Assembly: GCA_040876735.1 (NCBI GenBank)
Contig: JBBDPC010000100.1
Coordinates: forward strand, 3,818 to 67,817
From: Phycisphaeraceae bacterium
GTDB lineage: Bacteria > Planctomycetota > Phycisphaerae > Phycisphaerales > Phycisphaeraceae
Direction of reading: 5' to 3'
Length of the DNA: 64,000 bases
Part shown: positions 1-64,000 of the stretch, one piece after another
How the letters are laid out: every line of letters begins with the position of its first letter
Position numbering within the stretch: position 1 is the stretch's first letter
Position numbers and translations under genes: made by a program
The notes under the pieces: generated by a model
What the model was told of the DNA's origin: nothing
The model's input: only the letters and a program-made list of their open reading frames with translations
Database searches by the model: none

Positions 1-120
1 GCGAGCCGGGCCGATGTCTTCGACGGTGACGCTCTGCTCGGGGCGTTCTTCGGTGGATTCCGGGGTTTCGGTGGGGTTTCCGGGGGTGGGTTCGTTGGTG
101 TTGGGATCCTGGTCGGCCAT
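1..120 (-). CDS. tig: trigger factor, N-terminus only (runs off window edge)
   Basis: Reverse strand from ATG at 120 reads MADQDPNTNEPTPETPTETPESTEERPEQSVTVEDIGPAR. VTVEDIGPAR resembles the start of the trigger-factor ribosome-binding domain. RBS-like AGGAG upstream. Confidence 0.7.
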   Translation of the reverse strand, partial: MADQDPNTNEPTPGNPTETPESTEERPEQSVTVEDIGPAR

Positions 121-323
121 GGCGCGGAAGCTCCTGCAAGTAGCGACGGTGTGCGTCGTGCGTGATCGGGTTGGTGAATAGATGGCGGTGGTGCGGGCGT
201 GGGAGGGGAAGTTCGTTGTCCTGTCGACCCACGCCTGGCGTCGCGCCCGCGGCGACGCCGGTATCTCAACAGGGAACGCGGGATTATCGTTTGGAATGGC
301 GGGCGCGTCAATGCGCGGGGGTG

Positions 324-541
324 GGGGTTCGGGATTCGGGATTCGGGGTTCGGGAAAAAACGCCCGAGCCTGAGGAGCGCAGCGACGAAGGGCGGGATGA
401 GGGGGAATGTGTGATGTGTGATGTGTGATCGATGATGTCAGGGAGCGCCAGGCGGTCCCGGTGAACGATCGATTACAGATCATCGATCACAGATTGATCG
501 ATCACCCTGATCCGGGGCTTCGCGGACTCAGCCCTCGGCTT
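324..541 (+). repeat. composite dispersed repeat, copy 1
   Basis: Modules in order: (GGGRTTC)n heptamers, palindrome CGCCCGAGCCTGAGGAGCGCAGCGACGAAGGGCGGG, (GTGTGAT)3, then CCGGGGCTTCGCGGACTCAGCCCTCGGCTT. Near-identical to the reverse complement of 28861-29051. Confidence 0.9.
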
Positions 542-608
542 GGGGGGGGTGTTGTCGAGGTTGCCGGTGCGGGCGCTTTGAGGGTTGGTTGCGGATAGGA
601 TTGGGGCT

Positions 609-2861
609 ATGACGGATGTGGATGGGCATGGTGAGACATCGTCGACGCGGGGGCGCGTGCTGGCGGAGGCGGTGCGGGCGTATGAGGCGGCTGCGCCGGG
701 GGGGGCGGGGGTTGACGATCGCGCGGCGGAGGCGGCGGGCCGGGCTGTCGGGGGCGACTTTGAGCGGCGGCTGGTGGCGCGGGCGGCGGCGTTGCCGGCG
801 GCGGGGAAGTTGTCGCAGGCGCTGGATCGGGTGACGCGGGCGGGCAAGTGGGCGGTGGTGGTGGGCGTGGTGTTGATGGCGGTGGCCGGCGCGGGAGCGG
901 CGCGGGGGGCGATGGCGGTGAGTGTGGACGGGGGAGCTTCCGGGGGCGGAGGGATATCCGGGGGCGGCGGGCAGACGGTCAATGTGTTCTGGGCGTTGGG
1001 GGCGTTGCTGGGGGTGCAGACGTTGTTGCTGTTGGGGTGGCTGGTGGCGATGGTCGGTTGGCCGGGCGGCGCGGGGCAGGGGTCGTTGGGGGCGGCGGTG
1101 CTGGGGGCGGGTCGTTGGCTGGCGTCGCGGGTGGATCGCAGTGCGGAGCAGTTGGCGGCGATGGAGGCGGTGACGGGCACGCTGATGCGCAGCGGCGCGG
1201 GGCGGTGGGTGTTCGGCCTGGTGAGTCATGCGCTGTGGGCGGGGTTCAACGTGGGTTGCCTGGTGATGCTGCTGGTGCTGTTGAGCGTGCGGCATTACAC
1301 GTTTGCATGGGAGACGACGATTCTGTCGCCGGAGGCGTACGTGCAGCTGACGCAATGGCTGGCGGCGCTGCCGGGGGTGTTGGGGCTGCCGGCGCCGACG
1401 GTGGAACAGGTGGTGGCGACACAGGCGGTGGCGGAGGCGGAGGCGTTGAACGAAGCGCGGTGGGCGTGGGCGGGCTTGCTGGCGGGGTCGCTGGTCTGTT
1501 ACGGGCTGGCGCCACGGGCGCTGCTGGCGGTGGGTTGTGCACTGGCGGCGTGGCGGGCGCAGCGGCGATGGCGATTGGACGTGACGCTGCCGGGGTATGG
1601 TCGGCTGCGTGAGCGGTTGATGCCGACGACGCGGGCGCTGGGCGTGGTGGAGGGTGCGGATGTTGAAGGAGAGACGGAGGAGGCGCTGAGCCAGGAGCGG
1701 CGGGGCGAAGGGAGGCCGGTGGGGCCGGCGGCGATTGTGGCGGTGGAGGTGCGGTCGCATGAGGGGGTGTGGCCGCCGGTGGTGGATGACGTGCAGTGGC
1801 GGGACCTGGGGTTTGTGGATGATCGCGAAGGTCGGCGGCGGGTGATCGAGGCGTTGGAAGCGAGCGAGGTGGAGCCGGCCGTGCTGGTGGTGGTCTGCGA
1901 GCTGGCGGCGACGCCGGACCGGGGCACGGAGCGTTACCTCGGCGAGTTGCGGCGGACGGTGACGCGGTCGCCCCTGCTGCTGCTCACCGGCGGGCAGGCG
2001 CTGCGCGAGCGCGGCGACACGGAAGCGATCGGCCGACGCTTGTCGCAGTGGCGCACGCTGGCGGAGCGGGTGGGCATCGACGGCGATGCCGTGCTCGACC
2101 TCGACCTCGACCACGCCACCGATGCGAGCCTGCGCCAACTGGCCCAGCGACTGCCGCGCGACCAAGACACGACCACGCCCCCCGCTGCCGGCCACACCCG
2201 CCACCTCGAAGCCGCCTTCGACCGCATCGTCACGCATGCCCGACAGTGGCAAGGCCCGCCCGATCCGCCGGCGCGGTCGAAGCTGCATCGCGAGATCGCC
2301 GCGCTCTATCGCAGCGACGGCGGCGGTGATGCCAAAGCGCTGACGAAGCTGCTCGATGTGCCGACCGACTTCCGGGGCGACTGGCAGAGCAAGGTGCGCA
2401 ACAGCGCCAGCCGGGTGGTCGACATGCTGCCACCGAGCCTGCGCCTACGGCCGCGCTGGCTGGCGGCGGGCGCGGCGTCGGGCGCATTGGGCTGCGTGGC
2501 CGCCGCGACGCTGCTGTCGCCGCTGGCCATCGCCGCACTGCCGACGTGGACGGCCATTGGCGCCGCCATCGCCGCCGCGGCGCAGCCGCGCGGCGGGCAT
2601 ACGGTTTCCGACGTGCCGCAAGACGCGGACGAGGCATTGCACAGCGACGACTATACGGAAGCCGTGGACGCCGCCGCGCTGTTCGCCATGCTGCTTCAGT
2701 TGCAGGGGCTAGGCGAAGCGACCATCTCGCGCGTGCTCGACCGCGTGCTTACCGACGTGGACGATACCCGCCGACTTACCGACGCCGACGCGGTGCGCCG
2801 CTGGTTGGATGAGTTGCGTCATCGCTTCGACGTTGCCTTCGCTGAGGAGGTGCGGGCATGA
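609..2861 (+). CDS. DUF2868-domain membrane protein
   Basis: Motifs VNVFWALGALLG, RHYTFAWETTIL, YGLAPR and PDRG; several TM helices; ATGA overlap with the downstream GTPase. Confidence 0.8.
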   Translation: MTDVDGHGETSSTRGRVLAEAVRAYEAAAPGGAGVDDRAAEAAGRAVGGDFERRLVARAAALPAAGKLSQALDRVTRAGKWAVVVGVVLMAVAGAGAARGAMAVSVDGGASGGGGISGGGGQTVNVFWALGALLGVQTLLLLGWLVAMVGWPGGAGQGSLGAAVLGAGRWLASRVDRSAEQLAAMEAVTGTLMRSGAGRWVFGLVSHALWAGFNVGCLVMLLVLLSVRHYTFAWETTILSPEAYVQLTQWLAALPGVLGLPAPTVEQVVATQAVAEAEALNEARWAWAGLLAGSLVCYGLAPRALLAVGCALAAWRAQRRWRLDVTLPGYGRLRERLMPTTRALGVVEGADVEGETEEALSQERRGEGRPVGPAAIVAVEVRSHEGVWPPVVDDVQWRDLGFVDDREGRRRVIEALEASEVEPAVLVVVCELAATPDRGTERYLGELRRTVTRSPLLLLTGGQALRERGDTEAIGRRLSQWRTLAERVGIDGDAVLDLDLDHATDASLRQLAQRLPRDQDTTTPPAAGHTRHLEAAFDRIVTHARQWQGPPDPPARSKLHREIAALYRSDGGGDAKALTKLLDVPTDFRGDWQSKVRNSASRVVDMLPPSLRLRPRWLAAGAASGALGCVAAATLLSPLAIAALPTWTAIGAAIAAAAQPRGGHTVSDVPQDADEALHSDDYTEAVDAAALFAMLLQLQGLGEATISRVLDRVLTDVDDTRRLTDADAVRRWLDELRHRFDVAFAEEVRA

Positions 2862-4288
2862 ATGCTGCCGCTCGCACCGCTGCATCCGCCGAGCCGCTGC
2901 GCGTCGCCGTCGTCGGCCACACCAACACGGGCAAGACATCGCTGCTGCGCACGCTCACGCGCGACCGCGCCTTCGGCGAAGTCTCCGACCGCCCCGCCAC
3001 CACGCGCGACGTCCGCGGCGCCGCCCTGCTCGTCCAGGGCCAGCCCGTGGCCGAGCTGTACGACACGCCGGGCCTGGAAGATTCCATCAGCCTGCTCGAA
3101 CACCTCGAACAGTTCCGCGACGACCATCGCACCACCGGCCACGACCTCGTCGCCCGCTTCCTCGAACACGACGACGCCCGCCGCCGCTTCCCGCAAGAAG
3201 CCAAGGCGATCCGGCAGGTGATGGCGGCGCAAGTGGCGCTCTACGTCATCGACGCGCGCGAGCCGGTGCTGGGCAAGTATCGCGATGAGCTGGCCATCCT
3301 CGCCTGGTGTGCCCGGCCGGTCGTGCCGGTGCTCAACTTCGTCGCCGACACGGCCCACGCCCGCACCGCCGAGTGGCGCGAGCAGCTGGCCAAGCTCAAC
3401 CTCCATGCCGTCGCCGAGTTCGACACGGTCGTGCTCGACGAATCGGGCGAGCAACGGCTGTTCGAGAAGATGCGCACCTTGCTCGACAGCCATCGCGCCA
3501 CGCTCGACGCGCTGATCGCCGACCGCCAACGGCTGCGCGACGAGTTGACGCGCAGCGCGGCGATGATCGTGGCCGACCTGCTGATCGACGCCGCCGCCTG
3601 CGTCGTCCGCGCCCCCGCCGACGAGCCGGGCAAGGTTGACGCCGCCATGGAACAGCTCAAGCAGCGCGTCCGGCAGCGCGAGCAACGGGCGGTGGAGCAG
3701 TTGCTCGACCTCTTCCGCTTCGGGCAGGAAGACTACCTCGGCCACGACCTGCCGCTGGAGAACGGCGAGTGGGGTTGGGACCTGTTCAACCCCGAGACCA
3801 TGAAACGCTTCGGCGTCCGCACCGGCGGCGGCGCGGCGGCGGGTGCGGCGGCGGGGCTCGCCATCGACGCCATCAGCGGCGGCCTCACGCTCGGCCTGCC
3901 CACCGCGGTCGGCGCAGCGCTCGGCGGCCTGCTCGGCTCCGGGTCGGCCGAGGGGCGACGCCTCTTCGACCGCCTGCGCGGCTACAGCGAACTGCGCTGC
4001 AACAACGCCACGCTCCAGTTGCTCACCGTCCGCCAGCTCGCCCTCGTCCGCGCCCTGCTCCAGCGCGGCCACGCGAGCCCCGCGCCGCTGCGCCTCGACG
4101 CCGACCAGGCCCCCGTCACCGCCCGCCGCCTGCCCGAACCGCTCCAGCGTGCCCGCGCCCAACCCGCTTGGTCACACCTCAACAGCCCGGCCGCCACGGC
4201 CTTCGCCGGCCCGCCGCGCCGCCGCGACGCCGCCGTCGCCGACCTCGCCGACCAGTTGCACCACACCCTCCGCCGACCCGAGGCATAA
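2858..4288 (+). CDS. P-loop GTPase with DUF3482 C-terminal domain
   Basis: G1 GHTNTGKTS, G3 DTPG, EPVLGKYRDEL motif, Gly-rich hydrophobic hairpin near the C-terminus. Confidence 0.85.
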   Translation: MNAAARTAASAEPLRVAVVGHTNTGKTSLLRTLTRDRAFGEVSDRPATTRDVRGAALLVQGQPVAELYDTPGLEDSISLLEHLEQFRDDHRTTGHDLVARFLEHDDARRRFPQEAKAIRQVMAAQVALYVIDAREPVLGKYRDELAILAWCARPVVPVLNFVADTAHARTAEWREQLAKLNLHAVAEFDTVVLDESGEQRLFEKMRTLLDSHRATLDALIADRQRLRDELTRSAAMIVADLLIDAAACVVRAPADEPGKVDAAMEQLKQRVRQREQRAVEQLLDLFRFGQEDYLGHDLPLENGEWGWDLFNPETMKRFGVRTGGGAAAGAAAGLAIDAISGGLTLGLPTAVGAALGGLLGSGSAEGRRLFDRLRGYSELRCNNATLQLLTVRQLALVRALLQRGHASPAPLRLDADQAPVTARRLPEPLQRARAQPAWSHLNSPAATAFAGPPRRRDAAVADLADQLHHTLRRPEA

Positions 4289-4303
4289 GCGTACCCCGCC
4301 GTC

Positions 4304-4433
4304 TCCGGCTCCCCTCCCTTTGGGAGGGGCTGGGGGAGGGGGCCACCGGCCGCTATGACGCTACGTCCGCGCCGATGACGTAAGGCACTCGCAGACAACG
4401 CTTCCCCAACGCCTCCCGAGGGGGGGAGCCGGA
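4304..4433. repeat. REP-like inverted pair (CCCCTCCCCCAGCCCCTCCC...GGGAGGGGAG family)
   Basis: 4304-4342 is nearly the reverse complement of 62835-62867; a degenerate inverted partner lies at 4401-4433. Confidence 0.7.
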
Positions 4434-4457
4434 CGCGCCTGCTCCGGCCGCCCCCGC

Positions 4458-4546
4458 GTAGTGGTTCATTCCGGTCTTTTGGTGGGGCAGGCGTCCCGCC
4501 TGTCGGCGGGCGAGACGTCCGCCCCACTTGGAAAGCGAACCACTAC
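4458..4546. repeat. REPIN-like element, GGTGGGGCRGGCGTCYCGCC family, with outer GTAGTGGTTC/GAACCACTAC ends
   Basis: Inverted arms GGTGGGGCAGGCGTCCCGCC and GGCGGGCGAGACGTCCGCCCCAC; related copies near 27694, 44182 and 47527. Confidence 0.8.
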
Positions 4547-4563
4547 CCGCCCCCGGAATTTCA

Positions 4564-4591
4564 TTGACACCCCCCTGCCCTCGACTACGAT
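4564..4591 (+). promoter_or_regulatory. sigma70-like promoter
   Basis: TTGACA-N16-TACGAT about 110 nt upstream of the DUF1559 gene. Confidence 0.5.
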
Positions 4592-4704
4592 GGCTTTTAC
4601 GAGTGTTCGACCCTTTCTCGCCCTGTCGTCAGGACCACCCGGTCGAGCCATTGGACAGCCAGACGCACAGCCCACAAACTGTGCTCTCCAGGGGAACCGC
4701 CGCC

Positions 4705-5652
4705 ATGCGCACCGCGCCACATCATCACCCGTCCGCCGGCCCACCACGCGACGCCGCCTTCACCCTCATCGAGCTGCTGGTGGTCATGGCCATCATCGCC
4801 CTGCTCGTCGCCCTCGCCATGCCCGCGCTCTCGGCCGCGCGACGCAGTGCCGAACGCCTTCGCTGCGCCTCCAACCTCCGGCAGGTCACCCTCGCGGGGC
4901 TGACCTTCCTCGGCGACTACAACCATCGCGTCCAGCCCGCCTCCGCGCACGCCTGGGCCGTCGCACAGGACTCCAGCCAGCGCCGCTGGCGCTACGACCG
5001 CGACGACGGTCAACTTCTGGACTGGGCCAGCGCCCTGCTGCCCTACCTCGGCGAAACCAGCAGCGACCACTTCCGCAACGCCTCCGACCGCGCCTGGCCC
5101 ATCTTCCAGTGCCCCAGCGACCCGGCCATGAGCGAAGCCGACCCCGGCGCCCGGCTCCTCCACGGCTTCGGCAACGCCCGCAGCCCCGTCTCCTTCGGCA
5201 TCAACTACGACATCGCCGGCCTGGTCAACAACGCCAGCCCGCTCACCCCCCACCTCGGCGGCTTCGACGCCAGTGGCTCCATCAGCCTCTACGGCGGCAC
5301 CCATGGCAGCCCGAACGGCCCGCTCAACACCGAACTCGAACAGGTCCACCAGCCCGCCAGCACCATGCTCTACGCCGAGTGCGGCACACGCCAGGGCCCC
5401 ACCGCTCGCCCCGGCTCGCCGCTGGGCTGGCAGTCCGACGCCCTCTACTACAGCACCCACACCCACAGCTTCACCGGCCCCGGCCACGCCGGCGGCGGCA
5501 CGCTCGCTCACGTCCGCAGCCACACGGCCGGCGACCGCATCCCCCTCGACCGCCACGCCGGGGCGATCAACATCGCCTACGTCGACGGCCACGTGGGGCT
5601 GGTGTCGCGCAACGCTTTCGACCGCGTCCGCGTCTCCCCTTACGCCGATTGA
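4705..5652 (+). CDS. prepilin-type N-terminal cleavage / DUF1559 (H-X9-DG) protein
   Basis: [30 protein letters not shown] and C-terminal [14 protein letters not shown]. Confidence 0.9.
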
Positions 5653-5669
5653 GCCCGCGCCGCCCCCGC

Positions 5670-5698
5670 TTGCCCCCGCCCGGCGACTGGCTTATACT
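5670..5698 (+). promoter_or_regulatory. sigma70-like promoter of the tRNA
   Basis: TTGCCC-N17-TATACT ending 20 nt before the tRNA. Confidence 0.6.
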
Positions 5699-5718
5699 TC
5701 TGCCCGCCAACACCAGAT

Positions 5719-5791
<73 letters not shown>

Positions 5792-5801
5792 CTTTCAGAT
5801 C

Positions 5802-5832
5802 AAGCCCGCCTTTTCACAAGGCGGGCTTTTTT
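5802..5832 (+). terminator. Rho-independent terminator after the tRNA
   Basis: AAGCCCGCCTT/AAGGCGGGCTT hairpin followed by a T-tract. Confidence 0.85.
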
Positions 5833-6152
5833 GTGACGCATTTCAGCTATCAGATCACGAAATATCGCTATTGCCTCCCTCCATGGCGAAGGGTACGCTT
5901 GCAGACGCGAACCGGCGTGGCGTTCCAGACTTCGTCCGAGAACCCTTCTGCAGGTGGCACAGGCCTCTCGTCTGTGCATGTGAGGTTGAAAGCTCCACAG
6001 GCCAGACGCCTGGACCACCCGATTTCGGAGGCCGCCGGGTTCTCGTACGAAGCTTGGAGCCCGACGTTGATCAACCATCTGTCGCAAATCACGGGGACGA
6101 CGCACAACCTGACCGTGCCACCGCAGCACGTGGGAACAGGACCGGGTTCGCC

Positions 6153-9100
6153 ATGACCTCCCAACTATTTTTGTTCCTCTCTTTCGTGGGTCGCAGACCG
6201 CATGTGATGGCGTGGTGTCTGCTCACCCTGCTGCTCGGGCTCACGGCCGGCAATGGGACAAGCACCGCCTGGAGCGATTCGACCGGTGAGGCGTTGTTGA
6301 CCGGCGTCAGTTACGTCGAGCCCGCCGACCTGGAGGCGGAGATCGACTGGCAGGCGACGTGGCGCGAGACGCACGTGGCGACCATGACCGCGTGGCAGGC
6401 GGAACTGGCTGACGTGGAGGACGCGGAACGTCGCCGACAGCGCGAGCGGGCCCGGGAGGTGCGGCTGCTGCACGAACTGGCCCGACGGTTTCCCGATGCC
6501 GCGCAGCAAGACAATGCCGCCATGCACCAGGCGCTGCTGCTTGAACGTCTCGCGCCACACATGGACCGTGGCCTGCGGCTGCTGGCGGATCGGCTGGAGA
6601 CGGCGGAAGACGACCCGCAACGGGCGGTGGAACTGCTGACCGCGATGCACGAGCGCGCCGGCGGGCTCCTCAATGCCGGGGACTGGCCGGCGTTTGTCGC
6701 CCGACATCTGCTGGCGCTGCACGAGGCGGGGCAGGCGGTGGACGACGCGCTACGCCGCGAGGCCTTGCAGCGATGGTTCGTGCAACTGCGTGGGCAGCGT
6801 CGGTTCTTTGAAGCGCGGGACGTGCTGCGAGCGATTGACCAGCTTGAGGCGAACGACGGGACCGCCTGGCGGGCGGCGCGTTTGCTGGCGTGGGTCGACT
6901 TTTACATGGCGGCCGGGCTTCACGATCAGGCGGCGGCACGGGCCGAGCAGGTGGCGGCGGTCGTTGCCGAGGCAGGCGACGGCGAAGCGGATGGCGAGCT
7001 GGAAGCCTTGCGCCTTGCCGCCGAGCAGCGGCTGGAGACGATCCGGGATCGCGTGCCCAACGCCATGCCACCGTCGTTGACGATGGCGCGGGACGTTGCG
7101 CCGGAGTTGGATCGCCTGCGCACCGCATCGGAAATCGACGAGTCGGCGATCGATCGCCTATACGCGGACCCACAGATCATCGGCACGCTCGTCGAGCGGG
7201 GGCCGCGCCATTTTGCGTCGACCTGGACGGAACTGACCGGCGAACTCGCCAACCAGCCAGCCGCATCGCTCGCGCCGCTGCGCCTGCACCAGCAGCGGCA
7301 GGCGGAAGCGGAAGCGCGAGGCCGTGCCCCGGCGCGGCCGGCCGAGGTGGGGTTGATGGCCCACTACCGCCGTTCGCCCTGGTCCGAGGCGGGGCAGCGT
7401 GCGTTGCTGGAGGCGGCCGAGCGCTGGCTGCGCCGGGGTGAACTGGACCTCGCCCGCCGGTCGTTGAGTGACTTGCTGGCGCAGACGGTGGAGGGCCCGC
7501 TTGCCGAGCGGGTGCGGGCGGGCGTGGAACGGCTTGCGTCGCCGGTGGAACCGACCGCCGCCGCGCCGGCGTCGCATCCGGCCGGCCCCGCGCCGGCGGC
7601 GGCCTGGCGGTTGCCCGACGCCAGCCATGCAATGCCCGGCCACTTCGACCATGCGCCGCCGGGGGATGCAGTCCACCTGCTTCGCGGGCAGGGCCTGGTC
7701 GGGCATGAACGTTTCGCGCTGGTGGCGGGGCCGACCCTGCTGGCACGTCATGATGGCTCGAACGACGAGCCCACCTGGGTGCGCCGGCACGCGGACGCAA
7801 CGGCCGGCCCCCGCGCGGCGGCGACCAGCGAAGTGATCACCTTGCCCGGCCCGTTCCAGCCGGCGGTCGCGGGCGAGGTGATCGTCACGCGCTGGGGGCT
7901 TGCGGCGGACGAACGGGGCGCGGCCGACGTGGCAGCGTTCGATGCAGCCGACGGCGAGCCGATCTGGACGACCGCGCAGCACGCCCGCTGGCAGACGCTG
8001 CAACCTGTGAGCGATCCGGTCGTCGCCGGGCAGCGCGTGTATGTGCTGGCGCGCGAGCGGCAGACCGCCGCGTTCACACCGACGGTGCGCGTCGTGGTCG
8101 TCGCGCTCGACCTGGTGCGTGGCGACACCTTGTGGGTTCGTCCGCTGGCGACGCAGGCGACGACGATTCGCCTCGGCTCGCTGGACGTCGACACGATCCA
8201 CTCCGGCAACCGTGTCACCGTGGACGACGCGGCCGTCTACGTCACGACCGGCGCGGGGGTGAACGCACGGCTCGACGCGCGCGATGGTCTGGTGGAATGG
8301 CTCCAGTGGTACCCGCGCGCCCCCCGCCGTGAGCAGTGGCTTGAATTCGCGCAGCGGGCCGGTGCTGCGCCGCAGGTGTTCGAGGACGTGATCGTCCTGA
8401 CCCCGCGCGATCGATCAGGCGCCCTGGCGGTCGACCGCAAGACCGGCGAAACGCGCTGGGACGAGCCGCTGCTGCCTGTAAACGGCGTGGCCGGGCGGTG
8501 GGAGCGAGCGGTGGTGTTCTACGGCCAGCAGGCGCTGACCAGCGTGGACGCCGGCACGGGCGAGGTGAACTGGCATCGTCGATTGGACCAGCCGCTTACG
8601 GTCGCGCCGGTGAGCCTGGGCCGGCGGTGTCACGTCGTGGCCGGCACGCGGTGGCTGGAACTGGACATGGCCAGCGGCGAGGTGACGGCGCAACGTGACG
8701 AGGCGTCGCACGCGGAGTTGCTGACGCTGGCGATAAACGAGCGGGGCGTGGTGGCCGTGACCGCCGCGCCGGCGCGACGGCCGTTGCAGCATGAAGCCGC
8801 GCAGGCGGTCGAACGCGACGACGCCTCCGCCATGGGGAATCCCTTTTTCCACCGTGCACAGTTTCGCCGGCGTCCGCATGCCACGCTCTGGCATCTGCCG
8901 GACGCGTCAGCGCCGCCCAGCGACTTTCTGCTCTACGGCGGCGGCTGGCTGGAGCGGGTGAGCCGTCCGCCGCACCCGCAGGCGCGCTGGAGCCGGCCCG
9001 TGCCCGTGGGGCTGATGCACCAGCATTGGCATGACGGCATGGTGGTGCTGGTCTCTGCCGACCGCGCGTTGGCCGTGGACCTCGCGGATGGCGCGTTGCG

Positions 9101-10088
9101 CTGGCAGACGCCCTTGCCCTTCCAGCCGGACGCGTCACACCAGGCCGGCGGCCACCTGGTCATCGGCCGGCACACCGACCAGTTCGGCTACACCATCGAC
9201 CAGGCCGCGGGCATCGATCTCACCACCGGCCGACTGATGTGGGAACGCCCCCTCTACCTCCGCTGGGCGCCGACCATCACCTGGGACGGCGAGCGGGCCT
9301 ACGCGATCACGCGCGGCGTCAATCACCCGCAGGCGGAACTGCTCGAACTCGACCTGGACACCGGCGCCGTGCGGGAACGCGTGGCCTATCAGCACGCCCC
9401 GGAACAGATGCCCGAAGCGGAGTACACCATCCATACGGCCGATGGCGTGATCGCGCTCGCGGCCGACAAGCAAGTGTACGAGGTGCGGCCGGGCGATCCG
9501 TCCACGGTGATCCACTATCCCCGCCTGCCGGAGGCGTTTGAATTCGGCGCGTCCCGCTTCTCGACGGAATTCCACCTGCACGACGAGCGGTGGATCGAGG
9601 TGCGCCGCTACCACGGCCCGCCCCACTTTCACCGCAACTTCCACCAGTGGCTGTTCGATCGGCACGATCCGCAAGTGATGATCCATCGCACGAGCGACGG
9701 CCGACTGAGCGGCGATCTCCTGCTCGAGCCCAGCCCCGAGGAAGCGCGGCTGTCGGTGTTCCACCTGACCGACCAACGCGAGCTGGTCACGGTCGATCTG
9801 CCTCGGCGCGATCAGTACCGGCCGGTGCATGTCGTGGATGCGTGGCACGAAGCCGACCGCCTCTACACGCTCACCACGTCCGCGCGCGAGTTGGAAGATG
9901 CCGTGATCTACCTGGACGCGTACGACCTGGCTACAGCTGAACATCTCGGCGGCCAGACGCTGACGGGCGTGATGTCGCGCCAGCTCTCGGCCGGGCCGGG
10001 GCAGACGCAACTGCTGCGCGTCGCCGACGGCTTCGTGCTCGCCGACGCTTACGGCGTCCACATCTTCTCGCCCTGGCAAGCCCCTTGA
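6153..10088 (+). CDS. large secreted protein with helical/TPR-like N-terminal half and PQQ-binding-like beta-propeller repeats
   Basis: Hydrophobic N-terminal signal; repeated AxDxxxGxxxW motifs (AFDAADGEPIW, ALDLVRGDTLW, AVDRKTGETRW, AVDLADGALRW). Start could alternatively be 6207. Confidence 0.8.
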   Translation: MTSQLFLFLSFVGRRPHVMAWCLLTLLLGLTAGNGTSTAWSDSTGEALLTGVSYVEPADLEAEIDWQATWRETHVATMTAWQAELADVEDAERRRQRERAREVRLLHELARRFPDAAQQDNAAMHQALLLERLAPHMDRGLRLLADRLETAEDDPQRAVELLTAMHERAGGLLNAGDWPAFVARHLLALHEAGQAVDDALRREALQRWFVQLRGQRRFFEARDVLRAIDQLEANDGTAWRAARLLAWVDFYMAAGLHDQAAARAEQVAAVVAEAGDGEADGELEALRLAAEQRLETIRDRVPNAMPPSLTMARDVAPELDRLRTASEIDESAIDRLYADPQIIGTLVERGPRHFASTWTELTGELANQPAASLAPLRLHQQRQAEAEARGRAPARPAEVGLMAHYRRSPWSEAGQRALLEAAERWLRRGELDLARRSLSDLLAQTVEGPLAERVRAGVERLASPVEPTAAAPASHPAGPAPAAAWRLPDASHAMPGHFDHAPPGDAVHLLRGQGLVGHERFALVAGPTLLARHDGSNDEPTWVRRHADATAGPRAAATSEVITLPGPFQPAVAGEVIVTRWGLAADERGAADVAAFDAADGEPIWTTAQHARWQTLQPVSDPVVAGQRVYVLARERQTAAFTPTVRVVVVALDLVRGDTLWVRPLATQATTIRLGSLDVDTIHSGNRVTVDDAAVYVTTGAGVNARLDARDGLVEWLQWYPRAPRREQWLEFAQRAGAAPQVFEDVIVLTPRDRSGALAVDRKTGETRWDEPLLPVNGVAGRWERAVVFYGQQALTSVDAGTGEVNWHRRLDQPLTVAPVSLGRRCHVVAGTRWLELDMASGEVTAQRDEASHAELLTLAINERGVVAVTAAPARRPLQHEAAQAVERDDASAMGNPFFHRAQFRRRPHATLWHLPDASAPPSDFLLYGGGWLERVSRPPHPQARWSRPVPVGLMHQHWHDGMVVLVSADRALAVDLADGALRWQTPLPFQPDASHQAGGHLVIGRHTDQFGYTIDQAAGIDLTTGRLMWERPLYLRWAPTITWDGERAYAITRGVNHPQAELLELDLDTGAVRERVAYQHAPEQMPEAEYTIHTADGVIALAADKQVYEVRPGDPSTVIHYPRLPEAFEFGASRFSTEFHLHDERWIEVRRYHGPPHFHRNFHQWLFDRHDPQVMIHRTSDGRLSGDLLLEPSPEEARLSVFHLTDQRELVTVDLPRRDQYRPVHVVDAWHEADRLYTLTTSARELEDAVIYLDAYDLATAEHLGGQTLTGVMSRQLSAGPGQTQLLRVADGFVLADAYGVHIFSPWQAP

Positions 10089-10149
10089 TCGGCCGTGGCG
10101 GAAGCCGTCTCCCGCTTCCATATCCTGAACAGACAACCCTTCATGCCGC

Positions 10150-10512
10150 ACACATTTCAGGGGATCCCCTGATGAATCCACTTTGTCCGCCCGTCCCCGC
10201 ACCGACCTCGAGCACATGAACCTGGGCTGGGACTTTTGCGAAACCCCGCTCGGGAACACCCGCCCGATGTACCAGTTGCACCACCTCGACCGCGTGCCCA
10301 CGCCGGCTTCGATCGTCTGGCTGGGCGACACCACATCAAACCGAACCAACTGGGGCGACATTCCCGGCGGCGGCACCGGCCGGATGACCGGCGCATTCAA
10401 CCCCACAATCAATCGCCAAGTTGGAACTGGTACGGCGGCCTGCTGCACCTGATCCATCCCGGCGACGTCTCCAACGTGCTGTTTTACGACGGCCACGCCG
10501 GGTCGCGACAGG
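10150..10512 (+). pseudogene. frameshifted C-terminal fragment of a DUF1559/H-X9-DG gene
   Basis: One frame gives LDRVPTPASIVWLGD and a shifted frame gives LIHPGDVSNVLFYDGHAGS. No prepilin N-terminus; the fragment ends at the convergent VKOR gene. Confidence 0.65.
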
Positions 10513-11925
10513 TCACACGAGCCAGCGGCCCCACGTCCCGTACTGCTGCGCGATGCGCCCGCGCGGGATGCTCAACACGATCAGCAACACCCCGCTGATC
10601 ACGGCGTTCCACTGCGCCGCGTCCGCCGTGCCCGCGAGCAACCAGGGGGTGGCGATCACCCATCCGCCCAGCAACACGTTCACCCACCGCGCCGGCCGAG
10701 CCACCTCCGCCATCGCCAGCACCGTCACCGTGATCACCAGCCAGCCGGCGAGGAAGTGACTGTTCGCCCCTGGGTTCTCCATCCCGAAAATCGGCGGAGA
10801 CAGCATGATCCACAGCCCCAGCAGAAGACTCGCGACCAGGTTCCAAGGCACCGTCACCCCCTCCACCATCGTCCGCCACACCTGGCTCGGCGGCGCGGTC
10901 AGCGCCACCGGCTCAACCTCTTCCTGCCCGTCCGGCGCTGGCCCGCCCTGCCAGAAAACCTGCCACCGCGATCGCCCCGGCCCCCGGCTCCGCGCCAGGT
11001 GCTGCATCATCGCCGCCACCTCCGGCAACGTCAGGCAGGCCATGATCAGCATCGCCACCGCCGTCACCAAGCAGAGCGTACACCACGCGCCCACCGCCAC
11101 CGGCTGAAGGATGATCAGCACGACGCTCACCACGCCCGCGGGCACCACCAGCACGCCGAACAACGCCACCACCCACGGCGCCGTCCGCCACCGGCTGGCG
11201 CCGCCCATGCAGCCGACCAACGCTTCCAGCGCATATGCCATCGCCCCCAGTCCCGCGTCCGAGATCGGCCACGCCTCCGCGACCTCGGAATCGAGCACGC
11301 GCTGCGTCCCGTCGCCGAACAGCGGGTCCCACGCCTGCCCGCTGTAGTCCAGCTGGTAACCGGTGAGGTAGCGCGAAATCAGAAAGCACAGCCACGCCAG
11401 CGCGACAATCGGCGTCCGCTGCACCCACGACGACGGGTTGAACGACCAACCCGGCGGTATGCCCGGCTGCACCGGTTGCGCCCAGAGCCGGCGCGTGCCA
11501 ATCACCGACAACCCCACCAGCAGGATGCCGCTGAGCGTGCTGTTGAGGTATGCCGCCGCATGCACGGTCCCGAAAGCCAGCGGCGCGAACAGCAGCCAGA
11601 CGCCCAGCGCGCAAAGCGCCCACGACGCCCACCACCGCCGGGGATGAATCGCCACGACGCCGAGCACCCCGGCCAGCGCGCCGCTGACCCACTCGCTCCA
11701 CCCGGTCGCCGTCCACGCGTAGCCCAGCGACGCCGGGCTGCCGATCAGCCACACGCCCACCGCGCTGCACGCCAGCAGCGCCCACAGACCACGCTCGTGT
11801 TCCGCTCGCGCCAGCGGGTGGTCCGGCGAAGTCACGGCGTACGCGTCCGGCTCCGGCGCCCGCGGCGCGGCGGCATGTGTGGCGGGCGTGGCGTCGGGCT
11901 GCTGCTCTGGCGGGTCGCCGGTCAT
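10513..11925 (-). CDS. vitamin K epoxide reductase (VKOR) family protein with SPW repeats
   Basis: PISDAGLGA and WCTLC (CxxC) motifs; SPW-like repeats (LIGSP, LLFAP, IMLSP, VIATPW); PPGWSFNPSSW. Confidence 0.85.
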   Translation of the reverse strand: MTGDPPEQQPDATPATHAAAPRAPEPDAYAVTSPDHPLARAEHERGLWALLACSAVGVWLIGSPASLGYAWTATGWSEWVSGALAGVLGVVAIHPRRWWASWALCALGVWLLFAPLAFGTVHAAAYLNSTLSGILLVGLSVIGTRRLWAQPVQPGIPPGWSFNPSSWVQRTPIVALAWLCFLISRYLTGYQLDYSGQAWDPLFGDGTQRVLDSEVAEAWPISDAGLGAMAYALEALVGCMGGASRWRTAPWVVALFGVLVVPAGVVSVVLIILQPVAVGAWCTLCLVTAVAMLIMACLTLPEVAAMMQHLARSRGPGRSRWQVFWQGGPAPDGQEEVEPVALTAPPSQVWRTMVEGVTVPWNLVASLLLGLWIMLSPPIFGMENPGANSHFLAGWLVITVTVLAMAEVARPARWVNVLLGGWVIATPWLLAGTADAAQWNAVISGVLLIVLSIPRGRIAQQYGTWGRWLV

Positions 11926-11952
11926 CCCTTGCCCCTTCCCTCATGCGCGGGA

Positions 11953-13041
11953 TCAGCCGGCCCTCTTCGCCTGCTGTTGCAACGCCGGCGGCAGCGGCAG
12001 CTTGTGCTCCTGGTACCACCGGACGGGGTCGGCCTTGAGCGATTCGATCATCTTCGGCAGCGCGTCGCGCAGCGTGTGCTTCGGTTCCCAGCCAATCATC
12101 TGTTGCGCCAGGCTGATGTCCAATTCGTAATGATCGTCGGCCCGGTCGATCATCCAAGGCTTGATGAAGGCCTCCTCCTGGCCGGGCAGCTTGTCCTGCA
12201 CCCACGCGCCGGCCTTCGCCAGCGGTTTGGGGATGCGGCGCGTCGTCCATGCCTCGCCATGAATCAGCTTCGAGAAGGTGCGCTGCAGCTCGTCATAGCT
12301 GACCGGCTCGGGCTCGCCGATGAGCAGCGTCAACGTCTCGGGCAACTGCTTGCGGTGTTCGATGGTGAGGCGGAAGGCTTCAAGCAGGTCGTCCTCATGC
12401 ACCAGCGACTGGCCGTGCGTGAGGTCGCCGGGGAACACCTGGCTGGTCAGTTGCTTTTCATAGATGCGCTGGATCTGGTGCGCCAGCGGCAGGCTGTGGC
12501 AGTCGTCGTCGTAGACGCCGGCGATGCGGAGGATCACCGCCGGGATGGACCCGCGCTTCTCGTGAATGATTCGCTCGGTCTTCACCTTCGATTCGGGATA
12601 AGCCCACGTCGGCTCGACTGGCGAATCCTCGTTGATCGGCCGGCCCGGCTCGGTGGGGGCATGCACCAGCATCGTGCTGGAGAAGATGAACTGTTCGACG
12701 TCGAAGTTGGCCAGCGCCGTCAGCAATCGTTCGGTCCCGCGGACGGTGACCTGCTCGTACTTCTCGCTGGGGTCGCCGGAGAAATCGACGTACGCCGCCA
12801 GATGCACCACCGAGGCGAACGCCCGACCGTGCTGCGCCGCCGCCTGGGCAAGGGCATGGTCGACGCTGCCCTGGTCGGTCAGATCGCACGTGATGAAGGT
12901 GGCGTTGGCGGGCAGCGGTTTGTCGGGGGGGACGACATCGAAGCCGACGACGCGGTGCTGCCGGGCAAGGCGTTGCACCACGCCCCGGCCGATCAAGCCG
13001 CTGCTGCCGGTGACGATGATGGTGGCGGTCGGCTCACTCAT
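11953..13041 (-). CDS. NAD-dependent epimerase/dehydratase (extended SDR)
   Basis: TGSSGLIG, HLAA and YPESK (YxxxK) motifs. Confidence 0.9.
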   Translation of the reverse strand: MSEPTATIIVTGSSGLIGRGVVQRLARQHRVVGFDVVPPDKPLPANATFITCDLTDQGSVDHALAQAAAQHGRAFASVVHLAAYVDFSGDPSEKYEQVTVRGTERLLTALANFDVEQFIFSSTMLVHAPTEPGRPINEDSPVEPTWAYPESKVKTERIIHEKRGSIPAVILRIAGVYDDDCHSLPLAHQIQRIYEKQLTSQVFPGDLTHGQSLVHEDDLLEAFRLTIEHRKQLPETLTLLIGEPEPVSYDELQRTFSKLIHGEAWTTRRIPKPLAKAGAWVQDKLPGQEEAFIKPWMIDRADDHYELDISLAQQMIGWEPKHTLRDALPKMIESLKADPVRWYQEHKLPLPPALQQQAKRAG

Positions 13042-13289
13042 TGGAAAGCTCCCTGCGTGTCGAGGCGGCGCATTCTAGGGGCGCGCGACGCCGGCAATCG
13101 AGCCCGTGCGCCCCGCGTCATGCGGTCCGCTGGCCCGGATGCGGGAAGGGATTCCCCCGCCCGGGCATTCAGTGCGTGCCCCGCTGACTGACGTGGGCGG
13201 ACGACCTATCGTTGCGCCAACCGTGAACGGACGGCTATCGGCACGCCGGTCCACAACATCCGCGCCGTCCCGATCAAGGAGGCACCGCC

Positions 13290-13628
13290 ATGCAGACGAT
13301 CGACGCCCGCCAGCTCGAGCAGATGAAAGCCCGCAACGAGGATTTCCTGCTCATCAACGTCCTGCCCGAAGAGTCGTTCCGCGAGCAGCACATCCCCGGC
13401 TCGGTGAACATCCCCGTGAATGAAGACGACTTTGAAGAACGGGTCGAGCAACTGGCGGGCGACAAGGAGCGCACCGTCGTCGTCTACTGCGCCAGCACCG
13501 AATGCACCGCTTCGCCGGCGGCCGCGAACAAGCTTGAGGACGTCGGCTTCACGCACGTCATCGACTTTGCCGGGGGTATGCAGGAGTGGGAGCAGACGAA
13601 CCATCCGGTCGAAACCGGAGCCGATTGA
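13290..13628 (+). CDS. rhodanese-like domain protein
   Basis: HIPGSVNIP, VVVYC and FAGGMQEW motifs; strong RBS AAGGAGG. Confidence 0.9.
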   Translation: MQTIDARQLEQMKARNEDFLLINVLPEESFREQHIPGSVNIPVNEDDFEERVEQLAGDKERTVVVYCASTECTASPAAANKLEDVGFTHVIDFAGGMQEWEQTNHPVETGAD

Positions 13629-13669
13629 ACCGCGCCACCGTGATGCGCGACATGCAAGGGAGAAGCACC

Positions 13670-13873
13670 ATGGCCATCGCCAAGACAGTGGAGATTTCCG
13701 CCGGCTCGCCCGACAGCTTCGACGATGCCGTCAAACAGGGCATCGCCCGCGCGGCGAAGACGATCGAGGGCATCCGCGAAGTGTGGGTCAAGGAACAGAA
13801 AGCGGTCATCGAGAACAACCAGGTCAGCGAATACCGCGTCCACATGAAGGTGACGTTTCTGCTCAAGGAGTAG
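13670..13873 (+). CDS. dodecin family flavin-binding protein
   Basis: 67 aa: KTVEISAGSPDSFDDAV...YRVHMKVTFLL. Confidence 0.9.
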   Translation: MAIAKTVEISAGSPDSFDDAVKQGIARAAKTIEGIREVWVKEQKAVIENNQVSEYRVHMKVTFLLKE

Positions 13874-13878
13874 CCGTC

Positions 13879-13968
13879 ATGGTAAAGCCGACGCGCCACG
13901 CCATCGTGGTCGCAGCCTTGGCGCAGCACGGCCAGACGTTCGCCAACGCGTTCGGCGTCGGCCCATGA
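13879..13968 (+). pseudogene. possible truncated gene start (29 aa)
   Basis: RBS AAGGAG, then MVKPTRHAIVVAALAQHGQTFANAFGV. From memory this resembles the N-terminus (LLxxHGxTFAxExGI) of a putative HhH-type endonuclease family; it stops abruptly. Confidence 0.3.
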
Positions 13969-14001
13969 CGTCTGAATTGAAACCGCTGTAGTAGCTCTCC
14001 C

Positions 14002-14454
14002 TCATCCGGGCATGACGACGCCGACGGTGAGCAGGAGGTTGGCGTAGATGCGCTGGTCGCCGGTCTGGATGGTGACAGCGACGTCGGGGGATTCACCCGC
14101 ATCGTAGAAGGCGAAGCGTTCGATCGGTTCCAGATCGAGGTCGCCGTAGCCGGCGTGTCGGAGGATGCGTCGGTATTCGTCCCAGATGGGCGGGTCTTCG
14201 CTGAGGCCGTAGGGCCCGCTGCGGGCGTAGTCCATGGTGGTGGCGGCTTCGACGGGGATGGCGGTGAGCAGGGTTTCGAGCACCTGCGTGCAGGAGACGG
14301 TGCCGGGGGTGAAGTTAAGGTGGATCAGCTCGGCGTTGGGGCCGAGCTTGGTGGAGCCGGGGTAGTTGCCGTCGGCGATGAGCACTTTTGAGCCGTGGCC
14401 GGCGGCGGCGAGGGCGTCGAGCAGGGGCGGATGGATGAGGCGTGACTTGAGCAT
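14002..14454 (-). CDS. RbsD/FucU family sugar mutarotase/pyranase
   Basis: GHGSKVLIADGNYP, ERFAFYD and TGDQRIYANLLLTVGVV motifs. Confidence 0.9.
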   Translation of the reverse strand: MLKSRLIHPPLLDALAAAGHGSKVLIADGNYPGSTKLGPNAELIHLNFTPGTVSCTQVLETLLTAIPVEAATTMDYARSGPYGLSEDPPIWDEYRRILRHAGYGDLDLEPIERFAFYDAGESPDVAVTIQTGDQRIYANLLLTVGVVMPG

Positions 14455-14490
14455 GGGCGCGGGTCCGGGGGTGAGGTTTCGTTGTGGGTG

Positions 14491-16257
14491 TTATAGCCGA
14501 TTGAGAGAGGTGCGTGTGCCTTCGGCGGGCGCCTTGCGGGCGGCGGGGCGGCCGTTGCGCGTCTGCGCACTGAGCCAGAGATGCGGCGGCAGCATGCCGA
14601 GGCCCATGATGGCGAGCTGGCTGAATACGAAGGCGAACAGCCAGCGCATGGCCGCGTCCATGAAGCCGTAGGAGTGGAGCCCGACGCCGAGCATGTTCGT
14701 GCCGAACCAGGCCCAGGCGGTGATGATGTTGCCCGCGACGGCGAGGACCATGATGCCGCGGGTCTGGATCATGCCGCCCCAGCGTGCGTGGAGGATCAGG
14801 GCGTGCATGAGCACGATCAGGGCCGCGCCGTTTTCCTTCGGGTCCCAGCCCCAGAACCGGCCCCAGCTCTGGTCGGCCCAGATGCCGCCGAGCACCGTGC
14901 CGACGAAGCTGAACAGCAATGCGAAGCAGATCGTGCCGTAGACCATCCGCGTCAGCGATTGATTCAGCTCACGGCTGAGCCAGGGCGTGCAGACGCCGAG
15001 CAGGATGAAGACGATGGCGAGGATGCCGGCGAGGAACGTGGCGGAGTAGCCGATGGTGATGGCGATCACGTGCGTGGCGAGCCAGAAGTTGGAGTCGAGC
15101 ACGGCCTGCATCATCTCCATCGTGTCGCCGTCGCCCGCCAGGTTGTGGGCGATGATGAGTGTGACTGCGCCGACTACGCCCGCGCCCAGCGTCGCCAGCC
15201 CGAGGCGGTGGAAGCCTTCGACGAGGATCGCCAGCAGCACCGTGCCCCAGCCGACGAAGACGGCCGAGGAGTAGAGGTTGGTCACCGGCGGCCGGCCCTG
15301 GAGGTAGACGCGCGACGCGAGGCCGAACGTGTGCAGACAGAAGGTCACCACCAGCAGCGCCAGCGCCATCTGCGCCAGCGTGCCCGCCCAGACGCTGCCG
15401 GTCGTACCGCGCAGCAGCAGTGAGCCGGCGGCGAGCAGGAAGACGGCGACGTAGAGCGAGGTCGCATGGTAGAACGGACGGAACGCACTGAAGAAGACTT
15501 CAAAGTTCGCCTTCCGCAACGCGGCCGGGGCCCGCTCGGTGAACAGCGTGCGGTACTCGGCCACCGCCTCGTTGAACTGCGCCGGCTGCTGGTGGTGGTA
15601 GGCGAGAAATATCGTCATGTAGGCGGTGACGGCGGGGTGCGTGCGGCCAGTGGCCTGCGCCTCCTGCACGGCCTGCTCGAAGGGCATCCACTCGTCGTTC
15701 GTCGGCGAAGGCGGGATCATGTAGGGCGCCCGGCGCGTGTGCAGGTTCATGTAGACGCTCACCTGCTGGTAGAGGTGAAGCACGTTCCGCTGATACGCGT
15801 TGCGCTGCCGGCTGGGCACGTCGGACACCCGCTGCGCCTGTTCGACGATGCCCTGCCAATGGGGCATGATCTGCGCGAAGCTGAACCGGTTTTCCGTCGG
15901 TTCTTCCTCGTGCAGCATCGCCCGCACGTCGGGATGATCGATGCGGAACACGGGGTACTGCTCCGCCTGCTCGCGCTGCGCCATGACATCGAGCAGCCAG
16001 CGGATGGCGGGCTGCGGTTCGCCGTCGATCTCCAGGCTCTGCCGGCCGCTGAGGAGCATCAGGCTCGTCCGCGCCACCGTGTCCATCGGCTTGACCCGCC
16101 CGTCCGCGGAGACGGGGATCGTGCCGAACCGCTCCAGGTGGTACGCTCCCGGATCGCCCGCCGCCCCGCGCTGCGCCTGCACCACCAGCAACGCCAGCGC
16201 CGCCACAGCCGCAACGGCCACCACCCACGGCAAGATCGCATGTATCCGCTGCATCAT
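14491..16257 (-). CDS. ccsA: cytochrome c biogenesis protein CcsA/ResC (System II) with N-terminal periplasmic domain
   Basis: WWD domain GGIWADQSWGRFWGWDPKE, WLATHV, GVGLHSYGF, and N-terminal GRVKPMDT. Confidence 0.92.
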   Translation of the reverse strand: MMQRIHAILPWVVAVAAVAALALLVVQAQRGAAGDPGAYHLERFGTIPVSADGRVKPMDTVARTSLMLLSGRQSLEIDGEPQPAIRWLLDVMAQREQAEQYPVFRIDHPDVRAMLHEEEPTENRFSFAQIMPHWQGIVEQAQRVSDVPSRQRNAYQRNVLHLYQQVSVYMNLHTRRAPYMIPPSPTNDEWMPFEQAVQEAQATGRTHPAVTAYMTIFLAYHHQQPAQFNEAVAEYRTLFTERAPAALRKANFEVFFSAFRPFYHATSLYVAVFLLAAGSLLLRGTTGSVWAGTLAQMALALLVVTFCLHTFGLASRVYLQGRPPVTNLYSSAVFVGWGTVLLAILVEGFHRLGLATLGAGVVGAVTLIIAHNLAGDGDTMEMMQAVLDSNFWLATHVIAITIGYSATFLAGILAIVFILLGVCTPWLSRELNQSLTRMVYGTICFALLFSFVGTVLGGIWADQSWGRFWGWDPKENGAALIVLMHALILHARWGGMIQTRGIMVLAVAGNIITAWAWFGTNMLGVGLHSYGFMDAAMRWLFAFVFSQLAIMGLGMLPPHLWLSAQTRNGRPAARKAPAEGTRTSLNRL

Positions 16258-17432
16258 CGCACTGCCCTTCCCACGAACCGCACCAGGTGCATGCCAAAGT
16301 GGATCAACATCCCCAGCGCCACCAGCGAACAGGCGACGTAGGGCAACAGCCAGCCGGGGTTGCGCACCACTTGAAGCACCGTGCCCACGTCGCCCTCCTT
16401 GTAGGCCGACTGGTAGAACGTCGCGCCGTCGTATCGCAGCGGGTTGTTCATCGAGATCACCGCCTCGCGGTCTTCGTTCTGCGTCGGGTCGACCAGGCGG
16501 ATCCGGCTGGAGAAGTTGCGCGGCGTCTGCGTGCCCACGAACCGGTCGTGGCGGAATTCCAGCAGGTGCAGCGTGTAAGGCTTGTACGTCCGCTTGAAGC
16601 GCAGGGCGATGTGGTACGTCCGGCCGTCCACCGTCACCGGCTGCATCGGGTTTTGAATGAACGTCGAGACCAGCCAGGTGCCCAGCGGCCGGCCGCCGCG
16701 ATGCAGCGTGATGTAGGCGGTCGGCCAGTCGATCGTGTTGCCTTCCACGCCGGTGGCCGGCGGCTGCTCACGGACGTCGAGTTGCAGGCCCGCGCCGAGG
16801 GTGGCCCGCGTCGGCGTGCCGGGGGGCACGTTGAACAACCGGGAGTTGGGCAGCCACTGCTCGACGGTGATGTCGAACGGCAGCGCGTCATGCCGGACCG
16901 TCCGCCCCGGCGTGGTCAGCATCGACTCGGGCACCGCCACCACGTCGTCAACCTCCGCGTCCGAGCGGTCCATCACGACCAGCTCGGCTTCGCGGATGTC
17001 TTCGACAAAGCTCGCATGGCTGCCCTCGTCGATGGTCATCAGCCCCTCGTCCGCGAGCAGGCCCGTGACGAACTCGCCGACCAGCAGCACGATCACGCCC
17101 AGGTGCAGCACGATGATGCCCGCCCGCTTCGCGCTGAGCTTGAAACGCACCGCATGGGCGGCGAGCAGGTTCACGATCAGCAACCCGCCCAGCAGGTAGC
17201 CGCCGGGGAACGGCACGACGCCCGGCACGGTCGCGAGCTGCTTGGGCACGAACAGTTGCAGCTCGATCCAGGCGATCGGCGTGCGGAAGTAGCCCGCCAT
17301 CACGTCCCAGATGCCGCCATGTACCTGCGCCAGCGTACCGGCGAAGATGAGGCACATCGACAGGGCGAACAGCGCGACCGTGAGTTTCAATGACGCCAGC
17401 GCGTCCAGGCAGCGGTGCAGGGGTTGGGGCAT
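16254..17432 (-). CDS. ResB/CcsB-like cytochrome c biogenesis protein
   Basis: LASLKLTV, GIIVLHLG (TM His), ISMNNPLRYDGATFYQS and VRNPGWLLPY motifs. Confidence 0.85.
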   Translation of the reverse strand: MPQPLHRCLDALASLKLTVALFALSMCLIFAGTLAQVHGGIWDVMAGYFRTPIAWIELQLFVPKQLATVPGVVPFPGGYLLGGLLIVNLLAAHAVRFKLSAKRAGIIVLHLGVIVLLVGEFVTGLLADEGLMTIDEGSHASFVEDIREAELVVMDRSDAEVDDVVAVPESMLTTPGRTVRHDALPFDITVEQWLPNSRLFNVPPGTPTRATLGAGLQLDVREQPPATGVEGNTIDWPTAYITLHRGGRPLGTWLVSTFIQNPMQPVTVDGRTYHIALRFKRTYKPYTLHLLEFRHDRFVGTQTPRNFSSRIRLVDPTQNEDREAVISMNNPLRYDGATFYQSAYKEGDVGTVLQVVRNPGWLLPYVACSLVALGMLIHFGMHLVRFVGRAVR

Positions 17433-17434
17433 GA

Positions 17435-18538
17435 TCAGTTCCCGGTGAAGCGGGCGGTGGTGACGAAACGCTCGAAGGCATCGCGTAAGGCGTGGACTGT
17501 TTCCGTCGGTCCCGAGAGGCGGAAGAACCATGTGCGGCCGTCATCCGTTGGCACCATCGCCGCCACCACGCTCACTTCGCCTTCCGCACCGTCCAACGCC
17601 ACCAGGGTTGCCGCCTGGTCGCCGACCGTCAGGCGCTCCACGGGCTGCTGGTCCACGTCATCCAGCGCCGGCAGGCCGAGCGTGCCGCGCCACATGTTGA
17701 CGTTCAACAGCAGCCCGCCCCCGTCATCGTTCATCGGCGTCACCACCACCACCGCCTCACGCGCCACCGGGCCGACGTGGTACGTCGCGTAGCTGATCGC
17801 CGATGCGTTGCGAGCCTCGCGCCAGTCCGCCGGCGGCGAAAGAGATGCTCCGCCGGCCACGCCCCCCGGGGGGTTGTGATCGTGGTCATGGTCGTGGTCA
17901 TGGTCGTGATCGTGCGCGTCCGCCGGCGTGAAGCTGTGCGCGAAGGCCACCACGTCGGCTTCATGCGCGTCAAGCTGCGCCGGATCGCCCATCGCCCGGA
18001 CAAACCAGGTGCGGTCGGCCACGTCCGTCTGGATGATCGCCGCCAGCATGCCCTGCTCTTCGCCGTCAATCCGCATCGTCCAGCCCCGCACCGGTGCGCC
18101 GTCATCGCCGAAGCGATCCGCATGGTCGCGCCACTGCGAGGCGTCCAATGGCGGCAGGCCGAGCTGGTCGCGCCACCGGTTGATGTTCGCCAGTTCGCCA
18201 CCCACGTCGCCCGGAAAGGCGGAGACCGCCACCTCCAGTTGCCGCTCGCCTTCGCCGGCCAGGTAGGTCGCCAGCCGCATCGGCTGCTCGCCCGGCAGGC
18301 GCTCCCACGACGCCGGCGCCGTCCACGTCAGCTCCCCCGCCGTCGGCTGAGACGCCCCACCCGCCCCACCCGGCATGCCCGACCGCGCCGGCCCGCCCGC
18401 CGCCGGCGGCGCCTGCACGCTCGGCGGGTCCTTCGGCGCTTCGTAAAGGCGGATTTCCTCCTGCTCACAACCGCTCAACATCAACGCCCACGCGCTCGCC
18501 ACCACGACGCCGGCGAACCATCGCTCACTCTGCATCAC
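17435..18538 (-). CDS. putative lipoprotein with two tandem homologous domains and an (HD)n linker
   Basis: Lipobox-like LSGC; repeated GGxLxNxNxWRxxLGLPxL and RTWFxR motifs; HDHDHDHDHDHDH at about 17876-17914. Confidence 0.75.
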   Translation of the reverse strand: MMQSERWFAGVVVASAWALMLSGCEQEEIRLYEAPKDPPSVQAPPAAGGPARSGMPGGAGGASQPTAGELTWTAPASWERLPGEQPMRLATYLAGEGERQLEVAVSAFPGDVGGELANINRWRDQLGLPPLDASQWRDHADRFGDDGAPVRGWTMRIDGEEQGMLAAIIQTDVADRTWFVRAMGDPAQLDAHEADVVAFAHSFTPADAHDHDHDHDHDHDHNPPGGVAGGASLSPPADWREARNASAISYATYHVGPVAREAVVVVTPMNDDGGGLLLNVNMWRGTLGLPALDDVDQQPVERLTVGDQAATLVALDGAEGEVSVVAAMVPTDDGRTWFFRLSGPTETVHALRDAFERFVTTARFTGN

Positions 18539-18689
18539 ACGCTCCGACTAGGGGGGAACTCTCAGGTCACTGCGAATCGTCCATTGTCGGTTTTCTCCGC
18601 GCCACGTCCACTCGGCTCGCCCCCGCCGTCCCCCACGCCTGCGTTTCCATCATCGCCTCTGATAAGATGCCCTGCGCAGCAGGCAACGC

Positions 18690-19632
18690 ATGGCGACAAC
18701 CTTCCGAACCATCCCGTGGTGGCGGCTGGAATACGGCCACAACATGCTCAAGGCCCTGCCCGGCTATCGCGGCATGGGCGCCGACCGTCAACGGCAGGCG
18801 GCCTACGTGCTCAGCCACCTGCTCGTCGGCCGGACCGGGAGCATGACGGCGCTCTATCTCGCCACGTCGATCCCCCTCGGCATGCTGCTCACATTCGGCG
18901 GACTGGCCTGCTGCCTCGGGCCGTTGGTCGTCGGGCCCAACACCACGCCGCTGGGGCTGGTCTGCGTGCTCCCGGGCTTCCTGATGCTCCAGTTGCCCGG
19001 CATCTTCGCCGGCTCGATGGCCGCCAGTCTGCTGGGGCGATGGCAATACGCGGAGCTGCTCCGCCGCGCGGTCGAGGCGGCCGGCGGGGTGCACTCCTGC
19101 CTCGCCTGCGGGTATGACATGCGCATGCTCGCCGCCGCCGACTGCCCCGAATGCGGCGCGCCCGGCTACGACGTGACCACCGAACCCGTGCCTTACGTCC
19201 ACGCCGCGAACCTGCGGCGCAAGTTCGCCCATGAGCTACTCAACAGCACGCCACGCTACGCGGCGCTGCCCGCTCACCGCCAGCGGGCCGTGGCGACGGC
19301 ATTGTCCCACCGGCTGGCCCAACGGCCGACGCTGCTCGTGCGCCAGGCGCTGTCGATGGGCGCGATCGCCGTGTTCATGGCCATGTCCATGCTGAGCCTC
19401 CCGTTTGTCATGGACTGGCTGGCGCCGAACCCCGACCCGGCCATCGAGTTTCCGCTCCTGCTGGCCACCATCGTCGCGGGCATCCTGGCCTGGCTGGCTG
19501 GCCTGGCTGGCGTGGGACCGCCTCACCCTGCTGCCGCTGCTTCGACGGCGGAACCGGCAGCCCATCGCCCAGACCCTGGCCGAGAGCGCAGCCCGCGACG
19601 TCGAGCCGGATGCACAAGCAGAGGTTGAATGA
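18690..19632 (+). CDS. membrane protein with internal duplication and Zn ribbon; C-terminus frameshifted by a 13-nt tandem duplication
   Basis: CLACGYDMRMLAAADCPECG; CTGGCCTGGCTGG occurs twice at 19485-19510. The current frame stops at 19628 and the restored frame at 19632. Confidence 0.65.
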
Positions 19633-19692
19633 AGACAGCCCGGCCCGGTCGCCCTGCACGCCCCGGAAAAACCCGTGGCCTTCCCGCCGCGG

Positions 19693-20409
19693 TCAGTTCC
19701 ACCCTTCCATCTCGTCGTAGCGGTAGGTCATCCGCTGCGGGTCGAACGCGTTCAGGGCCGAGACGTGGCCGTCGGCGAACAGAACGTTGAGCGTGTCCCC
19801 CGTGTGGTGCGGCTCCCAGTAACTGCCGCCTTCCGGATGGTTTTCCACGTCCCAGACCATGCATTCCTGGGTGTAGTCGTCCTTGTCGGCATCCGCCACC
19901 GAGAAGATGCGGTTGTTGTCGCCGCCGAGGACGAAGGCGCTGGTGTACTGGATGCGTGATCGCCGCACACTGCCGAAGCTGTTCTGCTCCACGTAGACGG
20001 CCCGCGTGCCGAGGAAATAGTGGAACTCGCGCTCAGGAGCGTCGGCGGCCCGGTCGTCGCCGTAGCTCGGGCAGCCGGAGAAGAATTCGCGCATCGGCTG
20101 GTAATCGTCGAGTTGCTGCATCCACGACGCCATGCCGCTCGGCGGATGGACCTGATCCCACTCCACGTGAGCGGTGGCCATGGGGTAGTGCTCCCGGTGG
20201 TCGTTGGCGTACATCTCCAGCGCCAATCCGACCTGCCGGACGTTGGACGAGCACTGGATGCGGTGGGCGATGGCGCGGGCCTTGCCCAAGGCCGGCAACA
20301 GGATGCCGATGAGCAAAGCGATGATGCCGATGACCACCAGCAGTTCGATGAGCGTGAAGCCGGCGCAGGCCGACGTCGGGCGGATCGGCCGCCACGGTAG
20401 GCAATTCAT
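19693..20409 (-). CDS. prepilin-type / DUF1559 (H-X9-DG) protein
   Basis: [21 protein letters not shown] and [14 protein letters not shown] motifs. Confidence 0.9.
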
Positions 20410-20862
20410 GGATGGCACGGTAAAAGTCCCCTGCGGGTTTCAAGGCTGTCCGCGACGATCGGACGGCCTCCTGCCATCCAAACCCCCGTCGCGAACGAAT
20501 TCCTGTTCCGACAATCGGTCCGTCACGCGCCCCGGGGCCAGTTCTCGCCCCAGCCACACCAGTCACACCAATCTGCCGGAACATGACGCGTCTAAGGGAA
20601 CCAACGGCCCGCACCATCGTATATTGCGGCGGCGGCCGTTTTTCTCCCCGACCCCGAACCACCCGCCCCGTGCCGCAGCGGGCGAATGCTCGAATCAACT
20701 GTTAAGTGCGCCTAAAATAAACATTTAGAAACGCATCGCCGATTCGGGCTTGACAATCTCCCCCGCCGCTGCTCAAGTGTCACGCCGCCCGCCCCGGCCG
20801 GATTCGACAGAAATGGGCAAACGTCGAGCGGGCAATGACCGATGAACAGCGCTGGCATCTGC

Positions 20863-23745
20863 ATGGCCAAAAAATCCACCAAATCCCGCGCCGCCGGCCG
20901 CAAGACCGGCAAGTCCACCACCACCCGCCCCAGCGGCAACGGTCGCACCGCGCGCAGCCAGCAGAAGGCTCCCGACGCCACCGGCAAGCACCTGGTCATC
21001 GTCGAAAGCCCCACCAAGGCCCGCACCATCAACCGCTATCTCGGCTCCGACTACGTCGTCATGGCCAGCGTCGGCCACGTCCGTGACCTGCCCAGCAAGG
21101 CCCCCAAGGGCGAAAAGCAGGAAGTGCCCGGCGTCGACCTCGAGCACGACTTCGAGCCGACCTACGACATCCTGCCCGACAAGAAGAAAACCGTCACCGA
21201 CCTCCGCAAGGCCGCCAGGCAGGCCACCGACATCTGGTTCGCCACCGACCTCGACCGCGAGGGCGAGGCCATCGCCTGGCACCTCGCCGAGGCCTTGGGC
21301 ATCGACACTGACCAGGCCAAGCGCGTCGTCTTCAACGCCATCACCAAGGGCGAGATCGACCGTGCCTTCCAGGAGCCGCGCAACATCGACCAGGCCATGG
21401 TCGACGCCCAGCAGGCCCGCCGCATCCTCGACCGCATCGTCGGCTACCAGGTCTCCCCCCTGCTCTGGAAAAAGGTTGCCGGCGGACTCAGCGCCGGCCG
21501 GGTCCAGTCCGTCGCCACCCGACTCGTCGTCGAACGTGAACGCGAAATCGAAGCCTTCACCCCCGACGAATACTGGCGCATCACCGGCCTGTTCGCCACC
21601 GCCCTCGACAAAGCCGGCCAACTCGGCGAGCAGTGGCAAAAATGGCTCGCCGGCTCGGAAGACAAGCCCCGCACCGTCCGCGAGCAGAACGCCTGGCTCA
21701 GCGAGCACGACTGCCTCCGTGCCGAGTTGGCCGAACTGCAGGGCAAGACCTTTGAGGCTGACAACCGCGACGACGCCCGCAAGGCCGCCGAGCTGCTCGG
21801 CTTCGTCATCGACGACACCGAAGAAAAGAGCGACGAGAAGGCGAAGGGCCCGGCGAAGAACATCATCCGTTACGTCGGGCACGTCGGCGACGATCGGCCG
21901 GACTACGCGATCGAGTCGATCCAGACCAAGCGCACCACCAGCCGGCCGCCGGGGCCGTTCATCACCAGCACCATGCAGCAGGCCGCGGCCAACCGCCTCG
22001 GCTTCCAGCTTCAGCGCACCATGCGGCTGGCGCAGCAACTATATGAAGGCGTCGACCTCGGCGGCGCTCGCGGCCAGACGGGCCTGATCACCTACATGCG
22101 TACGGACTCGACGCACCTGTCCGGCGACGCGCTGAACATGGCCCGCGGCTACATCGGCGAACAGTTCGGCGACCACTACCTGCCCGAGAAGCCCAACTTC
22201 TTCAGCTCCAGCAACAAGTCGGCGCAGGAAGCCCACGAAGCGATCCGCCCCACCGACGTGTCGATCACGCCCCAGGCTGTCCGCCGATCGCTCAACGACG
22301 ATCAGTTCAAGCTCTACGACCTGATCTGGCGTCGCTTCGTCGCCTGCCAGATGCTCCCCGCCCAGTGGGACTCGACCACCATCATGATCGCCGCCAAGCC
22401 GAGGGCTGAGCGCAGCGAAGCCCCGGATCAGCCGCTCGCCCGCTTCAAGGCCACCGGCCGCAAGCTCGTCTTCGACGGCTTCTACAAGGTCGCCGGCGTC
22501 CCCACGGGCGACGACGTCGTGCTCCCGGAACTGGAAGAGAAGCAGCCGCTTGGGCCCGTCGCCATCGACCCGACGCAGCACTTCACCAGCCCGCCCGCCC
22601 GCTACACCGAGGCCTCGCTGCAAAAGAAGCTGGAAGAGGAAGGCATCGGTCGGCCGTCCACCTACGCGGCGATCATCGGCACGATCCAGGATCGCGAGTA
22701 CGTCGCCCCCGTCGCCCCGCGCGACCGTCGGCTGATGGCGACTGACCTGGGCAAGGTCGTCACCGACATGCTCGTGCTCGCCTTCCCCGAGGTGATGGAC
22801 GTCGCCTACACCCGCGAGATGGAAGCGGAGCTGGACCACATCGAGGACGAACGCCACGACTGGCGGAAAATGCTCCGCGAGTTTTACGGCCCGTTCCGCG
22901 AAAAACTGGACAAGGCCCACGAAGAGCTCCAGCACGCCAAGGCCGCCTCCATCCCCGCCCCCTACACCTGCCCCAAGTGCGGCGCGCCGACCGAATACCG
23001 CTTCGGCCGCAACGGACGCTTCCTCTCCTGCACCCGCTTCAACGTCCCGCCCGCCGAGGTGAAAGTCAAAGACCAACCCGGCACGTACCTGCTCTACAAA
23101 GCCAAGGGCAAGGCTCGGCCGAAGATCATCAGCGAAGACGGCAGCAAAAAGATCGGCTGGACCAAGCTCACCGCCGAGGAAAAAGAGAAGTTCCAGAAGA
23201 TCAGCGACGCGATGGAGACCTGCGACTACGCCGCACCGATCGACCGCGAAGGCAAGCCGATGGAGCCGCAGCTTTCGGACATCGCCTGCCCCGAGTGCGG
23301 CAGCGAGATGACCAAGCGCACCGGGCGGTTCGGCGCGTTCCTCGGCTGCGTCAACTATCCGCAGTGCAAGGGCATCGTCAAGCTCGACCCCAAGAAGCAG
23401 ACGGTCATCCTGCCCAAGACCGAGCCGCTCACGACCGACATCCCCTGCCCCAAGTGCGAAAGCCCGCTCTACCTGCGCGAGTCCAAGCGCGGGCTGTGGC
23501 TGAGCTGTTCGACGTTCCCCAAGTGCCGCGGCCGGGTGGGCTTCAACACGCTTGAAGAAGAGAAGCAGGCCGAGCTTGAAAAAGCCTGGGCCGAGCACGA
23601 GAAGCAGAACCCCAAGCCCGTCATCCGCACGGTCGAAGGCGACGTGGTCGAGGAAGGTTATCTCCCCAAGGTCACCGGCGAAGGCGACGACGCCGCCAGC
23701 AGTGACGGCCACGCCGACGACATGCCCAGTTCCGACGCGGCGTGA
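20863..23745 (+). CDS. topA: DNA topoisomerase I (type IA) with C-terminal zinc ribbons
   Basis: LVIVESPTKA, ATDLDREGEAIAWH, SAGRVQS, LITYMRTDS (catalytic Tyr), QEAHEAIRPT, GIGRPSTYA; three C4 zinc ribbons. Confidence 0.97.
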   Translation: MAKKSTKSRAAGRKTGKSTTTRPSGNGRTARSQQKAPDATGKHLVIVESPTKARTINRYLGSDYVVMASVGHVRDLPSKAPKGEKQEVPGVDLEHDFEPTYDILPDKKKTVTDLRKAARQATDIWFATDLDREGEAIAWHLAEALGIDTDQAKRVVFNAITKGEIDRAFQEPRNIDQAMVDAQQARRILDRIVGYQVSPLLWKKVAGGLSAGRVQSVATRLVVEREREIEAFTPDEYWRITGLFATALDKAGQLGEQWQKWLAGSEDKPRTVREQNAWLSEHDCLRAELAELQGKTFEADNRDDARKAAELLGFVIDDTEEKSDEKAKGPAKNIIRYVGHVGDDRPDYAIESIQTKRTTSRPPGPFITSTMQQAAANRLGFQLQRTMRLAQQLYEGVDLGGARGQTGLITYMRTDSTHLSGDALNMARGYIGEQFGDHYLPEKPNFFSSSNKSAQEAHEAIRPTDVSITPQAVRRSLNDDQFKLYDLIWRRFVACQMLPAQWDSTTIMIAAKPRAERSEAPDQPLARFKATGRKLVFDGFYKVAGVPTGDDVVLPELEEKQPLGPVAIDPTQHFTSPPARYTEASLQKKLEEEGIGRPSTYAAIIGTIQDREYVAPVAPRDRRLMATDLGKVVTDMLVLAFPEVMDVAYTREMEAELDHIEDERHDWRKMLREFYGPFREKLDKAHEELQHAKAASIPAPYTCPKCGAPTEYRFGRNGRFLSCTRFNVPPAEVKVKDQPGTYLLYKAKGKARPKIISEDGSKKIGWTKLTAEEKEKFQKISDAMETCDYAAPIDREGKPMEPQLSDIACPECGSEMTKRTGRFGAFLGCVNYPQCKGIVKLDPKKQTVILPKTEPLTTDIPCPKCESPLYLRESKRGLWLSCSTFPKCRGRVGFNTLEEEKQAELEKAWAEHEKQNPKPVIRTVEGDVVEEGYLPKVTGEGDDAASSDGHADDMPSSDAA
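22396..22430 (+). repeat. REP-like module inserted in frame in topA (encodes KPRAERSEAPDQ)
   Basis: AAGCCGAGGGCTGAG-cgca-GCGAAGCCCCGGATCA versus the reverse complement of 508-541, AAGCCGAGGGCTGAG-tcc-GCGAAGCCCCGGATCA. Confidence 0.85.
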
Positions 23746-23785
23746 TGATCTGCGTCGGCTGGTGGCCGGTGATACAGGATGAGGA

Positions 23786-24484
23786 ATGGAAGCAGACACG
23801 GCATCACCCGGCTGGCGTTCCAGGGCATGCGCCGGTTTGGGCGTGCTGATCGCCAACGGCGTGCCTTTGCTGGGCGTGCTTGCACTGGGCTGGAGCACGA
23901 CCGAGGTGCTACTGCTTTTCTGGGTCGAGGTTGCCCTGCTGGTGCTGCTGGTGCGACCGGCGAGACTGATCGTGGGCGACTGGCTCGTCGGGGTGATCGC
24001 GGCAGTCCTGGGGACCCTGCCTGCGGCAATATTTCTCGCCTTTCACGCATTCTTTCTGGTGGGTCTGCTCTATGGCGTTGACTGGAACAACGTCCAGGGC
24101 GGCCCGATGGGTTGGTCGGCCCCCAGCCAGGGCAGCCCGGCTGACTGGTTTCGACAGGCATGGACCGACTTGCCGGTGGCGGGAATCGTACTGGTTTGTC
24201 TCGTGCATGTCGGATCACTCATGGCCGAATGGCCAACGCTCCAGCGCCGGAACATGTCCGGCCAGAAAGCGCCTGACGAAACAAACGGCTTTGGCCATCT
24301 GTTCATCATGCATATCGGCATTATCCTCGGGGGATCAGCCATCCTTGTGGCCGGCGACGCCATCGGCCTGCTGCTGCTGCTGATCGCCCTGAAGTGCGGT
24401 TACGAAGTGACGACCGTTCTCAAGCGACGCTTGGATGCGCCGCCACGACTGACGAAGCAGGAAGCCGTGTCAATCAACAAGTGA
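23786..24484 (+). CDS. DUF6498-like membrane protein
   Basis: LIANGVPLLGVLALGW, FWVE, FLAFH and MHIGIILGG motifs; codon usage less biased than its neighbours. Confidence 0.7.
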   Translation: MEADTASPGWRSRACAGLGVLIANGVPLLGVLALGWSTTEVLLLFWVEVALLVLLVRPARLIVGDWLVGVIAAVLGTLPAAIFLAFHAFFLVGLLYGVDWNNVQGGPMGWSAPSQGSPADWFRQAWTDLPVAGIVLVCLVHVGSLMAEWPTLQRRNMSGQKAPDETNGFGHLFIMHIGIILGGSAILVAGDAIGLLLLLIALKCGYEVTTVLKRRLDAPPRLTKQEAVSINK

Positions 24485-24574
24485 CGTGCTTCTTGAGTAT
24501 GACAGGTGGGTTGCATCAGCCGGCCGCGAAGGCGTCCGTGCGAAACTCAAGTCGTCTCGCGAACGCACAACCCG

Positions 24575-25060
24575 TCACTTCAACATCGCCTCCACCTTGA
24601 ACCCGAACCCGCGGCGGTTGTCGATCCAGCGGACCCAGGTCGGCTGGAAGCGGTAGAACTGCTGCGCATCGATCAACTCGCGGAAACGGGGGTTCTCGGC
24701 GATGTCGGCGAACTTGTCGACAAAGGCGTTCCACGCGCGGTGACGGTCGAACTCGGCTTCGACGAGGACGGCCCGGCCGTGCATCTGGAGGCCGTGGATG
24801 TTCAGCGGCCGGTCGTCGTGGCCGTAGACCGTCATGGCTGCCTGCTCGCGGGCGGCGATGTATCGGCTGTGGGCCGACTCGGGGCTGGAGACCCAGTAGA
24901 AATGCAGGTCGTCGTCGTGGGCGAACTGCACATTGGCGGCGTGCGGCGTCCCGTCGTCGGCCGTGGTGGCGAGACTGGCCGTGCGGGCGTGACGGAGAAA
25001 CACGATCACCTGGCGCGCGATGGCCGGCGGAAAGTGCAACGATAGTTGTGTTTCAGACAT
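24575..25060 (-). CDS. pyridoxamine 5'-phosphate oxidase-like FMN-binding protein (YhbP-like)
   Basis: ASLAT...PHAANV, SSPESAHS, GLQMHG and WIDNRRGFG motifs. Confidence 0.8.
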   Translation of the reverse strand: MSETQLSLHFPPAIARQVIVFLRHARTASLATTADDGTPHAANVQFAHDDDLHFYWVSSPESAHSRYIAAREQAAMTVYGHDDRPLNIHGLQMHGRAVLVEAEFDRHRAWNAFVDKFADIAENPRFRELIDAQQFYRFQPTWVRWIDNRRGFGFKVEAMLK

Positions 25061-25152
25061 AGTTGTGGACCCCGCACTAGGTTAGCAAACCCTGCGCGGT
25101 TGCGGGAATCCACCTCTCGATCCGGCACGGGGAAGGGATGACGGGGCATCCA

Positions 25153-25839
25153 TCACAGTCGCACGCTCGCCATCATGAACACGAGCACCGCCGCCAGCAG
25201 CGCGAAGACCACCGCCATCGCCACCCCCTGCACCGAACGATGCGGGACCGCCAGCAGCGGCAGATGCATGCCGCTTTGCCCGCTTCGGCTGGCGATCGCC
25301 TGCTGCAACGGCGCGATGACCGCCTCGGCCAGCAACGCGCCGTAAAACACCGGCATCAGCAACACCGCCAGCCCCGGGCCAACGATGCTGGGGTCGTCCA
25401 GGTTGGCCAGCATGATGATCATGCCCATCACCATCCCGATCAGCCCGCCGCCCCAGGCAAGCTGATACGCCCGGGCGAACACCAGCAGGTGCATCGCACA
25501 CGTATCGCGGTCGATGTCACGCCGGCCGACCACTGCCGCCAGCAGCGCCCGCCCCATCGCCCCCGGCCCGACCGACATCCACAGCCCGCCCAGCAGCACG
25601 CCCGCCAGCCAGATCACCGCGATCGGATCGACAAAAAGCCAGAGGCTTCCGCTGACGTACAGCACCCAGCCGACCATGCCCCCCAACAGCGCCAGCCCCA
25701 GCGGCACGTGAATCCAGTGCATCGTGCGCGTCGACGTGAGATAGCTCGTCGCGTCAGCGGGCTCGAACCCCCGGCCGCACTCCGGGCACCGGCGCTGGTC
25801 GAGGCCCGTCAGCGGGTAACGGCAGTTCATGCAGTACAT
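25153..25839 (-). CDS. MotA/TolQ/ExbB-like membrane protein with N-terminal zinc ribbon
   Basis: CMNCRYPLTGLDQRRCPECG, then GLIGMVMGMIIMLANLDDPSIVGPGLAVLLMPVFYG, which resembles MotA/PomA TM3-TM4. Confidence 0.75.
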   Translation of the reverse strand: MYCMNCRYPLTGLDQRRCPECGRGFEPADATSYLTSTRTMHWIHVPLGLALLGGMVGWVLYVSGSLWLFVDPIAVIWLAGVLLGGLWMSVGPGAMGRALLAAVVGRRDIDRDTCAMHLLVFARAYQLAWGGGLIGMVMGMIIMLANLDDPSIVGPGLAVLLMPVFYGALLAEAVIAPLQQAIASRSGQSGMHLPLLAVPHRSVQGVAMAVVFALLAAVLVFMMASVRL

Positions 25840-25971
25840 GGTGACGTTTCCAGGATGACCTGCGGACGTAGAGCGATCACGGTCCCCGAACCGCCTCTTC
25901 CTGGCACGGCTACGGGGGGCGAACGGCGTCTGCAAACACGCGCTCAAGCCGGACGGCTTTCTCCCGCCGGA

Positions 25972-27468
25972 TCACGCGCCGCCGCTGTCGCCGGCCCCCC
26001 CGCCGCCACCGGAACCTCCGGAGCCGCCACGTCGGCCGCGACGGCGTCGCCGGCGCCGACGGCGTCGGCCGCCGCCCGGGTTGCCCTCGCCGGTCGTGCC
26101 GCCTTCGCTGCCCGTCGTGTCGCCACCGTCTGCCGCACCGGTGTCGCCGGCCTGGGCTTGGGGAGCTTGCGGTTCACGGGCGTCGGCGTCTTCGCGGGAT
26201 TCGACTTCGGCGTCGGCGACCGGCTTGCCGGGGCTGGGGCGGCGCGGCTCGGTGGCAGCCTGACCGCCGCCGGCCTTGCCTGCTTGACGATTGCTGTAGC
26301 CGCGCGAGGGGACGGCGGCCGCTTCGCTCTGGCCGTTGCTGTCACCGTCGCCGTTGGCCTGCCCCTGACCCTGCGGGGCAGCCTGCGGCCGGGGGCGCGG
26401 GCCGGCCGAGGTGGACCGGGCCGAATCGCGTCCGCCACCATCGCCGCCGCCATTGCGGGGTCGGGGGCGCGGTGCGTTGGCGGCGGCTTCTTTCTGCTGC
26501 TGCTCCCACGCCTTGGCCTCTTCCTTGTCGAGGATGCGCAGGTTCTCCACCGGGTAGGCCGCCGGCTTCTCGACGCCGACCTGCACCAGCGCGAGCTGCG
26601 TGAGAATCTGCGTGTCCAGCACGATGCCGATGCCATCGTCGGTTTCCACCACCGTCTTGCGGTGCGGCAGGCGCTTCTTGAGGTCGCTGTACGTCTCGTC
26701 TTCGTAGCGGAGACAGCACATCAGCCGACCGCATCGGCCGGAGATCTTCATCGGGTCCAGCGTCGCCTTCTGCACCTTGGCCGACCGCATGGAAACGGGC
26801 TTGAGCACCTTGAGGAACTGCTTGCAGCAGCAGTGCTGGCCGCACTTCTCGTAGTCGGCGGCGATGCGGGCTTCTTCGCGGGCGTTGACCTGCACCATCT
26901 CGATGCGCGTCTGGTGCGCCGCGGCGAGCTGCTTGACCAATTCGCGGAAGTCGATGCGGTTTTCCGCGGTGTAGTAAAAGAGCATGCGCTCGCCGCCGAG
27001 CAACAGCTCGACGTCGACGAGGCGCATTTCCTCGGCGAGGTTGTTCTCGGCGATGAGGCGCTTGGTGGTCTTGATGATGTCGGTCTTCCGGCCGTCGAGC
27101 CGGGCCTGCTCGTTGAGGTCGTCGACGGTGGCGACGCGGAGGACTTTGCCCTCGGTGGTGAAGGGGTAGTCCTTGCCGCCGGAGTTCTGGATGTAGGCGA
27201 GCATCTCCTTGCGGGTGACGCTCTTGGAGCAGCCGGCGTTGGGGCAGGTGCTGGTGAGCATCTCGCCGAGCTCGACGCCGCGCTTGGTGCGGATGACCAT
27301 TTTCGACCCGCAGCCGGGCTTGGCTTCGCCGTCGTAGTCCAGCTCGGCGACGAGGCGCTGGTAGCCGTAGCGGACGACGATGGTTTTGGGGGCTTCGAGG
27401 TTTTCGTAGATCTTGCGGTCTTCCGCTTCTTCGAGCATGATCGGAAGCGGGGTGATGGTGCCTGCCAT
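25972..27468 (-). CDS. PSP1/RicT (YaaT) family protein with low-complexity, poly-Arg C-terminal tail
   Basis: RIDFRELVK, CGQHCCC, AKVQ and KISGRCGRLMCCLRYE motifs. Confidence 0.88.
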   Translation of the reverse strand: MAGTITPLPIMLEEAEDRKIYENLEAPKTIVVRYGYQRLVAELDYDGEAKPGCGSKMVIRTKRGVELGEMLTSTCPNAGCSKSVTRKEMLAYIQNSGGKDYPFTTEGKVLRVATVDDLNEQARLDGRKTDIIKTTKRLIAENNLAEEMRLVDVELLLGGERMLFYYTAENRIDFRELVKQLAAAHQTRIEMVQVNAREEARIAADYEKCGQHCCCKQFLKVLKPVSMRSAKVQKATLDPMKISGRCGRLMCCLRYEDETYSDLKKRLPHRKTVVETDDGIGIVLDTQILTQLALVQVGVEKPAAYPVENLRILDKEEAKAWEQQQKEAAANAPRPRPRNGGGDGGGRDSARSTSAGPRPRPQAAPQGQGQANGDGDSNGQSEAAAVPSRGYSNRQAGKAGGGQAATEPRRPSPGKPVADAEVESREDADAREPQAPQAQAGDTGAADGGDTTGSEGGTTGEGNPGGGRRRRRRRRRRGRRGGSGGSGGGGGAGDSGGA

Positions 27469-27676
27469 GATGACTCCGTGTAAAAAAGACACCGCCGGCG
27501 CGTCGAGCCTGCGAAAGGGTCGACGGCGGCGAAGGTGCGTGCAAACTGTCGTCGGGAAAGGGTTTTTATGTTCCCCGCCGCCGCCCGACCGGCCGCGAGG
27601 ATTCAACCACGGAGTTCAGTTGTGGAATGTCCATGGTACGTTGCGACCCGCCGTGCCCGCAAGCGCACCGCGCGCC

Positions 27677-27810
27677 GGTAGTGGTGTACTTTGCTTTCCT
27701 GGTGGGGCGGGCGTCTCGCCCGTCGTTCGGTCGAAGACCGAATACGCTGTTGGCCCTTCGGGCCAATGGCGGGCGAGACGCCCGCCCCACCAGGAAAGTA
27801 TCCCACTACC
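27677..27810. repeat. REPIN-like element (GGTGGGGCGGGCGTCTCGCCCG family) with two internal hairpins
   Basis: CTTTCCTGGTGGGGCGGGCGTCTCGCCCG pairs with CGGGCGAGACGCCCGCCCCACCAGGAAAG; outer ends GGTAGTGG/CCACTACC. Confidence 0.9.
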
Positions 27811-27887
27811 CGCGCGCCCCAGGGCAGTGCGGCCGCTCATCCACCCGTTACACTACGCCCTCCCCCCACGATTAAGGAGCCCCCATC

Positions 27888-28817
27888 ATGCAATACCGCA
27901 CACTCGGCAAGACCGGCTGGAAAGTCTCCGCGATCGGCTTCGGCGCCTGGGGCATCGGTGGCCAATGGGGCCCGGTCGAACAACGACAAGCCCTGGCCAC
28001 CCTTTCCGCCGCCTATGACGCCGGCATGAACTTCTTCGACACCGCCGACGCCTACGGCGACCCGCCTGGCCTTTCGGAAGAACTCACCGGCAAGGCCCTG
28101 GCCCCCCACCGCGACAAGGTCTACATCGCCTCCAAGGTCGGCAACTGGGCCCGCCGCGCCGGCCACCCGCTGCCGTTCACCTCCCCCCTGCACGTGATCA
28201 ACTGCTGCCACGCCAGTCTTTACCGCCTCGGCACGGAGACCATCGACCTCTACCAGTGCCACATCGCCAACCTCGACGAGCCCGACGTCTTCCTCGACGC
28301 GTTCGAGCAGTTGAAAAAGGCCGGCAAGATCCGGGCCTACGGCATCTCCACCAACGACGTGAAGGTGCTCGAACGGTTCAACCGCGACGGCCAGTGCGCC
28401 ACCTGCCAGCTCGACTACTCGCTGCTCAACCGCGAGCCGGAGCGCGAACTGCTGCCCTACTGCCGGACGAACAACATCGGCACGATCATCCGCGGCCCGC
28501 TGGCCAAGGGCGTCGCCACCGGCAAGTTCACCCGTGCCACGACGTTCAGCGACAGCGTCCGGCAAGGCTGGAACGACGGGGCCGGGCGTGAGAAGTTTCA
28601 CGCACAACTGGCGCTGGTGGAGAAGCTGCGCTTCCTCGAAGCGCACGGCCGCACGATGCCGCACGCGGCGTTGCAATATGTGCTCGCCCACGCGGCGGTG
28701 AGTGTCGCCATCCCCGGCGCCAAAAGCCCCGAACAAGCTCGCACCAATGCCGCCGCCACACAGGGGAAGCTGCTGCCGGACGAGGTCGAGCGAGCACGCG
28801 AGCTGACAGGTGTATGA
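27888..28817 (+). CDS. aldo/keto reductase
   Basis: GFGAWGIGG, FFDTADAYG, IASK, IDLYQCH and GPLAKG motifs. Confidence 0.92.
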   Translation: MQYRTLGKTGWKVSAIGFGAWGIGGQWGPVEQRQALATLSAAYDAGMNFFDTADAYGDPPGLSEELTGKALAPHRDKVYIASKVGNWARRAGHPLPFTSPLHVINCCHASLYRLGTETIDLYQCHIANLDEPDVFLDAFEQLKKAGKIRAYGISTNDVKVLERFNRDGQCATCQLDYSLLNREPERELLPYCRTNNIGTIIRGPLAKGVATGKFTRATTFSDSVRQGWNDGAGREKFHAQLALVEKLRFLEAHGRTMPHAALQYVLAHAAVSVAIPGAKSPEQARTNAAATQGKLLPDEVERARELTGV

Positions 28818-28822
28818 GAGGG

Positions 28823-29051
28823 CGGGGTTCGGGGTTCGGGGTTCGGGGTGATTTTATTCAGAAGCCGAGGGCTGAGTCCGCGAAGCCCCGGATGAGGGGG
28901 ATCGATGACCTATAGAATCGCCTGGCGCTCTCTGACATCATCGATCACACATCACACATCACACATCATCCATTCCCCTCATCCCGCCCTTCGTCGCTGC
29001 GCTCCTCAGGAGCGGGCGTTATAAAATCTTCCCGAATCCCGAATCCCGAAT
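28823..29051 (-). repeat. composite dispersed repeat, copy 2 (inverted relative to 324-541)
   Basis: Bounded by (GGGGTTC)3 plus GATTTTAT on the left and ATAAAATC plus (CCCGAAT)3 on the right; contains (ATCACAC)3 and both palindromic modules. Confidence 0.9.
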
Positions 29052-29055
29052 GCCC

Positions 29056-29526
29056 ATGCTCCACGTTGCTCTCTACCAGCCGATGATTCCGCCCAACACG
29101 GGGGCGACCGCACGGCAGTGCGTGGGTATGCGGGCCCGGCTGCACCTGATCGGGCCGCATCCGATCGACCTCTCCGACCATGCCGTCAAGCGGGCCGGGC
29201 TGGACTACTGGCCCCACCTGATGCTCACCGAGCACGCCTCGCCCGAAGCGTTTGTCGCCTGGCTGGAGCAGACGAACCGGCGGCCGTGGCTGGTGACGAA
29301 GTTCGCCACGCAGCGGTACGACCGGGCCGGCTACGCCGACGAGGACGTGCTGGTGTTCGGCAATGAGCAGACGGGGCTGCCCGAAGCCTGGCATGAGCGG
29401 TGGGCCGATCGTCGGGTGGCCGTGCCGATCCTGGGCGCAGTGCGCAGCTATAACCTGGCGAACACGGTGGCGATGGTGCTGGCGCAGGCCTGCTCGACGG
29501 CGGGGCTGTACCCGGAGGTGGATTGA
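29056..29526 (+). CDS. trmL: tRNA (cytidine/uridine-34-2'-O)-methyltransferase, SPOUT family
   Basis: LYQPMIPPNTG, KRAGLDYW, FGNEQTGLP and RSYNLAN motifs. Confidence 0.9.
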   Translation: MLHVALYQPMIPPNTGATARQCVGMRARLHLIGPHPIDLSDHAVKRAGLDYWPHLMLTEHASPEAFVAWLEQTNRRPWLVTKFATQRYDRAGYADEDVLVFGNEQTGLPEAWHERWADRRVAVPILGAVRSYNLANTVAMVLAQACSTAGLYPEVD

Positions 29527-29541
29527 GCCGGAGAGGCGCAG

Positions 29542-29578
29542 AAAAACAGCGCGGCGATCCCCTCCGATCGCCGCGCTG
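29542..29578 (-). terminator. Rho-independent terminator of flagellin
   Basis: 13-bp stem CAGCGCGGCGATC/GATCGCCGCGCTG with a T5 tract on the minus strand. Confidence 0.8.
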
Positions 29579-29623
29579 CACATTGACTGAGAAGAAAAAC
29601 GTCTTGCGTTTCTCTTTTATTTC

Positions 29624-31117
29624 TTACCCGAGCAACTGGAGCACCGACTGGGGCTGAGCGTTGGCCATGCCCAGGGCCTGCGTCGCCGCGGAGGCGAGGA
29701 TCTGCGAGCGGGTCATCTCGGCCGTCTCGGCGGCGAAGTCGGTGTCGCGGATGGCGCTCTCGGCGGCGCTGACGTTTTCGAGGGTCACGCCGAGCGAGTT
29801 GATCGTCGACTGCACCACGTTGGACTGGAACGAGCCGAGTCGTCCGCGGAGGCTGGAGACCTGCTTGATGGCGGCGTTGACCGCCTCCTGGGCCTTGCCG
29901 AGGTCGCCGTCGATGACGTTGGCAGTCCGGCCCGAGCCGAGGTCGCTGAGGAACCCGGCGGTGGCGTTGCCGAGGTTGCGCGCCGCGACATTGCCGATGC
30001 CGAGGCGGGTTTCGTTGTTCATGTCGATCGTCGGGCCGAGGTTGAATTTGGCCCCGCCGCCGGTGATCGTGCCGACCGCCACGGAGCCGACGTCGCCGGC
30101 GGTGGCTTCGTCGAAGGCGATGTCGGCGTTGAGCACATCGGAGTTGACGCTGATGTTCAGGCCGTCGCCGCGTGCGGCCACGCCGTTGACCGTGCCGCCG
30201 ACGTCCTGCCCCTCGTCCCGCAGCGCGCCGGTGGCGGCGGCGAAGGTGGACAGTTCCGCGTCGACGGTGGCCGCATCATCGGCTTCGTAGCTGTGGATGC
30301 CCCCGGCGACGCCGGCGTCGTCGACGATGTTGACGGAGACGAACTCCTTGGAGCCGTAGCCGGTGGAGCGCAGTTCCAGGCCGTTGGAGACGACCGCGGC
30401 GGAGACGCCGGTGATGCCCTTGAAGCTGTTGATCTGGTCGGCGGCGTCGTCGAGGCTCTGCCCGTCGGCGAACTCGAAGAGGCGTGAGCCGTCCTTGCCG
30501 CCGACTTCGATGGCGAAGGTGGTTTCCCCACTGGCCAGTGAAACCGTGGTGGCGCTGAAATTGACGTACAGGCCGGCGGTCTGGGCGGACTGGTCGACGA
30601 TGACGTTGATGTCCATCTCTTCCGAGCCGAGCTTGGCGCCGTGGACTTTCAAATCCTGCACCCCGCTGTCGACGTCGGAGACCTGGAAGTCGAAGCTGCC
30701 GTTGAGCAGTTTCGTGCCCTGGAAGCTGGTGGTGGAAGCGATGCGATCGATGCTCTGGAGGATGGCGTCGATCTGCTGCTGGTTGGCCTCTTTCTCTTCG
30801 GTGGACAGGCCGGCGTCGTTGGCGCTTTCGCCGACGAGGCTTTGCACCTCTAGCAGCATCGAGTTGATCTCCTGCAGACCACCCTCGGCGACGTTGACCA
30901 CCTGGTCGGCACGCTCCGCGTTGGAGATGGCGGCGCTGAGGGCGGCCTGCTCCGAGCGGAGGTTTTCACTGGCGATCAGCCCCGCCGGGTCGTCGCCGCC
31001 GCGGTTGATGCGCAAGCCCGTGCTCAGTCGCTCGAGCGACTTGTTCAGGCTCATGTTCTGCTGGTTCATCACCCGCTGGGCGAGCATGGAACCGACGTTG
31101 GTGTTGATTCGACTCAT
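29624..31117 (-). CDS. fliC: flagellin
   Basis: MSRINTN, ERLSTGLRINRGGDDPAGL, AESAIRDTDFAAE and ANAQPQSVLQLLG motifs. Confidence 0.97.
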   Translation of the reverse strand: MSRINTNVGSMLAQRVMNQQNMSLNKSLERLSTGLRINRGGDDPAGLIASENLRSEQAALSAAISNAERADQVVNVAEGGLQEINSMLLEVQSLVGESANDAGLSTEEKEANQQQIDAILQSIDRIASTTSFQGTKLLNGSFDFQVSDVDSGVQDLKVHGAKLGSEEMDINVIVDQSAQTAGLYVNFSATTVSLASGETTFAIEVGGKDGSRLFEFADGQSLDDAADQINSFKGITGVSAAVVSNGLELRSTGYGSKEFVSVNIVDDAGVAGGIHSYEADDAATVDAELSTFAAATGALRDEGQDVGGTVNGVAARGDGLNISVNSDVLNADIAFDEATAGDVGSVAVGTITGGGAKFNLGPTIDMNNETRLGIGNVAARNLGNATAGFLSDLGSGRTANVIDGDLGKAQEAVNAAIKQVSSLRGRLGSFQSNVVQSTINSLGVTLENVSAAESAIRDTDFAAETAEMTRSQILASAATQALGMANAQPQSVLQLLG

Positions 31118-31379
31118 CTGACATTTCTCCCCAAGCCATGTAAAAGCGTGATCGAAAGACGAGCCTTGCCACGCGGCGTCCCCGCTCGTCAGGCAAGAAA
31201 TCGTCCGTGCATCAAGCCCGCATCAGCACGGAGCATCACTTTGGCGGGTTTTTTCGGTTTGGGCCCCCGTTCAGGTCGACACAGGCCGCACAAACGGCAA
31301 GGTTTGACAGGCTCGGCGGGGGGAAAAGGAGATTGCAGACGGGGGAGTGGGGAGTTATCGGATTGCGCGCGTCAGACGT

Positions 31380-31403
31380 CCACGGATTGAATCCGCGGGC
31401 TTC
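31380..31403. repeat. palindromic repeat, CCACGGATTGAATCCGYGGGCTTC family
   Basis: Matches copies at 41045, 56674 and a degenerate copy at 63383. Confidence 0.8.
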
Positions 31404-31440
31404 GGAGAATGGCACAAGTCAAGTATTGGCGCGTCCCGTA

Positions 31441-31983
31441 TTACTCAGGCTTGTTGCGCTGCTGTTCGATGTCGCGGATGTAGGCTTCGGTGCGGTCGAG
31501 CTCGCGCTTGAGATGGCGGACGCGGAGCAGGCTTTTCACACGGGTGATCAGTTCCAGCTTGTTGACCGGCTTGGAGACGAAATCGTCCGTGCCCGACTCG
31601 ACGCCGCGCTCGATGTCGCCCAGCTCGTTCAGGGCGGTGACCATCATGATGGGAATCGCGCGGGTGGCGGGGTCTTCCTTGATCTTCCGGCAGACCTCGA
31701 AGCCGGACATGCGCGGCATCATCACGTCCAGCAGAATCAGGTCGGGCGTGGGCTTGTCCGCGTCTTCGACAAACTGCAGCGCCTCGATGCCGTCGCAGGC
31801 GGTGTCGATCCGGCAAGGGAGGGTTTCGAGGTAGGCCTGGAGCAGTTCGACGTTCTGCTCGTTGTCGTCGACGATGAGAATGCTCGACTCCGAGAGGTCG
31901 AAATCCTGCTCGGCCGCGGCGGGCGCGGGCTGAGCGGGCTCGGTGGAAGCGGGCGATGTGAGCGGGGAGGACTCGTTGGTCAT
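31441..31983 (-). CDS. single-domain response regulator (receiver plus coiled coil)
   Basis: ILIVDD, LILLDVMMP, VTA and FVSKP motifs. Confidence 0.9.
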   Translation of the reverse strand: MTNESSPLTSPASTEPAQPAPAAAEQDFDLSESSILIVDDNEQNVELLQAYLETLPCRIDTACDGIEALQFVEDADKPTPDLILLDVMMPRMSGFEVCRKIKEDPATRAIPIMMVTALNELGDIERGVESGTDDFVSKPVNKLELITRVKSLLRVRHLKRELDRTEAYIRDIEQQRNKPE

Positions 31984-32243
31984 GGCGTTTCGCTGTGTCA
32001 CGGGGGATGTCGTGCCGCCGACGGCTTCCAGGCCCGGCGGCGGTGGCCGATTGATGGTACCCGCTGATCGCGCCCCAGTCGATGCCGCACTCCGGAGGCC
32101 GGAAAAGCGGGGCAGGCGTCTCGCCTTGACCGCGGCGGGAGAAGACGCCACAATTTATCCCCCTAGCCTGCCTTCGGGCCGCCCTGGCCTTACAATACCC
32201 CGTAGCGTAAGCACACCGACATTCAAGAGGAAGCGATATCCCT

Positions 32244-32663
32244 ATGCCACCCATGGAACAGAGCGAAGAGCTTCGGCTCGATGGTATCAAGGTGTTGATC
32301 GTCGACGACGACAGCGAGATCCGCGCGGCCCTGGACCAGGCCCTTCAGGCCGAGGGCGCGTTGACCCAGACGTGCGGCGACGGCAACACCGCGGTGCGCA
32401 TCTGCGAGTCCGATCCGCCTGACCTTGTCGTGCTGGACATGATGCTGCCCAAGCGGTCCGGTTTCCTTGTGCTGGAGAAGATCAAGCGTTTCGAAGATCC
32501 GCCCAAGGTCATCATGGTCACCGCCAACGAAGGCCGGCGACACCAGCAGTACGCTGAGGCCTTGGGGGTCGACGGCTACATCCTCAAACCCGTCCGGCTC
32601 GAAAAGCTGATCACGCTCGCTCAGAGCCTGTTCACCAAAGAGCCGGAGGTCGATGAGGAATAG
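32244..32663 (+). CDS. single-domain response regulator (CheY-like)
   Basis: VLIVDDD, LVVLDMMLP, VTA and YILKP motifs. Confidence 0.9.
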   Translation: MPPMEQSEELRLDGIKVLIVDDDSEIRAALDQALQAEGALTQTCGDGNTAVRICESDPPDLVVLDMMLPKRSGFLVLEKIKRFEDPPKVIMVTANEGRRHQQYAEALGVDGYILKPVRLEKLITLAQSLFTKEPEVDEE

Positions 32664-32889
32664 CACGCGGCACCGCGCGGCGCCCCTGCCATCATCACAC
32701 GCAAGGCAACGCAATCGTCGACGGCCACGTCGGCGGTTGCTGCGCGCCCACCCCCTGGTAAGGAACCGTTCTGGACACGGTCCACATCCGTCCACAGAAT
32801 AGCTACACTAAAGGGGTCTTAGCCGTGCCGCTGCTGTTTGGCCCGGCGATCAGTTCTTTGTTGACACTTTCCGGGGTGGGGAACATTTC

Positions 32890-34113
32890 ATGACAGATTC
32901 CGGTCAGTCGATGTTGTACCGACGTTTCGGACGCACCAACCTACAGATGCCGGTCTTCAGTTGCGGCGGCATGCGATACCAGCACCACTGGACAGACCTG
33001 CCTCCCAGCGAAGTCCCCAAAGCCAATCAGGACAACCTCGAAGCCACCATCCGCCGCGCCGTCGAACTGGGCATCAACCACATCGAAACCGCCCGCGGCT
33101 ACGGCTCCAGCGAACGCCAGCTCGGCCAGATCCTGCCCACCTTCGCCCGCGACAAACTCATCGTCCAAACCAAGATCGGCCCCGAAGACGACCCCGACAA
33201 GTTCCTCGCGCACTTCGACGAATCGCTCGAACGCCTCCAACTCGATTACGTCGACCTGCTCGGCCTCCACGGCCTGAACGACCAGGCCACCCTCGACAAG
33301 GCCATCCGCAAAGGCGGCTGCCTCGCCGCCGCCCGCAAGCTCCAGCAGCAGGGCAAGGCCCGCCACATCGGCTTCTCCACCCACGGCTCACTCGACACCA
33401 TCCGCCAGGCCATCACCCACACCGGCGACGGCGGGTTCGACTACGTCAACCTGCACTGGTACTACATCTTCCAGCGCAACTGGCCCGCCGTGCTCGAAGC
33501 CCGCAAGCGCGACATGGGCGTGTTCATCATCAGCCCCTCCGACAAGGGCGGCAAGCTCTACGATCCGCCGGACGAGCTGGTCCAGCTCTGCGAGCCGCTG
33601 CACCCGATGGTCTTCAACGACCTGTTCTGCCTCGCCCACCCCCAGGTGCACACGCTGAGCATCGGCGCCGCCCGGCCGACCGACTTCGACATGCACGTGA
33701 AGACGCTGCCGTTGATCGAGCACGCCGACCACACCCTCGCCCCCATCCTCGCCCGCCTGCGCGAAGCGATGTACGAGGCCACCGGCATCGAAGACCCCGA
33801 AGCGATGTCCGCCGGCCTGCCGGAGTGGGACGCCATGCCGGGCCAGCTCAATGTGGCCGTCATGCTCTGGCTGCGCAATCTCGCCCTCGGCTGGGGCATG
33901 ACCGAGTACGCGAAGATGCGCTACAACCTGCTCGGCAACGCCGGGCACTGGTTCCCTGGCGGTAAGCCGGACAACCTCCAGGATGTCACCGACGAGGCGT
34001 TGACCGAAGCCGCCGCCGACTCGCCGTGGGCCGAGCAGATCCCCGACATGCTCCGCGAGTCCGTCGACCTGCTGCGCGGCGAAGAAGTGCAACGCGCCAG
34101 CAAAGGCGGGTGA
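32890..34113 (+). CDS. aldo/keto reductase family oxidoreductase
   Basis: YRRFGRT, CGGMR, HIETARGYG, IVQTK and IGFSTHG motifs. Confidence 0.9.
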   Translation: MTDSGQSMLYRRFGRTNLQMPVFSCGGMRYQHHWTDLPPSEVPKANQDNLEATIRRAVELGINHIETARGYGSSERQLGQILPTFARDKLIVQTKIGPEDDPDKFLAHFDESLERLQLDYVDLLGLHGLNDQATLDKAIRKGGCLAAARKLQQQGKARHIGFSTHGSLDTIRQAITHTGDGGFDYVNLHWYYIFQRNWPAVLEARKRDMGVFIISPSDKGGKLYDPPDELVQLCEPLHPMVFNDLFCLAHPQVHTLSIGAARPTDFDMHVKTLPLIEHADHTLAPILARLREAMYEATGIEDPEAMSAGLPEWDAMPGQLNVAVMLWLRNLALGWGMTEYAKMRYNLLGNAGHWFPGGKPDNLQDVTDEALTEAAADSPWAEQIPDMLRESVDLLRGEEVQRASKGG

Positions 34114-34214
34114 CGACAACGCAGTACCACAATTGAAATCATGGTAGCGCGGCGAAATATGACCGATCGAGACGGTCCGACTCCTTTTTGTCCTCTGATT
34201 AACGGGAACGTCAC

Positions 34215-34586
34215 ATGCTATCCAGGCAAGAGCTGCCGGAAGATGCTGCGAACTGGACGACAGTGCAAGTATGCTTCGATCGTCTTGCGCCGGATCGAGA
34301 AGAGGCCTGTCCCATCGCGCGCGAGGAAGTTATGAATTATGTCCGAATGGAATCAGCCGACACCGACTCTGCTGAGGAGGCGTCGCTGCTGTTCCTGCGA
34401 ACCGCACGGATCGGCGAGGCGTCGTACTGGCTATGGTCCTACACGGAATCCGACGGTGTCGTGTGCTTCGTGACATGTCGTCAGAATGACGATGGTTCTA
34501 ATATGCTCAGCCTTGCCGAGCCCAATGGATTATCCCCGGAACAATACCTGCTCGCTGACTACTACGATGAAATATACTGGTCCTGA
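34215..34586 (+). CDS. hypothetical acidic protein, atypical composition
   Basis: 123-aa ORF in a visibly less GC-rich patch; no recognised motif. Confidence 0.55.
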   Translation: MLSRQELPEDAANWTTVQVCFDRLAPDREEACPIAREEVMNYVRMESADTDSAEEASLLFLRTARIGEASYWLWSYTESDGVVCFVTCRQNDDGSNMLSLAEPNGLSPEQYLLADYYDEIYWS

Positions 34587-34617
34587 CTCAGCATTTACAA
34601 GTCCATCGCCTAGCCTA

Positions 34618-34645
34618 GTGCCACGGCCGCACGCGGCCGTGGCAC
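34618..34645. repeat. perfect palindrome, REP-like
   Basis: GTGCCACGGCCGC-AC-GCGGCCGTGGCAC between convergent genes. Confidence 0.65.
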
Positions 34646-34693
34646 CCGTCAGCGACGCCCAAGATTCGCTTTGATCACAAGTAGCGTTGACGC

Positions 34694-35854
34694 TCACGCC
34701 TCCGGATCGGGCAGCGCATCGCAGAAGTCGGCGACCTGCTCCAGCGTCGGGCTTGCGCCGTGGCGGACGTAGTAGCCGCTGGTGGCGGTGCCCACGCACA
34801 GCGCCTGCTCCACCGGCAGGTCGGCGAGTCGGCCGAGGCAGAAGCCGGCGTTGAAGTTGTCGCCCGCGCCGGTGGAGAGCTTGGGGGTGGCGGTGAACGG
34901 GCCGTAGAACGTGGCGGCGCCGACCGTCGCGACGTCCGTGCCGCATAGCGCCGCCGCCGCGCCGCGGCGCGGATGCACGACCACGCAATGCAGGCCCAGT
35001 TTTTCGCGGATACGGCAGGCCGTGGTTTCAATCGCCGCCTCGGCGTCGCCGTCGATCGCCATCCCCAGCGCCGCGGCGACCTGGCCCGACTCCTTGAGGT
35101 TCATGCCCAACGTCACGTCAGCATGCTCGTTGAGCCGGGTGCACAGCGACAAGGCGCGCTGGAGGTCTTCGGTGGTGCGCTTGGCCGGGTCGGCAAGGTC
35201 GATGAAGATCATGCGGCGGTGCCCGTCCACTTCCGCCGGGGCGTTGGGCAGCACGCGTTCGATCAGGTCCAGCCAGATCGTCTCCAGCTTCGGCAGCATG
35301 GTCCAGTTGACCATCCCGATCAGCCGTGAGCCGGTCACCAGACTGTCGAACACATCCCGGCCCAAGGCGGCGTGAACCTGCGCCACGTCGAGGTTCGCCA
35401 CCGTCTCATACTTGCCCAGCATCAGCTTGCCGTCGGTGAACTCCAGCGCGTCGGTGTAGCCGGGCTCGACGACCGAATGCACCGTGGCGTGGCGGGCGAA
35501 ATCCTCGAACACCTCGTGCAGCGTCGGCTGGCCCAGCGCGCCGATGTAGTTGATCTTCAAGCCCGCCGCGGCCATGGCGTTGGCCATGATCGGGCCGTTG
35601 CCGCCGAGCTTCTGCAAGGTGGTGACCAGTTCGAAGTTGGCGCTCTGGCCGGCGGCGGCTTGGATGCGCTGGCCGAAGGTTTCGATGAGCGTGATCGGGT
35701 CGTAGCGGTCGACGTCGTGGCGTTTGTCGACCACCTTGATGATCGAGTCGACGAAGCCGTCAAACCCGATGAGCACGGGCGTGGCGGGGGCGCTGGCGGC
35801 AAACTGACGCAGCCCGGCGGCGGCGGCGCGGGCAGTAGCGGTACGGTCGGGCAT
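34694..35854 (-). CDS. PfkB/ribokinase-family carbohydrate kinase
   Basis: GFDGFVD, KLGGNGPIMANA and STGAGDNFNAGF motifs. Confidence 0.85.
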   Translation of the reverse strand: MPDRTATARAAAAGLRQFAASAPATPVLIGFDGFVDSIIKVVDKRHDVDRYDPITLIETFGQRIQAAAGQSANFELVTTLQKLGGNGPIMANAMAAAGLKINYIGALGQPTLHEVFEDFARHATVHSVVEPGYTDALEFTDGKLMLGKYETVANLDVAQVHAALGRDVFDSLVTGSRLIGMVNWTMLPKLETIWLDLIERVLPNAPAEVDGHRRMIFIDLADPAKRTTEDLQRALSLCTRLNEHADVTLGMNLKESGQVAAALGMAIDGDAEAAIETTACRIREKLGLHCVVVHPRRGAAAALCGTDVATVGAATFYGPFTATPKLSTGAGDNFNAGFCLGRLADLPVEQALCVGTATSGYYVRHGASPTLEQVADFCDALPDPEA

Positions 35855-35997
35855 GCGTGAAAGCTCCTTCGGCATGGGGTTGCAGAGCCGCAAAGCGTAG
35901 CAAAACCCTGCCCGCCGCGCCAAAACCGCCGACGCCAACCCCTGCCGTCAACCGGCGCAATGGCCTATACTGTGCCACCAGCAAGCACGGCTCGTCG

Positions 35998-36032
35998 CCC
36001 GAACCCCGACTCCCGAACCCCCAATCCCGAAC
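35998..36032 (+). repeat. heptamer array (CCCGAAC-like) directly upstream of ispG
   Basis: CCCGAAC CCCGACT CCCGAAC CCCCAAT CCCGAAC. Confidence 0.7.
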
Positions 36033-36038
36033 GCACCC

Positions 36039-37298
36039 ATGATCCAGCGACGCCCCACCCGACAGGTCACCCTCGGCGACGAACAGCACACCCGCGTCAC
36101 CATCGGCGGCGACGCACCCGTCTCCGTCCAGACCATGACCGCCGGCTACACCTACGACGTCGACAACTGCGTCGCCGAGATCAACCGTCTCGCTGCCGCC
36201 GGCGCCGACATCGTCCGCGTCGCCGTGCCCATGAAAAAAGACACCGACGCGCTGAAGCAGATCATCCCGCAGGTGCGCGTGCCCATCGTCGCCGACGTCC
36301 ACTTCCACTTCCAGCGCGCCCTCGAAGCCATCGACGCCGGCGTCCACAAAATTCGCCTCAACCCCGGCAACATCTCCGACAAGAAACAGGTCGCCGAGGT
36401 CATCGACGCCTGCAAGGAGAAAAACCTGCCCATCCGCATCGGCGTCAACGAAGGCTCCATCATCGAGCGCAAGGACAAGCAGAAGCGCATGAAGGAGCTC
36501 GGCGGCGTCTTCTCCAACGATAAGCACGGCCACTTCCTCGCCATCATGATCACCAAGCTCGAGGAATACCTCGACATCTTCTACGAACGCGACTTCTACG
36601 ACATCGTCATCTCCGCCAAGAGCCCCGACCCCACCCTCGCCATCGCCGCCTACACCGAAATCTCCAAACGCTTCGACCACCCACTGCACCTCGGCGTCAC
36701 CCATGCGGGCCCCAAGGAGACCGGCACGATCCGCAGCGTCGTCCCGCTGGGTCATCTGCTCGCGGCCGGCATCGGCGACACGGTGCGCATCAGCTATGCC
36801 AACGACCCGGTCTACGAAGTGGAAGACGCGCTGGAGATGCTCTACTGCCTGGAGCTGCGCGATCGCAAGGGGGTGGACCTGATCGCCTGCCCGACGTGCG
36901 GCCGCATCCAGGTCGACCTGTTCACGCTGGTGCAGGAAGTGCGCGAGACGCTGAAGCGGGAGATCGAGCTGCCGATCAAGGTGGCCGTGATGGGCTGCAT
37001 CGTCAACGGCCCGGGCGAGGCGGAGGGCGCGGACGTCGCCATCTTCGCCGGCGACCGGCGGGGCATCATCTACGTGCAGGGCCAGAAGGTCGCCAACGTG
37101 CCCGAAGAAGAAATCATGTCTCGCCTGCTTGAAGAATGTCAGAAGTTCGAGGCCAAGGTGCGCAGCGGCGAAGCGAAGCTGGGCGAAAAGATCGTCGAAA
37201 TCGCCCCCCCCGACCCCATCGGCGAACTCGGCTCCGGCTTCGACAAAATCGCCAAAGGCGACGTCGAAAAAATCACGCCGTTGACGATCAGCAAGTAG
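36039..37298 (+). CDS. ispG: (E)-4-hydroxy-3-methylbut-2-enyl-diphosphate synthase
   Basis: VQTMT, VADVHF, RLNPGNI, RIGVNEGS, PLHLGVT, GIGDTVRIS, ACPTCGR and MGCIVNGPGE motifs. Confidence 0.97.
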   Translation: MIQRRPTRQVTLGDEQHTRVTIGGDAPVSVQTMTAGYTYDVDNCVAEINRLAAAGADIVRVAVPMKKDTDALKQIIPQVRVPIVADVHFHFQRALEAIDAGVHKIRLNPGNISDKKQVAEVIDACKEKNLPIRIGVNEGSIIERKDKQKRMKELGGVFSNDKHGHFLAIMITKLEEYLDIFYERDFYDIVISAKSPDPTLAIAAYTEISKRFDHPLHLGVTHAGPKETGTIRSVVPLGHLLAAGIGDTVRISYANDPVYEVEDALEMLYCLELRDRKGVDLIACPTCGRIQVDLFTLVQEVRETLKREIELPIKVAVMGCIVNGPGEAEGADVAIFAGDRRGIIYVQGQKVANVPEEEIMSRLLEECQKFEAKVRSGEAKLGEKIVEIAPPDPIGELGSGFDKIAKGDVEKITPLTISK

Positions 37299-37319
37299 GG
37301 ACAAGTAGGGAGGGGATGC

Positions 37320-37619
37320 GTGGAATGGATCATGACAGGCATCACGCTGGGCCTAGGATTGCTTTCACTGGTGCGGTGGGCAAGACGGGGCTTCTGGGTT
37401 CCACCTTATGTTCATGTTTTGGCGCTCATGTTTTTTTTGCTGGGCGGCCTGCTAACGGTGACAGCTTGGCAGTGGCAGGCGCTGACATGGGAGCTTGCAG
37501 TTCTTTTCTTGTTGGTCGGGCCGTTGCTGGTCTATGTCTGGTTTGCATATTTTGGTGGCGTTGAGGAAGCGGTCGCTCGCGACACACAAAGCCGTTGTCG
37601 ATCAGAAAACAATCCTTGA
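37320..37619 (+). CDS. small membrane protein, atypical T-rich composition
   Basis: 99 aa with three hydrophobic segments; GGAGGGG RBS; GTG start. Confidence 0.55.
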   Translation: MEWIMTGITLGLGLLSLVRWARRGFWVPPYVHVLALMFFLLGGLLTVTAWQWQALTWELAVLFLLVGPLLVYVWFAYFGGVEEAVARDTQSRCRSENNP

Positions 37620-37629
37620 GAGCCGCGTC

Positions 37630-37776
37630 TGTGTAGCGCCGCCGCGGAACCAGTGGTCGGTGTTTCTGGATTCGGCGTCGGCCATCGTGCGGGCGGTGCG
37701 CTACGTTGAACAGAATCCGGCGAAGGCGGGCCTCAAGCCGCAGCGATGGTCGTTCGTCACGCCGTACACGCCATGA
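37630..37776 (+). pseudogene. C-terminal remnant of a RAYT / IS200-like Y1 transposase
   Basis: WSVFLDSASAIVRAVRYVEQNPAKAGLKPQRWSFV has the YxxxNPxxAG catalytic-Tyr motif; no HUH motif or N-terminus upstream. Confidence 0.7.
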
Positions 37777-37913
37777 CTACCTCCGTGGCGGTTTCGCCGC
37801 TCCACCTTGCCTGTTGAACCGGACCGCGGGTAGACTGAAAACATCCGGGCGCCGAGCATCTCTATGGACGATGGCGCGTCTGTTCACTTCCGAGGCTGTA
37901 GCCGAAGGGGATT

Positions 37914-39344
37914 GTGATGATTCGACCATACTGTCTGATGCTGATGTTGATCGCTCTGCTTGGCGGACCGGCGTCGGCGGATGAGCTGCACCCGCGCCTC
38001 ACACCGGGCGAGGAAGTGCGCCTCGAGATGGCAGACGGCTTCCACAACCACATCCTGATCTACGTGCCACGCGACTACACGCCCGATCGGCCGTGGCCCG
38101 TCGTCTTCTGCTACCACGGCTACCAGGGCAAGCCCACGACCTGGCCCATCCGCCAGATGACCGACGGCCGCGGCGTCATCGTCGTGGGCATGGACCACGC
38201 CAGCGAGGCATACCACAACAGCCCCGCGCGCGGCACGGCCCACCAGCCGGCCGAGATCGAACGCTTCAACACCGTGCTGGACATCCTCGACCGGCACCTG
38301 AACATCGAACGCCGCCGGGTCTTCATGGCCGGGTTCTCGCAAGGCGGCTACACCACCAGCGTGCTCGGCGAAGCGATGCTCGACCAACTCGCGGGGCTGA
38401 TCATCCTCGGCGCCGGGCGGTCGAAGGGCACCAACGATCCGCCTTCGCCTCGGCGCATCCGCAACCTGCCCATCTTCATCGGCGCCGGCGAAGATGACGA
38501 TCCGCACGGCCCACGCGCCGAACGCGCCGAACGCCTCTACCGCGACTGGGGCGCTGACGTCACCGCCGACTTCTGGCCCGGCACCGGCCACACCGCCAAG
38601 ACCGACGCCCCCGCCCTGGGTGAATGGCTGATCGAACACGACCTCACCGCCCTGCTGCCGCACGACTTCGAACGGGCCCGCCGACTTGAGCGCGACGACC
38701 GGGTCCGGGCCTACCACGCCTACCGCGTCCTGGCCCGGATCGCCGACGACCACCCCGTCTGCCAGCAGGCTCGCGAGGCCGCCGACGCGATTGCCGCCGA
38801 CGCGAACGCCTCGATCGACGAAGCCGAGGCCGCGCTGGAGAACGGCCGGGTGGACGAAGCGATCCGCCTGCTTCTGCTGGCGCGCGAGGCGCACGCCGGC
38901 CTCGACGCGGCCGAGCGCGCCGATGCCCTGCTGCACACGATCGCGGATGACCCGGAGCTTGACGACGCGTACGGCCGGCGCATCGCCGCCATGATCGGCC
39001 GAACGCTCCGCCGCGATGCACAGGACGCCATCCGCGCCGGCGAGCAGGCGGAAGCGGTCGCGATGTACGAGCAATACGTCGAGCAATTCCCCGACGCCCG
39101 CGACGCCGTGGCGGTGCAGAGCCAGATCGACCGGCTCAAATCCGACCCGGACACCATTGCCCAGATCCGCGACGCCGAGGCGATCGACGCCGCCCGGCCG
39201 TTGATGGAGTGGGCCGAGACGTTCCTGGCGTGCGGTCAGCCCGACCGGGCCGAACCGCTGCTGCTGCGCATTGTCGACGAACATCCCGACACGACCTTCG
39301 CCGACCGCGCCGCCACCTGGCTCGATCGCGGCGCACGACGGTGA
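37914..39344 (+). CDS. secreted alpha/beta hydrolase (esterase) with helical/TPR-like C-terminus
   Basis: Signal peptide, YVP..Y...WPVVFCYHG, GFSQGG nucleophile elbow, GEDD and GTGH. Confidence 0.8.
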   Translation: MMIRPYCLMLMLIALLGGPASADELHPRLTPGEEVRLEMADGFHNHILIYVPRDYTPDRPWPVVFCYHGYQGKPTTWPIRQMTDGRGVIVVGMDHASEAYHNSPARGTAHQPAEIERFNTVLDILDRHLNIERRRVFMAGFSQGGYTTSVLGEAMLDQLAGLIILGAGRSKGTNDPPSPRRIRNLPIFIGAGEDDDPHGPRAERAERLYRDWGADVTADFWPGTGHTAKTDAPALGEWLIEHDLTALLPHDFERARRLERDDRVRAYHAYRVLARIADDHPVCQQAREAADAIAADANASIDEAEAALENGRVDEAIRLLLLAREAHAGLDAAERADALLHTIADDPELDDAYGRRIAAMIGRTLRRDAQDAIRAGEQAEAVAMYEQYVEQFPDARDAVAVQSQIDRLKSDPDTIAQIRDAEAIDAARPLMEWAETFLACGQPDRAEPLLLRIVDEHPDTTFADRAATWLDRGARR

Positions 39345-39366
39345 GGCTGTCGTCCGCGCCTGAACC

Positions 39367-39435
39367 TGTTTAATCCCCGCGCCCACGCGGGGGCGCCCCT
39401 GGTCCCCCGCCCGCCGTAGGCGGCGGGGCTAAACG
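39367..39435. repeat. degenerate REP-like pair (...CGGGGCTAAACG)
   Basis: CCCCGCCCGCCGTAGGCGGCGGGGCTAAACG hairpin; its end resembles the CGTTAGCC ends at 42456 and 42562. Confidence 0.5.
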
Positions 39436-39545
39436 CAATGTGGCGGCTCGCGGCCCAACGTCCATCGGCGCGTTACACGCTCAACTTCCGTGGGTCCGTC
39501 GCAAACGCGAACAACTTCCCCATCCGAATGGCCGATGTAACCGGT

Positions 39546-41060
39546 ATGGCCGTCACCCGACAGACCGGCCGGTTTGTCATCGACATCGCGGGCGACCGCA
39601 TGTCGGCTGCGCTGACGGTGCCGGCCGACCTTGACCCCGCCACGGTCACCGAGGCGACGCTGCTCGCCGAGTTGAAGCAGGCGGGCCTGACGCCGCAGCC
39701 GACGTGGGACCCGGCGATCCGCGATGGCGTCCAGCAGTACCACGTCAAGCCCGACGAGCCGGTCACGGTCACGCTCCACGGCCAGCCCGCCAAACATGGC
39801 GTCGACGGCCGGTTCGAGTGGGATCCGGACTGCGATCCCAACGAGCAGCCCGTCACCGCCGGTCGCGACGGCGCGGCCGACTTCTACAGCCACTCCGCGT
39901 TCATCATGATTGCCGAGGGCCAGCGCCTCGGCCGGCTGCACCCACCCGTGCCCGGCGAGCCGGGGATGACCATCACCGGCGAAACCGCCTCGCCGCGCAC
40001 CGGCAAGGAGGCTACGCTCCGCATCGACAAGGAATCGGTCAACCTCGCCGGCGACGGGGAATGCACCGCGATCATCGCCGGCGTGCTGCATCATGAAGAC
40101 GACATGCTACGCATCGAGCCTTGCCTGAACATCCAGGAAAACGTCGACTTCTCCACCGGCCACGTCGACTTCGACGGCGACGTCGTCGTTCACGAAGGCG
40201 TACGCGACCTGTTCCGCGTCCGCGCCACCGGCAGCGTGCAGGTGAGGGGCCTGATCGAAGCGGGGCGGATCACCACCGGCGTCGACTTCGACGCCGACGG
40301 CGGCATGGCGGGCCGGGAGAAAGGCCGCGTCAACATCGGCCGGGACATGAACGCCCGGCATCTGTCAGGCGTGCACGGGCACGTCCGCCGCCACCTCACC
40401 GTCGACCGCGAGATCATCAACTGCGAGCTGTTCGTCGGCGGCGAGGTGCGGGCCGTGCGGGCGGTGCTGGTCGGCGGTTCGATCGTCGCAACGCAACGGA
40501 TCACCGTGCGCGACCTTGGCTCGCAGGCCGGTCACGAAACGCTGGCCGTGCTCGGCTGCGCCCCGGCGCTGGAGGCAGGACTGGCGCAGGCGGCGGCGAT
40601 GCTGCGCCGGTTTGACGAGCAGATGAGCGACGACGAAAACGACGCGTTCAACACGATGGTCCACCGCGGCGGCGCGGCCGCGGAGATGCGCCTCGACGAG
40701 TTGAAAGTCGCCAAGCACAATCTCACGCAGCAGCGGGCCTTGATTCAGTCGCGCTACGACGCGATCGACGCGGTGCTCAAGAAGCGCCGCCGGGCGGAGC
40801 TGTTCGTGCATCGCGCGATCCACCCCGGCGTCACGCTGCTCCACGGCGACCAGGCGTATACGTTTCAGGAAACGCTGCGCGGCCCGTTGCTGATCGGGCA
40901 CAAGCCGGACCGGCCGGGCGATCTGATCGTGAAAGACCTCGGCAGCAACGATCAACGGGCACTGATGGAGTTCACGAAACTGCGCGTGCTGTCGGAGCGT
41001 GATCCGTTGCGACAGTTGCAACGGGTGCAGGCGCCCAAGGCGGTGAAACCCACCGATTGA
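39546..41060 (+). CDS. FapA (DUF342) family protein
   Basis: PGEPGMTITG and ENVDFSTGHVDFDGDVVV motifs, beta-helix-like repeats, IHPGV. Start could alternatively be 39528. Confidence 0.85.
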   Translation: MAVTRQTGRFVIDIAGDRMSAALTVPADLDPATVTEATLLAELKQAGLTPQPTWDPAIRDGVQQYHVKPDEPVTVTLHGQPAKHGVDGRFEWDPDCDPNEQPVTAGRDGAADFYSHSAFIMIAEGQRLGRLHPPVPGEPGMTITGETASPRTGKEATLRIDKESVNLAGDGECTAIIAGVLHHEDDMLRIEPCLNIQENVDFSTGHVDFDGDVVVHEGVRDLFRVRATGSVQVRGLIEAGRITTGVDFDADGGMAGREKGRVNIGRDMNARHLSGVHGHVRRHLTVDREIINCELFVGGEVRAVRAVLVGGSIVATQRITVRDLGSQAGHETLAVLGCAPALEAGLAQAAAMLRRFDEQMSDDENDAFNTMVHRGGAAAEMRLDELKVAKHNLTQQRALIQSRYDAIDAVLKKRRRAELFVHRAIHPGVTLLHGDQAYTFQETLRGPLLIGHKPDRPGDLIVKDLGSNDQRALMEFTKLRVLSERDPLRQLQRVQAPKAVKPTD

Positions 41061-41073
41061 ATCCGTGGGCTTC
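41045..41073. repeat. palindromic repeat overlapping the fapA stop codon
   Basis: GAAACCCACCGATTGAATCCGTGGGCTTC; the TGA at 41058-41060 lies inside it. Confidence 0.8.
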
Positions 41074-41088
41074 GGGAGTGATGTTTGT

Positions 41089-42399
41089 TCAAGCGGTGAC
41101 GATGCCGGCGGGTGGGACGGCGCGGGCGAAGGCGGCGTTGCCGTCAAGCTTCATCCAGTTTTCGAGCACATCGCGGTAGACGGTGCGGAAGTCGATGTTG
41201 AAGGTGACGTCACCGTCGTCGAGGTCGTCGGCGGCGAGGCTGGGGTGTTGGCCGTGCAGACCCGGGCGGGCGTGATCGCCGAAGAGGAACATCGGGCCGG
41301 CGGCGCCGTGGTCCGTGCCTTGGGAGGCGTTCTGGCGGACGCGTCGGCCGAACTCGGAGAAGGCGAGGGTGACGACGCGCTTGCCGTGGCCGGCGGCGTC
41401 GAGCTCGCGGTAGAAACCGCGGACGGCGGTGGCGAACTGCTGGAGCAGGTTGGCGTGGGGATTGATCTGCGCGGCGTGGGTGTCGAAGCCGCCCATGGCG
41501 ACGTAGTAGACGCGGGTGGGCAGTTCGGCGCGGATCATGGCGGCGACGGTTTGCAGTTGGCGGGCGAGCGGGCCGTTGGGGAACTCGGTCAGCGGCCGCT
41601 GATTGGCGGCGCGGCGGACGTTGGCGGAGGCGACCTGCGCGTCCATGGCGGTGCGGAAGATGAAGTCGGTGGGGTCGGTGGCGGCGGGGGCTGGAGGCTG
41701 AATCGCCTGGGGTGCTTCCTGTATCGCCTGGTACGGGTCTTCAAGTTGCTTGTCGTGATCGGAGCCGTGCCAGCGGAAGAGGCGGGGCTGCTGGAAGGTG
41801 ACGGGGCGCGTTTCGCGACCGAGGGTGGCCAGGGGTGCGGTGTTGCCGAGGGTGATGCACTCCATGCCATGGGCGTCGACGAGCTGGTCGGCTTCGCGGG
41901 CCTTGTCCAGTGCCCGGCCGATCCAGCCATGGCCGCGATGGCCCGCGCCGCCGGCGTTGGTGTCGCCGCTGTGCCAGACGTCCATGGAAGCGAAGTGGGA
42001 GCGGTTGGGGTTGGGATAGCCGACGCCCTGGAGGACGGTGGCCCGGCCTTCGCCCATCATTTCGTAGAGGTCGCGCAGGCCGGGATGGAGGCCGATGCCG
42101 TTGCGCGGGTCGACGACGAGCAGGTCGCGTTCGGGCAGGGCGAGGTTGGGTCGAGCGTTGTAGTATTCGCGCATGCCGAAGGGGATGACGGTGTTGAGCC
42201 CGTCGTTGCCGCCGGAGAGCTGGACGACGACGAGCACGCGGTCCTCCGGTACGCCGGGCTTGCTGGTGAGGCGCATGGTGGTGTCGGTCATGGCGGCGGC
42301 GGTGCGAGGCAGGAAGCCGGGCACGGTGCCGACGGTCGAGAGCATGGCCAGGCCGGCGTGGAGGAACTGGCGACGTGTGAAGGCGAATTGGTCAGGCAT
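41089..42399 (-). CDS. DUF1501 family protein with Tat signal
   Basis: TRRQFL, VVVQLSGGNDGLN, NRSHF, GGFDTH, SEFGRR and GTDHG motifs. Confidence 0.92.
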   Translation of the reverse strand: MPDQFAFTRRQFLHAGLAMLSTVGTVPGFLPRTAAAMTDTTMRLTSKPGVPEDRVLVVVQLSGGNDGLNTVIPFGMREYYNARPNLALPERDLLVVDPRNGIGLHPGLRDLYEMMGEGRATVLQGVGYPNPNRSHFASMDVWHSGDTNAGGAGHRGHGWIGRALDKAREADQLVDAHGMECITLGNTAPLATLGRETRPVTFQQPRLFRWHGSDHDKQLEDPYQAIQEAPQAIQPPAPAATDPTDFIFRTAMDAQVASANVRRAANQRPLTEFPNGPLARQLQTVAAMIRAELPTRVYYVAMGGFDTHAAQINPHANLLQQFATAVRGFYRELDAAGHGKRVVTLAFSEFGRRVRQNASQGTDHGAAGPMFLFGDHARPGLHGQHPSLAADDLDDGDVTFNIDFRTVYRDVLENWMKLDGNAAFARAVPPAGIVTA

Positions 42400-42455
42400 G
42401 GTGGTTTCTCGAAGGAGGCGTGGGCAGTCGAAGCCACAGACCAACACCAATCGGC

Positions 42456-42562
42456 CGTTAGCCGCGGCCTTTACGGCCGCGCATTCGGTCGACCGGACGC
42501 GATCGGATGCAACCGGGGCCGACCCGTAACGGAACGCGCGGCCGTAAAGGCCGCGGCTAACG
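42456..42562. repeat. REPIN-like element with perfect 27-bp inverted arms
   Basis: CGTTAGCCGCGGCCTTTACGGCCGCGC and GCGCGGCCGTAAAGGCCGCGGCTAACG; each arm is itself palindromic. Confidence 0.9.
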
Positions 42563-42571
42563 TTGGCGGTT

Positions 42572-44080
42572 TTAACACAACTGGTACTCCGGCATGGTGG
42601 TGATCAACACGAGTACGGGCACGAGCGCGTCGGCGGTCACCCGCTGCCCGGCCCCCCCGGATCCGGCCCGGCGCTGAAGCTCACGCACCAGCGGCTCGCG
42701 ACGGGGGGCGGGAATGTGATCGCCCACCAACTGGTCCACCAATTCGTCCACCACGCGCTCGGGCGTGCGCTGCTCGTCGGGCAGGTGGGCGACCAGCGGC
42801 GTCGGGTCGTACGGCTGACGGTCGTTGGACGCCCCGGCCACGGCGGGGTGGCCGGTGAGCAGGTAGAGGCAGAGGTTCTGGCGGGTGAAGAGCGTGGAGG
42901 TGTTGACCCATGCCCGGCCCACATCCCAGCCGGCGACGGAGGGCGGGTCGAACAACTCCTGGCCGAGGTGCATCATGGTGATGCGCAGGGCCTTGGGCTC
43001 GCGCGGGGGCGTCCGCATCATGCGGACGGTGCCGACGAGCAGTTGGGCGGGGCTTTTGATCTTGCGGCCGACGACCGCGGCGTCATAGAAGTGCTGGCTT
43101 TTGAAGATCGTCTTGAGCACGGGGGCGAGGCGGTATTCGTGACGTCGCACGAGCGTGCCGAGGTCGCGGATGACGGCCACCTGGTCGGCGCTGGCGCGGT
43201 CGGGGTCGACGTCGGCGACGAAGTAGCGGTAGAGCTTGTAGGCGACGAACTGGGCGCAGGCGTTCTGGCGGAGCAGGTGGAGCGTGAGGCCGTCGCCGTC
43301 GAACCGCTCGCGCCGGCCGAGGATCTGCTTGGGGCCGTGGTCGTGCTGGCGGACGTTGAAGTGGAAGTCGTTGTGCTGCACGTGGTAGCCGGTGAGCGCG
43401 CGGGCGGCTTCCTGGATGTCCTGCTCGGTGTAGTTGCCGACGCCGAGGGTGAACAGCTCCATCAGTTCGCGGGCGAGGTTTTCGTTGGGCTCGGCACTGC
43501 GGTTGCGGTCGTTGTTGAGGAAGCGGAGCATGGCGGGGTCGCGCACGATGCCGAGGGCGAGGTCGGCGAAGTTGCCCGCGGCCGCGCGGCGGAGCATGGC
43601 GTTCTGCTGGAGCATCTGGTAGGTGCTGCGGACGTTGCGGTGGCGGGTGGCGAAGTGGTCGTGCCAGAGCAGCGTGAGGTTTTCCTCCAGCGGCCGGGGG
43701 GTGCGGATCATCAACTCCAGCCACCACTGCTGAAGCTGCTGCAACATCTCGCGATCCTGGTACCGCCGACGAAGACGTTCGGTATTGAAGCGGTCGAGCG
43801 TGTCCTGGTCGCCCTGCCGACGTGCGACGGCCCGCTCGCGCCGCTCCTCGGGCGTCGGCGGGCGGATCAGGTCCGGGTCGGCGTCGGGCATGGGCAAGGC
43901 GTCGGTGGGCAGGTCGTGATAGTCCGCCAGCGCATCGACCGCCGCGTCCAGCCCCATGTCCGCCAGCATCCGCGCCCGTCCCGGCTCAGGCCCGAAGGCC
44001 GTCCGCCGCAGCAGGTGCCGGGCCTGCGGCAAGCCGAACTCGTCGTCAGCCAGTGGATTCAGCGAGGTGTTCACAGCCAT
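42572..44080 (-). CDS. DUF1800 family protein
   Basis: HLLRRTAFG, LWHDHFAT, PNENLARELMELFTLG, PPSVAGW and PEYQL motifs. Confidence 0.92.
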   Translation of the reverse strand: MAVNTSLNPLADDEFGLPQARHLLRRTAFGPEPGRARMLADMGLDAAVDALADYHDLPTDALPMPDADPDLIRPPTPEERRERAVARRQGDQDTLDRFNTERLRRRYQDREMLQQLQQWWLELMIRTPRPLEENLTLLWHDHFATRHRNVRSTYQMLQQNAMLRRAAAGNFADLALGIVRDPAMLRFLNNDRNRSAEPNENLARELMELFTLGVGNYTEQDIQEAARALTGYHVQHNDFHFNVRQHDHGPKQILGRRERFDGDGLTLHLLRQNACAQFVAYKLYRYFVADVDPDRASADQVAVIRDLGTLVRRHEYRLAPVLKTIFKSQHFYDAAVVGRKIKSPAQLLVGTVRMMRTPPREPKALRITMMHLGQELFDPPSVAGWDVGRAWVNTSTLFTRQNLCLYLLTGHPAVAGASNDRQPYDPTPLVAHLPDEQRTPERVVDELVDQLVGDHIPAPRREPLVRELQRRAGSGGAGQRVTADALVPVLVLITTMPEYQLC

Positions 44081-44181
44081 GACATCCCTGCCCCGATGGA
44101 CGACCAGCCCCCCTCGAACTATCGGCCAAACGCCACCGCGACGTCCGCTATTGCCGCCCGGTCCGAAGAGGGAAGATTTGA

Positions 44182-44239
44182 GGTGGGGCGGGTGTCTCGC
44201 CCGTCAAGGGGGGAGGCGGGCTTTGGCGCCCGCCCCGCT
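44182..44239. repeat. REP pair, GGTGGGGCGGG family
   Basis: GGTGGGGCGGGTGTCTCGCCCGTC with degenerate partner GGCGGGC...CGCCCGCCCCGC. Confidence 0.7.
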
Positions 44240-44257
44240 GAAGAAACGCTGTGGCAT

Positions 44258-45484
44258 TCATTCCGTCGACTTGCTGCCGAACGCCGCCGCCAGCAGTTCC
44301 TCGTCCACGTCGTCGGGGATCGTCCGGCCGGTGGCGTAGTTGTACAGCAGCGATCGGAACACCATGTCCGCCGCGCTGCTGGCGACCACGGCCAGAATCA
44401 CCGCCAGCGCGAACAACACCACCGCGGTAATGATCAACAGCAACTGCCCGCTGGCCACCGCCAGGCCGACCAGAACGCCGAGCACGATGAACACCGGCAG
44501 CGTGACCAGGAACGTCAGCAGCGTCATGGAGAAGTTGCCCACCAGCGCCTCGCCCCACGTCTGCTTGAGCGTGCTCAGCGCCTGCTTGAACGCCCGCACC
44601 GGGCCGACCCCCTCGGCCGCCAGCACGGGCACGACGAAGTAGGTCAGAATCGTCCACCCCGTGCCGAGGATCGCCGCCACCACGGCCCCGACCTTGTCGT
44701 TGGCGTTCTCGATGATCTTCAGCAGCAGCCCCACCGTCGCGGACACCAGCGCCCAGCCGGCGATCTGCGGTAGCCGGCGCATCGCCACCGACAGGCCGTA
44801 ACCCACCGTCGGCGTCTCCCCGGCACAGACGCGCAACGCGCAGGCCGACAGCGCCGTATTGAAAAAGACGATCACGAAGTAGCTGCAGAAGTAGAACGCA
44901 AAGGCGAGCACGTAGACCAGCAGCGGCACCTCGCCGGCGGCCGTCTCCTCGTCCAGAAACGTGTCCAACTGCTCCAGCGTGCCCGTGCCCGCCATCGGCA
45001 GCACAAAACTGGCGATCACCACCAGCGACGCCAGCCCCGAGAGCAACGGGAAGACCAGCAGTTGCTTGAAGTCCCAGATGATGCTGTAGGAGAGCTTCAC
45101 ATACTCCCAGCTTCGCCGCAGTCGGCCGAAGAAGCCGTCGGCGCCCACCGGCCCGGCCGTGCGGCGGGACCCGGCGGGGCCGGCCTGCTTGACGGCCCGG
45201 CCGACGCTGGTGGTCAGCGCCTGGTTCGTCTGAAGATTGAACCCGCAATGCACGCATAACACCGCGTCGGCGGCGATCGCTTCGCTGCATGACGGGCACT
45301 GACGCTTGCCCACATGCGCCGTCCCGCCCTGCGCCGCGATCTCGCCGCCGGCCGCCTGCTCCGGCGTGTCGGGCACGTGCATCTTGTTCCCACACTTGCA
45401 CCGCACCCGTTGGCCGGCCAGTTCCGGCTTCCATCGGTACTGCTTCTGACACGTCAGACAGGAAAACGTGGATTCGCCACCCAT
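44258..45484 (-). CDS. DUF6159-like membrane protein with two N-terminal zinc ribbons
   Basis: CLTC..CKCG and CPSC..CVHCG ribbons; LLVFPLLS, FFNTAL, TYFVVPVL and TWGEAL motifs. Confidence 0.75.
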   Translation of the reverse strand: MGGESTFSCLTCQKQYRWKPELAGQRVRCKCGNKMHVPDTPEQAAGGEIAAQGGTAHVGKRQCPSCSEAIAADAVLCVHCGFNLQTNQALTTSVGRAVKQAGPAGSRRTAGPVGADGFFGRLRRSWEYVKLSYSIIWDFKQLLVFPLLSGLASLVVIASFVLPMAGTGTLEQLDTFLDEETAAGEVPLLVYVLAFAFYFCSYFVIVFFNTALSACALRVCAGETPTVGYGLSVAMRRLPQIAGWALVSATVGLLLKIIENANDKVGAVVAAILGTGWTILTYFVVPVLAAEGVGPVRAFKQALSTLKQTWGEALVGNFSMTLLTFLVTLPVFIVLGVLVGLAVASGQLLLIITAVVLFALAVILAVVASSAADMVFRSLLYNYATGRTIPDDVDEELLAAAFGSKSTE

Positions 45485-46088
45485 CGCCTGCACCCCTTTG
45501 CCGAACGGAAGTGAGTGAATCAAGACGTCGCCGGAATCCGCCCGCCCCATCACGGGCGGCATCGTACGCATTATCCGTGTTGCGGAAGCCCGGGCCAAGC
45601 TTTTTCTGTCAATTCTCACCGCTCCGCTTCCAATGTCCCGATCCAGATCTGCAGTGCCATGCCGGCTGAGAAAAGCGACGACCGCCGCCCGGGCGCCCGC
45701 CCGGGTGGGCCAGGCGTTCCGCCCGCCGAGGCAGGCTTGCACGTCTGCCCCGCCGCCGGCATCGGGTGGCGACTGAATTCGGGCAGGTCAACCTTGACGA
45801 TCGTAAACGCAAGGGGTGTAATGAAGGGCAGCAGAGTCAGTTCTATCGCCATCCTGTTCCGAGGCCGGCGAATTTCCGCCATTTATCCCGGCCCCAGGGC
45901 ATGCGGTCGCGGGCGTTCCGGGCGTCTGGCTCGTCGGTTCGTCAGGTCAAGTTGTGCCGGCTCACCGCCGTCGAAGCGCTTCGCCAGTCATGGGAGCGCG
46001 GGTTTGAGTGGGCCCGGATTGACCGTTTAGCCGATGCCCATTTCAGGCCGTTGCGTCAAGGCATCTCGGGCGCGAAAGGGACCGCTCC

Positions 46089-47375
46089 ATGTTCGGGTTC
46101 ACCAAAAAGCCGGAAATGAATCTGTGGGAAGCCGTGCTCGCCAACGAGGTCGATCGCGTGCGGGAGTTGCTTCAGGCCGACCCCTCGCTGGCCGGGAGGG
46201 TTGCGCCGCACAAGCTGTGTCGGCGTGAGGTGGGGCTGGTGAGCGATGCGACGCCGCTGCACGTCGCGTCCGCACGGGGCTATGGGCAGGTGGTCAAGCT
46301 GCTGCTGGTCGCCGGCGCGGACGTGAACGCCCGGGCGCAGGGGACGACGCCGTTGCACGAAGCGGCCGGGTGCGGACACGTGGAGGTGGCGGAGCTGCTG
46401 CTGTTTCGCCAGGCGGACGTGAATGCCGTCGACCAGGCAGGGTGCACCCCGCTGCATCGGGCGGCGATGGCGGGCCATGACCCCATGGTCAACCTGCTGC
46501 TGGACAACGACGCGAGCATTGAAGCGATCGATGACGAGGGCAACACCGTGCTGCACTGCCTGGCGGCGCACGGCTGCGAGGCGGGCCTCAAGCGTGTGCT
46601 CGAGGCCGGGGCGGAGACGGACCCGTGCGACAAGACCAAGCAGCGCACACCGCTGCACCTGGTGATGGTGCACGCCGATCACAGCGCCGCCAGCCACATC
46701 GACCCGAACCAGCGCCGGGAGCGGGCGAAGATGGAGCGGTCGGCCCGGATCCTGATCAAGCACGGCGCGGACGTCAACGCCGTGGACGCGGCGGGCAACA
46801 CCCCGCTGGACCTGTTCAACTATCTCGAAGGCGACAACGAATCCGACCCGCTGGTTCGGCTGCTGCGCAAGCACGGCGGCCGGTGGATGCGCTATCACCA
46901 TCGCCATGCCGAATCGACCGCACCCACCGCGGCCGCGCCGTCGGCCACCGACGAGCCCCCGCACCTGGACCAGGCCTCATTCGCCCACGACAGCCACGGC
47001 TCGCGGATGGGCTCGACCTCAGGCGCCTCCGCCATCAGCCGGCGGGCGATGGGCTTCATCGGCGACCCCATCCCCCTCGACGCCGGCTCCGTGCTCATCG
47101 GCCGCAACCCCGAATGCGACGTCCGCTACCGCAGCCGAACGCTCTCACGCCGCCACGCCCAGATCACCTTCGAGCAAGGCTCCTACATGATCACCGACAT
47201 GGGCTCGCACAACGGCGTGCTGATCAACGGCCGAAAAATCCACACCTCCCACCTGCTCAGCCCCGGCGAAATCATCACGCTCGGCGCGTACGAATTCGAG
47301 TTCGACGGCCAGAGCATCATCCCCCTCCGCGATGAGTTCGACGAAAACGAACTTCGCGCCGAACTCAGACGCTGA
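46089..47375 (+). CDS. ankyrin-repeat protein with C-terminal FHA domain
   Basis: Six TPLH-type repeats; FHA motifs IGR, SRRHA and DMGSHNGV. Confidence 0.9.
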   Translation: MFGFTKKPEMNLWEAVLANEVDRVRELLQADPSLAGRVAPHKLCRREVGLVSDATPLHVASARGYGQVVKLLLVAGADVNARAQGTTPLHEAAGCGHVEVAELLLFRQADVNAVDQAGCTPLHRAAMAGHDPMVNLLLDNDASIEAIDDEGNTVLHCLAAHGCEAGLKRVLEAGAETDPCDKTKQRTPLHLVMVHADHSAASHIDPNQRRERAKMERSARILIKHGADVNAVDAAGNTPLDLFNYLEGDNESDPLVRLLRKHGGRWMRYHHRHAESTAPTAAAPSATDEPPHLDQASFAHDSHGSRMGSTSGASAISRRAMGFIGDPIPLDAGSVLIGRNPECDVRYRSRTLSRRHAQITFEQGSYMITDMGSHNGVLINGRKIHTSHLLSPGEIITLGAYEFEFDGQSIIPLRDEFDENELRAELRR

Positions 47376-47380
47376 CGACT

Positions 47381-47481
47381 ATGGAGCCGTGAGCCGTTCG
47401 CCTTCAGCCATTAGCCAGCGACAAGCCGAACGGAAGGGACATGCTGGCTGAAAGCTGAAAGCGAACGGCTCAAAGCTCCAT
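47381..47481. repeat. hairpin built from inverted 7-nt periodic arrays
   Basis: ATGGAGC..GAGCCGTTCGC..TTCAGC..TAGCCAGC pairs with GCTGGCTG..GCTGAA..GCGAACGGCTC..GCTCCAT. Confidence 0.8.
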
Positions 47482-47513
47482 AACACCACACGGCCGACAA
47501 ACCCGCCGTGCGA

Positions 47514-47572
47514 TACTTTGCTTTTCGTGGGGCAGGCGCCTCGCCTGCCGGCGGTGTCCCGCCCGCCCCACC
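47514..47572. repeat. REP pair, GTGGGGCAGGCG family
   Basis: Shares the TACTTTGCTTT..GTGGGGC prefix with the copy at 27687. Confidence 0.75.
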
Positions 47573-47633
47573 TTGAATGAAACCCGCAACAACAGGCTCG
47601 ACCGCCCGACCCGCGTGGGGTAGGCTTCACGCC

Positions 47634-48113
47634 ATGAACGAACACACCGCACCCCCGACGGCCGAACCGGCGACGCCCGCCGCCACGCCCCACGCCGAGG
47701 ACATCCTCTGGGAAGGCGGCCCGTCGCAGATCGTGCTGCTGAAAACCTACCTGCTCTGCCTGCTGCTCTCGCCGTTGATCATCCCGCTTTTCTACGCCGG
47801 CTGGCGCTGGCTGGAGCTGCGCAAGCATCGCTACACCCTCACGACCGAACGGCTGCGCCATCGCACGGGCATCTTCTCCCGCCGCACCGACGACCTCGAA
47901 CTCTACCGTATCCGCGACACCGTCGTGAACGAGCCCTGGGTCTACCGGCTGTTCGGCGCAGGCAACATCGTCCTCGAAACCTCCGACCGCACCCACCCGA
48001 CCTTCCATCTCACCGCCATCAAGGACCCGCACACCGTGCTGTCGCACGTCCGCCGACAGGTCGAACTGATGCGGAAGCTCAAGCGCGTCCGCGAAGTTGA
48101 CTTCGAGGCATGA
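47634..48113 (+). CDS. bacterial PH domain (bPH_2 / YdbS-like) membrane protein
   Basis: TM segment followed by YTLTTERL..GIFSRR..LELYRIRD..RLFGAGNI. Confidence 0.85.
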   Translation: MNEHTAPPTAEPATPAATPHAEDILWEGGPSQIVLLKTYLLCLLLSPLIIPLFYAGWRWLELRKHRYTLTTERLRHRTGIFSRRTDDLELYRIRDTVVNEPWVYRLFGAGNIVLETSDRTHPTFHLTAIKDPHTVLSHVRRQVELMRKLKRVREVDFEA

Positions 48114-48154
48114 CGATTGGCTTTGCTCCACGCGTGCGGTACAAAGAAGCAACC

Positions 48155-48610
48155 ATGCCCACCCGCTCCACCAACCCGACGCAGTTTCTTACCGCGGACG
48201 AGCAGGCGGCGGTCGAACGCGCCATCAACACCGTCGAGCAGCAGACCTCCGCGGAAGTCAGGCTCCTGATCGCCCGCCACTGCTGGGGCGACATCCGCGA
48301 CAAGGCGCAGCGGCTGTTCTTCAAGCATCGCATGGACAAGACCGAGCGCCGAAACGCCGTCCTCATCCTGCTGATCACCACCAACCGCGAGTTTCTCATC
48401 TACGGCGACAAGGGCATCAACGATAAAGTCGACGACCCGTTCTGGCAGGACGTGCGCGATCTGATGACCGAGCAATTCCGTGCCGGCTGGTTCGGCGACG
48501 GCCTCTGTGCCGGCATCCAGCGCATCGGCGAGCCACTAGCGACGCACTTCCCGCCCGATCCCGACCATGACCCCAACGAGCTTCCCAATGAAGTCGCTTT
48601 TGAACAGTAG
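48155..48610 (+). CDS. TPM domain protein (DUF477-type)
   Basis: EQQTSAEVR, TERRNAVLI, GDKGIN and NELPN motifs. Confidence 0.88.
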   Translation: MPTRSTNPTQFLTADEQAAVERAINTVEQQTSAEVRLLIARHCWGDIRDKAQRLFFKHRMDKTERRNAVLILLITTNREFLIYGDKGINDKVDDPFWQDVRDLMTEQFRAGWFGDGLCAGIQRIGEPLATHFPPDPDHDPNELPNEVAFEQ

Positions 48611-49394
48611 CCTGCGAGCGTGCACCGCCATGCTGCTCGGGCTGGCGCTGATGGGGCCGGCGCTGGCCCAGCCGGCGGCGGACCGTTACGCGCCCTACCC
48701 CGAGCCTGACGCGGGCTACGTCACCGACCTCGCCGGCCTGCTCAGCGCCGACGAGGAAGAGCGCATCGAGCAGTGGCTCTGGCAGGCCGAGTCGCGCACG
48801 GGCGTCGAGATCGCCGTGGTGACGATCGACTCGATCCTCGACTACCCCGGCACGGACAACCAGCGCATTGAAGCCTTCGCCCGGGGCCTGTTCGATGCCT
48901 ACGGCATCGGCAACCTGCCGGAGAACGACGGCGTGCTGCTGCTGGTCGCCCGGGGGGACCGCGAAGCCCGCATCGAGCTCGGCGCGGGGTACGGCCGACG
49001 CCGCGACCGCGACGCCCGGGCGATCATGGATGGCACGATCGTCCCCGCCTTCGCCAACGGCGATTACCCCGCCGGCATCACCGACGGCGTCAAGGCGATC
49101 CTGCTCGAGTTCGCCGGCGTCCGCGTGGGCTGGAACTGGCCGTTGATCGTCACCGGGCTGGCCATCCCGCTCGTCGGCGCCGTCGCGGTGAGCCTGTTCC
49201 GCAGCGGCAAGCGCGGCTGGGGCTGGGTGGCGGTGGGCCTGCTGATCGTGCTTCTGCTGGCGCTGGTGCGGATGGTGGTCACCGTCGTCCGCCACATGCC
49301 CGAAGGCAACAGCGGGTCGTGGAGTTCCGGCGGCTTCGGGGGCGGGTTCGGCGGCGGCTCGTCCGGCGGCGGCGGCGCGACGGGCAGTTGGTGA
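48588..49394 (+). CDS. TPM domain protein with TM helices and Gly-rich tail
   Basis: VTDLAGLL, DGVLLLVA, RIELGAGY and FGGGSSGGGGATGSW motifs. Confidence 0.9.
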   Translation: MKSLLNSSLRACTAMLLGLALMGPALAQPAADRYAPYPEPDAGYVTDLAGLLSADEEERIEQWLWQAESRTGVEIAVVTIDSILDYPGTDNQRIEAFARGLFDAYGIGNLPENDGVLLLVARGDREARIELGAGYGRRRDRDARAIMDGTIVPAFANGDYPAGITDGVKAILLEFAGVRVGWNWPLIVTGLAIPLVGAVAVSLFRSGKRGWGWVAVGLLIVLLLALVRMVVTVVRHMPEGNSGSWSSGGFGGGFGGGSSGGGGATGSW

Positions 49395-49422
49395 CGCGCA
49401 GCAAAACCCCAGGGAGCACACC

Positions 49423-49851
49423 ATGCGATGCCCGGCCTGTCAATCCGGCTACCTGCAACACATGCGGACACGCGAACAAGGCGTCGACCTGGACCAGTGC
49501 CCACGCTGCAAGGGCCTGTGGTTCGACGGCGAGGAACTGGAACAGGTGCTGCCCACCGCGGCCCGCGAACTGCGCGTGCCTTCCGACGCCACCGAAACCG
49601 ACCGCCCCTGCCCGCATTGCCGAACGCCGCTGCATGCATTCAACTACCCGCAAACGCTCGTCCGCGTCGACGTCTGCCCCCACTGCCACGGCCTGTGGCT
49701 GGACCCGCGCGAGTTCAAGGAAATCAAACTCGTGCGCGAACAACTCGACAAACAGGGCGAACTGGAAACGCACGCCCCCGTCACCGGCATCAAAGGCGGC
49801 ATCATCCGCTTCATCGACCAGAGCATCGCGAACCTCTCCGGCTTCGAGTGA
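49423..49851 (+). CDS. tandem zf-TFIIB zinc-ribbon protein
   Basis: Two CPxC...DxCPxCxGLWxDxxE units. Confidence 0.88.
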   Translation: MRCPACQSGYLQHMRTREQGVDLDQCPRCKGLWFDGEELEQVLPTAARELRVPSDATETDRPCPHCRTPLHAFNYPQTLVRVDVCPHCHGLWLDPREFKEIKLVREQLDKQGELETHAPVTGIKGGIIRFIDQSIANLSGFE

Positions 49852-49877
49852 TCCGGAACCGCCACCCCGCCCGGCGG

Positions 49878-50078
49878 TCACTCCGCCAGCGTGACGTTGT
49901 CCGCCTGCGGGCCCTTCTCGCTGCGGCCTTCGTCGAACGTGACGCGCTGGCCTTCCTGGAGGTCTTCAAAGCTCACGCCCTGAAGGCTGTTGGCGTGAAA
50001 AAACAGTTCCTGGCCCGACTGCGTCTGGATGAATCCGAATCCGCGGTCGGTCAGCTTCTTGATCGTGCCTTCTGCCAT
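49878..50078 (-). CDS. cold-shock protein
   Basis: MAEGTIKKLTDRGFGFI..LFFH..KGPQADNV. Confidence 0.93.
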   Translation of the reverse strand: MAEGTIKKLTDRGFGFIQTQSGQELFFHANSLQGVSFEDLQEGQRVTFDEGRSEKGPQADNVTLAE

Positions 50079-50206
50079 GATGCGATGCTCCTGAATCAGG
50101 TGTGTGGGCAAGCGTGCCCGGGCTTGAACGGGGTCATGGTACCGGCGAACCGGATGCGGCGTCGATCCGAACGCAAGCCGTCGCCCGACAGCCCGGCCAC
50201 ACGAGC

Positions 50207-51547
50207 CTAGCGCGGGGCAAGATCGACCGGCTCGGCCGTCGCCCCCTCGGCCGGCGCGATGCCGAGCAGCCTGGCGACGGTCGGGTGCAGTTGCAACGCC
50301 TCGATGCGCTTGATCTCCCGGCCGCCCAACGGCTCGGGCCAGCGATGGATCAGGGCGAAGCCGAGCATGTCCGGCTCGTCGGCCGGATCGTAGCCGTGCA
50401 TGCCGCGCGGGCCGCCGCGTTCGCCGATGGGCGCGGTCACGCCCTCGGGTCGGACGGAGAAGGTGTGGCCGGTGGTGAGCACTGCCACGAGATCGCCAGT
50501 GCGGGTGGGATGGTCGTACTGCCATTGCTCGGGCAGGTCGTCGCGCCGCCAGATGCGGATGAAGTCGTGCTTGTCGGCGGCGGCGAGGGCGGTGGCGATG
50601 ATCGCTTCGCGTTCGTCGTCGGCTTCGACCCGGTCGAGGTGGATGTGGCCGACGTTGCCGGTGGTGACGAGGGTGATGTCATCGCGATCGCGTGGCAGGC
50701 CGACGAGTGGGTAGAGGTTGACGAGCGTGTGGACGACGGCCATGCCGTGGTCGGTGGTGAGCAGCAGGTAGAGCGTGTCGCCGTCGCGGGCGGTGCGTTG
50801 CCATTGGGCATGGATGGCCTCGGCGAACCAGCCGAGCAACACGTCGGTCTGCTCGAAGGTTTCGACGACTTCGGGCGCGTCGGGGCCGGCTTCATGGCCG
50901 ACCTTGTCCACGTCGCCGATCCAGGTCATCAGCAGTTGCAGCGGTTGCTCGTGCGTGTCGTTTTGCCAGACGTCGATGAGCTGTTCGAGGCGTTCGCGGT
51001 CGCTGAGTTGGGCGTCGAAGCGTTGGTTGTGATGGGCGGTCTGGATGTGGTGGTGCTCCTGCCAGTGGGCCAGGGGCCAGTCGCCCACGGCCGTGCGGAT
51101 CTGCTGGCGGGTGGCGGTGAACCAGATCGGCTCGGCCTGGAGGAGGTTGGCGAAAGGCGGGTAGTGGTAGGTGCGTTGGCGTCGGCGGTCGTAGAAGGCA
51201 TTGGCGGGGACGCCGTGGTCGCGGGGGAGGACGCCGGTGGCCTGGGAGGCGTGGCTGGCGAAGGTGACGGAGGGGAAGGTGGGGACGAGGGCGCGGGTGT
51301 GGAGGCCGGTGGCGATGAGGCGGTCGAGTGCGGGCGTGTTGGCGCGGTGGACGTAGTCGTGGCGGACGCCGTCGATGGTGATCCAGACGACGGTGGTGCG
51401 GTTGGGGGTTTCGGCATCGGCCTCGGCCAAGGCGGGCGTCGCCTGCACGGCCAGCCCCAACAGGAGCACGCACACCAGCCACGGCCTGCGCAGGAGGTCG
51501 TGGTAGGAGTTGAAGGGGCGGGCGTGGTGCGGGCGGGTGGTGGGCAT
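50207..51547 (-). CDS. alkaline phosphatase superfamily, nucleotide pyrophosphatase/phosphodiesterase
   Basis: ITIDG, FPSVTFASH, DKVGH, TDHGM and GMHGYD motifs; signal peptide. Confidence 0.9.
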   Translation of the reverse strand: MPTTRPHHARPFNSYHDLLRRPWLVCVLLLGLAVQATPALAEADAETPNRTTVVWITIDGVRHDYVHRANTPALDRLIATGLHTRALVPTFPSVTFASHASQATGVLPRDHGVPANAFYDRRRQRTYHYPPFANLLQAEPIWFTATRQQIRTAVGDWPLAHWQEHHHIQTAHHNQRFDAQLSDRERLEQLIDVWQNDTHEQPLQLLMTWIGDVDKVGHEAGPDAPEVVETFEQTDVLLGWFAEAIHAQWQRTARDGDTLYLLLTTDHGMAVVHTLVNLYPLVGLPRDRDDITLVTTGNVGHIHLDRVEADDEREAIIATALAAADKHDFIRIWRRDDLPEQWQYDHPTRTGDLVAVLTTGHTFSVRPEGVTAPIGERGGPRGMHGYDPADEPDMLGFALIHRWPEPLGGREIKRIEALQLHPTVARLLGIAPAEGATAEPVDLAPR

Positions 51548-51674
51548 GGTCCTGCATTGTTGCCGGCTACGGCGGTCGGTACAACCGGGGGCCGCGCTCC
51601 GCTGCGATGCGCGGCTAAGGTTTGGGGACGCCCGACTCGCCCGCGCCCGCCCGGCGGGTTACATTGATCCGACG

Positions 51675-54518
51675 ATGAGCGATGCGGCCACGCACAACTC
51701 GAAGCCCGCCAAGGCCCTGACCCCGGCCATGCAGCAGTACCAGCGGTTCAAGAAGCAGCACCCGCATTGCGTGCTCTTTTTCCGCATGGGCGACTTCTAC
51801 GAAATGTTCTACGACGACGCGAAGCTGGCCCACAAGGTGCTCGGCGTCACGCTCACCCAGCGCACCGAAGGCGTGCCCATGGCCGGCGTGCCCTACCACG
51901 CGGTGGAGAACTACCTGCGGCGGATGATCCAGGCGGGCCATCGCGTGGCCGTCTGCGAACAGGTCGAAGAGGCGGCGCAGGCCAAGGGCGTCGTGAAGCG
52001 CGACGTCACCCGCGTCGTCACGCCCGGCACGATCACCGACGAGTCGCTGCTGGAAGAGGGGCAGGAAAATCCGCTCGCGGCAGTCGTCTTCCAGGGGCAA
52101 GGGGCCAAGGGGCCGAGGGGCCAAGCGGCCGAAGGGAAAGAAATCGCCTCCATCGCCTGGGCGGAGCTGAGCACCGGCGCCTTCCACGTCGCCACGCTCG
52201 CTGCCGACGAGGTGGCTGATGAGCTGGCGCGCGTGCGGCCGCGCGAGTTGATCTACTGCGAGACTGCCGACGGCGAAGCGCCCACCCGCGTCCGCCAACT
52301 CGCCGAGGCCCTGGGCTGCTCGCTCACCCCCCGGCCCGGCTGGCAGATGCGCCAGGGCGAGGCCGTGGAAGCCCTCCGCCGACAGTATGGCGTCGCCCAG
52401 CTCGCCGGCTTCGGCTTTGATGATGACGACCCCGCCCTCGCCCCTGCCGGCGGCATCCTGCACTACCTCACGGAAACGCAGTGCGTCGGCGCCGACGATC
52501 CCCACGCGAAAGCCGAAACGCGAAACGCGAAACTCTCCCACCTCCAGCCGCCGCGCCGGTTCGTGCGCAACAGTCACCTGGTCATCGACCAGACGTCGCT
52601 GCGCTCGCTGGAAGTCGAACGCACGCTGCGCAGCGGCGGCACGGAGGGCTCGCTGGTTGCCACCCTGCAGGCCGGCGGCGGCTGCGTCACCGCCATGGGC
52701 AAGCGGATGCTCCGCCACTGGCTCTGCTATCCGCTCTGCGAGCGCGAGCCGATCGAGGGTCGGCAGCGCGTCGTGCAGGCGCTGGTCAACGACGTCCGCT
52801 TTCTTGATGAGCTGCGCGCCGCGCTGGACGGCGTGCAGGACGTGCAGCGCATCACCGCCCGCCTCGCGGTCAACCGCGCCACGCCGCGCGATCTCGTCGC
52901 GCTCGGCCGCAGCGCCGCGCAAGTCCGCCAACTCGAGCGTATGCTCGCCGACCGCCCCACCGTCGCGCATTACCATGAGCCGGTCGCCGCGCTGGTCGCC
53001 CCGCTCGAATCGCTCGCCCGCCAGATCGCCGAGGCCTGCGTCGACGAGCCGCCCGCCCACCTGCGCGACGGCGGCCTGGTCCGCGACGGCTACGACGCCC
53101 AGCTCGACGAATACCGCAACCTTCAGCGCGACAGCCACGACTGGCTGGCCCGCTATCAGAAACAGCTCATCGACACGACCGACCTGCCCGCCCTCAAGGT
53201 CGGCTTCAACAAGGTGTTCGGCTACTACATCGAGCTCACCCGCGCCAACCGCGACAAGGCCCCCGACGACTGGACGCGCAAGCAGACGCTCAAAAATGCC
53301 GAGCGGTTCATCACGCCGGAGCTCAAGGAGTATGAGCAGAAGGTGCTCAGCGCCGAAAGCCGGGGCGTCGCGCGCGAGCAGGCACTGTTCGCCGAGTTGT
53401 GCACGCTCGCTCAACAGCAGACCGCCGGCCTGCACCGCTTCGCCGAGTTGGTCGCCGAGCTGGACGTGCTCGGCTGCTTCGCCCGCCGGGCGGTGCGCCA
53501 TCGCTACGTCAAACCCACCATCGTCGACGACCCCGTACTCCACGTCGACGGCGGCCGACACCCCGTGCTCGATGAACTGCTGGGCGAACAGTTCGTGCCT
53601 AACGATGTGGCGCTCGGGTCTCGGGGCTCGGGGATCGGGTTTCGGGAGGGAGAAGCGAACGCCGAGCCGGATCGCGAACCGCAAGCCACGAAACCCGATA
53701 CCCGAGACCCGAGCCCCGCCGCCACCCTCGCGCTGATCACCGGCCCGAACATGGCGGGCAAGTCCACCTACATCCGGCAGGCCGCACTGATCACCCTCCT
53801 CGCGCACACCGGCAGCTTCGTCCCCGCCGACCGCGCGACCGTCGGCCTCTGCGACCGCATCTTCACCCGCATCGGCGCGTCCGACGAACTGCACGCCGGC
53901 CAGTCCACCTTCATGGTCGAGATGACCGAGACCGCCAACATCTGCCACCATGCCACCGCCCGCAGCCTCGTCATCCTCGACGAGATCGGCCGGGGCACGT
54001 CCACGCTCGACGGCCTCTCGCTCGCCTGGGCCCTGGCGGAACACCTGGCCCACCTCGGCCCGCGATGCCTGTTCGCCACGCATTACCACGAACTGACCGC
54101 CCTGGCCGACGAGTACGACAACGTCGCCAACCTCAACGTCACCGTCCGCGAATGGCAGGACCAGATCGTCTTCCTCCACCGCATCGCGCCCGGCAAGACC
54201 GACCGCAGCTACGGCATCCACGTCGCCAAGATCGCCGGCCTGCCCCAGCCCGTCGTCGACCGCGCCAACCAGTTGCTCGGCCAGCTTGCCGTCAGCCACG
54301 CCCCCGCCCCCGGAACCGCCCCCGGAACAACCCCCGCTCCCGCCCCTTCACATAGCCGGGCGAAGCGCGACCAGTTGCCGCTGTTCACAGAGTACGTCGA
54401 TCACCCCGTCCTCACCGAGCTGCGCCAGGCGGACCTCACCCAGCTCACGCCCATGCAGGCGTTCGACCTGCTCCGCCAACTGCACGAACAGGTGAACCAC
54501 GATCCGCCCGGCGCCTGA
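51675..54518 (+). CDS. mutS: DNA mismatch repair protein MutS
   Basis: TPAMQQY, FRMGDFYEMF, ITGPNMAGKST, STFMVEM, DEIGRGT, FATHY and SYGIHVA motifs. Confidence 0.98.
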   Translation: MSDAATHNSKPAKALTPAMQQYQRFKKQHPHCVLFFRMGDFYEMFYDDAKLAHKVLGVTLTQRTEGVPMAGVPYHAVENYLRRMIQAGHRVAVCEQVEEAAQAKGVVKRDVTRVVTPGTITDESLLEEGQENPLAAVVFQGQGAKGPRGQAAEGKEIASIAWAELSTGAFHVATLAADEVADELARVRPRELIYCETADGEAPTRVRQLAEALGCSLTPRPGWQMRQGEAVEALRRQYGVAQLAGFGFDDDDPALAPAGGILHYLTETQCVGADDPHAKAETRNAKLSHLQPPRRFVRNSHLVIDQTSLRSLEVERTLRSGGTEGSLVATLQAGGGCVTAMGKRMLRHWLCYPLCEREPIEGRQRVVQALVNDVRFLDELRAALDGVQDVQRITARLAVNRATPRDLVALGRSAAQVRQLERMLADRPTVAHYHEPVAALVAPLESLARQIAEACVDEPPAHLRDGGLVRDGYDAQLDEYRNLQRDSHDWLARYQKQLIDTTDLPALKVGFNKVFGYYIELTRANRDKAPDDWTRKQTLKNAERFITPELKEYEQKVLSAESRGVAREQALFAELCTLAQQQTAGLHRFAELVAELDVLGCFARRAVRHRYVKPTIVDDPVLHVDGGRHPVLDELLGEQFVPNDVALGSRGSGIGFREGEANAEPDREPQATKPDTRDPSPAATLALITGPNMAGKSTYIRQAALITLLAHTGSFVPADRATVGLCDRIFTRIGASDELHAGQSTFMVEMTETANICHHATARSLVILDEIGRGTSTLDGLSLAWALAEHLAHLGPRCLFATHYHELTALADEYDNVANLNVTVREWQDQIVFLHRIAPGKTDRSYGIHVAKIAGLPQPVVDRANQLLGQLAVSHAPAPGTAPGTTPAPAPSHSRAKRDQLPLFTEYVDHPVLTELRQADLTQLTPMQAFDLLRQLHEQVNHDPPGA
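53612..53714. repeat. inverted heptamer arrays inserted in frame in mutS
   Basis: GCTCGGGTCTCGGGGCTCGGGGATCGGGTTTCG and CGAAACCCGATACCCGAGACCCGAGC. Confidence 0.85.
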
Positions 54519-54666
54519 ACCGTCCCGCCATCCCCAACAACCCGGCATCCGCCCCATCTGCCGCAAGAGTGAGGCACTCACTTCTTTTAGGATGGGTAAT
54601 ATACGTGAATTAGAGAAATTTTTACCAGCCGCGCGATCCCTTTGAGCCCAGGCCGCGTAAGATTGA

Positions 54667-54886
54667 ATGGAAGCAGAGATCGCCCCCGGCAACCCCCGGA
54701 AGCCCTCCGGTACCCCCGGGCAACAGACCGGGCCGATCGGAGACGTCGGTTATAAAAAGATGGAAACCGGGTCTGCTGCGGCCCTATGATTCGACGGCAA
54801 CGCACGACAGACCCGCCACAAAACTCCTTGTTTGCCCCCCTCACGGCCCGCTCGGTGTCCCCCCCACACCGACGGGCCGGTTTTTT
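54667..54886 (+). ncRNA. candidate small RNA (or a 40-aa ORF) with its own terminator
   Basis: AT-rich upstream region with TAAGAT at 54658; GCAACAGACC/GGTCTGCTGC stem; strong terminator at 54844-54886; no long ORF. Confidence 0.3.
54844..54886 (+). terminator. Rho-independent terminator
   Basis: CGGCCCG(C)TCGGTGT/ACACCGACGGGCCG hairpin followed by TTTTTT. Confidence 0.8.
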
Positions 54887-54934
54887 GCGCGCACCGCACC
54901 GCCTCTTCACGGCGATGGCGAGATGCCGGAAAGT

Positions 54935-55179
54935 CACAAAGGACACGAAGGCACAAAGAGCACGAAGAAGAAGCGGACAACCGCGAAGCGGCGAAGGGTG
55001 CGAAGTGTAGAAGAAGTGGAAGGATGGGAGGAGAGCGGGTGGCGGGATTTTCGCGACACAGCGTTGAAATCGCTTCACATCCGTCCGCACAACTCAACTT
55101 CATCGCCGCGATCTTCGCCTCCGTCGCACCTTCGCGGTTTCTGGATCCCTTTGTGTCCTTCGTGGTTCTCCCGTGGTTC
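54935..55179. repeat. nested inverted 8-9-nt periodic arrays (A-B...B'-A')
   Basis: CACAAAGGACACGAAGG.. pairs with CCTTTGTGTCCTTCGTGG; AACCGCGAAG.. pairs with ..CTTCGCGGTT. Confidence 0.75.
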
Positions 55180-55231
55180 TCCCAGGTCTTGCCATGCAGC
55201 CGAGGGCGAAACGGTCTAAAATGGCTCGTCT

Positions 55232-56674
55232 ATGAGCCGCAGCAGTGATCTAGCGCGTGACTTGAACATCGATGCCGTCATCGCGGGTGACGCCCGGCTG
55301 TCGTTTGACGACGCACTGCGGCTGTACCATGAAGCCCCGCTGCATGAGCTTGGCCGGTGGTCCTCCGCCGTGGCCGACCGGCTGCACGGGACCGAGGTGC
55401 GCACCTACGTCATCGACCGCAACATCAACTACACCAACGTCTGCACCGCCCGCTGCACCTTCTGCGCCTTCAAGCGCCGCGGCGACGAGGCCGACGCCTA
55501 CACGCTCGACCGCGAGACGCTGCACCGCAAGATTTCCGAACTGCTCGCCATCGGCGGCACGCAGATCCTGCTCCAGGGCGGCATGAACCCCGACCTGCCG
55601 CTGACGTTCTATGAAAAAATGTTGCGGGCGATGAAGGCCGAGTTCCCGCGGTTGCACATCCACGGCTTCTCGCCGCCGGAGATCACGGAGCTGGTCGCCA
55701 TCGCCGAGATCGACGGCTACCCCACCACCGCCCCACGGCGCAGCGGCGAGCTGCCGGCCGACGTGTGGGAAGCGAAGTGCGAAGCGATCCTCAAACGGCT
55801 GATGGCGGCGGGGCTGGACTCGCTGCCCGGCGGCGGAGGCGAGATTTTCGCCGACCACGTCCGCCGTCGCACCGGGCAGGGCAAGGCGAGCGCGGAGCAC
55901 TGGCTGACCGTCATGCGGCTCTGCCACAAGCTGGGGCTGCACACGAGCGCGACGATGATGTTCGGCCACATCGAGGGCATCGCCGACCGCATCGACCACA
56001 TGCGCCGCCTCCGCGACGCGCAGGACGAAGCGATCCGCGAGAACTGGCCGGCCCGGTACGTCAGCTTCATCTCCTGGCCCTTCCAGCGCGAGAACACGCC
56101 GCTGGGCCGGCTGCCGGAGTATGACGTAGAAGCGAGCGAACCTTTCCCGGGCGACGTGCTGGCGGAGAAGGTCTACGCCGGCGAAGTGGACGGCATGGCC
56201 AAGGCGGCCTGCGACGCGGCGGTGCCGGAGGCGGGCAAGGTGGTTCGGCTGGCGAGCGCGAACGAGTACCTGCGCATGCAGGCGATCAGCCGGCTGTTCC
56301 TGGACAACTTCCACTCGATCGGCAGCTCGTGGGTGACGATGGGGCCGAAGATCGGGCAGATGGGCCTCTACTTCGGCGCCAGCGACATGGGCAGCGTGAT
56401 GATGGAGGAAAACGTCGTCAGCGCCGCCGGCACGACCTACTGCCTCAACGAAGAAGTGCTCTGCCACCTCATCCGCGACGCGGGCTACACCCCCGCCCAA
56501 CGCGACAACCGCTACAACGTCCTCAAGCTCCACGCCGACGACGACGCCCCCGACCGCAAGGTCACCGACTGGTCGCAGCACCGGGCGAAAAAGCTGCACG
56601 TCGAAAGCAGCAGCGCGTGCGGCAGCGGGGATGCAGATAACGGCCAAGTCACGTTGACCATTGGTGACAAGTAG
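55232..56674 (+). CDS. mqnC: cyclic dehypoxanthine futalosine synthase (radical SAM, CofH/MqnC family)
   Basis: YVIDRNINYTNVCTARCTFC (CxxxCxxC), LLQGG, SLPGGGGEI, ATMMFGH, SWVT and DMGSVMMEENVVSAAG motifs. Confidence 0.85.
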   Translation: MSRSSDLARDLNIDAVIAGDARLSFDDALRLYHEAPLHELGRWSSAVADRLHGTEVRTYVIDRNINYTNVCTARCTFCAFKRRGDEADAYTLDRETLHRKISELLAIGGTQILLQGGMNPDLPLTFYEKMLRAMKAEFPRLHIHGFSPPEITELVAIAEIDGYPTTAPRRSGELPADVWEAKCEAILKRLMAAGLDSLPGGGGEIFADHVRRRTGQGKASAEHWLTVMRLCHKLGLHTSATMMFGHIEGIADRIDHMRRLRDAQDEAIRENWPARYVSFISWPFQRENTPLGRLPEYDVEASEPFPGDVLAEKVYAGEVDGMAKAACDAAVPEAGKVVRLASANEYLRMQAISRLFLDNFHSIGSSWVTMGPKIGQMGLYFGASDMGSVMMEENVVSAAGTTYCLNEEVLCHLIRDAGYTPAQRDNRYNVLKLHADDDAPDRKVTDWSQHRAKKLHVESSSACGSGDADNGQVTLTIGDK

Positions 56675-56702
56675 AAGCCCACGGATTGAATCCGTGTGCT
56701 TC
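56674..56702. repeat. palindromic repeat abutting the mqnC stop
   Basis: GAAGCCCACGGATTGAATCCGTGTGCTTC. Confidence 0.8.
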
Positions 56703-56721
56703 GGCCCCCGTGTGGACTGCG

Positions 56722-57495
56722 ATGCCCAAACTCTCCGTCAACGTGAACAAGATCGCCTTGATCCGCAACACGCGGGACGGCGAAGTGCCCGACGTGGTGC
56801 GGCTGTCGCGCATTGCGCTGGAGGCGGGGGCGCAGGGCATCACCGTGCATCCCCGGCCGGACGAACGGCACATTCGGCGGTACGACGTGACGAATCTTGC
56901 GGCGCTGCTGGATGAGCCGGCGTGGGCTGGCGCTTCCGGGGGGCGGGAGTTCAACATCGAGGGCAACCCGTTCCTCGGCGACTACATGGCGATCTGTCGG
57001 GAGGCGAAACCGGACCAGTGCACGCTGGTGCCGGACACGCCGGGGCAGAAGACGTCGGACCACGGCTGGCCACTGGCGGACGGCGACGAGGTGGCGCGGG
57101 TGGCGGCGGTGGTGGCGGAGCTGAAGGCGGCCGGGGCGCGGGTGAGCCTGTTCATGGACCCGCACCCGGCGGCGATCGAGCGCGTGCCGCAGACCGGGGC
57201 GGACCGGGTCGAGTTGTACACCGAGGCGTACGCCAAGGCTCTTGCGGCAGGCTGCGCGGAGGCCGACGCGGCGCATGCCCGGTATGCCCAGGCGGCGGCG
57301 AAGGCGGCGGCGCTGGGGCTGGGCGTCAACGGCGGGCATGACCTGAACCTGCACAACCTCGGCCGGTTCGCGACGATCCCCCACATCCTGGAAGTGTCGA
57401 TCGGGCACGCGCTAATCGCCGACGCGCTGGAGCTTGGCATGGCCGGGGCGGTGCGGGCCTACCTGGCGGCGCTGGCGCAGGCCCGGTCGGTGTAG
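56722..57495 (+). CDS. pdxJ: pyridoxine 5'-phosphate synthase
   Basis: LSVNVNKIALIRNTR, TVHPRPDERHI, NIEG, TLVPD, TSDHGW, ELYT, GHDL and EVSIGHALI motifs. Confidence 0.97.
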   Translation: MPKLSVNVNKIALIRNTRDGEVPDVVRLSRIALEAGAQGITVHPRPDERHIRRYDVTNLAALLDEPAWAGASGGREFNIEGNPFLGDYMAICREAKPDQCTLVPDTPGQKTSDHGWPLADGDEVARVAAVVAELKAAGARVSLFMDPHPAAIERVPQTGADRVELYTEAYAKALAAGCAEADAAHARYAQAAAKAAALGLGVNGGHDLNLHNLGRFATIPHILEVSIGHALIADALELGMAGAVRAYLAALAQARSV

Positions 57496-57642
57496 CGCGG
57501 CAGGGGCCGGAAAATATTTCTACGCGCCTTCATCCAACTTCATCCTGACGAGGCTATCGTTCGTAGTAAGTGTATGTCCCACAGCATGTAGGGAGATGCA
57601 CCGGTGTCGCGACACCTACCATTTGTGAACCGAACGTAAGTA

Positions 57643-59505
57643 ATGAACCATCCAGCATGGCGCCATCTTTCCCATTGGATCAAGCGGCATGTGCCGTTGA
57701 TCGTGGGGCTGCTCAGCGTGCTCGTGACGTTCGTCGCCACATGGCAACTGGACACGGCGACGCGCCAGCGCGACCAGGTCCGCTTCGAGGCCTGGATCGA
57801 AAAGACGCAGGACACCGCGTATGAGCGCATCTACAACCACACCAGCCTGCTGCGCGGTCTGCGGGGGTTGTTCAGCGCCAGCAACCATGTCACGGCCCGG
57901 GAGTTCCGGCAGTTTGTCGACAGCTTCGACGTGGCGCAGCGTTACCCGGCGGTGCAGGCGTTGGGCTTCGCGCTCAAGGCGCCGGCATCGGAGTTGCCGC
58001 AGGTTGAAGCCATGCTGCACGAGCAGGCCCCCGACGCCCGCATCTGGCCGGCGACGCCGCGGGAGACGTATTACCCGACTATGTATTCGCGTACGCTGAC
58101 GGAGGGCTACGACCACCTGATAGGCTTTGACATCGCCGCCGACCAGGCCGGGGTCGAGGCCATGCAGCGCAGCCAGCAGACGCTGGAAGCGGCGGCGTCG
58201 CGCGGCGAGCTTTCGTTCCAGCGTGACATGACCGCCGCCGTCGGCCGGCGGGCCCCGGATCACTTCGCCCTCTATCTGCCGGTCTTTCGGGAAGATCTGC
58301 ATGCCAATCGGCAACCGAGCGAGGACAGCGAGGTGGCGGGCTTTCTCTACGCGATGATCGACAAGCAGGAGTTCTGGCACATCGCCTTCCATCCGGTGTC
58401 GCAACGTTACTTCGACATCTTCGTCTATGACGGCGATCAGTTGGACGCGACAAGCCAGGCGTTTACCAACGGCGTCCTGGTTCCGCCGCGCGAGGGGGCG
58501 CACCGGTCCCGGTTCCGCGACGAGGTGACGGTGGACATCGCCGGTCGGCCGTGGACGCTGGTGTTTCATTCCAAGCCGGCGTTCGAGGCGCTCTCGTCGC
58601 GGCCGACGGTGGTGCCGATGACGTTCGGCGGCGGCATGCTGGCGAGCCTGGTGCTGTTCCTGCTCGCGCGGTCGCAGACGCGGGCGTGGATGGCGGCGCA
58701 CCGGCTCAACGAAGAGTTGCAGGCGTCGGAGCGTCAACTGCGCGAGGTCAACGGCACGCTGGAGCAGCGCGTCGCCGAACGCACCGCCGTCGCCGAGCAG
58801 CGGGCCGTCCTCGCCCGCCGGCTGGCCAACGAGGTGACGCAGATCGAGCAGCGTGAACGGCGTCGGCTGGCGCGCACGCTGCACGACCACCTCCAGCAAC
58901 TGCTCGTCGCCGCCCGCTTTCGCCTGCAACTGCTCAACGCGACGTCCAACGGCAGCGGCGACGCGATCACCATTCAACAGGAGCTGGACAACCTGCTGCA
59001 CGAAGCGATCGACGCCTCGCGGTCGCTGACGATCGAATTGAGCCCGCCGATCGTGCATGAAAGCGGGCTGGGCGACTGCCTGCACTGGCTGGCCCGGCAT
59101 GTTCAGCAGCAGCACCGGCTGGCGGTGGACGTGCAGGTCGAGGGCGAGCCGGGCACGCTGGACGCGATGATCACGCCGAACGTGAAGATCATGCTCTTCG
59201 AAGCGGTGCGCGAAGCGCTGCTGAACACGGTCAAATACGCCGGCGTACGCGAAGCGTCGATCCACCTGCGGCATGACCCGGCCACCGACATGCTCGACCT
59301 GACCGTGGCGGACGAGGGCGTCGGCTTCGACGGCGACAAGGTGGCGGTCCGCGGTCCGGGCGTGGAACGCTTCGGCCTGTTCAGCATCCGCGAACGCCTG
59401 GAACTGCTCAACGGCCAGCTCGTGATCGACACCGCCCCCGGCAAGGGCACACGCATCACCCTGCGCCTGCCCGCTCATCAACCCGCGGACGTGGCGCAGC
59501 CCTGA
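57643..59505 (+). CDS. CHASE-domain sensor histidine kinase (HisKA_3 type)
   Basis: TM-CHASE-TM architecture; ERRRLARTLHDHLQQ, EALLNTVKY, DEGVGF, FGLFSIRER and PGKGT motifs. Confidence 0.9.
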   Translation: MNHPAWRHLSHWIKRHVPLIVGLLSVLVTFVATWQLDTATRQRDQVRFEAWIEKTQDTAYERIYNHTSLLRGLRGLFSASNHVTAREFRQFVDSFDVAQRYPAVQALGFALKAPASELPQVEAMLHEQAPDARIWPATPRETYYPTMYSRTLTEGYDHLIGFDIAADQAGVEAMQRSQQTLEAAASRGELSFQRDMTAAVGRRAPDHFALYLPVFREDLHANRQPSEDSEVAGFLYAMIDKQEFWHIAFHPVSQRYFDIFVYDGDQLDATSQAFTNGVLVPPREGAHRSRFRDEVTVDIAGRPWTLVFHSKPAFEALSSRPTVVPMTFGGGMLASLVLFLLARSQTRAWMAAHRLNEELQASERQLREVNGTLEQRVAERTAVAEQRAVLARRLANEVTQIEQRERRRLARTLHDHLQQLLVAARFRLQLLNATSNGSGDAITIQQELDNLLHEAIDASRSLTIELSPPIVHESGLGDCLHWLARHVQQQHRLAVDVQVEGEPGTLDAMITPNVKIMLFEAVREALLNTVKYAGVREASIHLRHDPATDMLDLTVADEGVGFDGDKVAVRGPGVERFGLFSIRERLELLNGQLVIDTAPGKGTRITLRLPAHQPADVAQP

Positions 59506-60724
59506 CCCCCAACGCCCCGGCCCGCAACGCAATCAGCAGCAGCACCGGCCACAACGCCAGCGGCAGCGTCTGCGGCCACGCCGGCCACGTCAACGCCGCC
59601 AGCAACGTCACCCCCGCCGCCGCCAGCAGATACACCCGCAACCACCGCGCCCCCGGCCAGCGCCACAACGCCACCGCCGCCAGCAGATGCGTCGGCCATG
59701 CCCAGAGCAGGTTCCAGTTCGGCCCCGTCACGTCATGCTCCGTCCCCAGCCACATCCCCGCCACCACCACGCCCGCCAGCCCCGTCACGCCCAGCAGCAG
59801 CGCGTCCGCCACGCTCACCCCACGCCGACGCCGCGACCCCATCCGCCCCCGCCCACGCACTTCCCGCCACGTCACCACCGCACCCACCACCAGCAGCCCC
59901 CACGCCGCCAGCGCCGGCCAGCGCACCGTCGGCTCAATCGTGTCCGCCCCTTCATACCAGTACAACGCCTGCTTCTCCCGCACCAACGGCCGCGCCTCGC
60001 CCTCACGCGCCACCGTCGCCGCGTCAAACGCCTCCATCAACGGCACGGGCAGGAACATCCGCTCCCGCCGACCCACCGCCTCGTCCCCCGGCTGCCCCAT
60101 CACCAGCGTCACCCCCAACCACAGCAGCCGGGCGTTCGCCATGTAAGGCGCCAGCATCGCCCGGTACGTCGTCGCCGGCTCCGGCGCCTCCTCAAACCGC
60201 AACCGCTCGCCCAGCACGTCCTCAAACACGTCCCGCACGCGCGTCGAGCAATTGTCATCCAGAAAGCGGTAGCGGTACGTCGCGTTCGCCGGCTGAGCGT
60301 TGACGCGCAAATACGCGAATACCGCCTCCCGCTCCGCGGCCGTCAGGTCCAGCACCTGCTCGACCACCGCCCGCTGCTCGATGTGCTGGTACTGGTAGAG
60401 CACGTTGGCCATCTGCTGCTCGGAGAGGTGGTAGTCCAACTGCCCGCGGATGAACGTGACAACGAACATCGGGCTGTCGAAGTTGAACGTGCCGTAGTTG
60501 TAGACCGCGTCGATGTCGCCCAGCGGGTCATGCACCCGGATGGCGGTGTGGCCGAAGCGGGCGTGGATCGCCGACCCGGGGTACATGGTGAGTATCGAGA
60601 CTTCCGCCTCATCTGACAGCCCCCGCGTCGCCTCGGCGGGCTGGGCGAGCGCCGCCGTGGACGAGCCGGCCCACACCATCCACAGCAGAACGATCACCAG
60701 CTTGTCGCGCAGAGCAATTGCCAT
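59456..60724 (-). CDS. DUF4105 (Lnb N-terminal-like) membrane protein
   Basis: FGHTAIR, YNYGTF, YRYRFLDDNCSTR and MFLP motifs; C-terminal TMs with NWNLLWAWP. Confidence 0.85.
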   Translation of the reverse strand: MAIALRDKLVIVLLWMVWAGSSTAALAQPAEATRGLSDEAEVSILTMYPGSAIHARFGHTAIRVHDPLGDIDAVYNYGTFNFDSPMFVVTFIRGQLDYHLSEQQMANVLYQYQHIEQRAVVEQVLDLTAAEREAVFAYLRVNAQPANATYRYRFLDDNCSTRVRDVFEDVLGERLRFEEAPEPATTYRAMLAPYMANARLLWLGVTLVMGQPGDEAVGRRERMFLPVPLMEAFDAATVAREGEARPLVREKQALYWYEGADTIEPTVRWPALAAWGLLVVGAVVTWREVRGRGRMGSRRRRGVSVADALLLGVTGLAGVVVAGMWLGTEHDVTGPNWNLLWAWPTHLLAAVALWRWPGARWLRVYLLAAAGVTLLAALTWPAWPQTLPLALWPVLLLIALRAGALGVRAAPRPRVDERAGAG

Positions 60725-60814
60725 AGGTGTGAATCTTAGCCGACCCGCCGCCGGAACATGTACCCTCAGGCTTGCCCGGGCAGGGCCACTGTGTCTGCCA
60801 TCGGGAGCAGGGGG

Positions 60815-61645
60815 CTATGTGTTCGGCCCGCGTTCGTCGGCGAGTCGGCGGACCTGCTCGCGAAGGGCGACCACTTCACGGCGCAGCTCGCGTATCGCCG
60901 TGGCGCTGGGCAGCGCGGCCCCGGGCTCGGCGGTGTCACGGCCGACGAAGAACGAAGCCAGCGTCGCCGTGATATACCCCAGGATGCCGAGGCTGTAGGC
61001 CGCCAGCAGCACGGCCAGGATGCGCCCCTCGGCGGTGACGGGCCAGTATTGCGAGCCCAGCGTCGTCAGGAGCATGGCGGTCCACCACAGCGCGTCGCCG
61101 TAGGTCGCAAAGCCTTCACCCTCGGGCCCGGCCCGCTCGAAGACGTGCATGCCCGCCGCGCCGACGAGCAGGACCAGCGCGGTCAATGCCGTCACATAGC
61201 CGACGCCCCGGCGGTTGAGGCTGATGCGCAGCGCCCGCATGCCGCGGTTCAGCGAGCCGATCACGCGGATCAGCCGGATGCCGCGCGTGCCGCGCATGAC
61301 CAGCAGCAGCCGTGCGGCATAGGCGACCCGCAGCAGGCGCAACGCCGGCACCGCCAGCGATAAGGCCGTGAGCCACTGTCGACGCAGGTAACGCAGCTTG
61401 TGCGGCGCGAGGGCGAACCGGAGCAGGAAGTCGAAGATGAACACGATCCAGATCGCGGTCAGGGACGTGCTCATCAGCGGGTTCAGCCCGTAGATGAACT
61501 CGACGATCAGCAGCACCAGCCAGACGAACGCGAGCACGATCATCGGCCACTCGAGGGCGCGTTCGAGCTGGTGCAGCAGATGGTTGAGCTCCCGCCGAAG
61601 CGAACGGCGCGCGTCGTCGGCGTCGGAGCGATCGGGACTCGCCAT
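60815..61645 (-). CDS. ion transporter / voltage-gated potassium channel family
   Basis: S4-like RLLRVAY..RLLL..R; pore segment DALWWTAMLLTTLGSQYWPVTAEGR. Confidence 0.85.
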   Translation of the reverse strand: MASPDRSDADDARRSLRRELNHLLHQLERALEWPMIVLAFVWLVLLIVEFIYGLNPLMSTSLTAIWIVFIFDFLLRFALAPHKLRYLRRQWLTALSLAVPALRLLRVAYAARLLLVMRGTRGIRLIRVIGSLNRGMRALRISLNRRGVGYVTALTALVLLVGAAGMHVFERAGPEGEGFATYGDALWWTAMLLTTLGSQYWPVTAEGRILAVLLAAYSLGILGYITATLASFFVGRDTAEPGAALPSATAIRELRREVVALREQVRRLADERGPNT

Positions 61646-61725
61646 GGCTGGATCTTCCTTCCTCGCCCACACGGCAGGTCTGGAAGGGAGGATAGGCGGG
61701 TGCAGATCGACGGCGGAAGGTGATT

Positions 61726-61854
61726 TCCGTCCGAGCCGGCTTCTGTGAAGCCGGGTGCGGGCGCAGCCCGCAGTCGCGAGCGTCACGTTTCGCTGTGCGC
61801 CGCAAATCGACGCCTGCGGCCTCGCCCGGCTTCACAGAAGCCGGCTCGGACGGA
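61726..61854. repeat. REPIN-like element with perfect 30-bp inverted arms
   Basis: TCCGTCCGAGCCGGCTTCTGTGAAGCCGGG and CCCGGCTTCACAGAAGCCGGCTCGGACGGA. Confidence 0.9.
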
Positions 61855-61892
61855 CAGGCCGTGATGCGGTTTGTCCACCCGAAGACCCGTCT

Positions 61893-62303
61893 TCAGCCGG
61901 CGTGGGAGCCGGGGCCTTCGAGGCTGACGGTCAGCAGCATCTGGGCCGGTTCGACGGCGACGACGTCGTGGCGGACGTTGGGCGCCAGGCGGAGCAACTG
62001 CCCGGCGGACAGGTCGTGCTCGGCGTCATCGGTGTGGATGGTCAGCCGGCCCTTGAGCACGTGGATGATGACCGGGCCGTTGACGGTGTGGTCGGGCATG
62101 CGGGCCCCGGCCTGCTCGAAGCAGAACAGCGCCAGCGTCGCCGGGCCGTGGCGGAACAGCGTCATCTGCCGGTGGCCGTGCTGACCGCTGCCGGGCTCGG
62201 CGAGCAGTTGGTCGGCGGCGGCGTCGAGGTCGAACACATCCTCATGGGTGGCGAACCGCTGGTTGGGGTGCGTTCGCACGCGTCCTTCGTCTGCTCGGTT
62301 CAT
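61893..62303 (-). CDS. cupin domain protein
   Basis: GARMPDH..GPVIIHVLKG..LSAGQLL..PNVRHDV. Confidence 0.85.
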   Translation of the reverse strand: MNRADEGRVRTHPNQRFATHEDVFDLDAAADQLLAEPGSGQHGHRQMTLFRHGPATLALFCFEQAGARMPDHTVNGPVIIHVLKGRLTIHTDDAEHDLSAGQLLRLAPNVRHDVVAVEPAQMLLTVSLEGPGSHAG

Positions 62304-62492
62304 GGTTGGGACTCCTGGCTGGCGGTGCGTTGCAAACATCATGGTGACGCCTCTCAGTTTATCCGCGCTGGCAAGCCGATTGCACACCTTTTCCGACAGG
62401 TTCGACGCGCCGCGCCGTGACGGCACCGGCCGCCCCGCGACGCTCGCCCGCACAACCTGCCAACCCGCCTCAGACGCAGGGGAGAATAGACG

Positions 62493-62687
62493 ATGAACGG
62501 CAATCCCACCGGCGGCGGCCTGACGACCGTGCTTTACGCCGTACTCGCGTTCGGCCTGATCCCAACCTCCATGGTGCTCGAAGTGCTCGCACCCGTGCTC
62601 GGCCACGGCCTGATCGCCCAGGCCTGCTACTGGACCAGCGGCATCGTCGCGCTGGGCGGCCTGGCCAAACGATGCTTCCTGCCCTGA
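62493..62687 (+). CDS. small hypothetical membrane protein
   Basis: 64 aa with two hydrophobic segments; GGGGAG RBS. Confidence 0.5.
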   Translation: MNGNPTGGGLTTVLYAVLAFGLIPTSMVLEVLAPVLGHGLIAQACYWTSGIVALGGLAKRCFLP

Positions 62688-62834
62688 TCGCGCGGCACCG
62701 CCTGCCGCAAGTCCGCCACGCCCTGTGCAGAGCTTACAACGCGGCGCGGGCAGGATATTCCATGTCATACTCAAATCACCAGCCGACCTGACGCCTGGGC
62801 GAGAAGAGTTTCGCGCGCCAGGGTGGCCGGTGAT

Positions 62835-62867
62835 CCCCTCCCCCAGCCCCTCCCGGGGGGAGGGGAG
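62835..62867. repeat. REP-like palindrome CCCCTCCCCCAGCCCCTCCC..GGGAGGGGAG
   Basis: Matches the reverse complement of 4309-4341. Confidence 0.75.
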
Positions 62868-62911
62868 TAGAAGCGTTCGACACGGGCGGCCGGCCGCACA
62901 ACAATACCGTA

Positions 62912-63370
62912 ATGGACCTGTTCGACGGACAGAGCACGTGGCTGGCGGCCCCGGGCGTTCGGCTGCCGGTGTCGGCGTTGCGTTTCACCTTTTCGCGTGG
63001 CGGCGGGCCTGGCGGGCAGAACGTCAACAAGCTCAACACCCGCGCGACGCTGAGCGTGCCGCTGGCGGCCCTGGCGGAGGCGATGCCCGCCGACGCGTTC
63101 GAGCGGTTGAAGGTCAAGGCGGGCAGCCGGCTGAGCGTGAACGCGGAAGAGATCACCCTTTCCGCGGCGGACAGTCGCAGTCAGCTCGCCAACCGCCGTG
63201 CCTGCCTGGCGCGGCTGCGTCACCTGCTGATCGAGTCGCTGCACCGGCCGCGCCGCCGGCGCGCCACCCGGCCGACGCGCGGCTCGGTGGAACGGCGGAT
63301 CAAGGAGAAGAAGCAGCGCAGCCGGCGCAAGGACGAACGGCAGCGGAATCGGGGCGGGGAAGGCGTGTGA
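62912..63370 (+). CDS. arfB: alternative ribosome rescue peptidyl-tRNA hydrolase ArfB (YaeJ)
   Basis: FSRGGGPGGQNVNK and RSQLANR motifs; basic tail RRATRPTRGSVERRIKEKK. Confidence 0.92.
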   Translation: MDLFDGQSTWLAAPGVRLPVSALRFTFSRGGGPGGQNVNKLNTRATLSVPLAALAEAMPADAFERLKVKAGSRLSVNAEEITLSAADSRSQLANRRACLARLRHLLIESLHRPRRRRATRPTRGSVERRIKEKKQRSRRKDERQRNRGGEGV

Positions 63371-63695
63371 TTGTCGGCTGGCGCCCACGGATTGGGTCTG
63401 CGGGCTTGGCGGGATTGAAGCGGTGGGGTTGGGGGATTGCAATTTCTGTCATGCGCGGCGGGCCAGCCGCGCCGGGGGCGAGATTCTTTTGAAACTGAAA
63501 CGGCCGTGCTGGGCGGATATGTGTGGTTGCGCGCGATTGGTCTGTGGCGGGCATGGGGTTTGCAAGATGCAGGGCGAGTGATCCCGGGCCGACGATGCCG
63601 TACGGATGCGGCGTCCGGGCCTGGACCGATCGCGGGGCGGAAGTGGCCTCGAGCCGCCGCCCCGACAAGCCGTGTATTGCGGGAGGAGCTTGATT

Positions 63696-64000
63696 ATGAA
63701 GGCGTGGTACAGCATTGCAGTCGTGATGGTCGCAGCGTTGATGTTGGGTCTCTCGACGGGTTGCGAAACCGGGCCGGGTACTGTGGACCGGCAGGCGCCG
63801 TCGCTGGAGCTGGCCACCAGCCAGAATGGCATTCTGGTGGGCGAGACGACGACGGTGTTCGCGCAGACGGCCAACCTGCTCGGCCGGGACGTCGAGATCC
63901 GGTGGGGCACGACGCTGGGCGAGATCACGCCGGCGCGCAGCGGCCGGGTGGCGCAGTTCAGCAGCGACGTGCCGGGCACGGCCGTGGTGACGGCGGAGAT
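63696..64000 (+). CDS. putative lipoprotein, N-terminal part (runs off window edge)
   Basis: GGAGGA RBS; MKAWYSIAVVMVAALMLGLSTGC lipobox-like signal; beta-rich (Ig-like) continuation. Confidence 0.65.
   Translation, partial: MKAWYSIAVVMVAALMLGLSTGCETGPGTVDRQAPSLELATSQNGILVGETTTVFAQTANLLGRDVEIRWGTTLGEITPARSGRVAQFSSDVPGTAVVTAE

Follow-up and report, generated by a model that had tools for sequence, protein, structure and literature searches.

Repeats and their placement in the window

The window, a 64,000-nt stretch of a Phycisphaeraceae genome (contig C100, positions 3818 to 67817), carries topA, gcpE, fapA and mutS, interspersed with hairpin-forming palindromes and short-period arrays. It belongs to an assembly of 4.15 Mb in 183 contigs with 66.5% G+C and 88.9% completeness. 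A preliminary description had listed six palindrome families and several arrays, all of which were found at their places; the families are called A to F here in the order of that list, and G to J are additional families from a k-mer census. An Rfam scan of the window returned one tRNA and nothing else, giving no match of the repeats to a hammerhead or another known RNA.

Three-layer composites of family F with heptamer arrays were located at 324 to 541 (outer heptamer array at 324 to 355, F3 arm at 370 to 390, inner heptamer hairpin from 407, F1 arm on the minus strand at 512 to 539) and at 28823 to 29051, the latter complete in the order outer heptamers, F1, inner heptamers, F3, outer heptamers. 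Family A formed a gene-less, REPIN-like inverted pair (4476 to 4539) and a pair with a long hairpin (27694 to 27798; z of −13.8 when folded as DNA). Further inverted pairs belonged to family B (42456 to 42562, between DUF1501 and DUF1800 genes), family C (61726 to 61854, for which no partner gene was found) and family G (47380 to 47482), which was missing from the preliminary list and is followed here by another A pair at 47521 to 47570. Gene-less inverted arrays with periods of 8 to 11 nt, of the type that brackets GxxExxY genes, occupied 54930 to 55183; one 8-nt unit was missing at 54983 in one sequencing run. A lone heptamer-type arm (35998 to 36032, plus strand) lies immediately ahead of the gcpE start. 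Family E, which brackets DUF559 genes in relatives, was represented by lone hairpins at 4309 to 4361 (minus strand) and 62815 to 62867 (plus strand); the two copies lie 58 kb apart and do not form one pair.

Family-D palindromes were present at 31374 to 31405, at 41047 to 41071 and, directly after the stop codon of a CofH/MqnC-type gene, at 56676 to 56700. The second contains the fapA stop codon (41058 to 41060), which is supplied by the repeat as had been proposed. The supposed Y1-transposase remnant at 37630 to 37776 (plus strand) is indeed a RAYT fragment: it covers the last 41 residues of the protein, belongs to the family-B clade and has 54% identity to the intact RAYT on contig C20. It is armless, no family hit being found within 400 nt. 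In-frame repeats, all on the plus strand, were seen in topA (an F1b hairpin, 22398 to 22426) and at three places in mutS: an 8-nt array in loop 1 (52093 to 52136), a heptamer array in loop 2 (52504 to 52533) and an inverted heptamer pair in loop 3 (53612 to 53718), which matches the arms of a four-helix-bundle gene on contig C26 (locus L006). Because a contig (X2) from a second run of the same study spans 50134 to 53741 with 2 differences and contains them, the mutS inserts are not an assembly artefact.

Genome-wide distribution of the repeats

All six motifs were multicopy, with 39 (A), 5 (B), 27 (C), 50 (D), 6 (E) and 79 (F) exact copies genome-wide. When 1 to 3 mismatches were allowed, sub-families reached 6 to 118 copies each, versus 0 to 2 in a same-length genome simulated with an order-5 Markov model. 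Neighboring copies were mostly inverted, as previously noted for the window (A, 37/45; B, 55/74; C, 10/10; E, 33/33; F, 62/77; G, 31/38; H, 14/14). Among the arrays, period 7 dominated (475), with 2 arrays of period 5 and 19 each of periods 10 and 11.

Placed against our own gene calls (3,318 genes), 1,344 of the 1,606 repeat units (84%) were intergenic, versus a random expectation of 13%, including 104 of 118 family-A and 189 of 212 family-B units. A stop codon was overlapped by 86 of the 1,606 units (1.5% expected at random). Well within genes lay 95 units in 66 genes (random expectation, 59%); removal of arrays consisting of G+C only left 82 units in 56 genes, and these still include a few chance matches. 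Convergent gaps were occupied more often (140/364) than divergent ones (120/451), and 710 of 869 occupied intergenic regions held a single family. A DUF1559 gene is also present and, like the F1b hairpin loci described below, points to the class Phycisphaerae. Among the joints listed from four metagenome runs of one study, a minority of all joints, there were no empty alleles.

Families A and B are paired with RAYT genes

RAYT transposases are the usual explanation for REP-like repeats. The genome contains four Y1 genes, two of them with family arms. The intact RAYT on C20 is bracketed by family-B arms; it scored 52.8 bits on NF047646 (below the cut-off of 80), lay above the cut-off of PF01797, and has the HUH and YxxNP motifs. 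The second, on contig C126 (100.2 bits on NF047646, cut-off 80), is a whole RAYT domain with A arms, located in frame within the sole valS gene found. The expectation that intact RAYT genes would be flanked by the repeats was thus borne out for two families.

The same association was seen in relatives when inverted arms were counted at a local score of at least 30: they flanked 27 of the 30 best loci of the family-B RAYT clade, most with the B foot, and 29 of the 30 best loci of the family-A clade, where the strict A motif occurred on both flanks at only 4 of 30 loci. Twenty of the 30 best relatives of the C126 RAYT, itself counted, likewise reside within ValRS. Among 13 further Y1 hits picked for long open frames, 11 were ValRS proteins, 1 with A arms and 10 with a class-3-type Y1 domain (class-3 motifs present) and other arms at the same site. 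We found no paper on a RAYT inside ValRS in the literature searched, whose coverage mostly excludes subscription journals. Arms of families A and B pair with two RAYT clades, and both families fit the RAYT/REPIN scheme: a repeat-bracketed Y1 HUH gene of the TnpA-REP class and many gene-less inverted doublets that are mostly extragenic.

Heptamer, 8- to 10-nt and family-E arms bracket other genes

The remaining arm types with a partner bracket not Y1 HUH genes but genes of PF05635 (four-helix bundle, 23S-IVP), PF13366 (GxxExxY) and PF04480 (DUF559). All eight four-helix-bundle genes of this genome lie between protein-gene reading frames, and by eye all eight have 6- to 8-nt arrays on both flanks. 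Arms scoring at least 30 were present at six of the eight, versus 6 of 389 control small genes of this genome. At four-helix-bundle loci of five relatives, arms were found in 13 of 20 cases, the other 7 genes being armless, and the best period was 7 in 28 of 40 flanks. Inverted heptamer pairs had the G+T-rich arm first in 56 of 64 cases, as do most armed genes. Nearest four-helix-bundle proteins tended to share arm units (Spearman 0.30, over nonindependent pairs). Armed genes L006 and L447 share an operon junction across genera, as do L009 and L443.

The sole GxxExxY gene of this genome has 8- to 9-nt arms, and 26 of 30 GxxExxY loci in relatives had inverted arms at the same score threshold of 30. 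For DUF559, 21 of 22 loci in relatives had inverted arms and 19 of 22 had the E motif on both sides, counted after removal of 8 weak hits, none of which had an E pair. An unrelated 97-codon open reading frame (ORF) was observed inside nested E and 9-nt arms on contig C82. For several units that are abundant in this genome, no armed gene is resident. No DUF559, GIY-YIG, IS200, class-1.2 or class-3 gene was found in this 88.9%-complete assembly, nor was a partner Y1 gene for C, D, F or G found here or in the fetched gene loci; families C, D, E, F, G and H are therefore orphans in this assembly.

The arm types follow the gene families: four-helix-bundle genes have period 7, GxxExxY genes have periods of 8 to 10 nt, and DUF559 genes have family E. 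Together with the predominance of single-family regions, this speaks against the earlier proposal of one mobile system. In the literature searched, with subscription journals mostly outside its coverage, we saw no description of armed cassettes with four-helix-bundle, GxxExxY or DUF559 genes.

Family F forms a composite with heptamer arrays

Repeats had also been described as often nested. This applied to family F, in which 56 of 61 pairs enclosed an inner heptamer hairpin, and not to the other families (6/175). An outer array accompanied 46 of the 61 F pairs, and both layers were present in 42, versus 11 of 175 pairs with an outer array in other families; the background for nesting was 100/1,358. 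In this heptamer/F/heptamer arrangement, three types of arm occur with three types of inner hairpin, and spacers separating F1 from the outer array are found as many as 7 times, which suggests that the composite was copied as a unit.

The long F2/F3 motif had 66 matches here, 0 in 100 genomes of the family and 0 in JGI metagenomes; the exact F1 motif had no locus in GTDB genomes. The records of this genome itself possibly lie outside the GTDB and JGI sets. At two mismatches, the short cores matched 7 and 3 times in the 1.6 Mb read of the sister genome (G001; 4.6 Mb in total). The F1b hairpin was found at 25 GTDB loci, all Planctomycetota and mostly Phycisphaerae, none of which showed a partner Y1 gene bracketed by the repeat; for family C, no partner gene was seen at 23 metagenome loci. 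Two candidate partners of family F are leads only. GIY-YIG genes had inverted arms at 6 of 30 loci, with an F-like hairpin upstream at several of 8 loci inspected closely; this assembly has no such gene. The other is a Y1 gene with F-like arms in a relative (L058 in G068). Ends of IS200 elements in relatives resemble family D in layout; no IS200 TnpA gene was found in this assembly. Folded with standard energies, single F hairpins were no better than shuffles (z, −1.1 to +1.1); by inspection, they putatively use tandem G·A pairs. F1 orientation showed no bias relative to transcription (7 versus 9).

In-frame copies vary between related genomes

As had been anticipated, housekeeping proteins gain peptide loops from the repeats. 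A scan of 48 of the 66 host genes, chosen for clear repeats, allowed 35 to be named at an E value of 1e-45. They include 11 replication and repair genes (dnaE, dnaA, dnaX, dnaG, priA, recG, uvrB, mutL, an AddA/RecB-like helicase, rarA and ligA), 8 tRNA and rRNA genes (thrS, lysS, pheS, gluQ, tgt, queG, miaA and rsmA) and others such as murE, murF, nadE, gcvP and dapF; these are counts without a genome-wide baseline, and no enrichment is claimed. Across 29 TopA sequences, the loop was short in most, lacked a REP in G001 and held a different REP in G008. In 30 MutS sequences, the three loops were variable in length and short in many; other heptamers filled all three in G001, and other arrays were present in G009, G010 and G017. 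By comparison with a solved MutS, loop 3 breaks the chain just ahead of Walker A. A single-sequence fold of MutS was uninformative (pLDDT 36), and a fold from 14 sequences (pLDDT 65) weakly placed the three inserts in low-confidence coil, as it did other parts of the protein.

In the 1.6 Mb read, G001 had no copy of A, C, E, F1, G or H. Loops filled by A or E here were empty in its astB, dapF and helicase genes, and its uvrB, recG and queG loops carried other units. At intergenic junctions, where divergence is too great for exact empty sites, the position of the B pair was empty, the D palindromes of the fapA and CofH/MqnC-type genes had variants with another center, the remaining D gap held another palindrome, and a B-type pair took the place of the G and A pairs. 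Sites were thus either empty or differently filled in the sister genome.

MutS loops also allowed array units to be compared with resident genes. All seven heptamer-filled loops, from four genomes, had a match (scores of 33 to 64) to an arm flanking a four-helix-bundle gene in the genome they came from, versus scores of at most 21 for the other 11 loops. The own arm was best or tied in five of the seven; for two loops of this genome, a foreign arm was slightly ahead (38 versus 33 and 46 versus 44). Genome-wide, in counts that include overlapping matches within arrays, cover five related genomes and use units picked after the arms were known, the L443 unit had 58 matches in G001 and 38 in G010, both of which have an intact gene bearing it, 0 in G016 and G017, and 3 in this genome, where the gene copy carries a stop. 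The L448 unit had 49 matches in G001 and 0 to 5 elsewhere, and the L447 unit had 36 in G017 only, with 22 for the reversed control of this nearly symmetric pattern. All three units were thus frequent only in genomes that have an intact gene with the arm in question. These observations are suggestive of heptamer unit and four-helix-bundle gene traveling together, and no more than suggestive because matches overlap, the genomes are kin, and abundant units occur here without a resident gene. The match of gene and arm may alternatively come from joint inheritance or conversion.

Origin of the repeats

Taken together, we consider it probable that the repeats are copies, without the gene, of separate cassettes in which a small gene lies between two arms. 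At least four such cassettes, unrelated to one another, would be involved, each probably spread with the help of its own small protein. Mobility by the partner proteins is what we infer from these associations. For REPtron TnpA-REP enzymes, REP cleavage and strand transfer are on record (PMC8266576), and by analogy with E. coli TnpA-REP in vitro, RAYTs would act on A and B hairpins in single-stranded form, cutting them and transferring the strand. DUF559 and GxxExxY are both PD-(D/E)XK-type proteins and putative nucleases by fold family; they might nick their own arms, which host repair would then copy. We know of no nuclease activity in the four-helix-bundle family; this protein, which has no known catalytic activity, may bind its own unit and recruit host enzymes, with slippage setting heptamer copy number. 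In this lineage, heptamer hairpins were likely captured by family F and multiplied together with it as one unit; the enzyme of family F would have been lost or left unassembled. Copies would persist where the host tolerates them, i.e., at gene ends, operon junctions and variable in-frame protein loops. A further-reaching version, which we put forward as rather doubtful, makes the four-helix-bundle (23S-IVP/Avd-like) proteins unit-specific heptamer writers that form, with DUF559, GxxExxY and RAYT, a convergent REPIN-like guild able to merge into composites. If true, gain or loss of one small gene would rewrite loops of MutS, UvrB, RecG and other core proteins.

Arrays and hairpins could instead arise by themselves through slippage and gene conversion, the small genes being passengers in ready-made hairpins that RNase III may excise from RNA, as it does rRNA intervening sequences (IVSs), while conversion homogenizes arms and units. 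Many units here lack a resident gene, one run shows polymorphism of an 8-nt unit, the unrelated ORF on C82 sits within nested arms, and the pairs L006/L447 and L009/L443, at the same junctions in different genera, look like old residents; RNase III excision of an IVS has been shown for Coxiella (PMC4990558). However, random capture does not predict arm types sorted by gene family, nearest four-helix-bundle proteins tend to share arm units, and slippage alone fails to explain the excess of period-7 over period-5 arrays, which makes an origin as passengers unlikely in our judgment. We regard as improbable a single RAYT-driven system that moves all modules and joins REP hairpins with microsatellite arms. 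The two armed Y1 genes among four, the regular joining of F pairs with heptamers, and the swapping of families at the same junctions between sister genomes would agree with it, but no listed RAYT locus has a heptamer, E or F inverted pair, such arms bracket other genes, co-occurrence is rare apart from F with heptamers, and TnpA-REP enzymes recognize their cognate REPs (PMC8266576). Least credible, and very improbable, is that the repeats are host regulatory hairpins kept for termination or mRNA stability, their spread being secondary. Their location between genes, on stop codons and in convergent gaps would agree with such a role, yet the same junction in the sister genome is empty or holds another family or unit, copies lie within coding loops, and whole families are missing from 1.6 Mb of G001.

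In this genome and its relatives, each arm type that has a partner is paired with a different small gene, and single heptamer units appear to be paired with single four-helix-bundle genes. This pairing opens tests, in which a protein is combined with the unit of its own arms, for three protein families whose function is unknown. It would also offer a route for turnover of variable loops in core enzymes between close relatives, and bears on the origin of bacterial heptamer arrays.

Comparison with known repeat systems

Cyanobacterial STRR heptamer arrays have a period of 7 and occur between and inside genes. The arrays here are alike in both respects, being likened by description and not by sequence; no partner gene for STRR was found in the literature searched. 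ORF-bearing 23S rRNA IVSs (S23p; PF05635, TIGR02436) carry the same protein family within a hairpin-forming inverted repeat (PMC4990558). In contrast, the eight copies of this genome lie between protein genes in operons and none in the 23S rRNA gene, their arms are tandem heptamers, and gene-less copies are dispersed genome-wide.

TnpA-Y1 class 3 is described, in the available part of the source, mainly from Planctomycetes and with atypical hairpins bearing a CnGA foot (PMC6006769). Families C and F1 start with a CnGA-type foot, a resemblance only; this assembly has no class-3 gene, and fusion to a host gene, as found in the ValRS of 10 relatives, is absent from that part of the class-3 description (PMC6006769).

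The ordinary part of the repeats is a REP/REPIN system with in-frame copies and already known. Families A and B resemble REP/REPIN with RAYT, REPtrons and TIRtrons (PMC3733652, PMC6006769, PMC8266576) in having inverted hairpin pairs, a mostly intergenic location and an arm-bracketed Y1 HUH gene. REPs with the same bias toward repair and tRNA genes, lying in frame, and REP-supplied stop codons have been published (PMC3733652); for the non-RAYT cassettes and the in-frame RAYT, no precedent was found in the literature searched. Unlike in REP/REPIN, three further arm types here bracket non-HUH genes, one RAYT is a domain inside ValRS, and family F combines with heptamer arrays into a three-layer unit. 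Repeat-derived peptides within conserved proteins are likewise known from Rickettsia palindromic elements and from other repeats inserted in frame (PMC3184786, PMC3733652); by contrast, many of the inserts here consist of short-period arrays, and sister genomes differ in the unit that the same loop carries.

In-frame insertions in housekeeping and other long genes

The only valS gene found carried, in frame, a whole cassette of a RAYT (Y1 HUH transposase of the TnpA-REP class) together with its family-A arms, i.e., the inverted palindromic copies bracketing the gene (L326, contig C126 of the genome under study, positions 1166-1703). Across the order, this site in ValRS was occupied by two different Y1 clades. 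RAYTs related to the ValRS-embedded one were also observed in frame within other long genes (L421, L423, L428, L429, L432, and L436); motifs in the residues alongside them suggest a Ham1-type pyrophosphatase and LeuRS as hosts. Period-7 (heptamer) arrays were likewise located in frame in murF (n = 5) and murE (n = 2) on contig C6 (L289, 11121-14509). In other planctomycete genomes, the F1b hairpin, belonging to a sub-family of palindromic family F, was also present inside long reading frames (L107, L121, L122, L125, and L127).

Genes associated with family-E, F-like, and other arms

Nested arms, family E followed by 9-nt repeats, enclosed a 97-codon ORF of lower G+C content on contig C82 (L325, 2411-3031), possibly representing a cargo-carrying composite. 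E-armed DUF559 domains were found within long open frames of 1,033 codons (L182, relative G002) and 618 codons (L191, relative G076) and are possibly in-frame inserts. RAYTs of an additional group, in which the C-terminal tail is long (L001 on contig C32, and L060-L071), had short arms of their own on both sides; in several loci these arms consisted of 9- to 13-nt tandem arrays. Members of a GIY-YIG subclade (L462-L489) were located directly 3' of tRNA-like or tmRNA-like ends, and an F-like hairpin preceded the gene in several of the eight loci inspected in detail.

Other features of the window

An intergenic stretch of 78 nt (54820-54897) shared 96% identity with an unlinked location in the sister genome, G001, and had no Rfam match at the gathering score. 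The frame listed as running from 4461 to 10088 (1,875 codons) contains a tRNA gene (5719-5791), so its true start likely lies further down; our own gene call placed it at 6204.

Follow-up and report, generated by a model that had tools for sequence, protein, structure and literature searches.

A dispersed 35-base hairpin-like repeat sits in frame inside topA, the gene of a type IA topoisomerase I, in a Phycisphaeraceae bacterium (NCBI GenBank assembly GCA_040876735.1, here G000). We consider it likely, with a probability of roughly 0.7, that the repeat is a lineage-specific insertion at what is predicted to be the tip of a surface β-hairpin, and that it is tolerated there, its peptide being a neutral passenger. 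Almost all relatives lack the insert. Coordinates without a genome label refer to the window, i.e., the whole 64,000-nt stretch analyzed (contig JBBDPC010000100.1, positions 3,818 to 67,817).

The Insert and Its Host Protein

The insert (22396..22430, forward strand) consists of a 15-nt arm, a CGCA centre, and a 16-nt arm. It is in frame, coding for KPRAERSEAPD and supplying two bases to the Gln codon that follows, and the topA reading frame passes through it as TTIMIAA-KPRAERSEAPDQ-PLARFKATG. Both arms match exactly the reverse complement of an intergenic 34-nt copy with a TCC centre at 508..541 (reverse strand), after which, on the same strand, come short tandem repeats. A second intergenic 34-nt copy with a TCC centre (28862..28895, forward strand, heptamer-like repeats on its flanks) matches likewise outside the centre over 28862-28893, with the next base, near the 3′ end, as its one mismatch. 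The earlier note had described just such a repeat module within topA, identical in its arms to these two copies and different in its centre, and this description was confirmed. The exact two-arm pattern has 69 matches in G000 against none when read backwards, and the probability of the exact insert codons given the peptide is 2 × 10−7 under the codon usage of the genome (AGG 1.1%, GCT 2.4%); the match to the repeat family is therefore not due to chance. The topA copy carries no changes from the family consensus.

The host gene is intact (20842..23745, forward strand; alignment to relatives favors a second ATG, at 20866, as the start). Its product matches TIGR01051 (topA) with 779 bits at a cut-off of 456, contains the Pfam domains Toprim, Topoisom_bac, and Zn-ribbon, and is the sole PF01131 match found in the 89% complete genome. 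The nearest named homologues belong to Phycisphaeraceae and Phycisphaerales. Conserved TopA motifs and invariant columns are kept in the insert-bearing protein, including the ITYMRTD motif, whose Tyr codon (22093..22095, forward strand), that of the catalytic tyrosine of TopA, lies 101 codons upstream of the insert. Alignment with Escherichia coli TopA leaves a gap of 12 residues at G418/D419, where the insert lies. In an AlphaFold model built from 101 sequences (pLDDT 91), the fold of which matches the solved structure 4RUL, the insert lies between strands 281-293 and 307-318 and is predicted to form the tip of a β-hairpin on the protein surface, presumably in the domain II arch. A single-sequence model was discarded (pLDDT 36).

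The length of this loop varies widely, from 13 to 58 residues in 111 of the 120 homologues parsed, with a mode of 15; the loop of the G000 protein has 25 residues, five more than that of G001, a genome of the same genus. The site had been described as one where TopA normally has a short β-turn, which is correct for the turn position, but in Phycisphaerae the turn is often not short. The repeat peptide was found in three of 118 TopA protein loops, two of them from the species of G000, and in one of 75 loops at the DNA level, while a representative-protein search yielded no further copies among its 27 hits. As the earlier note had expected, the peptide is thus lineage-specific among the TopA proteins compared, and conservation in relatives lacking the repeat family was not seen. 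As a separate observation, the TopA matches of six relatives (G008, G009, G010, G026, G032, G040) are interrupted near query residues 262-345, which suggests that these relatives have a second insertion site of larger size.

The Repeat Family

With up to two mismatches allowed within the 11+11-nt arms, G000 contains 86 family copies, compared to none for the reversed control. The units are 34-41 nt long; 75 have a three-nucleotide centre and 11 a longer one. As the earlier note had proposed, the element is dispersed and mostly intergenic, with 82 of the 86 copies outside scored coding sequence. Only four lie inside genes, though approximately 83% of the genome is scored as coding, and all four belong to the 11 longer-centre copies, in contrast to none of the 75 copies with a three-nucleotide centre (Fisher p 1.6 × 10−4). 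Under a stricter pattern, heptamer tandem repeats flank 51 of 73 three-nucleotide copies, compared to one of seven longer ones and 30 of 2000 random sites. The three-nucleotide copies are embedded in a larger composite, in which heptamer-like units, G-rich and AT-rich, are repeated in tandem; in the window, these lie at 408-507, 28826-28850, and 28900-28975. A neighbour gene common to the intergenic copies was not found. The remaining copies with a four-nucleotide centre (G000:C158:41080, C112:9762, C147:10860, C126:32949) have sense orientation and are located either immediately ahead of a start codon or between two genes of the same direction, such as a prs-like and an rplY-like gene; they are therefore probably transcribed.

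The family has a patchy distribution: exact matches occur in four of 41 relatives, G000 included, and matches within two mismatches in six of 401 genomes of the class. The GTDB collection contributed 23 family loci, all titled Phycisphaerae or Planctomycetota, and a JGI metagenome scan a single locus; a search of Rfam with the repeat returned a chance hit only, far below the gathering score. Outside G000, 52 of 61 copies have a four-nucleotide centre; the topA copy therefore represents the widespread form and the TCC form a local expansion in G000. In 77 of the 80 G000 copies matched, NAAG stands immediately 5′ of CCG, and some G000 copies have GTAG one base further out. Nine of the 61 outside copies start with GAC-GCCG, the reverse of CGTC.

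The base closing the three-nucleotide loop is C in all 48 four-nucleotide-centre copies compared, and 30 of the 48 loops read GNA. Stem variants exchange pairs (GGGCT/AGCCC 39, GCCCT/AGGGC 2, GGGAT/ATCCC 1), although the search pattern itself demanded a largely paired stem, which makes these counts circular and biased as a test of pairing. Single-stranded DNA is stabilized by GNA triloops and by tandem G-A pairs, and the loop and stem pattern would thus fit a hairpin that is read as DNA. By nearest-neighbour energy, folding is no better than that of shuffles, with a z of +0.1 for the topA copy and −1.45 for 508-541. The term palindrome, used previously for the element, is consequently weak in energetic terms.

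Turnover and Age of the topA Copy

All six aligned copies of G001 are missing from the matching G000 site, and G001 carries neither the MnmA nor the GluQ copy of G000, its GluQ loop being occupied by heptamer repeats. Most family copies are lineage-specific, and turnover is fast. A recent gain of the topA copy is the simpler reading of these data. Alternatively, the insertion may predate the split between G000 and G001, having eroded in G001, whereas in G000 gene conversion from the large repeat family would have preserved it or returned it to consensus; the four-nucleotide centre would have stayed because the common three-nucleotide centre would shift the frame. We regard this as a rather improbable course of events, but one with several observations in its favor. 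The G001 TopA loop aligns to the repeat better than shuffles do (p 0.02-0.03), and in the terminase-like gene discussed below, the copy is eroded in G001 (p 0.0016), perfect in G000, and missing in G005. Furthermore, the topA copy of G000 is perfect and keeps its rare codons even though only 68% of the four-fold sites of topA are identical between G000 and G001, and KPKAGPD, found at this loop in the TopA protein P0123, resembles the repeat peptide minus its middle four residues. On the other hand, the G001 score is marginal, as the loop ranks ninth of 75 and several of the eight loops above it have no evident repeat; KP...DATF turns are common among relatives without the repeat; and the lineage-specificity of most copies speaks for recent gains. 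Judging from the terminase-like gene and the TopA loop, some in-gene copies may be old and refreshed.

Recurrent Insertion in TopA and MnmA Loops

The TopA protein P0003, 72% identical overall to that of G000, carries the same 11 residues (11/11 identical) at the same position. Its near sibling P0123, 92.5% identical to it, has KPKAGPD at the loop instead. After removal of the loop, these two proteins fall together with those of Poriferisphaera (97% SH-aLRT). A topology test on 26 rows with a quick LG+G4 tree rejected one clade of P0003 and P0123 with the G000 protein and its closest homologue, P0002 (p-AU 0.0019). A FastTree phylogeny of 78 TopA rows agrees with the separate placement. The identical peptide would accordingly have been gained twice, in separate lineages and in the same TopA loop, as judged for P0003 from its protein sequence. 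This constitutes a natural experiment, with the same 11 residues twice in one loop and near-empty sibling alleles for comparison.

At the DNA level, seven of 75 distinct topA loops contain recognizable repeats, a rate that is overstated as 20 of the 75 loci were chosen mostly for long matches. Besides that of G000, these comprise a sister hairpin in G437, two palindrome dimers, and three heptamer arrays, and six genomes other than G000 thus carry other repeats in the loop. The sister hairpin in the topA loop of G437 is a repeat with five copies in that genome, 51 in G502, and none in G000. Two short pieces at loose contig ends of run X3 give weak evidence of yet another stem variant in this loop. 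Several of the TopA-loop gains share an ERSE core in the same frame. These comparisons mark the TopA loop as an insertion hot spot and as a natural insertion-tolerant site.

For MnmA, the family was present in three of the 25 loops parsed from 30 loci, namely in G000, in G447, and as a decayed copy in G424, while the loop of G502 holds the sister repeat. The copy in G000 is a 41-nt variant (G000:C170:43600-43645, locus L210), in frame in the loop after GHYAR. This loop is a second hot loop, occupied by the family in three genera, by the sister hairpin, by another palindrome type, and by tandem arrays (loci L210, L209, L213, L220, L215, L222, L225, L232, L239, and L240).

Proposed Mobilization and In-Frame Transposases in ValS

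We propose that the repeat is a non-autonomous REP-like element and that a single-stranded hairpin is the form in which it would be copied. The enzyme would probably be an HUH/Y1 (RAYT-type) transposase whose gene lies at another locus or has meanwhile disappeared, the choice of enzyme being a guess. Selection would then remove nearly all in-gene insertions, and the survivors would be insertions that preserve the frame and are located in flexible loops. Such a survival filter would explain the same TopA loop and an MnmA loop being filled repeatedly, each time by the host genome's own repeat. G000 encodes four Y1 matches; family copies flanked a Y1 transposase at none of the 27 Y1 loci in the 89% complete G000 and five carrier genomes, and one variant copy near a Y1 locus sits within a neighbouring aconitase gene. 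The earlier note had called the palindrome mobile, which copy turnover suggests, while a cognate transposase was not found among these 27 loci. A target-site rule for the family could not be established.

Two same-loop pairs among the 13 pattern-found copies correspond to P ~0.003 if approximately 1000 sites, an assumed number, are equally usable, and this excess could reflect targeting rather than survival. In a bolder version, which we hold to be improbable, the hot loops would be actively targeted and not merely tolerated: HUH/Y1 elements of Phycisphaerae would home to fixed sites in essential enzymes acting on nucleic acids (TopA, MnmA, and ValS) as intein-like passengers that are never spliced out, whole transposase genes would land in frame, as in the ValS genes of G000 and G038, and the hairpins would be footprints refreshed by each genome's repeat family.

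The valS gene of G000 (L044:1-3090, G000:C126:1-3687) harbors, in frame, the whole of a REP-associated tyrosine transposase (NF047646, 94.8 bits, cut-off 80) with an inverted palindrome pair on its flanks, and this insert is absent in all five relatives checked, G001 included. In ValS of another family (L104, G038:C1:109986-113195), a different Y1 transposase occupies the same site, again in frame, but with different flanking repeat-derived peptides. No report of a RAYT fused in ValS was found in the freely accessible literature covered. That two families have complete Y1 transposases in frame at a single site of ValS is a lead with more promise than the topA copy itself.

In-Frame Copies in Other Genes and the Question of Function

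Across Phycisphaerae, 13 in-frame copies were found in 11 gene families, using four frames and both strands. In G000, in addition to topA and mnmA, they include a copy antisense to the GluQRS gene (G000:C159:15550-15580) and one antisense to a terminase-large-subunit-like gene (G000:C6:4681-4711), both in frame; the latter gene is conserved in all five relatives checked. Outside G000, nine of 61 copies lie in frame within recognized proteins, again in four frames: MnmA, a SpoU methylase, an ABC-F linker, RecO, a Zn-dehydrogenase, MurG, a class-III aminotransferase, and two E2 linkers. The in-frame tally leaves out loci L076, L134, and L066, which have no Pfam match, as well as L132, which lies upstream of the EF-G domains, and the G000 copies on C39 and C117 were not backed as in-gene by per-copy coding scores. 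The use of four frames and both strands argues that no particular peptide is being selected.

The earlier note had gone further and regarded the repeat as recruited as a protein loop. Recruitment, either as a charged loop that alters DNA or partner binding of TopA or as a hairpin, in DNA or mRNA, by which topA expression is tuned, is in our view quite unlikely. It would account for the repeated gains in the TopA loop, several with the ERSE core in one frame, and published intragenic REPs cluster in DNA-repair and tRNA genes (PMC3733652, in the part covered). However, the loop contains peptides of several unrelated types, including heptamer arrays and other palindromes, loop length is free, most relatives have no insert and the near sibling P0123 lacks the peptide, the hairpin is no more stable than shuffles, and the insert has no sign of the synonymous drift that would mark selection on the peptide. 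Together with the four frames in unrelated proteins, this leaves recruitment unsupported. The finding would gain in importance if the recurrence were due to targeting or selection, as it is a long-open question why intragenic REPs favor DNA and tRNA enzymes.

A single insertion shared by G000 and P0003 through horizontal transfer of a short topA segment is more doubtful still. The identity of the 11 residues at the same position in proteins that are otherwise 72% identical would be explained, but the immediate flanks differ (IMIAA...QPLARF vs VLI...ATF), and any transferred tract would therefore be no longer than the repeat itself; moreover, P0123 has the flanks of P0003 without the peptide. 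Finally, an assembly artefact at a high-copy repeat, conceivable given the very high summed repeat depth in the runs and the contigs that often break there, can practically be dismissed, as topA is contiguous on both flanks, both junctions are bridged without any difference by one contig of run X1, which may be the source sample, the left junction is also covered in a second sample, and the centre differs from the abundant form. The TopA protein cluster also contains two full-length NCBI proteins with the peptide.

Relation to Known Repeats

GTAG/CGTC REPs are imperfect palindromes of 20-40 bp, most of which lie between genes and a minority in frame within them (Di Nocera, De Gregorio, Rocco 2013, PMC3733652). 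According to the parts of that paper covered here, the intragenic ones are concentrated in DNA replication/repair and tRNA-related genes, many occur in the PVC bacterium Opitutus terrae, a same-site insertion is noted once, in recB of two Xanthomonas species, and flexible linkers or loops are offered as one reason for their neutrality. The present family resembles them in size (34-41 nt), in being multi-copy and mostly extragenic, and in its in-frame minority. In contrast, its left end in G000 is NAAG-CCGA, with no terminal GTAG or CGTC tag, and several repeat families have entered one and the same TopA loop in different lineages. The words topoisomerase and gyrase are absent from four supplements of PMC3733652, and PRAE, RGLS, and AKPR from its intragenic table, which holds one SEAP and one PGLR, both in other families.

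Rickettsia palindromic elements, of approximately 150 bp, lie in genes in nearly half of the cases and code for a conserved peptide (review PMC10969869, as far as covered). The analogy drawn before to these elements and to intragenic REPs holds in that a palindromic repeat lies in frame in unrelated, intact housekeeping genes; unlike the Rickettsia elements, the present repeat has 35 bp, approximately 5% of its G000 copies are in genes, and it uses four frames instead of one conserved peptide. REPtrons combine a RAYT/TnpA-REP with flanking REPs, and the class 3 TnpA-Y1 of Planctomycetes has a CnGA foot (Quentin et al. 2018, PMC6006769, in part). Shared features are a putative hairpin with internal mismatches, CCGA before the stem, and the presence of Y1 genes in G000, whereas the family matches none of the class 3 consensus sequences listed and does not flank any of the Y1 genes examined. 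Since it differs from GTAG/CGTC REPs in the tag, from the Rickettsia elements in size and peptide, and from REPtrons in the lack of a flanked Y1 gene among the 27 loci, the G000 repeat is filed as a REP-like family of its own. Neither this family nor any REP in TopA was found described in the freely accessible literature covered, and the known peptide-coding palindromes are hereby joined by an apparently undescribed repeat family and by topoisomerase I as a host.

A flipped-stem variant of the repeat, with no matches in G000, occurs in frame in the C-terminus of an aconitase (G010:C17, L111:1043-1077), and a small Y1 gene adjoining that aconitase (L111:1190-1880) is flanked by a different palindrome family. 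In the same genome, REPIN-like inverted doublets of the main and flipped-stem variants occupy two adjacent intergenic gaps (G010:C58, L031:1501-1600 and 2170-2270).

Follow-up and report, generated by a model that had tools for sequence, protein, structure and literature searches.

The mutS gene of this Phycisphaeraceae bacterium carries, in frame and at three sites, tracts of 7- and 8-base units that are probably copies of repeat families found all over its genome, likely cassette arms that lack their gene and are tolerated as passengers in variable loops of MutS. The families are dispersed, often as inverted pairs, and bracket cassette genes at stop/start junctions, and which unit occupies the mutS loops goes with the genome rather than with the gene. 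That the loops are repeat-derived, as a preliminary description of this DNA had proposed, is borne out, each array being a member of a genome-dispersed family and lying in an indel-tolerant loop.

Repeat arrays in the mutS gene

The gene (MutS1; 51675..54518, + strand) lies in the window, that is, the whole stretch of 64,000 nucleotides that was analyzed, and encodes an intact protein of 947 residues with all five Pfam domains (MutS I-V). Site 1 (52093..52136, +) is a degenerate octamer array of the unit AGGGGCC[AG], called by TRF at period 8; it is a lone left arm and corresponds to about residues 140-154, at the start of the MutS connector domain. Site 2 (52504..52533, +) is a degenerate heptamer array of the unit ACGCGAA (TRF period 7), a lone right arm corresponding to MutS residues of about 277-286. 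Site 3 is composed of a left arm of TCGGGNN units (53612..53645, +; TRF period 7 at 53612-53639), a spacer of 39 nt whose sequence contains no cassette gene (53646..53684, +), and a right arm of CCCGANN units (53685..53718, +; TRF period 7 at 53689-53718), and TRF gives opposite orientations for its two heptamer arrays. These arms are predicted to pair as an mRNA hairpin of −74.2 kcal/mol (z −6.35, 0 of 200 shuffles); an Rfam scan of 51500-55300 gave no matches at the gathering score. The intact Walker A motif GPNMAGKST (53742..53768, +) starts 8 codons past the site 3 right arm.

The preliminary description had reported three in-frame arrays in mutS, and TRF finds them at the positions it had given, with the peptides listed for them present in the mutS translation. 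They exceed chance in both types of shuffle: mutS contains four period-7/8 segments, while 299 of 300 synonymous-codon shuffles contain none and the other contains one, and the same counts are obtained when codon order is shuffled (no segment in 299 of 300, one segment in 1 of 300). Compared with the shortest family members, the insert measures 18 aa against 4-5 aa at site 1, 17 aa against 5-7 aa at site 2, and 39 aa against 7 aa at site 3. In the alignment to E. coli MutS, query residues 648 and 680 fall on one and the same residue, 604, so that ~31 residues are additional just ahead of the Walker A strand. A shallow alignment of 19 sequences gave an AlphaFold model with low-pLDDT coil at residues 143-152, 273-283, and 650-693, weak evidence given that its confidence is low elsewhere too, including part of the Walker A strand.

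A fourth array, absent from the preliminary description, has a period of 12 with a CCCCCGG core and encodes part of the Pro-rich C-terminal linker of MutS (54299..54346, +; TRF), where it keeps the reading frame through its period. The core gives 26 strict three-unit matches genome-wide, 15 of them inside called genes, and is shared with a 10-base array located 3′ of mutS at 54683-54724. Further downstream, ahead of the next radical SAM gene (CofH/MqnC-like), lies a large inverted element of 9-base arrays of the CACGAAG type (54930-55185) with no gene called within it. We also noticed an alternative frame of 449 codons that is open over sites 2 and 3 (window 52387-53736), which is probably a by-product of high GC.

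Array families across the genome

The genome that is the source of the window (G000) is a sediment metagenome assembly of 4.15 Mb, 88.85% complete, with 66% GC and 3239 called genes. Its period-7 segments number 418 and its period-8 segments 114, whereas a codon-block shuffle has only 3 and 2, respectively. Once N and homopolymer runs were removed, 487 arrays were left, with a median of 4.6 copies per array and 7 as the commonest TRF period; 69 inverted pairs were called among them. The majority (367) are intergenic, 49 lie at gene edges, 17 are terminal, and 54 are internal to genes, corresponding to densities of 554 per Mb outside and 21 per Mb inside genes, a difference of about 27-fold. 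Tract purity does not differ between arrays in genes and arrays outside them (p 0.47). Many heptamer families coexist that differ by just 1-2 bases and drift jointly between congeners.

The scan of all coding sequences for similar arrays, which the preliminary description had called for, places the 54 internal arrays in 34 genes, led by murF with five, mutS and priA with four each, and murE with three; counted within the 34, although unannotated, are GC-rich internal matches on contigs C118 and C53 that are probably not family members. When merged, the arrays form 372 sites, of which 37 lie in one open frame and 36 are flanked on both sides by coding sequence of the same strand, interrupted by a stop or a change of frame; the others have a non-coding flank (256), lie at contig ends (31), or fall between genes on opposite strands (12). 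On inspection by eye, 35 of the 36 interrupted same-strand sites are stop/start junctions and the remaining one is a GC-rich run, and therefore none of the G000 genes shows a visible break at an array. A GC-rich run at C166:23007-23040, which has no relation to the array families, may mark a frameshifted gene.

Three further arrays in the window, at 324, 28823, and 35998, had been linked to site 3 by their TCGGG/CCCGA type, and they are indeed intergenic and of related type. They comprise a heptamer array of a related family (324..355; TRF), one at a stop/start junction (28823..28849) that is paired with an inverse arm at 29030-29051, and one just ahead of a start codon (35998..36032; TRF), none of them assigned to a strand. 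The stretches 280-540 and 28820-29055 of the window are composite elements with nested arms of two heptamer families, which surround two recurring REP-like hairpin sequences and are seen at many other intergenic sites.

Cassettes bracketed by the same units

Eight four-helix-bundle genes (PF05635) and one GxxExxY gene are present in G000, placed where co-oriented genes adjoin. Eight of these nine cassettes have one or more called arms of 7/8-base units, while inspection by eye shows 6-base arms at the ninth; in three further genomes (G001, G010, and G017) one or more 7/8-base arms were called for 14 of 17 cassettes. The units of the cassette on contig C26 match mutS site 3, with the same units in the right arm, and the arms of the four-helix-bundle cassette on C127 are related to the site 2 unit. 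The only two cassettes of the congener G001 match site 1 and sites 2-3 of its own mutS, and G010 and G017 each have one cassette that matches their own mutS site 3, the one in G017 preceding the same downstream gene as the C26 cassette. The mutS elements themselves contain no PF05635/PF13366 gene, given the short site 3 spacer and the lone arms at sites 1 and 2.

In four genomes (G000, G001, G010, and G017) mutS units match arms of the host's own cassettes, one of the points in favor of reading the mutS tracts as passenger cassette arms, the reading we prefer. Two points count against it: G000 (88.85% complete) and the 13 loci that were read yielded no cassette armed with the site-1 octamer, and G033 and G038 are rich in cassette genes (9 and 7, respectively) yet have no array in mutS. 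Among the relatives, mutS arrays occur in 5 of 13 with two or more four-helix-bundle matches and in 0 of 16 with at most one, in a sample whose members are kin and thus not independent. The cassette arms could also simply have been homogenized with local arrays, and the cassettes could either spread the arrays or merely share them.

A few cassettes show features of their own. A four-helix-bundle cassette lies just 5′ of kdsC both in G000 (C75, L073) and in G017 (L225), and the right arm of the C75 cassette is read as the KdsC N-terminus. The four-helix-bundle matches on C127 (L074) and C110 (L078) each have a stop codon, which in the C110 match, whose cassette arms are 6-base, comes at the very end. 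On C171 (L079) a GxxExxY gene with octamer arms follows immediately after the end of lysS, and the G010 four-helix-bundle cassette (L228) follows the apparent counterpart of the gene that comes after this lysS/GxxExxY cassette in G000.

Different units at the same sites in relatives

We read mutS loci in 29 relatives, two of them partial. Sites 1-3 are variable loops across the 29, with period-7/8 arrays in five and none in 24. The expectation that an alignment would reveal three lineage-specific insertions needs qualifying at site 3: the loop there reaches 20-38 aa without periodicity in many relatives, and therefore the additional residues before Walker A, real as they are in comparison to E. 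coli, are not lineage-specific by their length alone.

In the congener G001 arrays are present at all three mutS sites with different units, including a heptamer at site 1. The site-1 family of G000 occurs 22 times in its own genome and not at all in the 2.4 Mb of G001 that was sampled, the G000 site-3 family has 95 copies against none in the same sample, and the G001 site-1 family has 13 copies in G001 and none in G000. A swap from octamer to heptamer between the congeners, as at mutS site 1, is also seen in uvrB, which further argues for the cassette-arm passenger reading. At 34 compared sites, arrays were called in both congeners at 10, in G000 only at 11, and in G001 only at 13. Among the 1101 gene pairs that are reciprocal best hits, 17 host genes were counted in either genome, and seven are shared where 0.26 would be expected, an excess to which ancestry may contribute.

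Within the order, 5 of 151 genomes, belonging to three genera, contain the site-1 octamer, which is absent from the congener. G069 has it at mutS site 1, as a left arm, and at site 3, while G152 has a complete inverted octamer pair at mutS site 1; from these two genomes it follows that site 1 of G000 is likely a leftover left arm. Other genes with the octamer inside their reading frame in these genomes are tgt, valS, aroC, and mfd. Contigs of sister populations from sequencing run X3 seemingly have other units at site 3, since in them 53612 is joined to the site-1 array and 52533 to 53721.

Under the cassette-arm passenger reading, arms would be copied or converted into new places, a few loops would be hit again and again or overwritten, and selection would retain only those versions that are free of stops and have a net length divisible by three. 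Slippage of a unit would then occasionally produce a loss-of-function mutator, as a rare by-product rather than an evolved switch.

Host genes and a possible regulatory role

Arrays lie in frame also in dnaG, lysS, pheS, tilS, murE, murF, kdsB, and waaA, genes that are generally essential, and are thus not confined to genes whose loss can be survived. Annotation covered 44 proteins, namely 32 of the 34 internal hosts and the terminal cases. Among the 34 internal hosts, fifteen have roles in DNA repair/replication or in tRNA/rRNA modification and charging (mutS, mutL, uvrB, recG, priA, dnaG, rarA, miaA, tilS, tgt, queG, mnmE, ksgA, lysS, and pheS), and mutY and smc, which were classed as terminal, likewise have in-frame arrays. 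In the congener G001, of which 2.4 of 4.6 Mb were sampled, 11 of 16 hosts belong to this class, against 4 or 5 genes in a random 100 drawn from 1060 G001 genes; with classes assigned by hand and this congener set as background for both genomes, the bias gives Fisher p values of 5e-7 (G000) and 2e-8 (G001). Low expression was considered as a cause of the bias and is not supported: the hosts resemble other conserved genes in codon bias (p 0.37, with the C118 and C53 matches dropped) and lie slightly above the level of all genes, as far as codon bias, a weak proxy of expression in a 66% GC genome, can indicate.

This preference for DNA and tRNA enzymes is not predicted if the arrays are pure passengers, and together with the lack of any sign of low host expression in the codon-bias proxy it weighs against that reading. 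It would be expected if the arrays were cognate binding or processing sites, through which the four-helix-bundle protein, by recognizing the repeat of its own arms, or a nuclease directed at the mRNA hairpin would tune the output from transcripts of repair, replication, and tRNA enzymes, the insertions being kept by selection. Such a role would also fit the presence of arrays in all of mutS, mutL, and mutY, the return of tgt, valS, mfd, and mutS as hosts in G069 and G152, the seven hosts shared with the congener, and the stable hairpin predicted at site 3. We nevertheless regard it as unlikely, since 24 of the 29 relatives do without a mutS array, only one congener has a called array at 24 of the 34 compared sites, sites 1 and 2 are lone arms with no partner, and the shared hosts may reflect ancestry. 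A bolder version is doubtful as well: mobile four-helix-bundle/GxxExxY cassettes would write their arm repeats into genes of DNA repair, replication, and tRNA maturation, overwriting the same loops with each newly arriving cassette, and the cassette protein would bind the repeats in mRNA, making a transferable post-transcriptional regulon (mutS, mutL, mutY, uvrB, mfd, and recG) that could tune the mutation rate.

Reading frame and the proposed mutator switch

The preliminary description had also noted that gain or loss of a unit would frameshift mutS, and a one-unit change would indeed truncate or garble MutS. It had proposed a possible reversible mutator switch; slipped-strand gain or loss of 7- or 8-base units would then toggle the gene, and precedent exists in the repeat-based switching of mismatch repair in Salmonella, where conversion of mutL and mutS was detected experimentally (available part of PMC2955026). 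The likeness is that small tandem repeats lie inside a mismatch-repair gene; unlike the Salmonella tracts, as far as they are described in that part of PMC2955026, the arrays here are degenerate members of genome-wide families and no conversion was seen.

The one frame break found is in G049 (C27, L257), where mutS is split into two frames inside the site 3 array, at a run of nine G. Either a missing 7-base unit or a single base missing from the G9 run would account for it, and it could be an assembly error rather than a true loss. A frameshift inside the site 3 array speaks for a switch and against the passenger reading, but it is the sole break among the 34 relatives' loci read and falls at the G9 run; 30 more genomes have long open mutS frames with no stops, one of these frames being cut by a contig end. 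In addition, each tract has at most two identical adjacent units, with longest perfect runs of 14-20 nt, and essential genes carry the same arrays. Same-population contigs are gap-free at whichever arrays they span: those of runs X1, which may be the source, and X2 extend over all three sites, those of X3 over site 1, and those of X4 over sites 1 and 2, with the limits that all four runs come from one study and that contigs drop rare variants. In the X3 sister population, which is about 90% identical, there is a net 6-base difference around site 1 that stays in frame. An evolved switch is therefore very improbable.

Finally, local polymerase slippage in the loops, with a preference for 7-8 nt, followed by gene conversion, with cassettes merely sharing the prevailing units, would agree with the many heptamer families that differ by 1-2 bases and drift jointly, and slippage is a proposed origin of the heptamer excess as summarized in the available part of PMC4679880, but it is most improbable here, since the inverted pairs with unique spacers, the octamer-heptamer swaps at identical sites, and the patchy site-1 octamer (five of 151 genomes, three genera, not the congener) all fit the transfer of ready-made arms better.

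Relation to known repeats

The cassette genes of G000 and its relatives belong to the 23S rRNA intervening-sequence family (PF05635/TIGR02436) and to the GxxExxY family (TIGR04256/PF13366), and here lie between inverted arms. PF05635 is the protein family of ORF-bearing intervening sequences of 23S rRNA, which are located in rRNA, whereas the cassettes described here sit at mRNA operon junctions and the mutS elements are gene-less. The Rickettsia palindromic elements share one conserved palindrome consensus and are inserted in frame into surface loops of housekeeping enzymes. The mutS arrays resemble them in lying in frame in loops of housekeeping proteins, and differ in being short tandem arrays in which only the unit is shared and the spacers are unrelated.

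The repeat class itself is already published. Heptameric long SSRs of Xanthomonas (GGGAATC) and Nostoc (GGGGA(C/T)T) have ~4 units and hundreds of dispersed copies, form convergent inverted pairs, and prefer gaps between co-oriented genes near stop/start codons, with a minority in genes; phase variation was judged unlikely, and repeat-associated genes were random over functional classes (PMC4692102, in its available part). Our arrays agree with that part of PMC4692102 in their 7(8)-nt units, ~4 copies, dispersion, bias to junctions, and inverted pairs. In contrast to what it describes, many 7- and 8-base families coexist here and differ between congeners at the same site, the units match cassette arms, and the copies in genes favor DNA and tRNA enzymes. 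G-quadruplex formation is a feature of a subset of the Xanthomonas/Nostoc repeats.

In Geobacter, the Gmet_H4xx sequences are four tandem heptamers in and between genes, several per gene (PMC2700814), and octamer arrays are paired on opposite strands, with insertion into coding genes without a frameshift (PMC2700814 and PMC2996986), according to the available parts of both papers. These arrays are thus similar to ours in lying as heptamers or octamers within genes with the frame kept; they were read there as regulator binding sites, unlike here. The in-gene hosts listed in PMC2700814 are metabolic, its main text makes no mention of mutS, and the term "four helix" is absent. The excess of heptamers in bacteria is reviewed in PMC4679880, to the extent of its available part. 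A literature search that left subscription journals mostly uncovered found no paper that ties four-helix-bundle or GxxExxY genes to repeat arms, and none that reports 7/8-base arrays in mutS loops. What gives the present case its interest is the cassette match, together with the unit swaps and the host bias, and not a mutator switch.

Implications

The loop before Walker A accepts inserts of 30 residues, and may be an occasional breakage point of mutS. If regulation lies behind the preference for DNA-repair and tRNA enzymes, that preference would be important. The match between cassette arms and mutS arrays bears on the excess of 7-base repeats in bacteria and on the function of PF05635 proteins, and, together with the unit swaps between congeners, it names a candidate ligand for each cassette protein.
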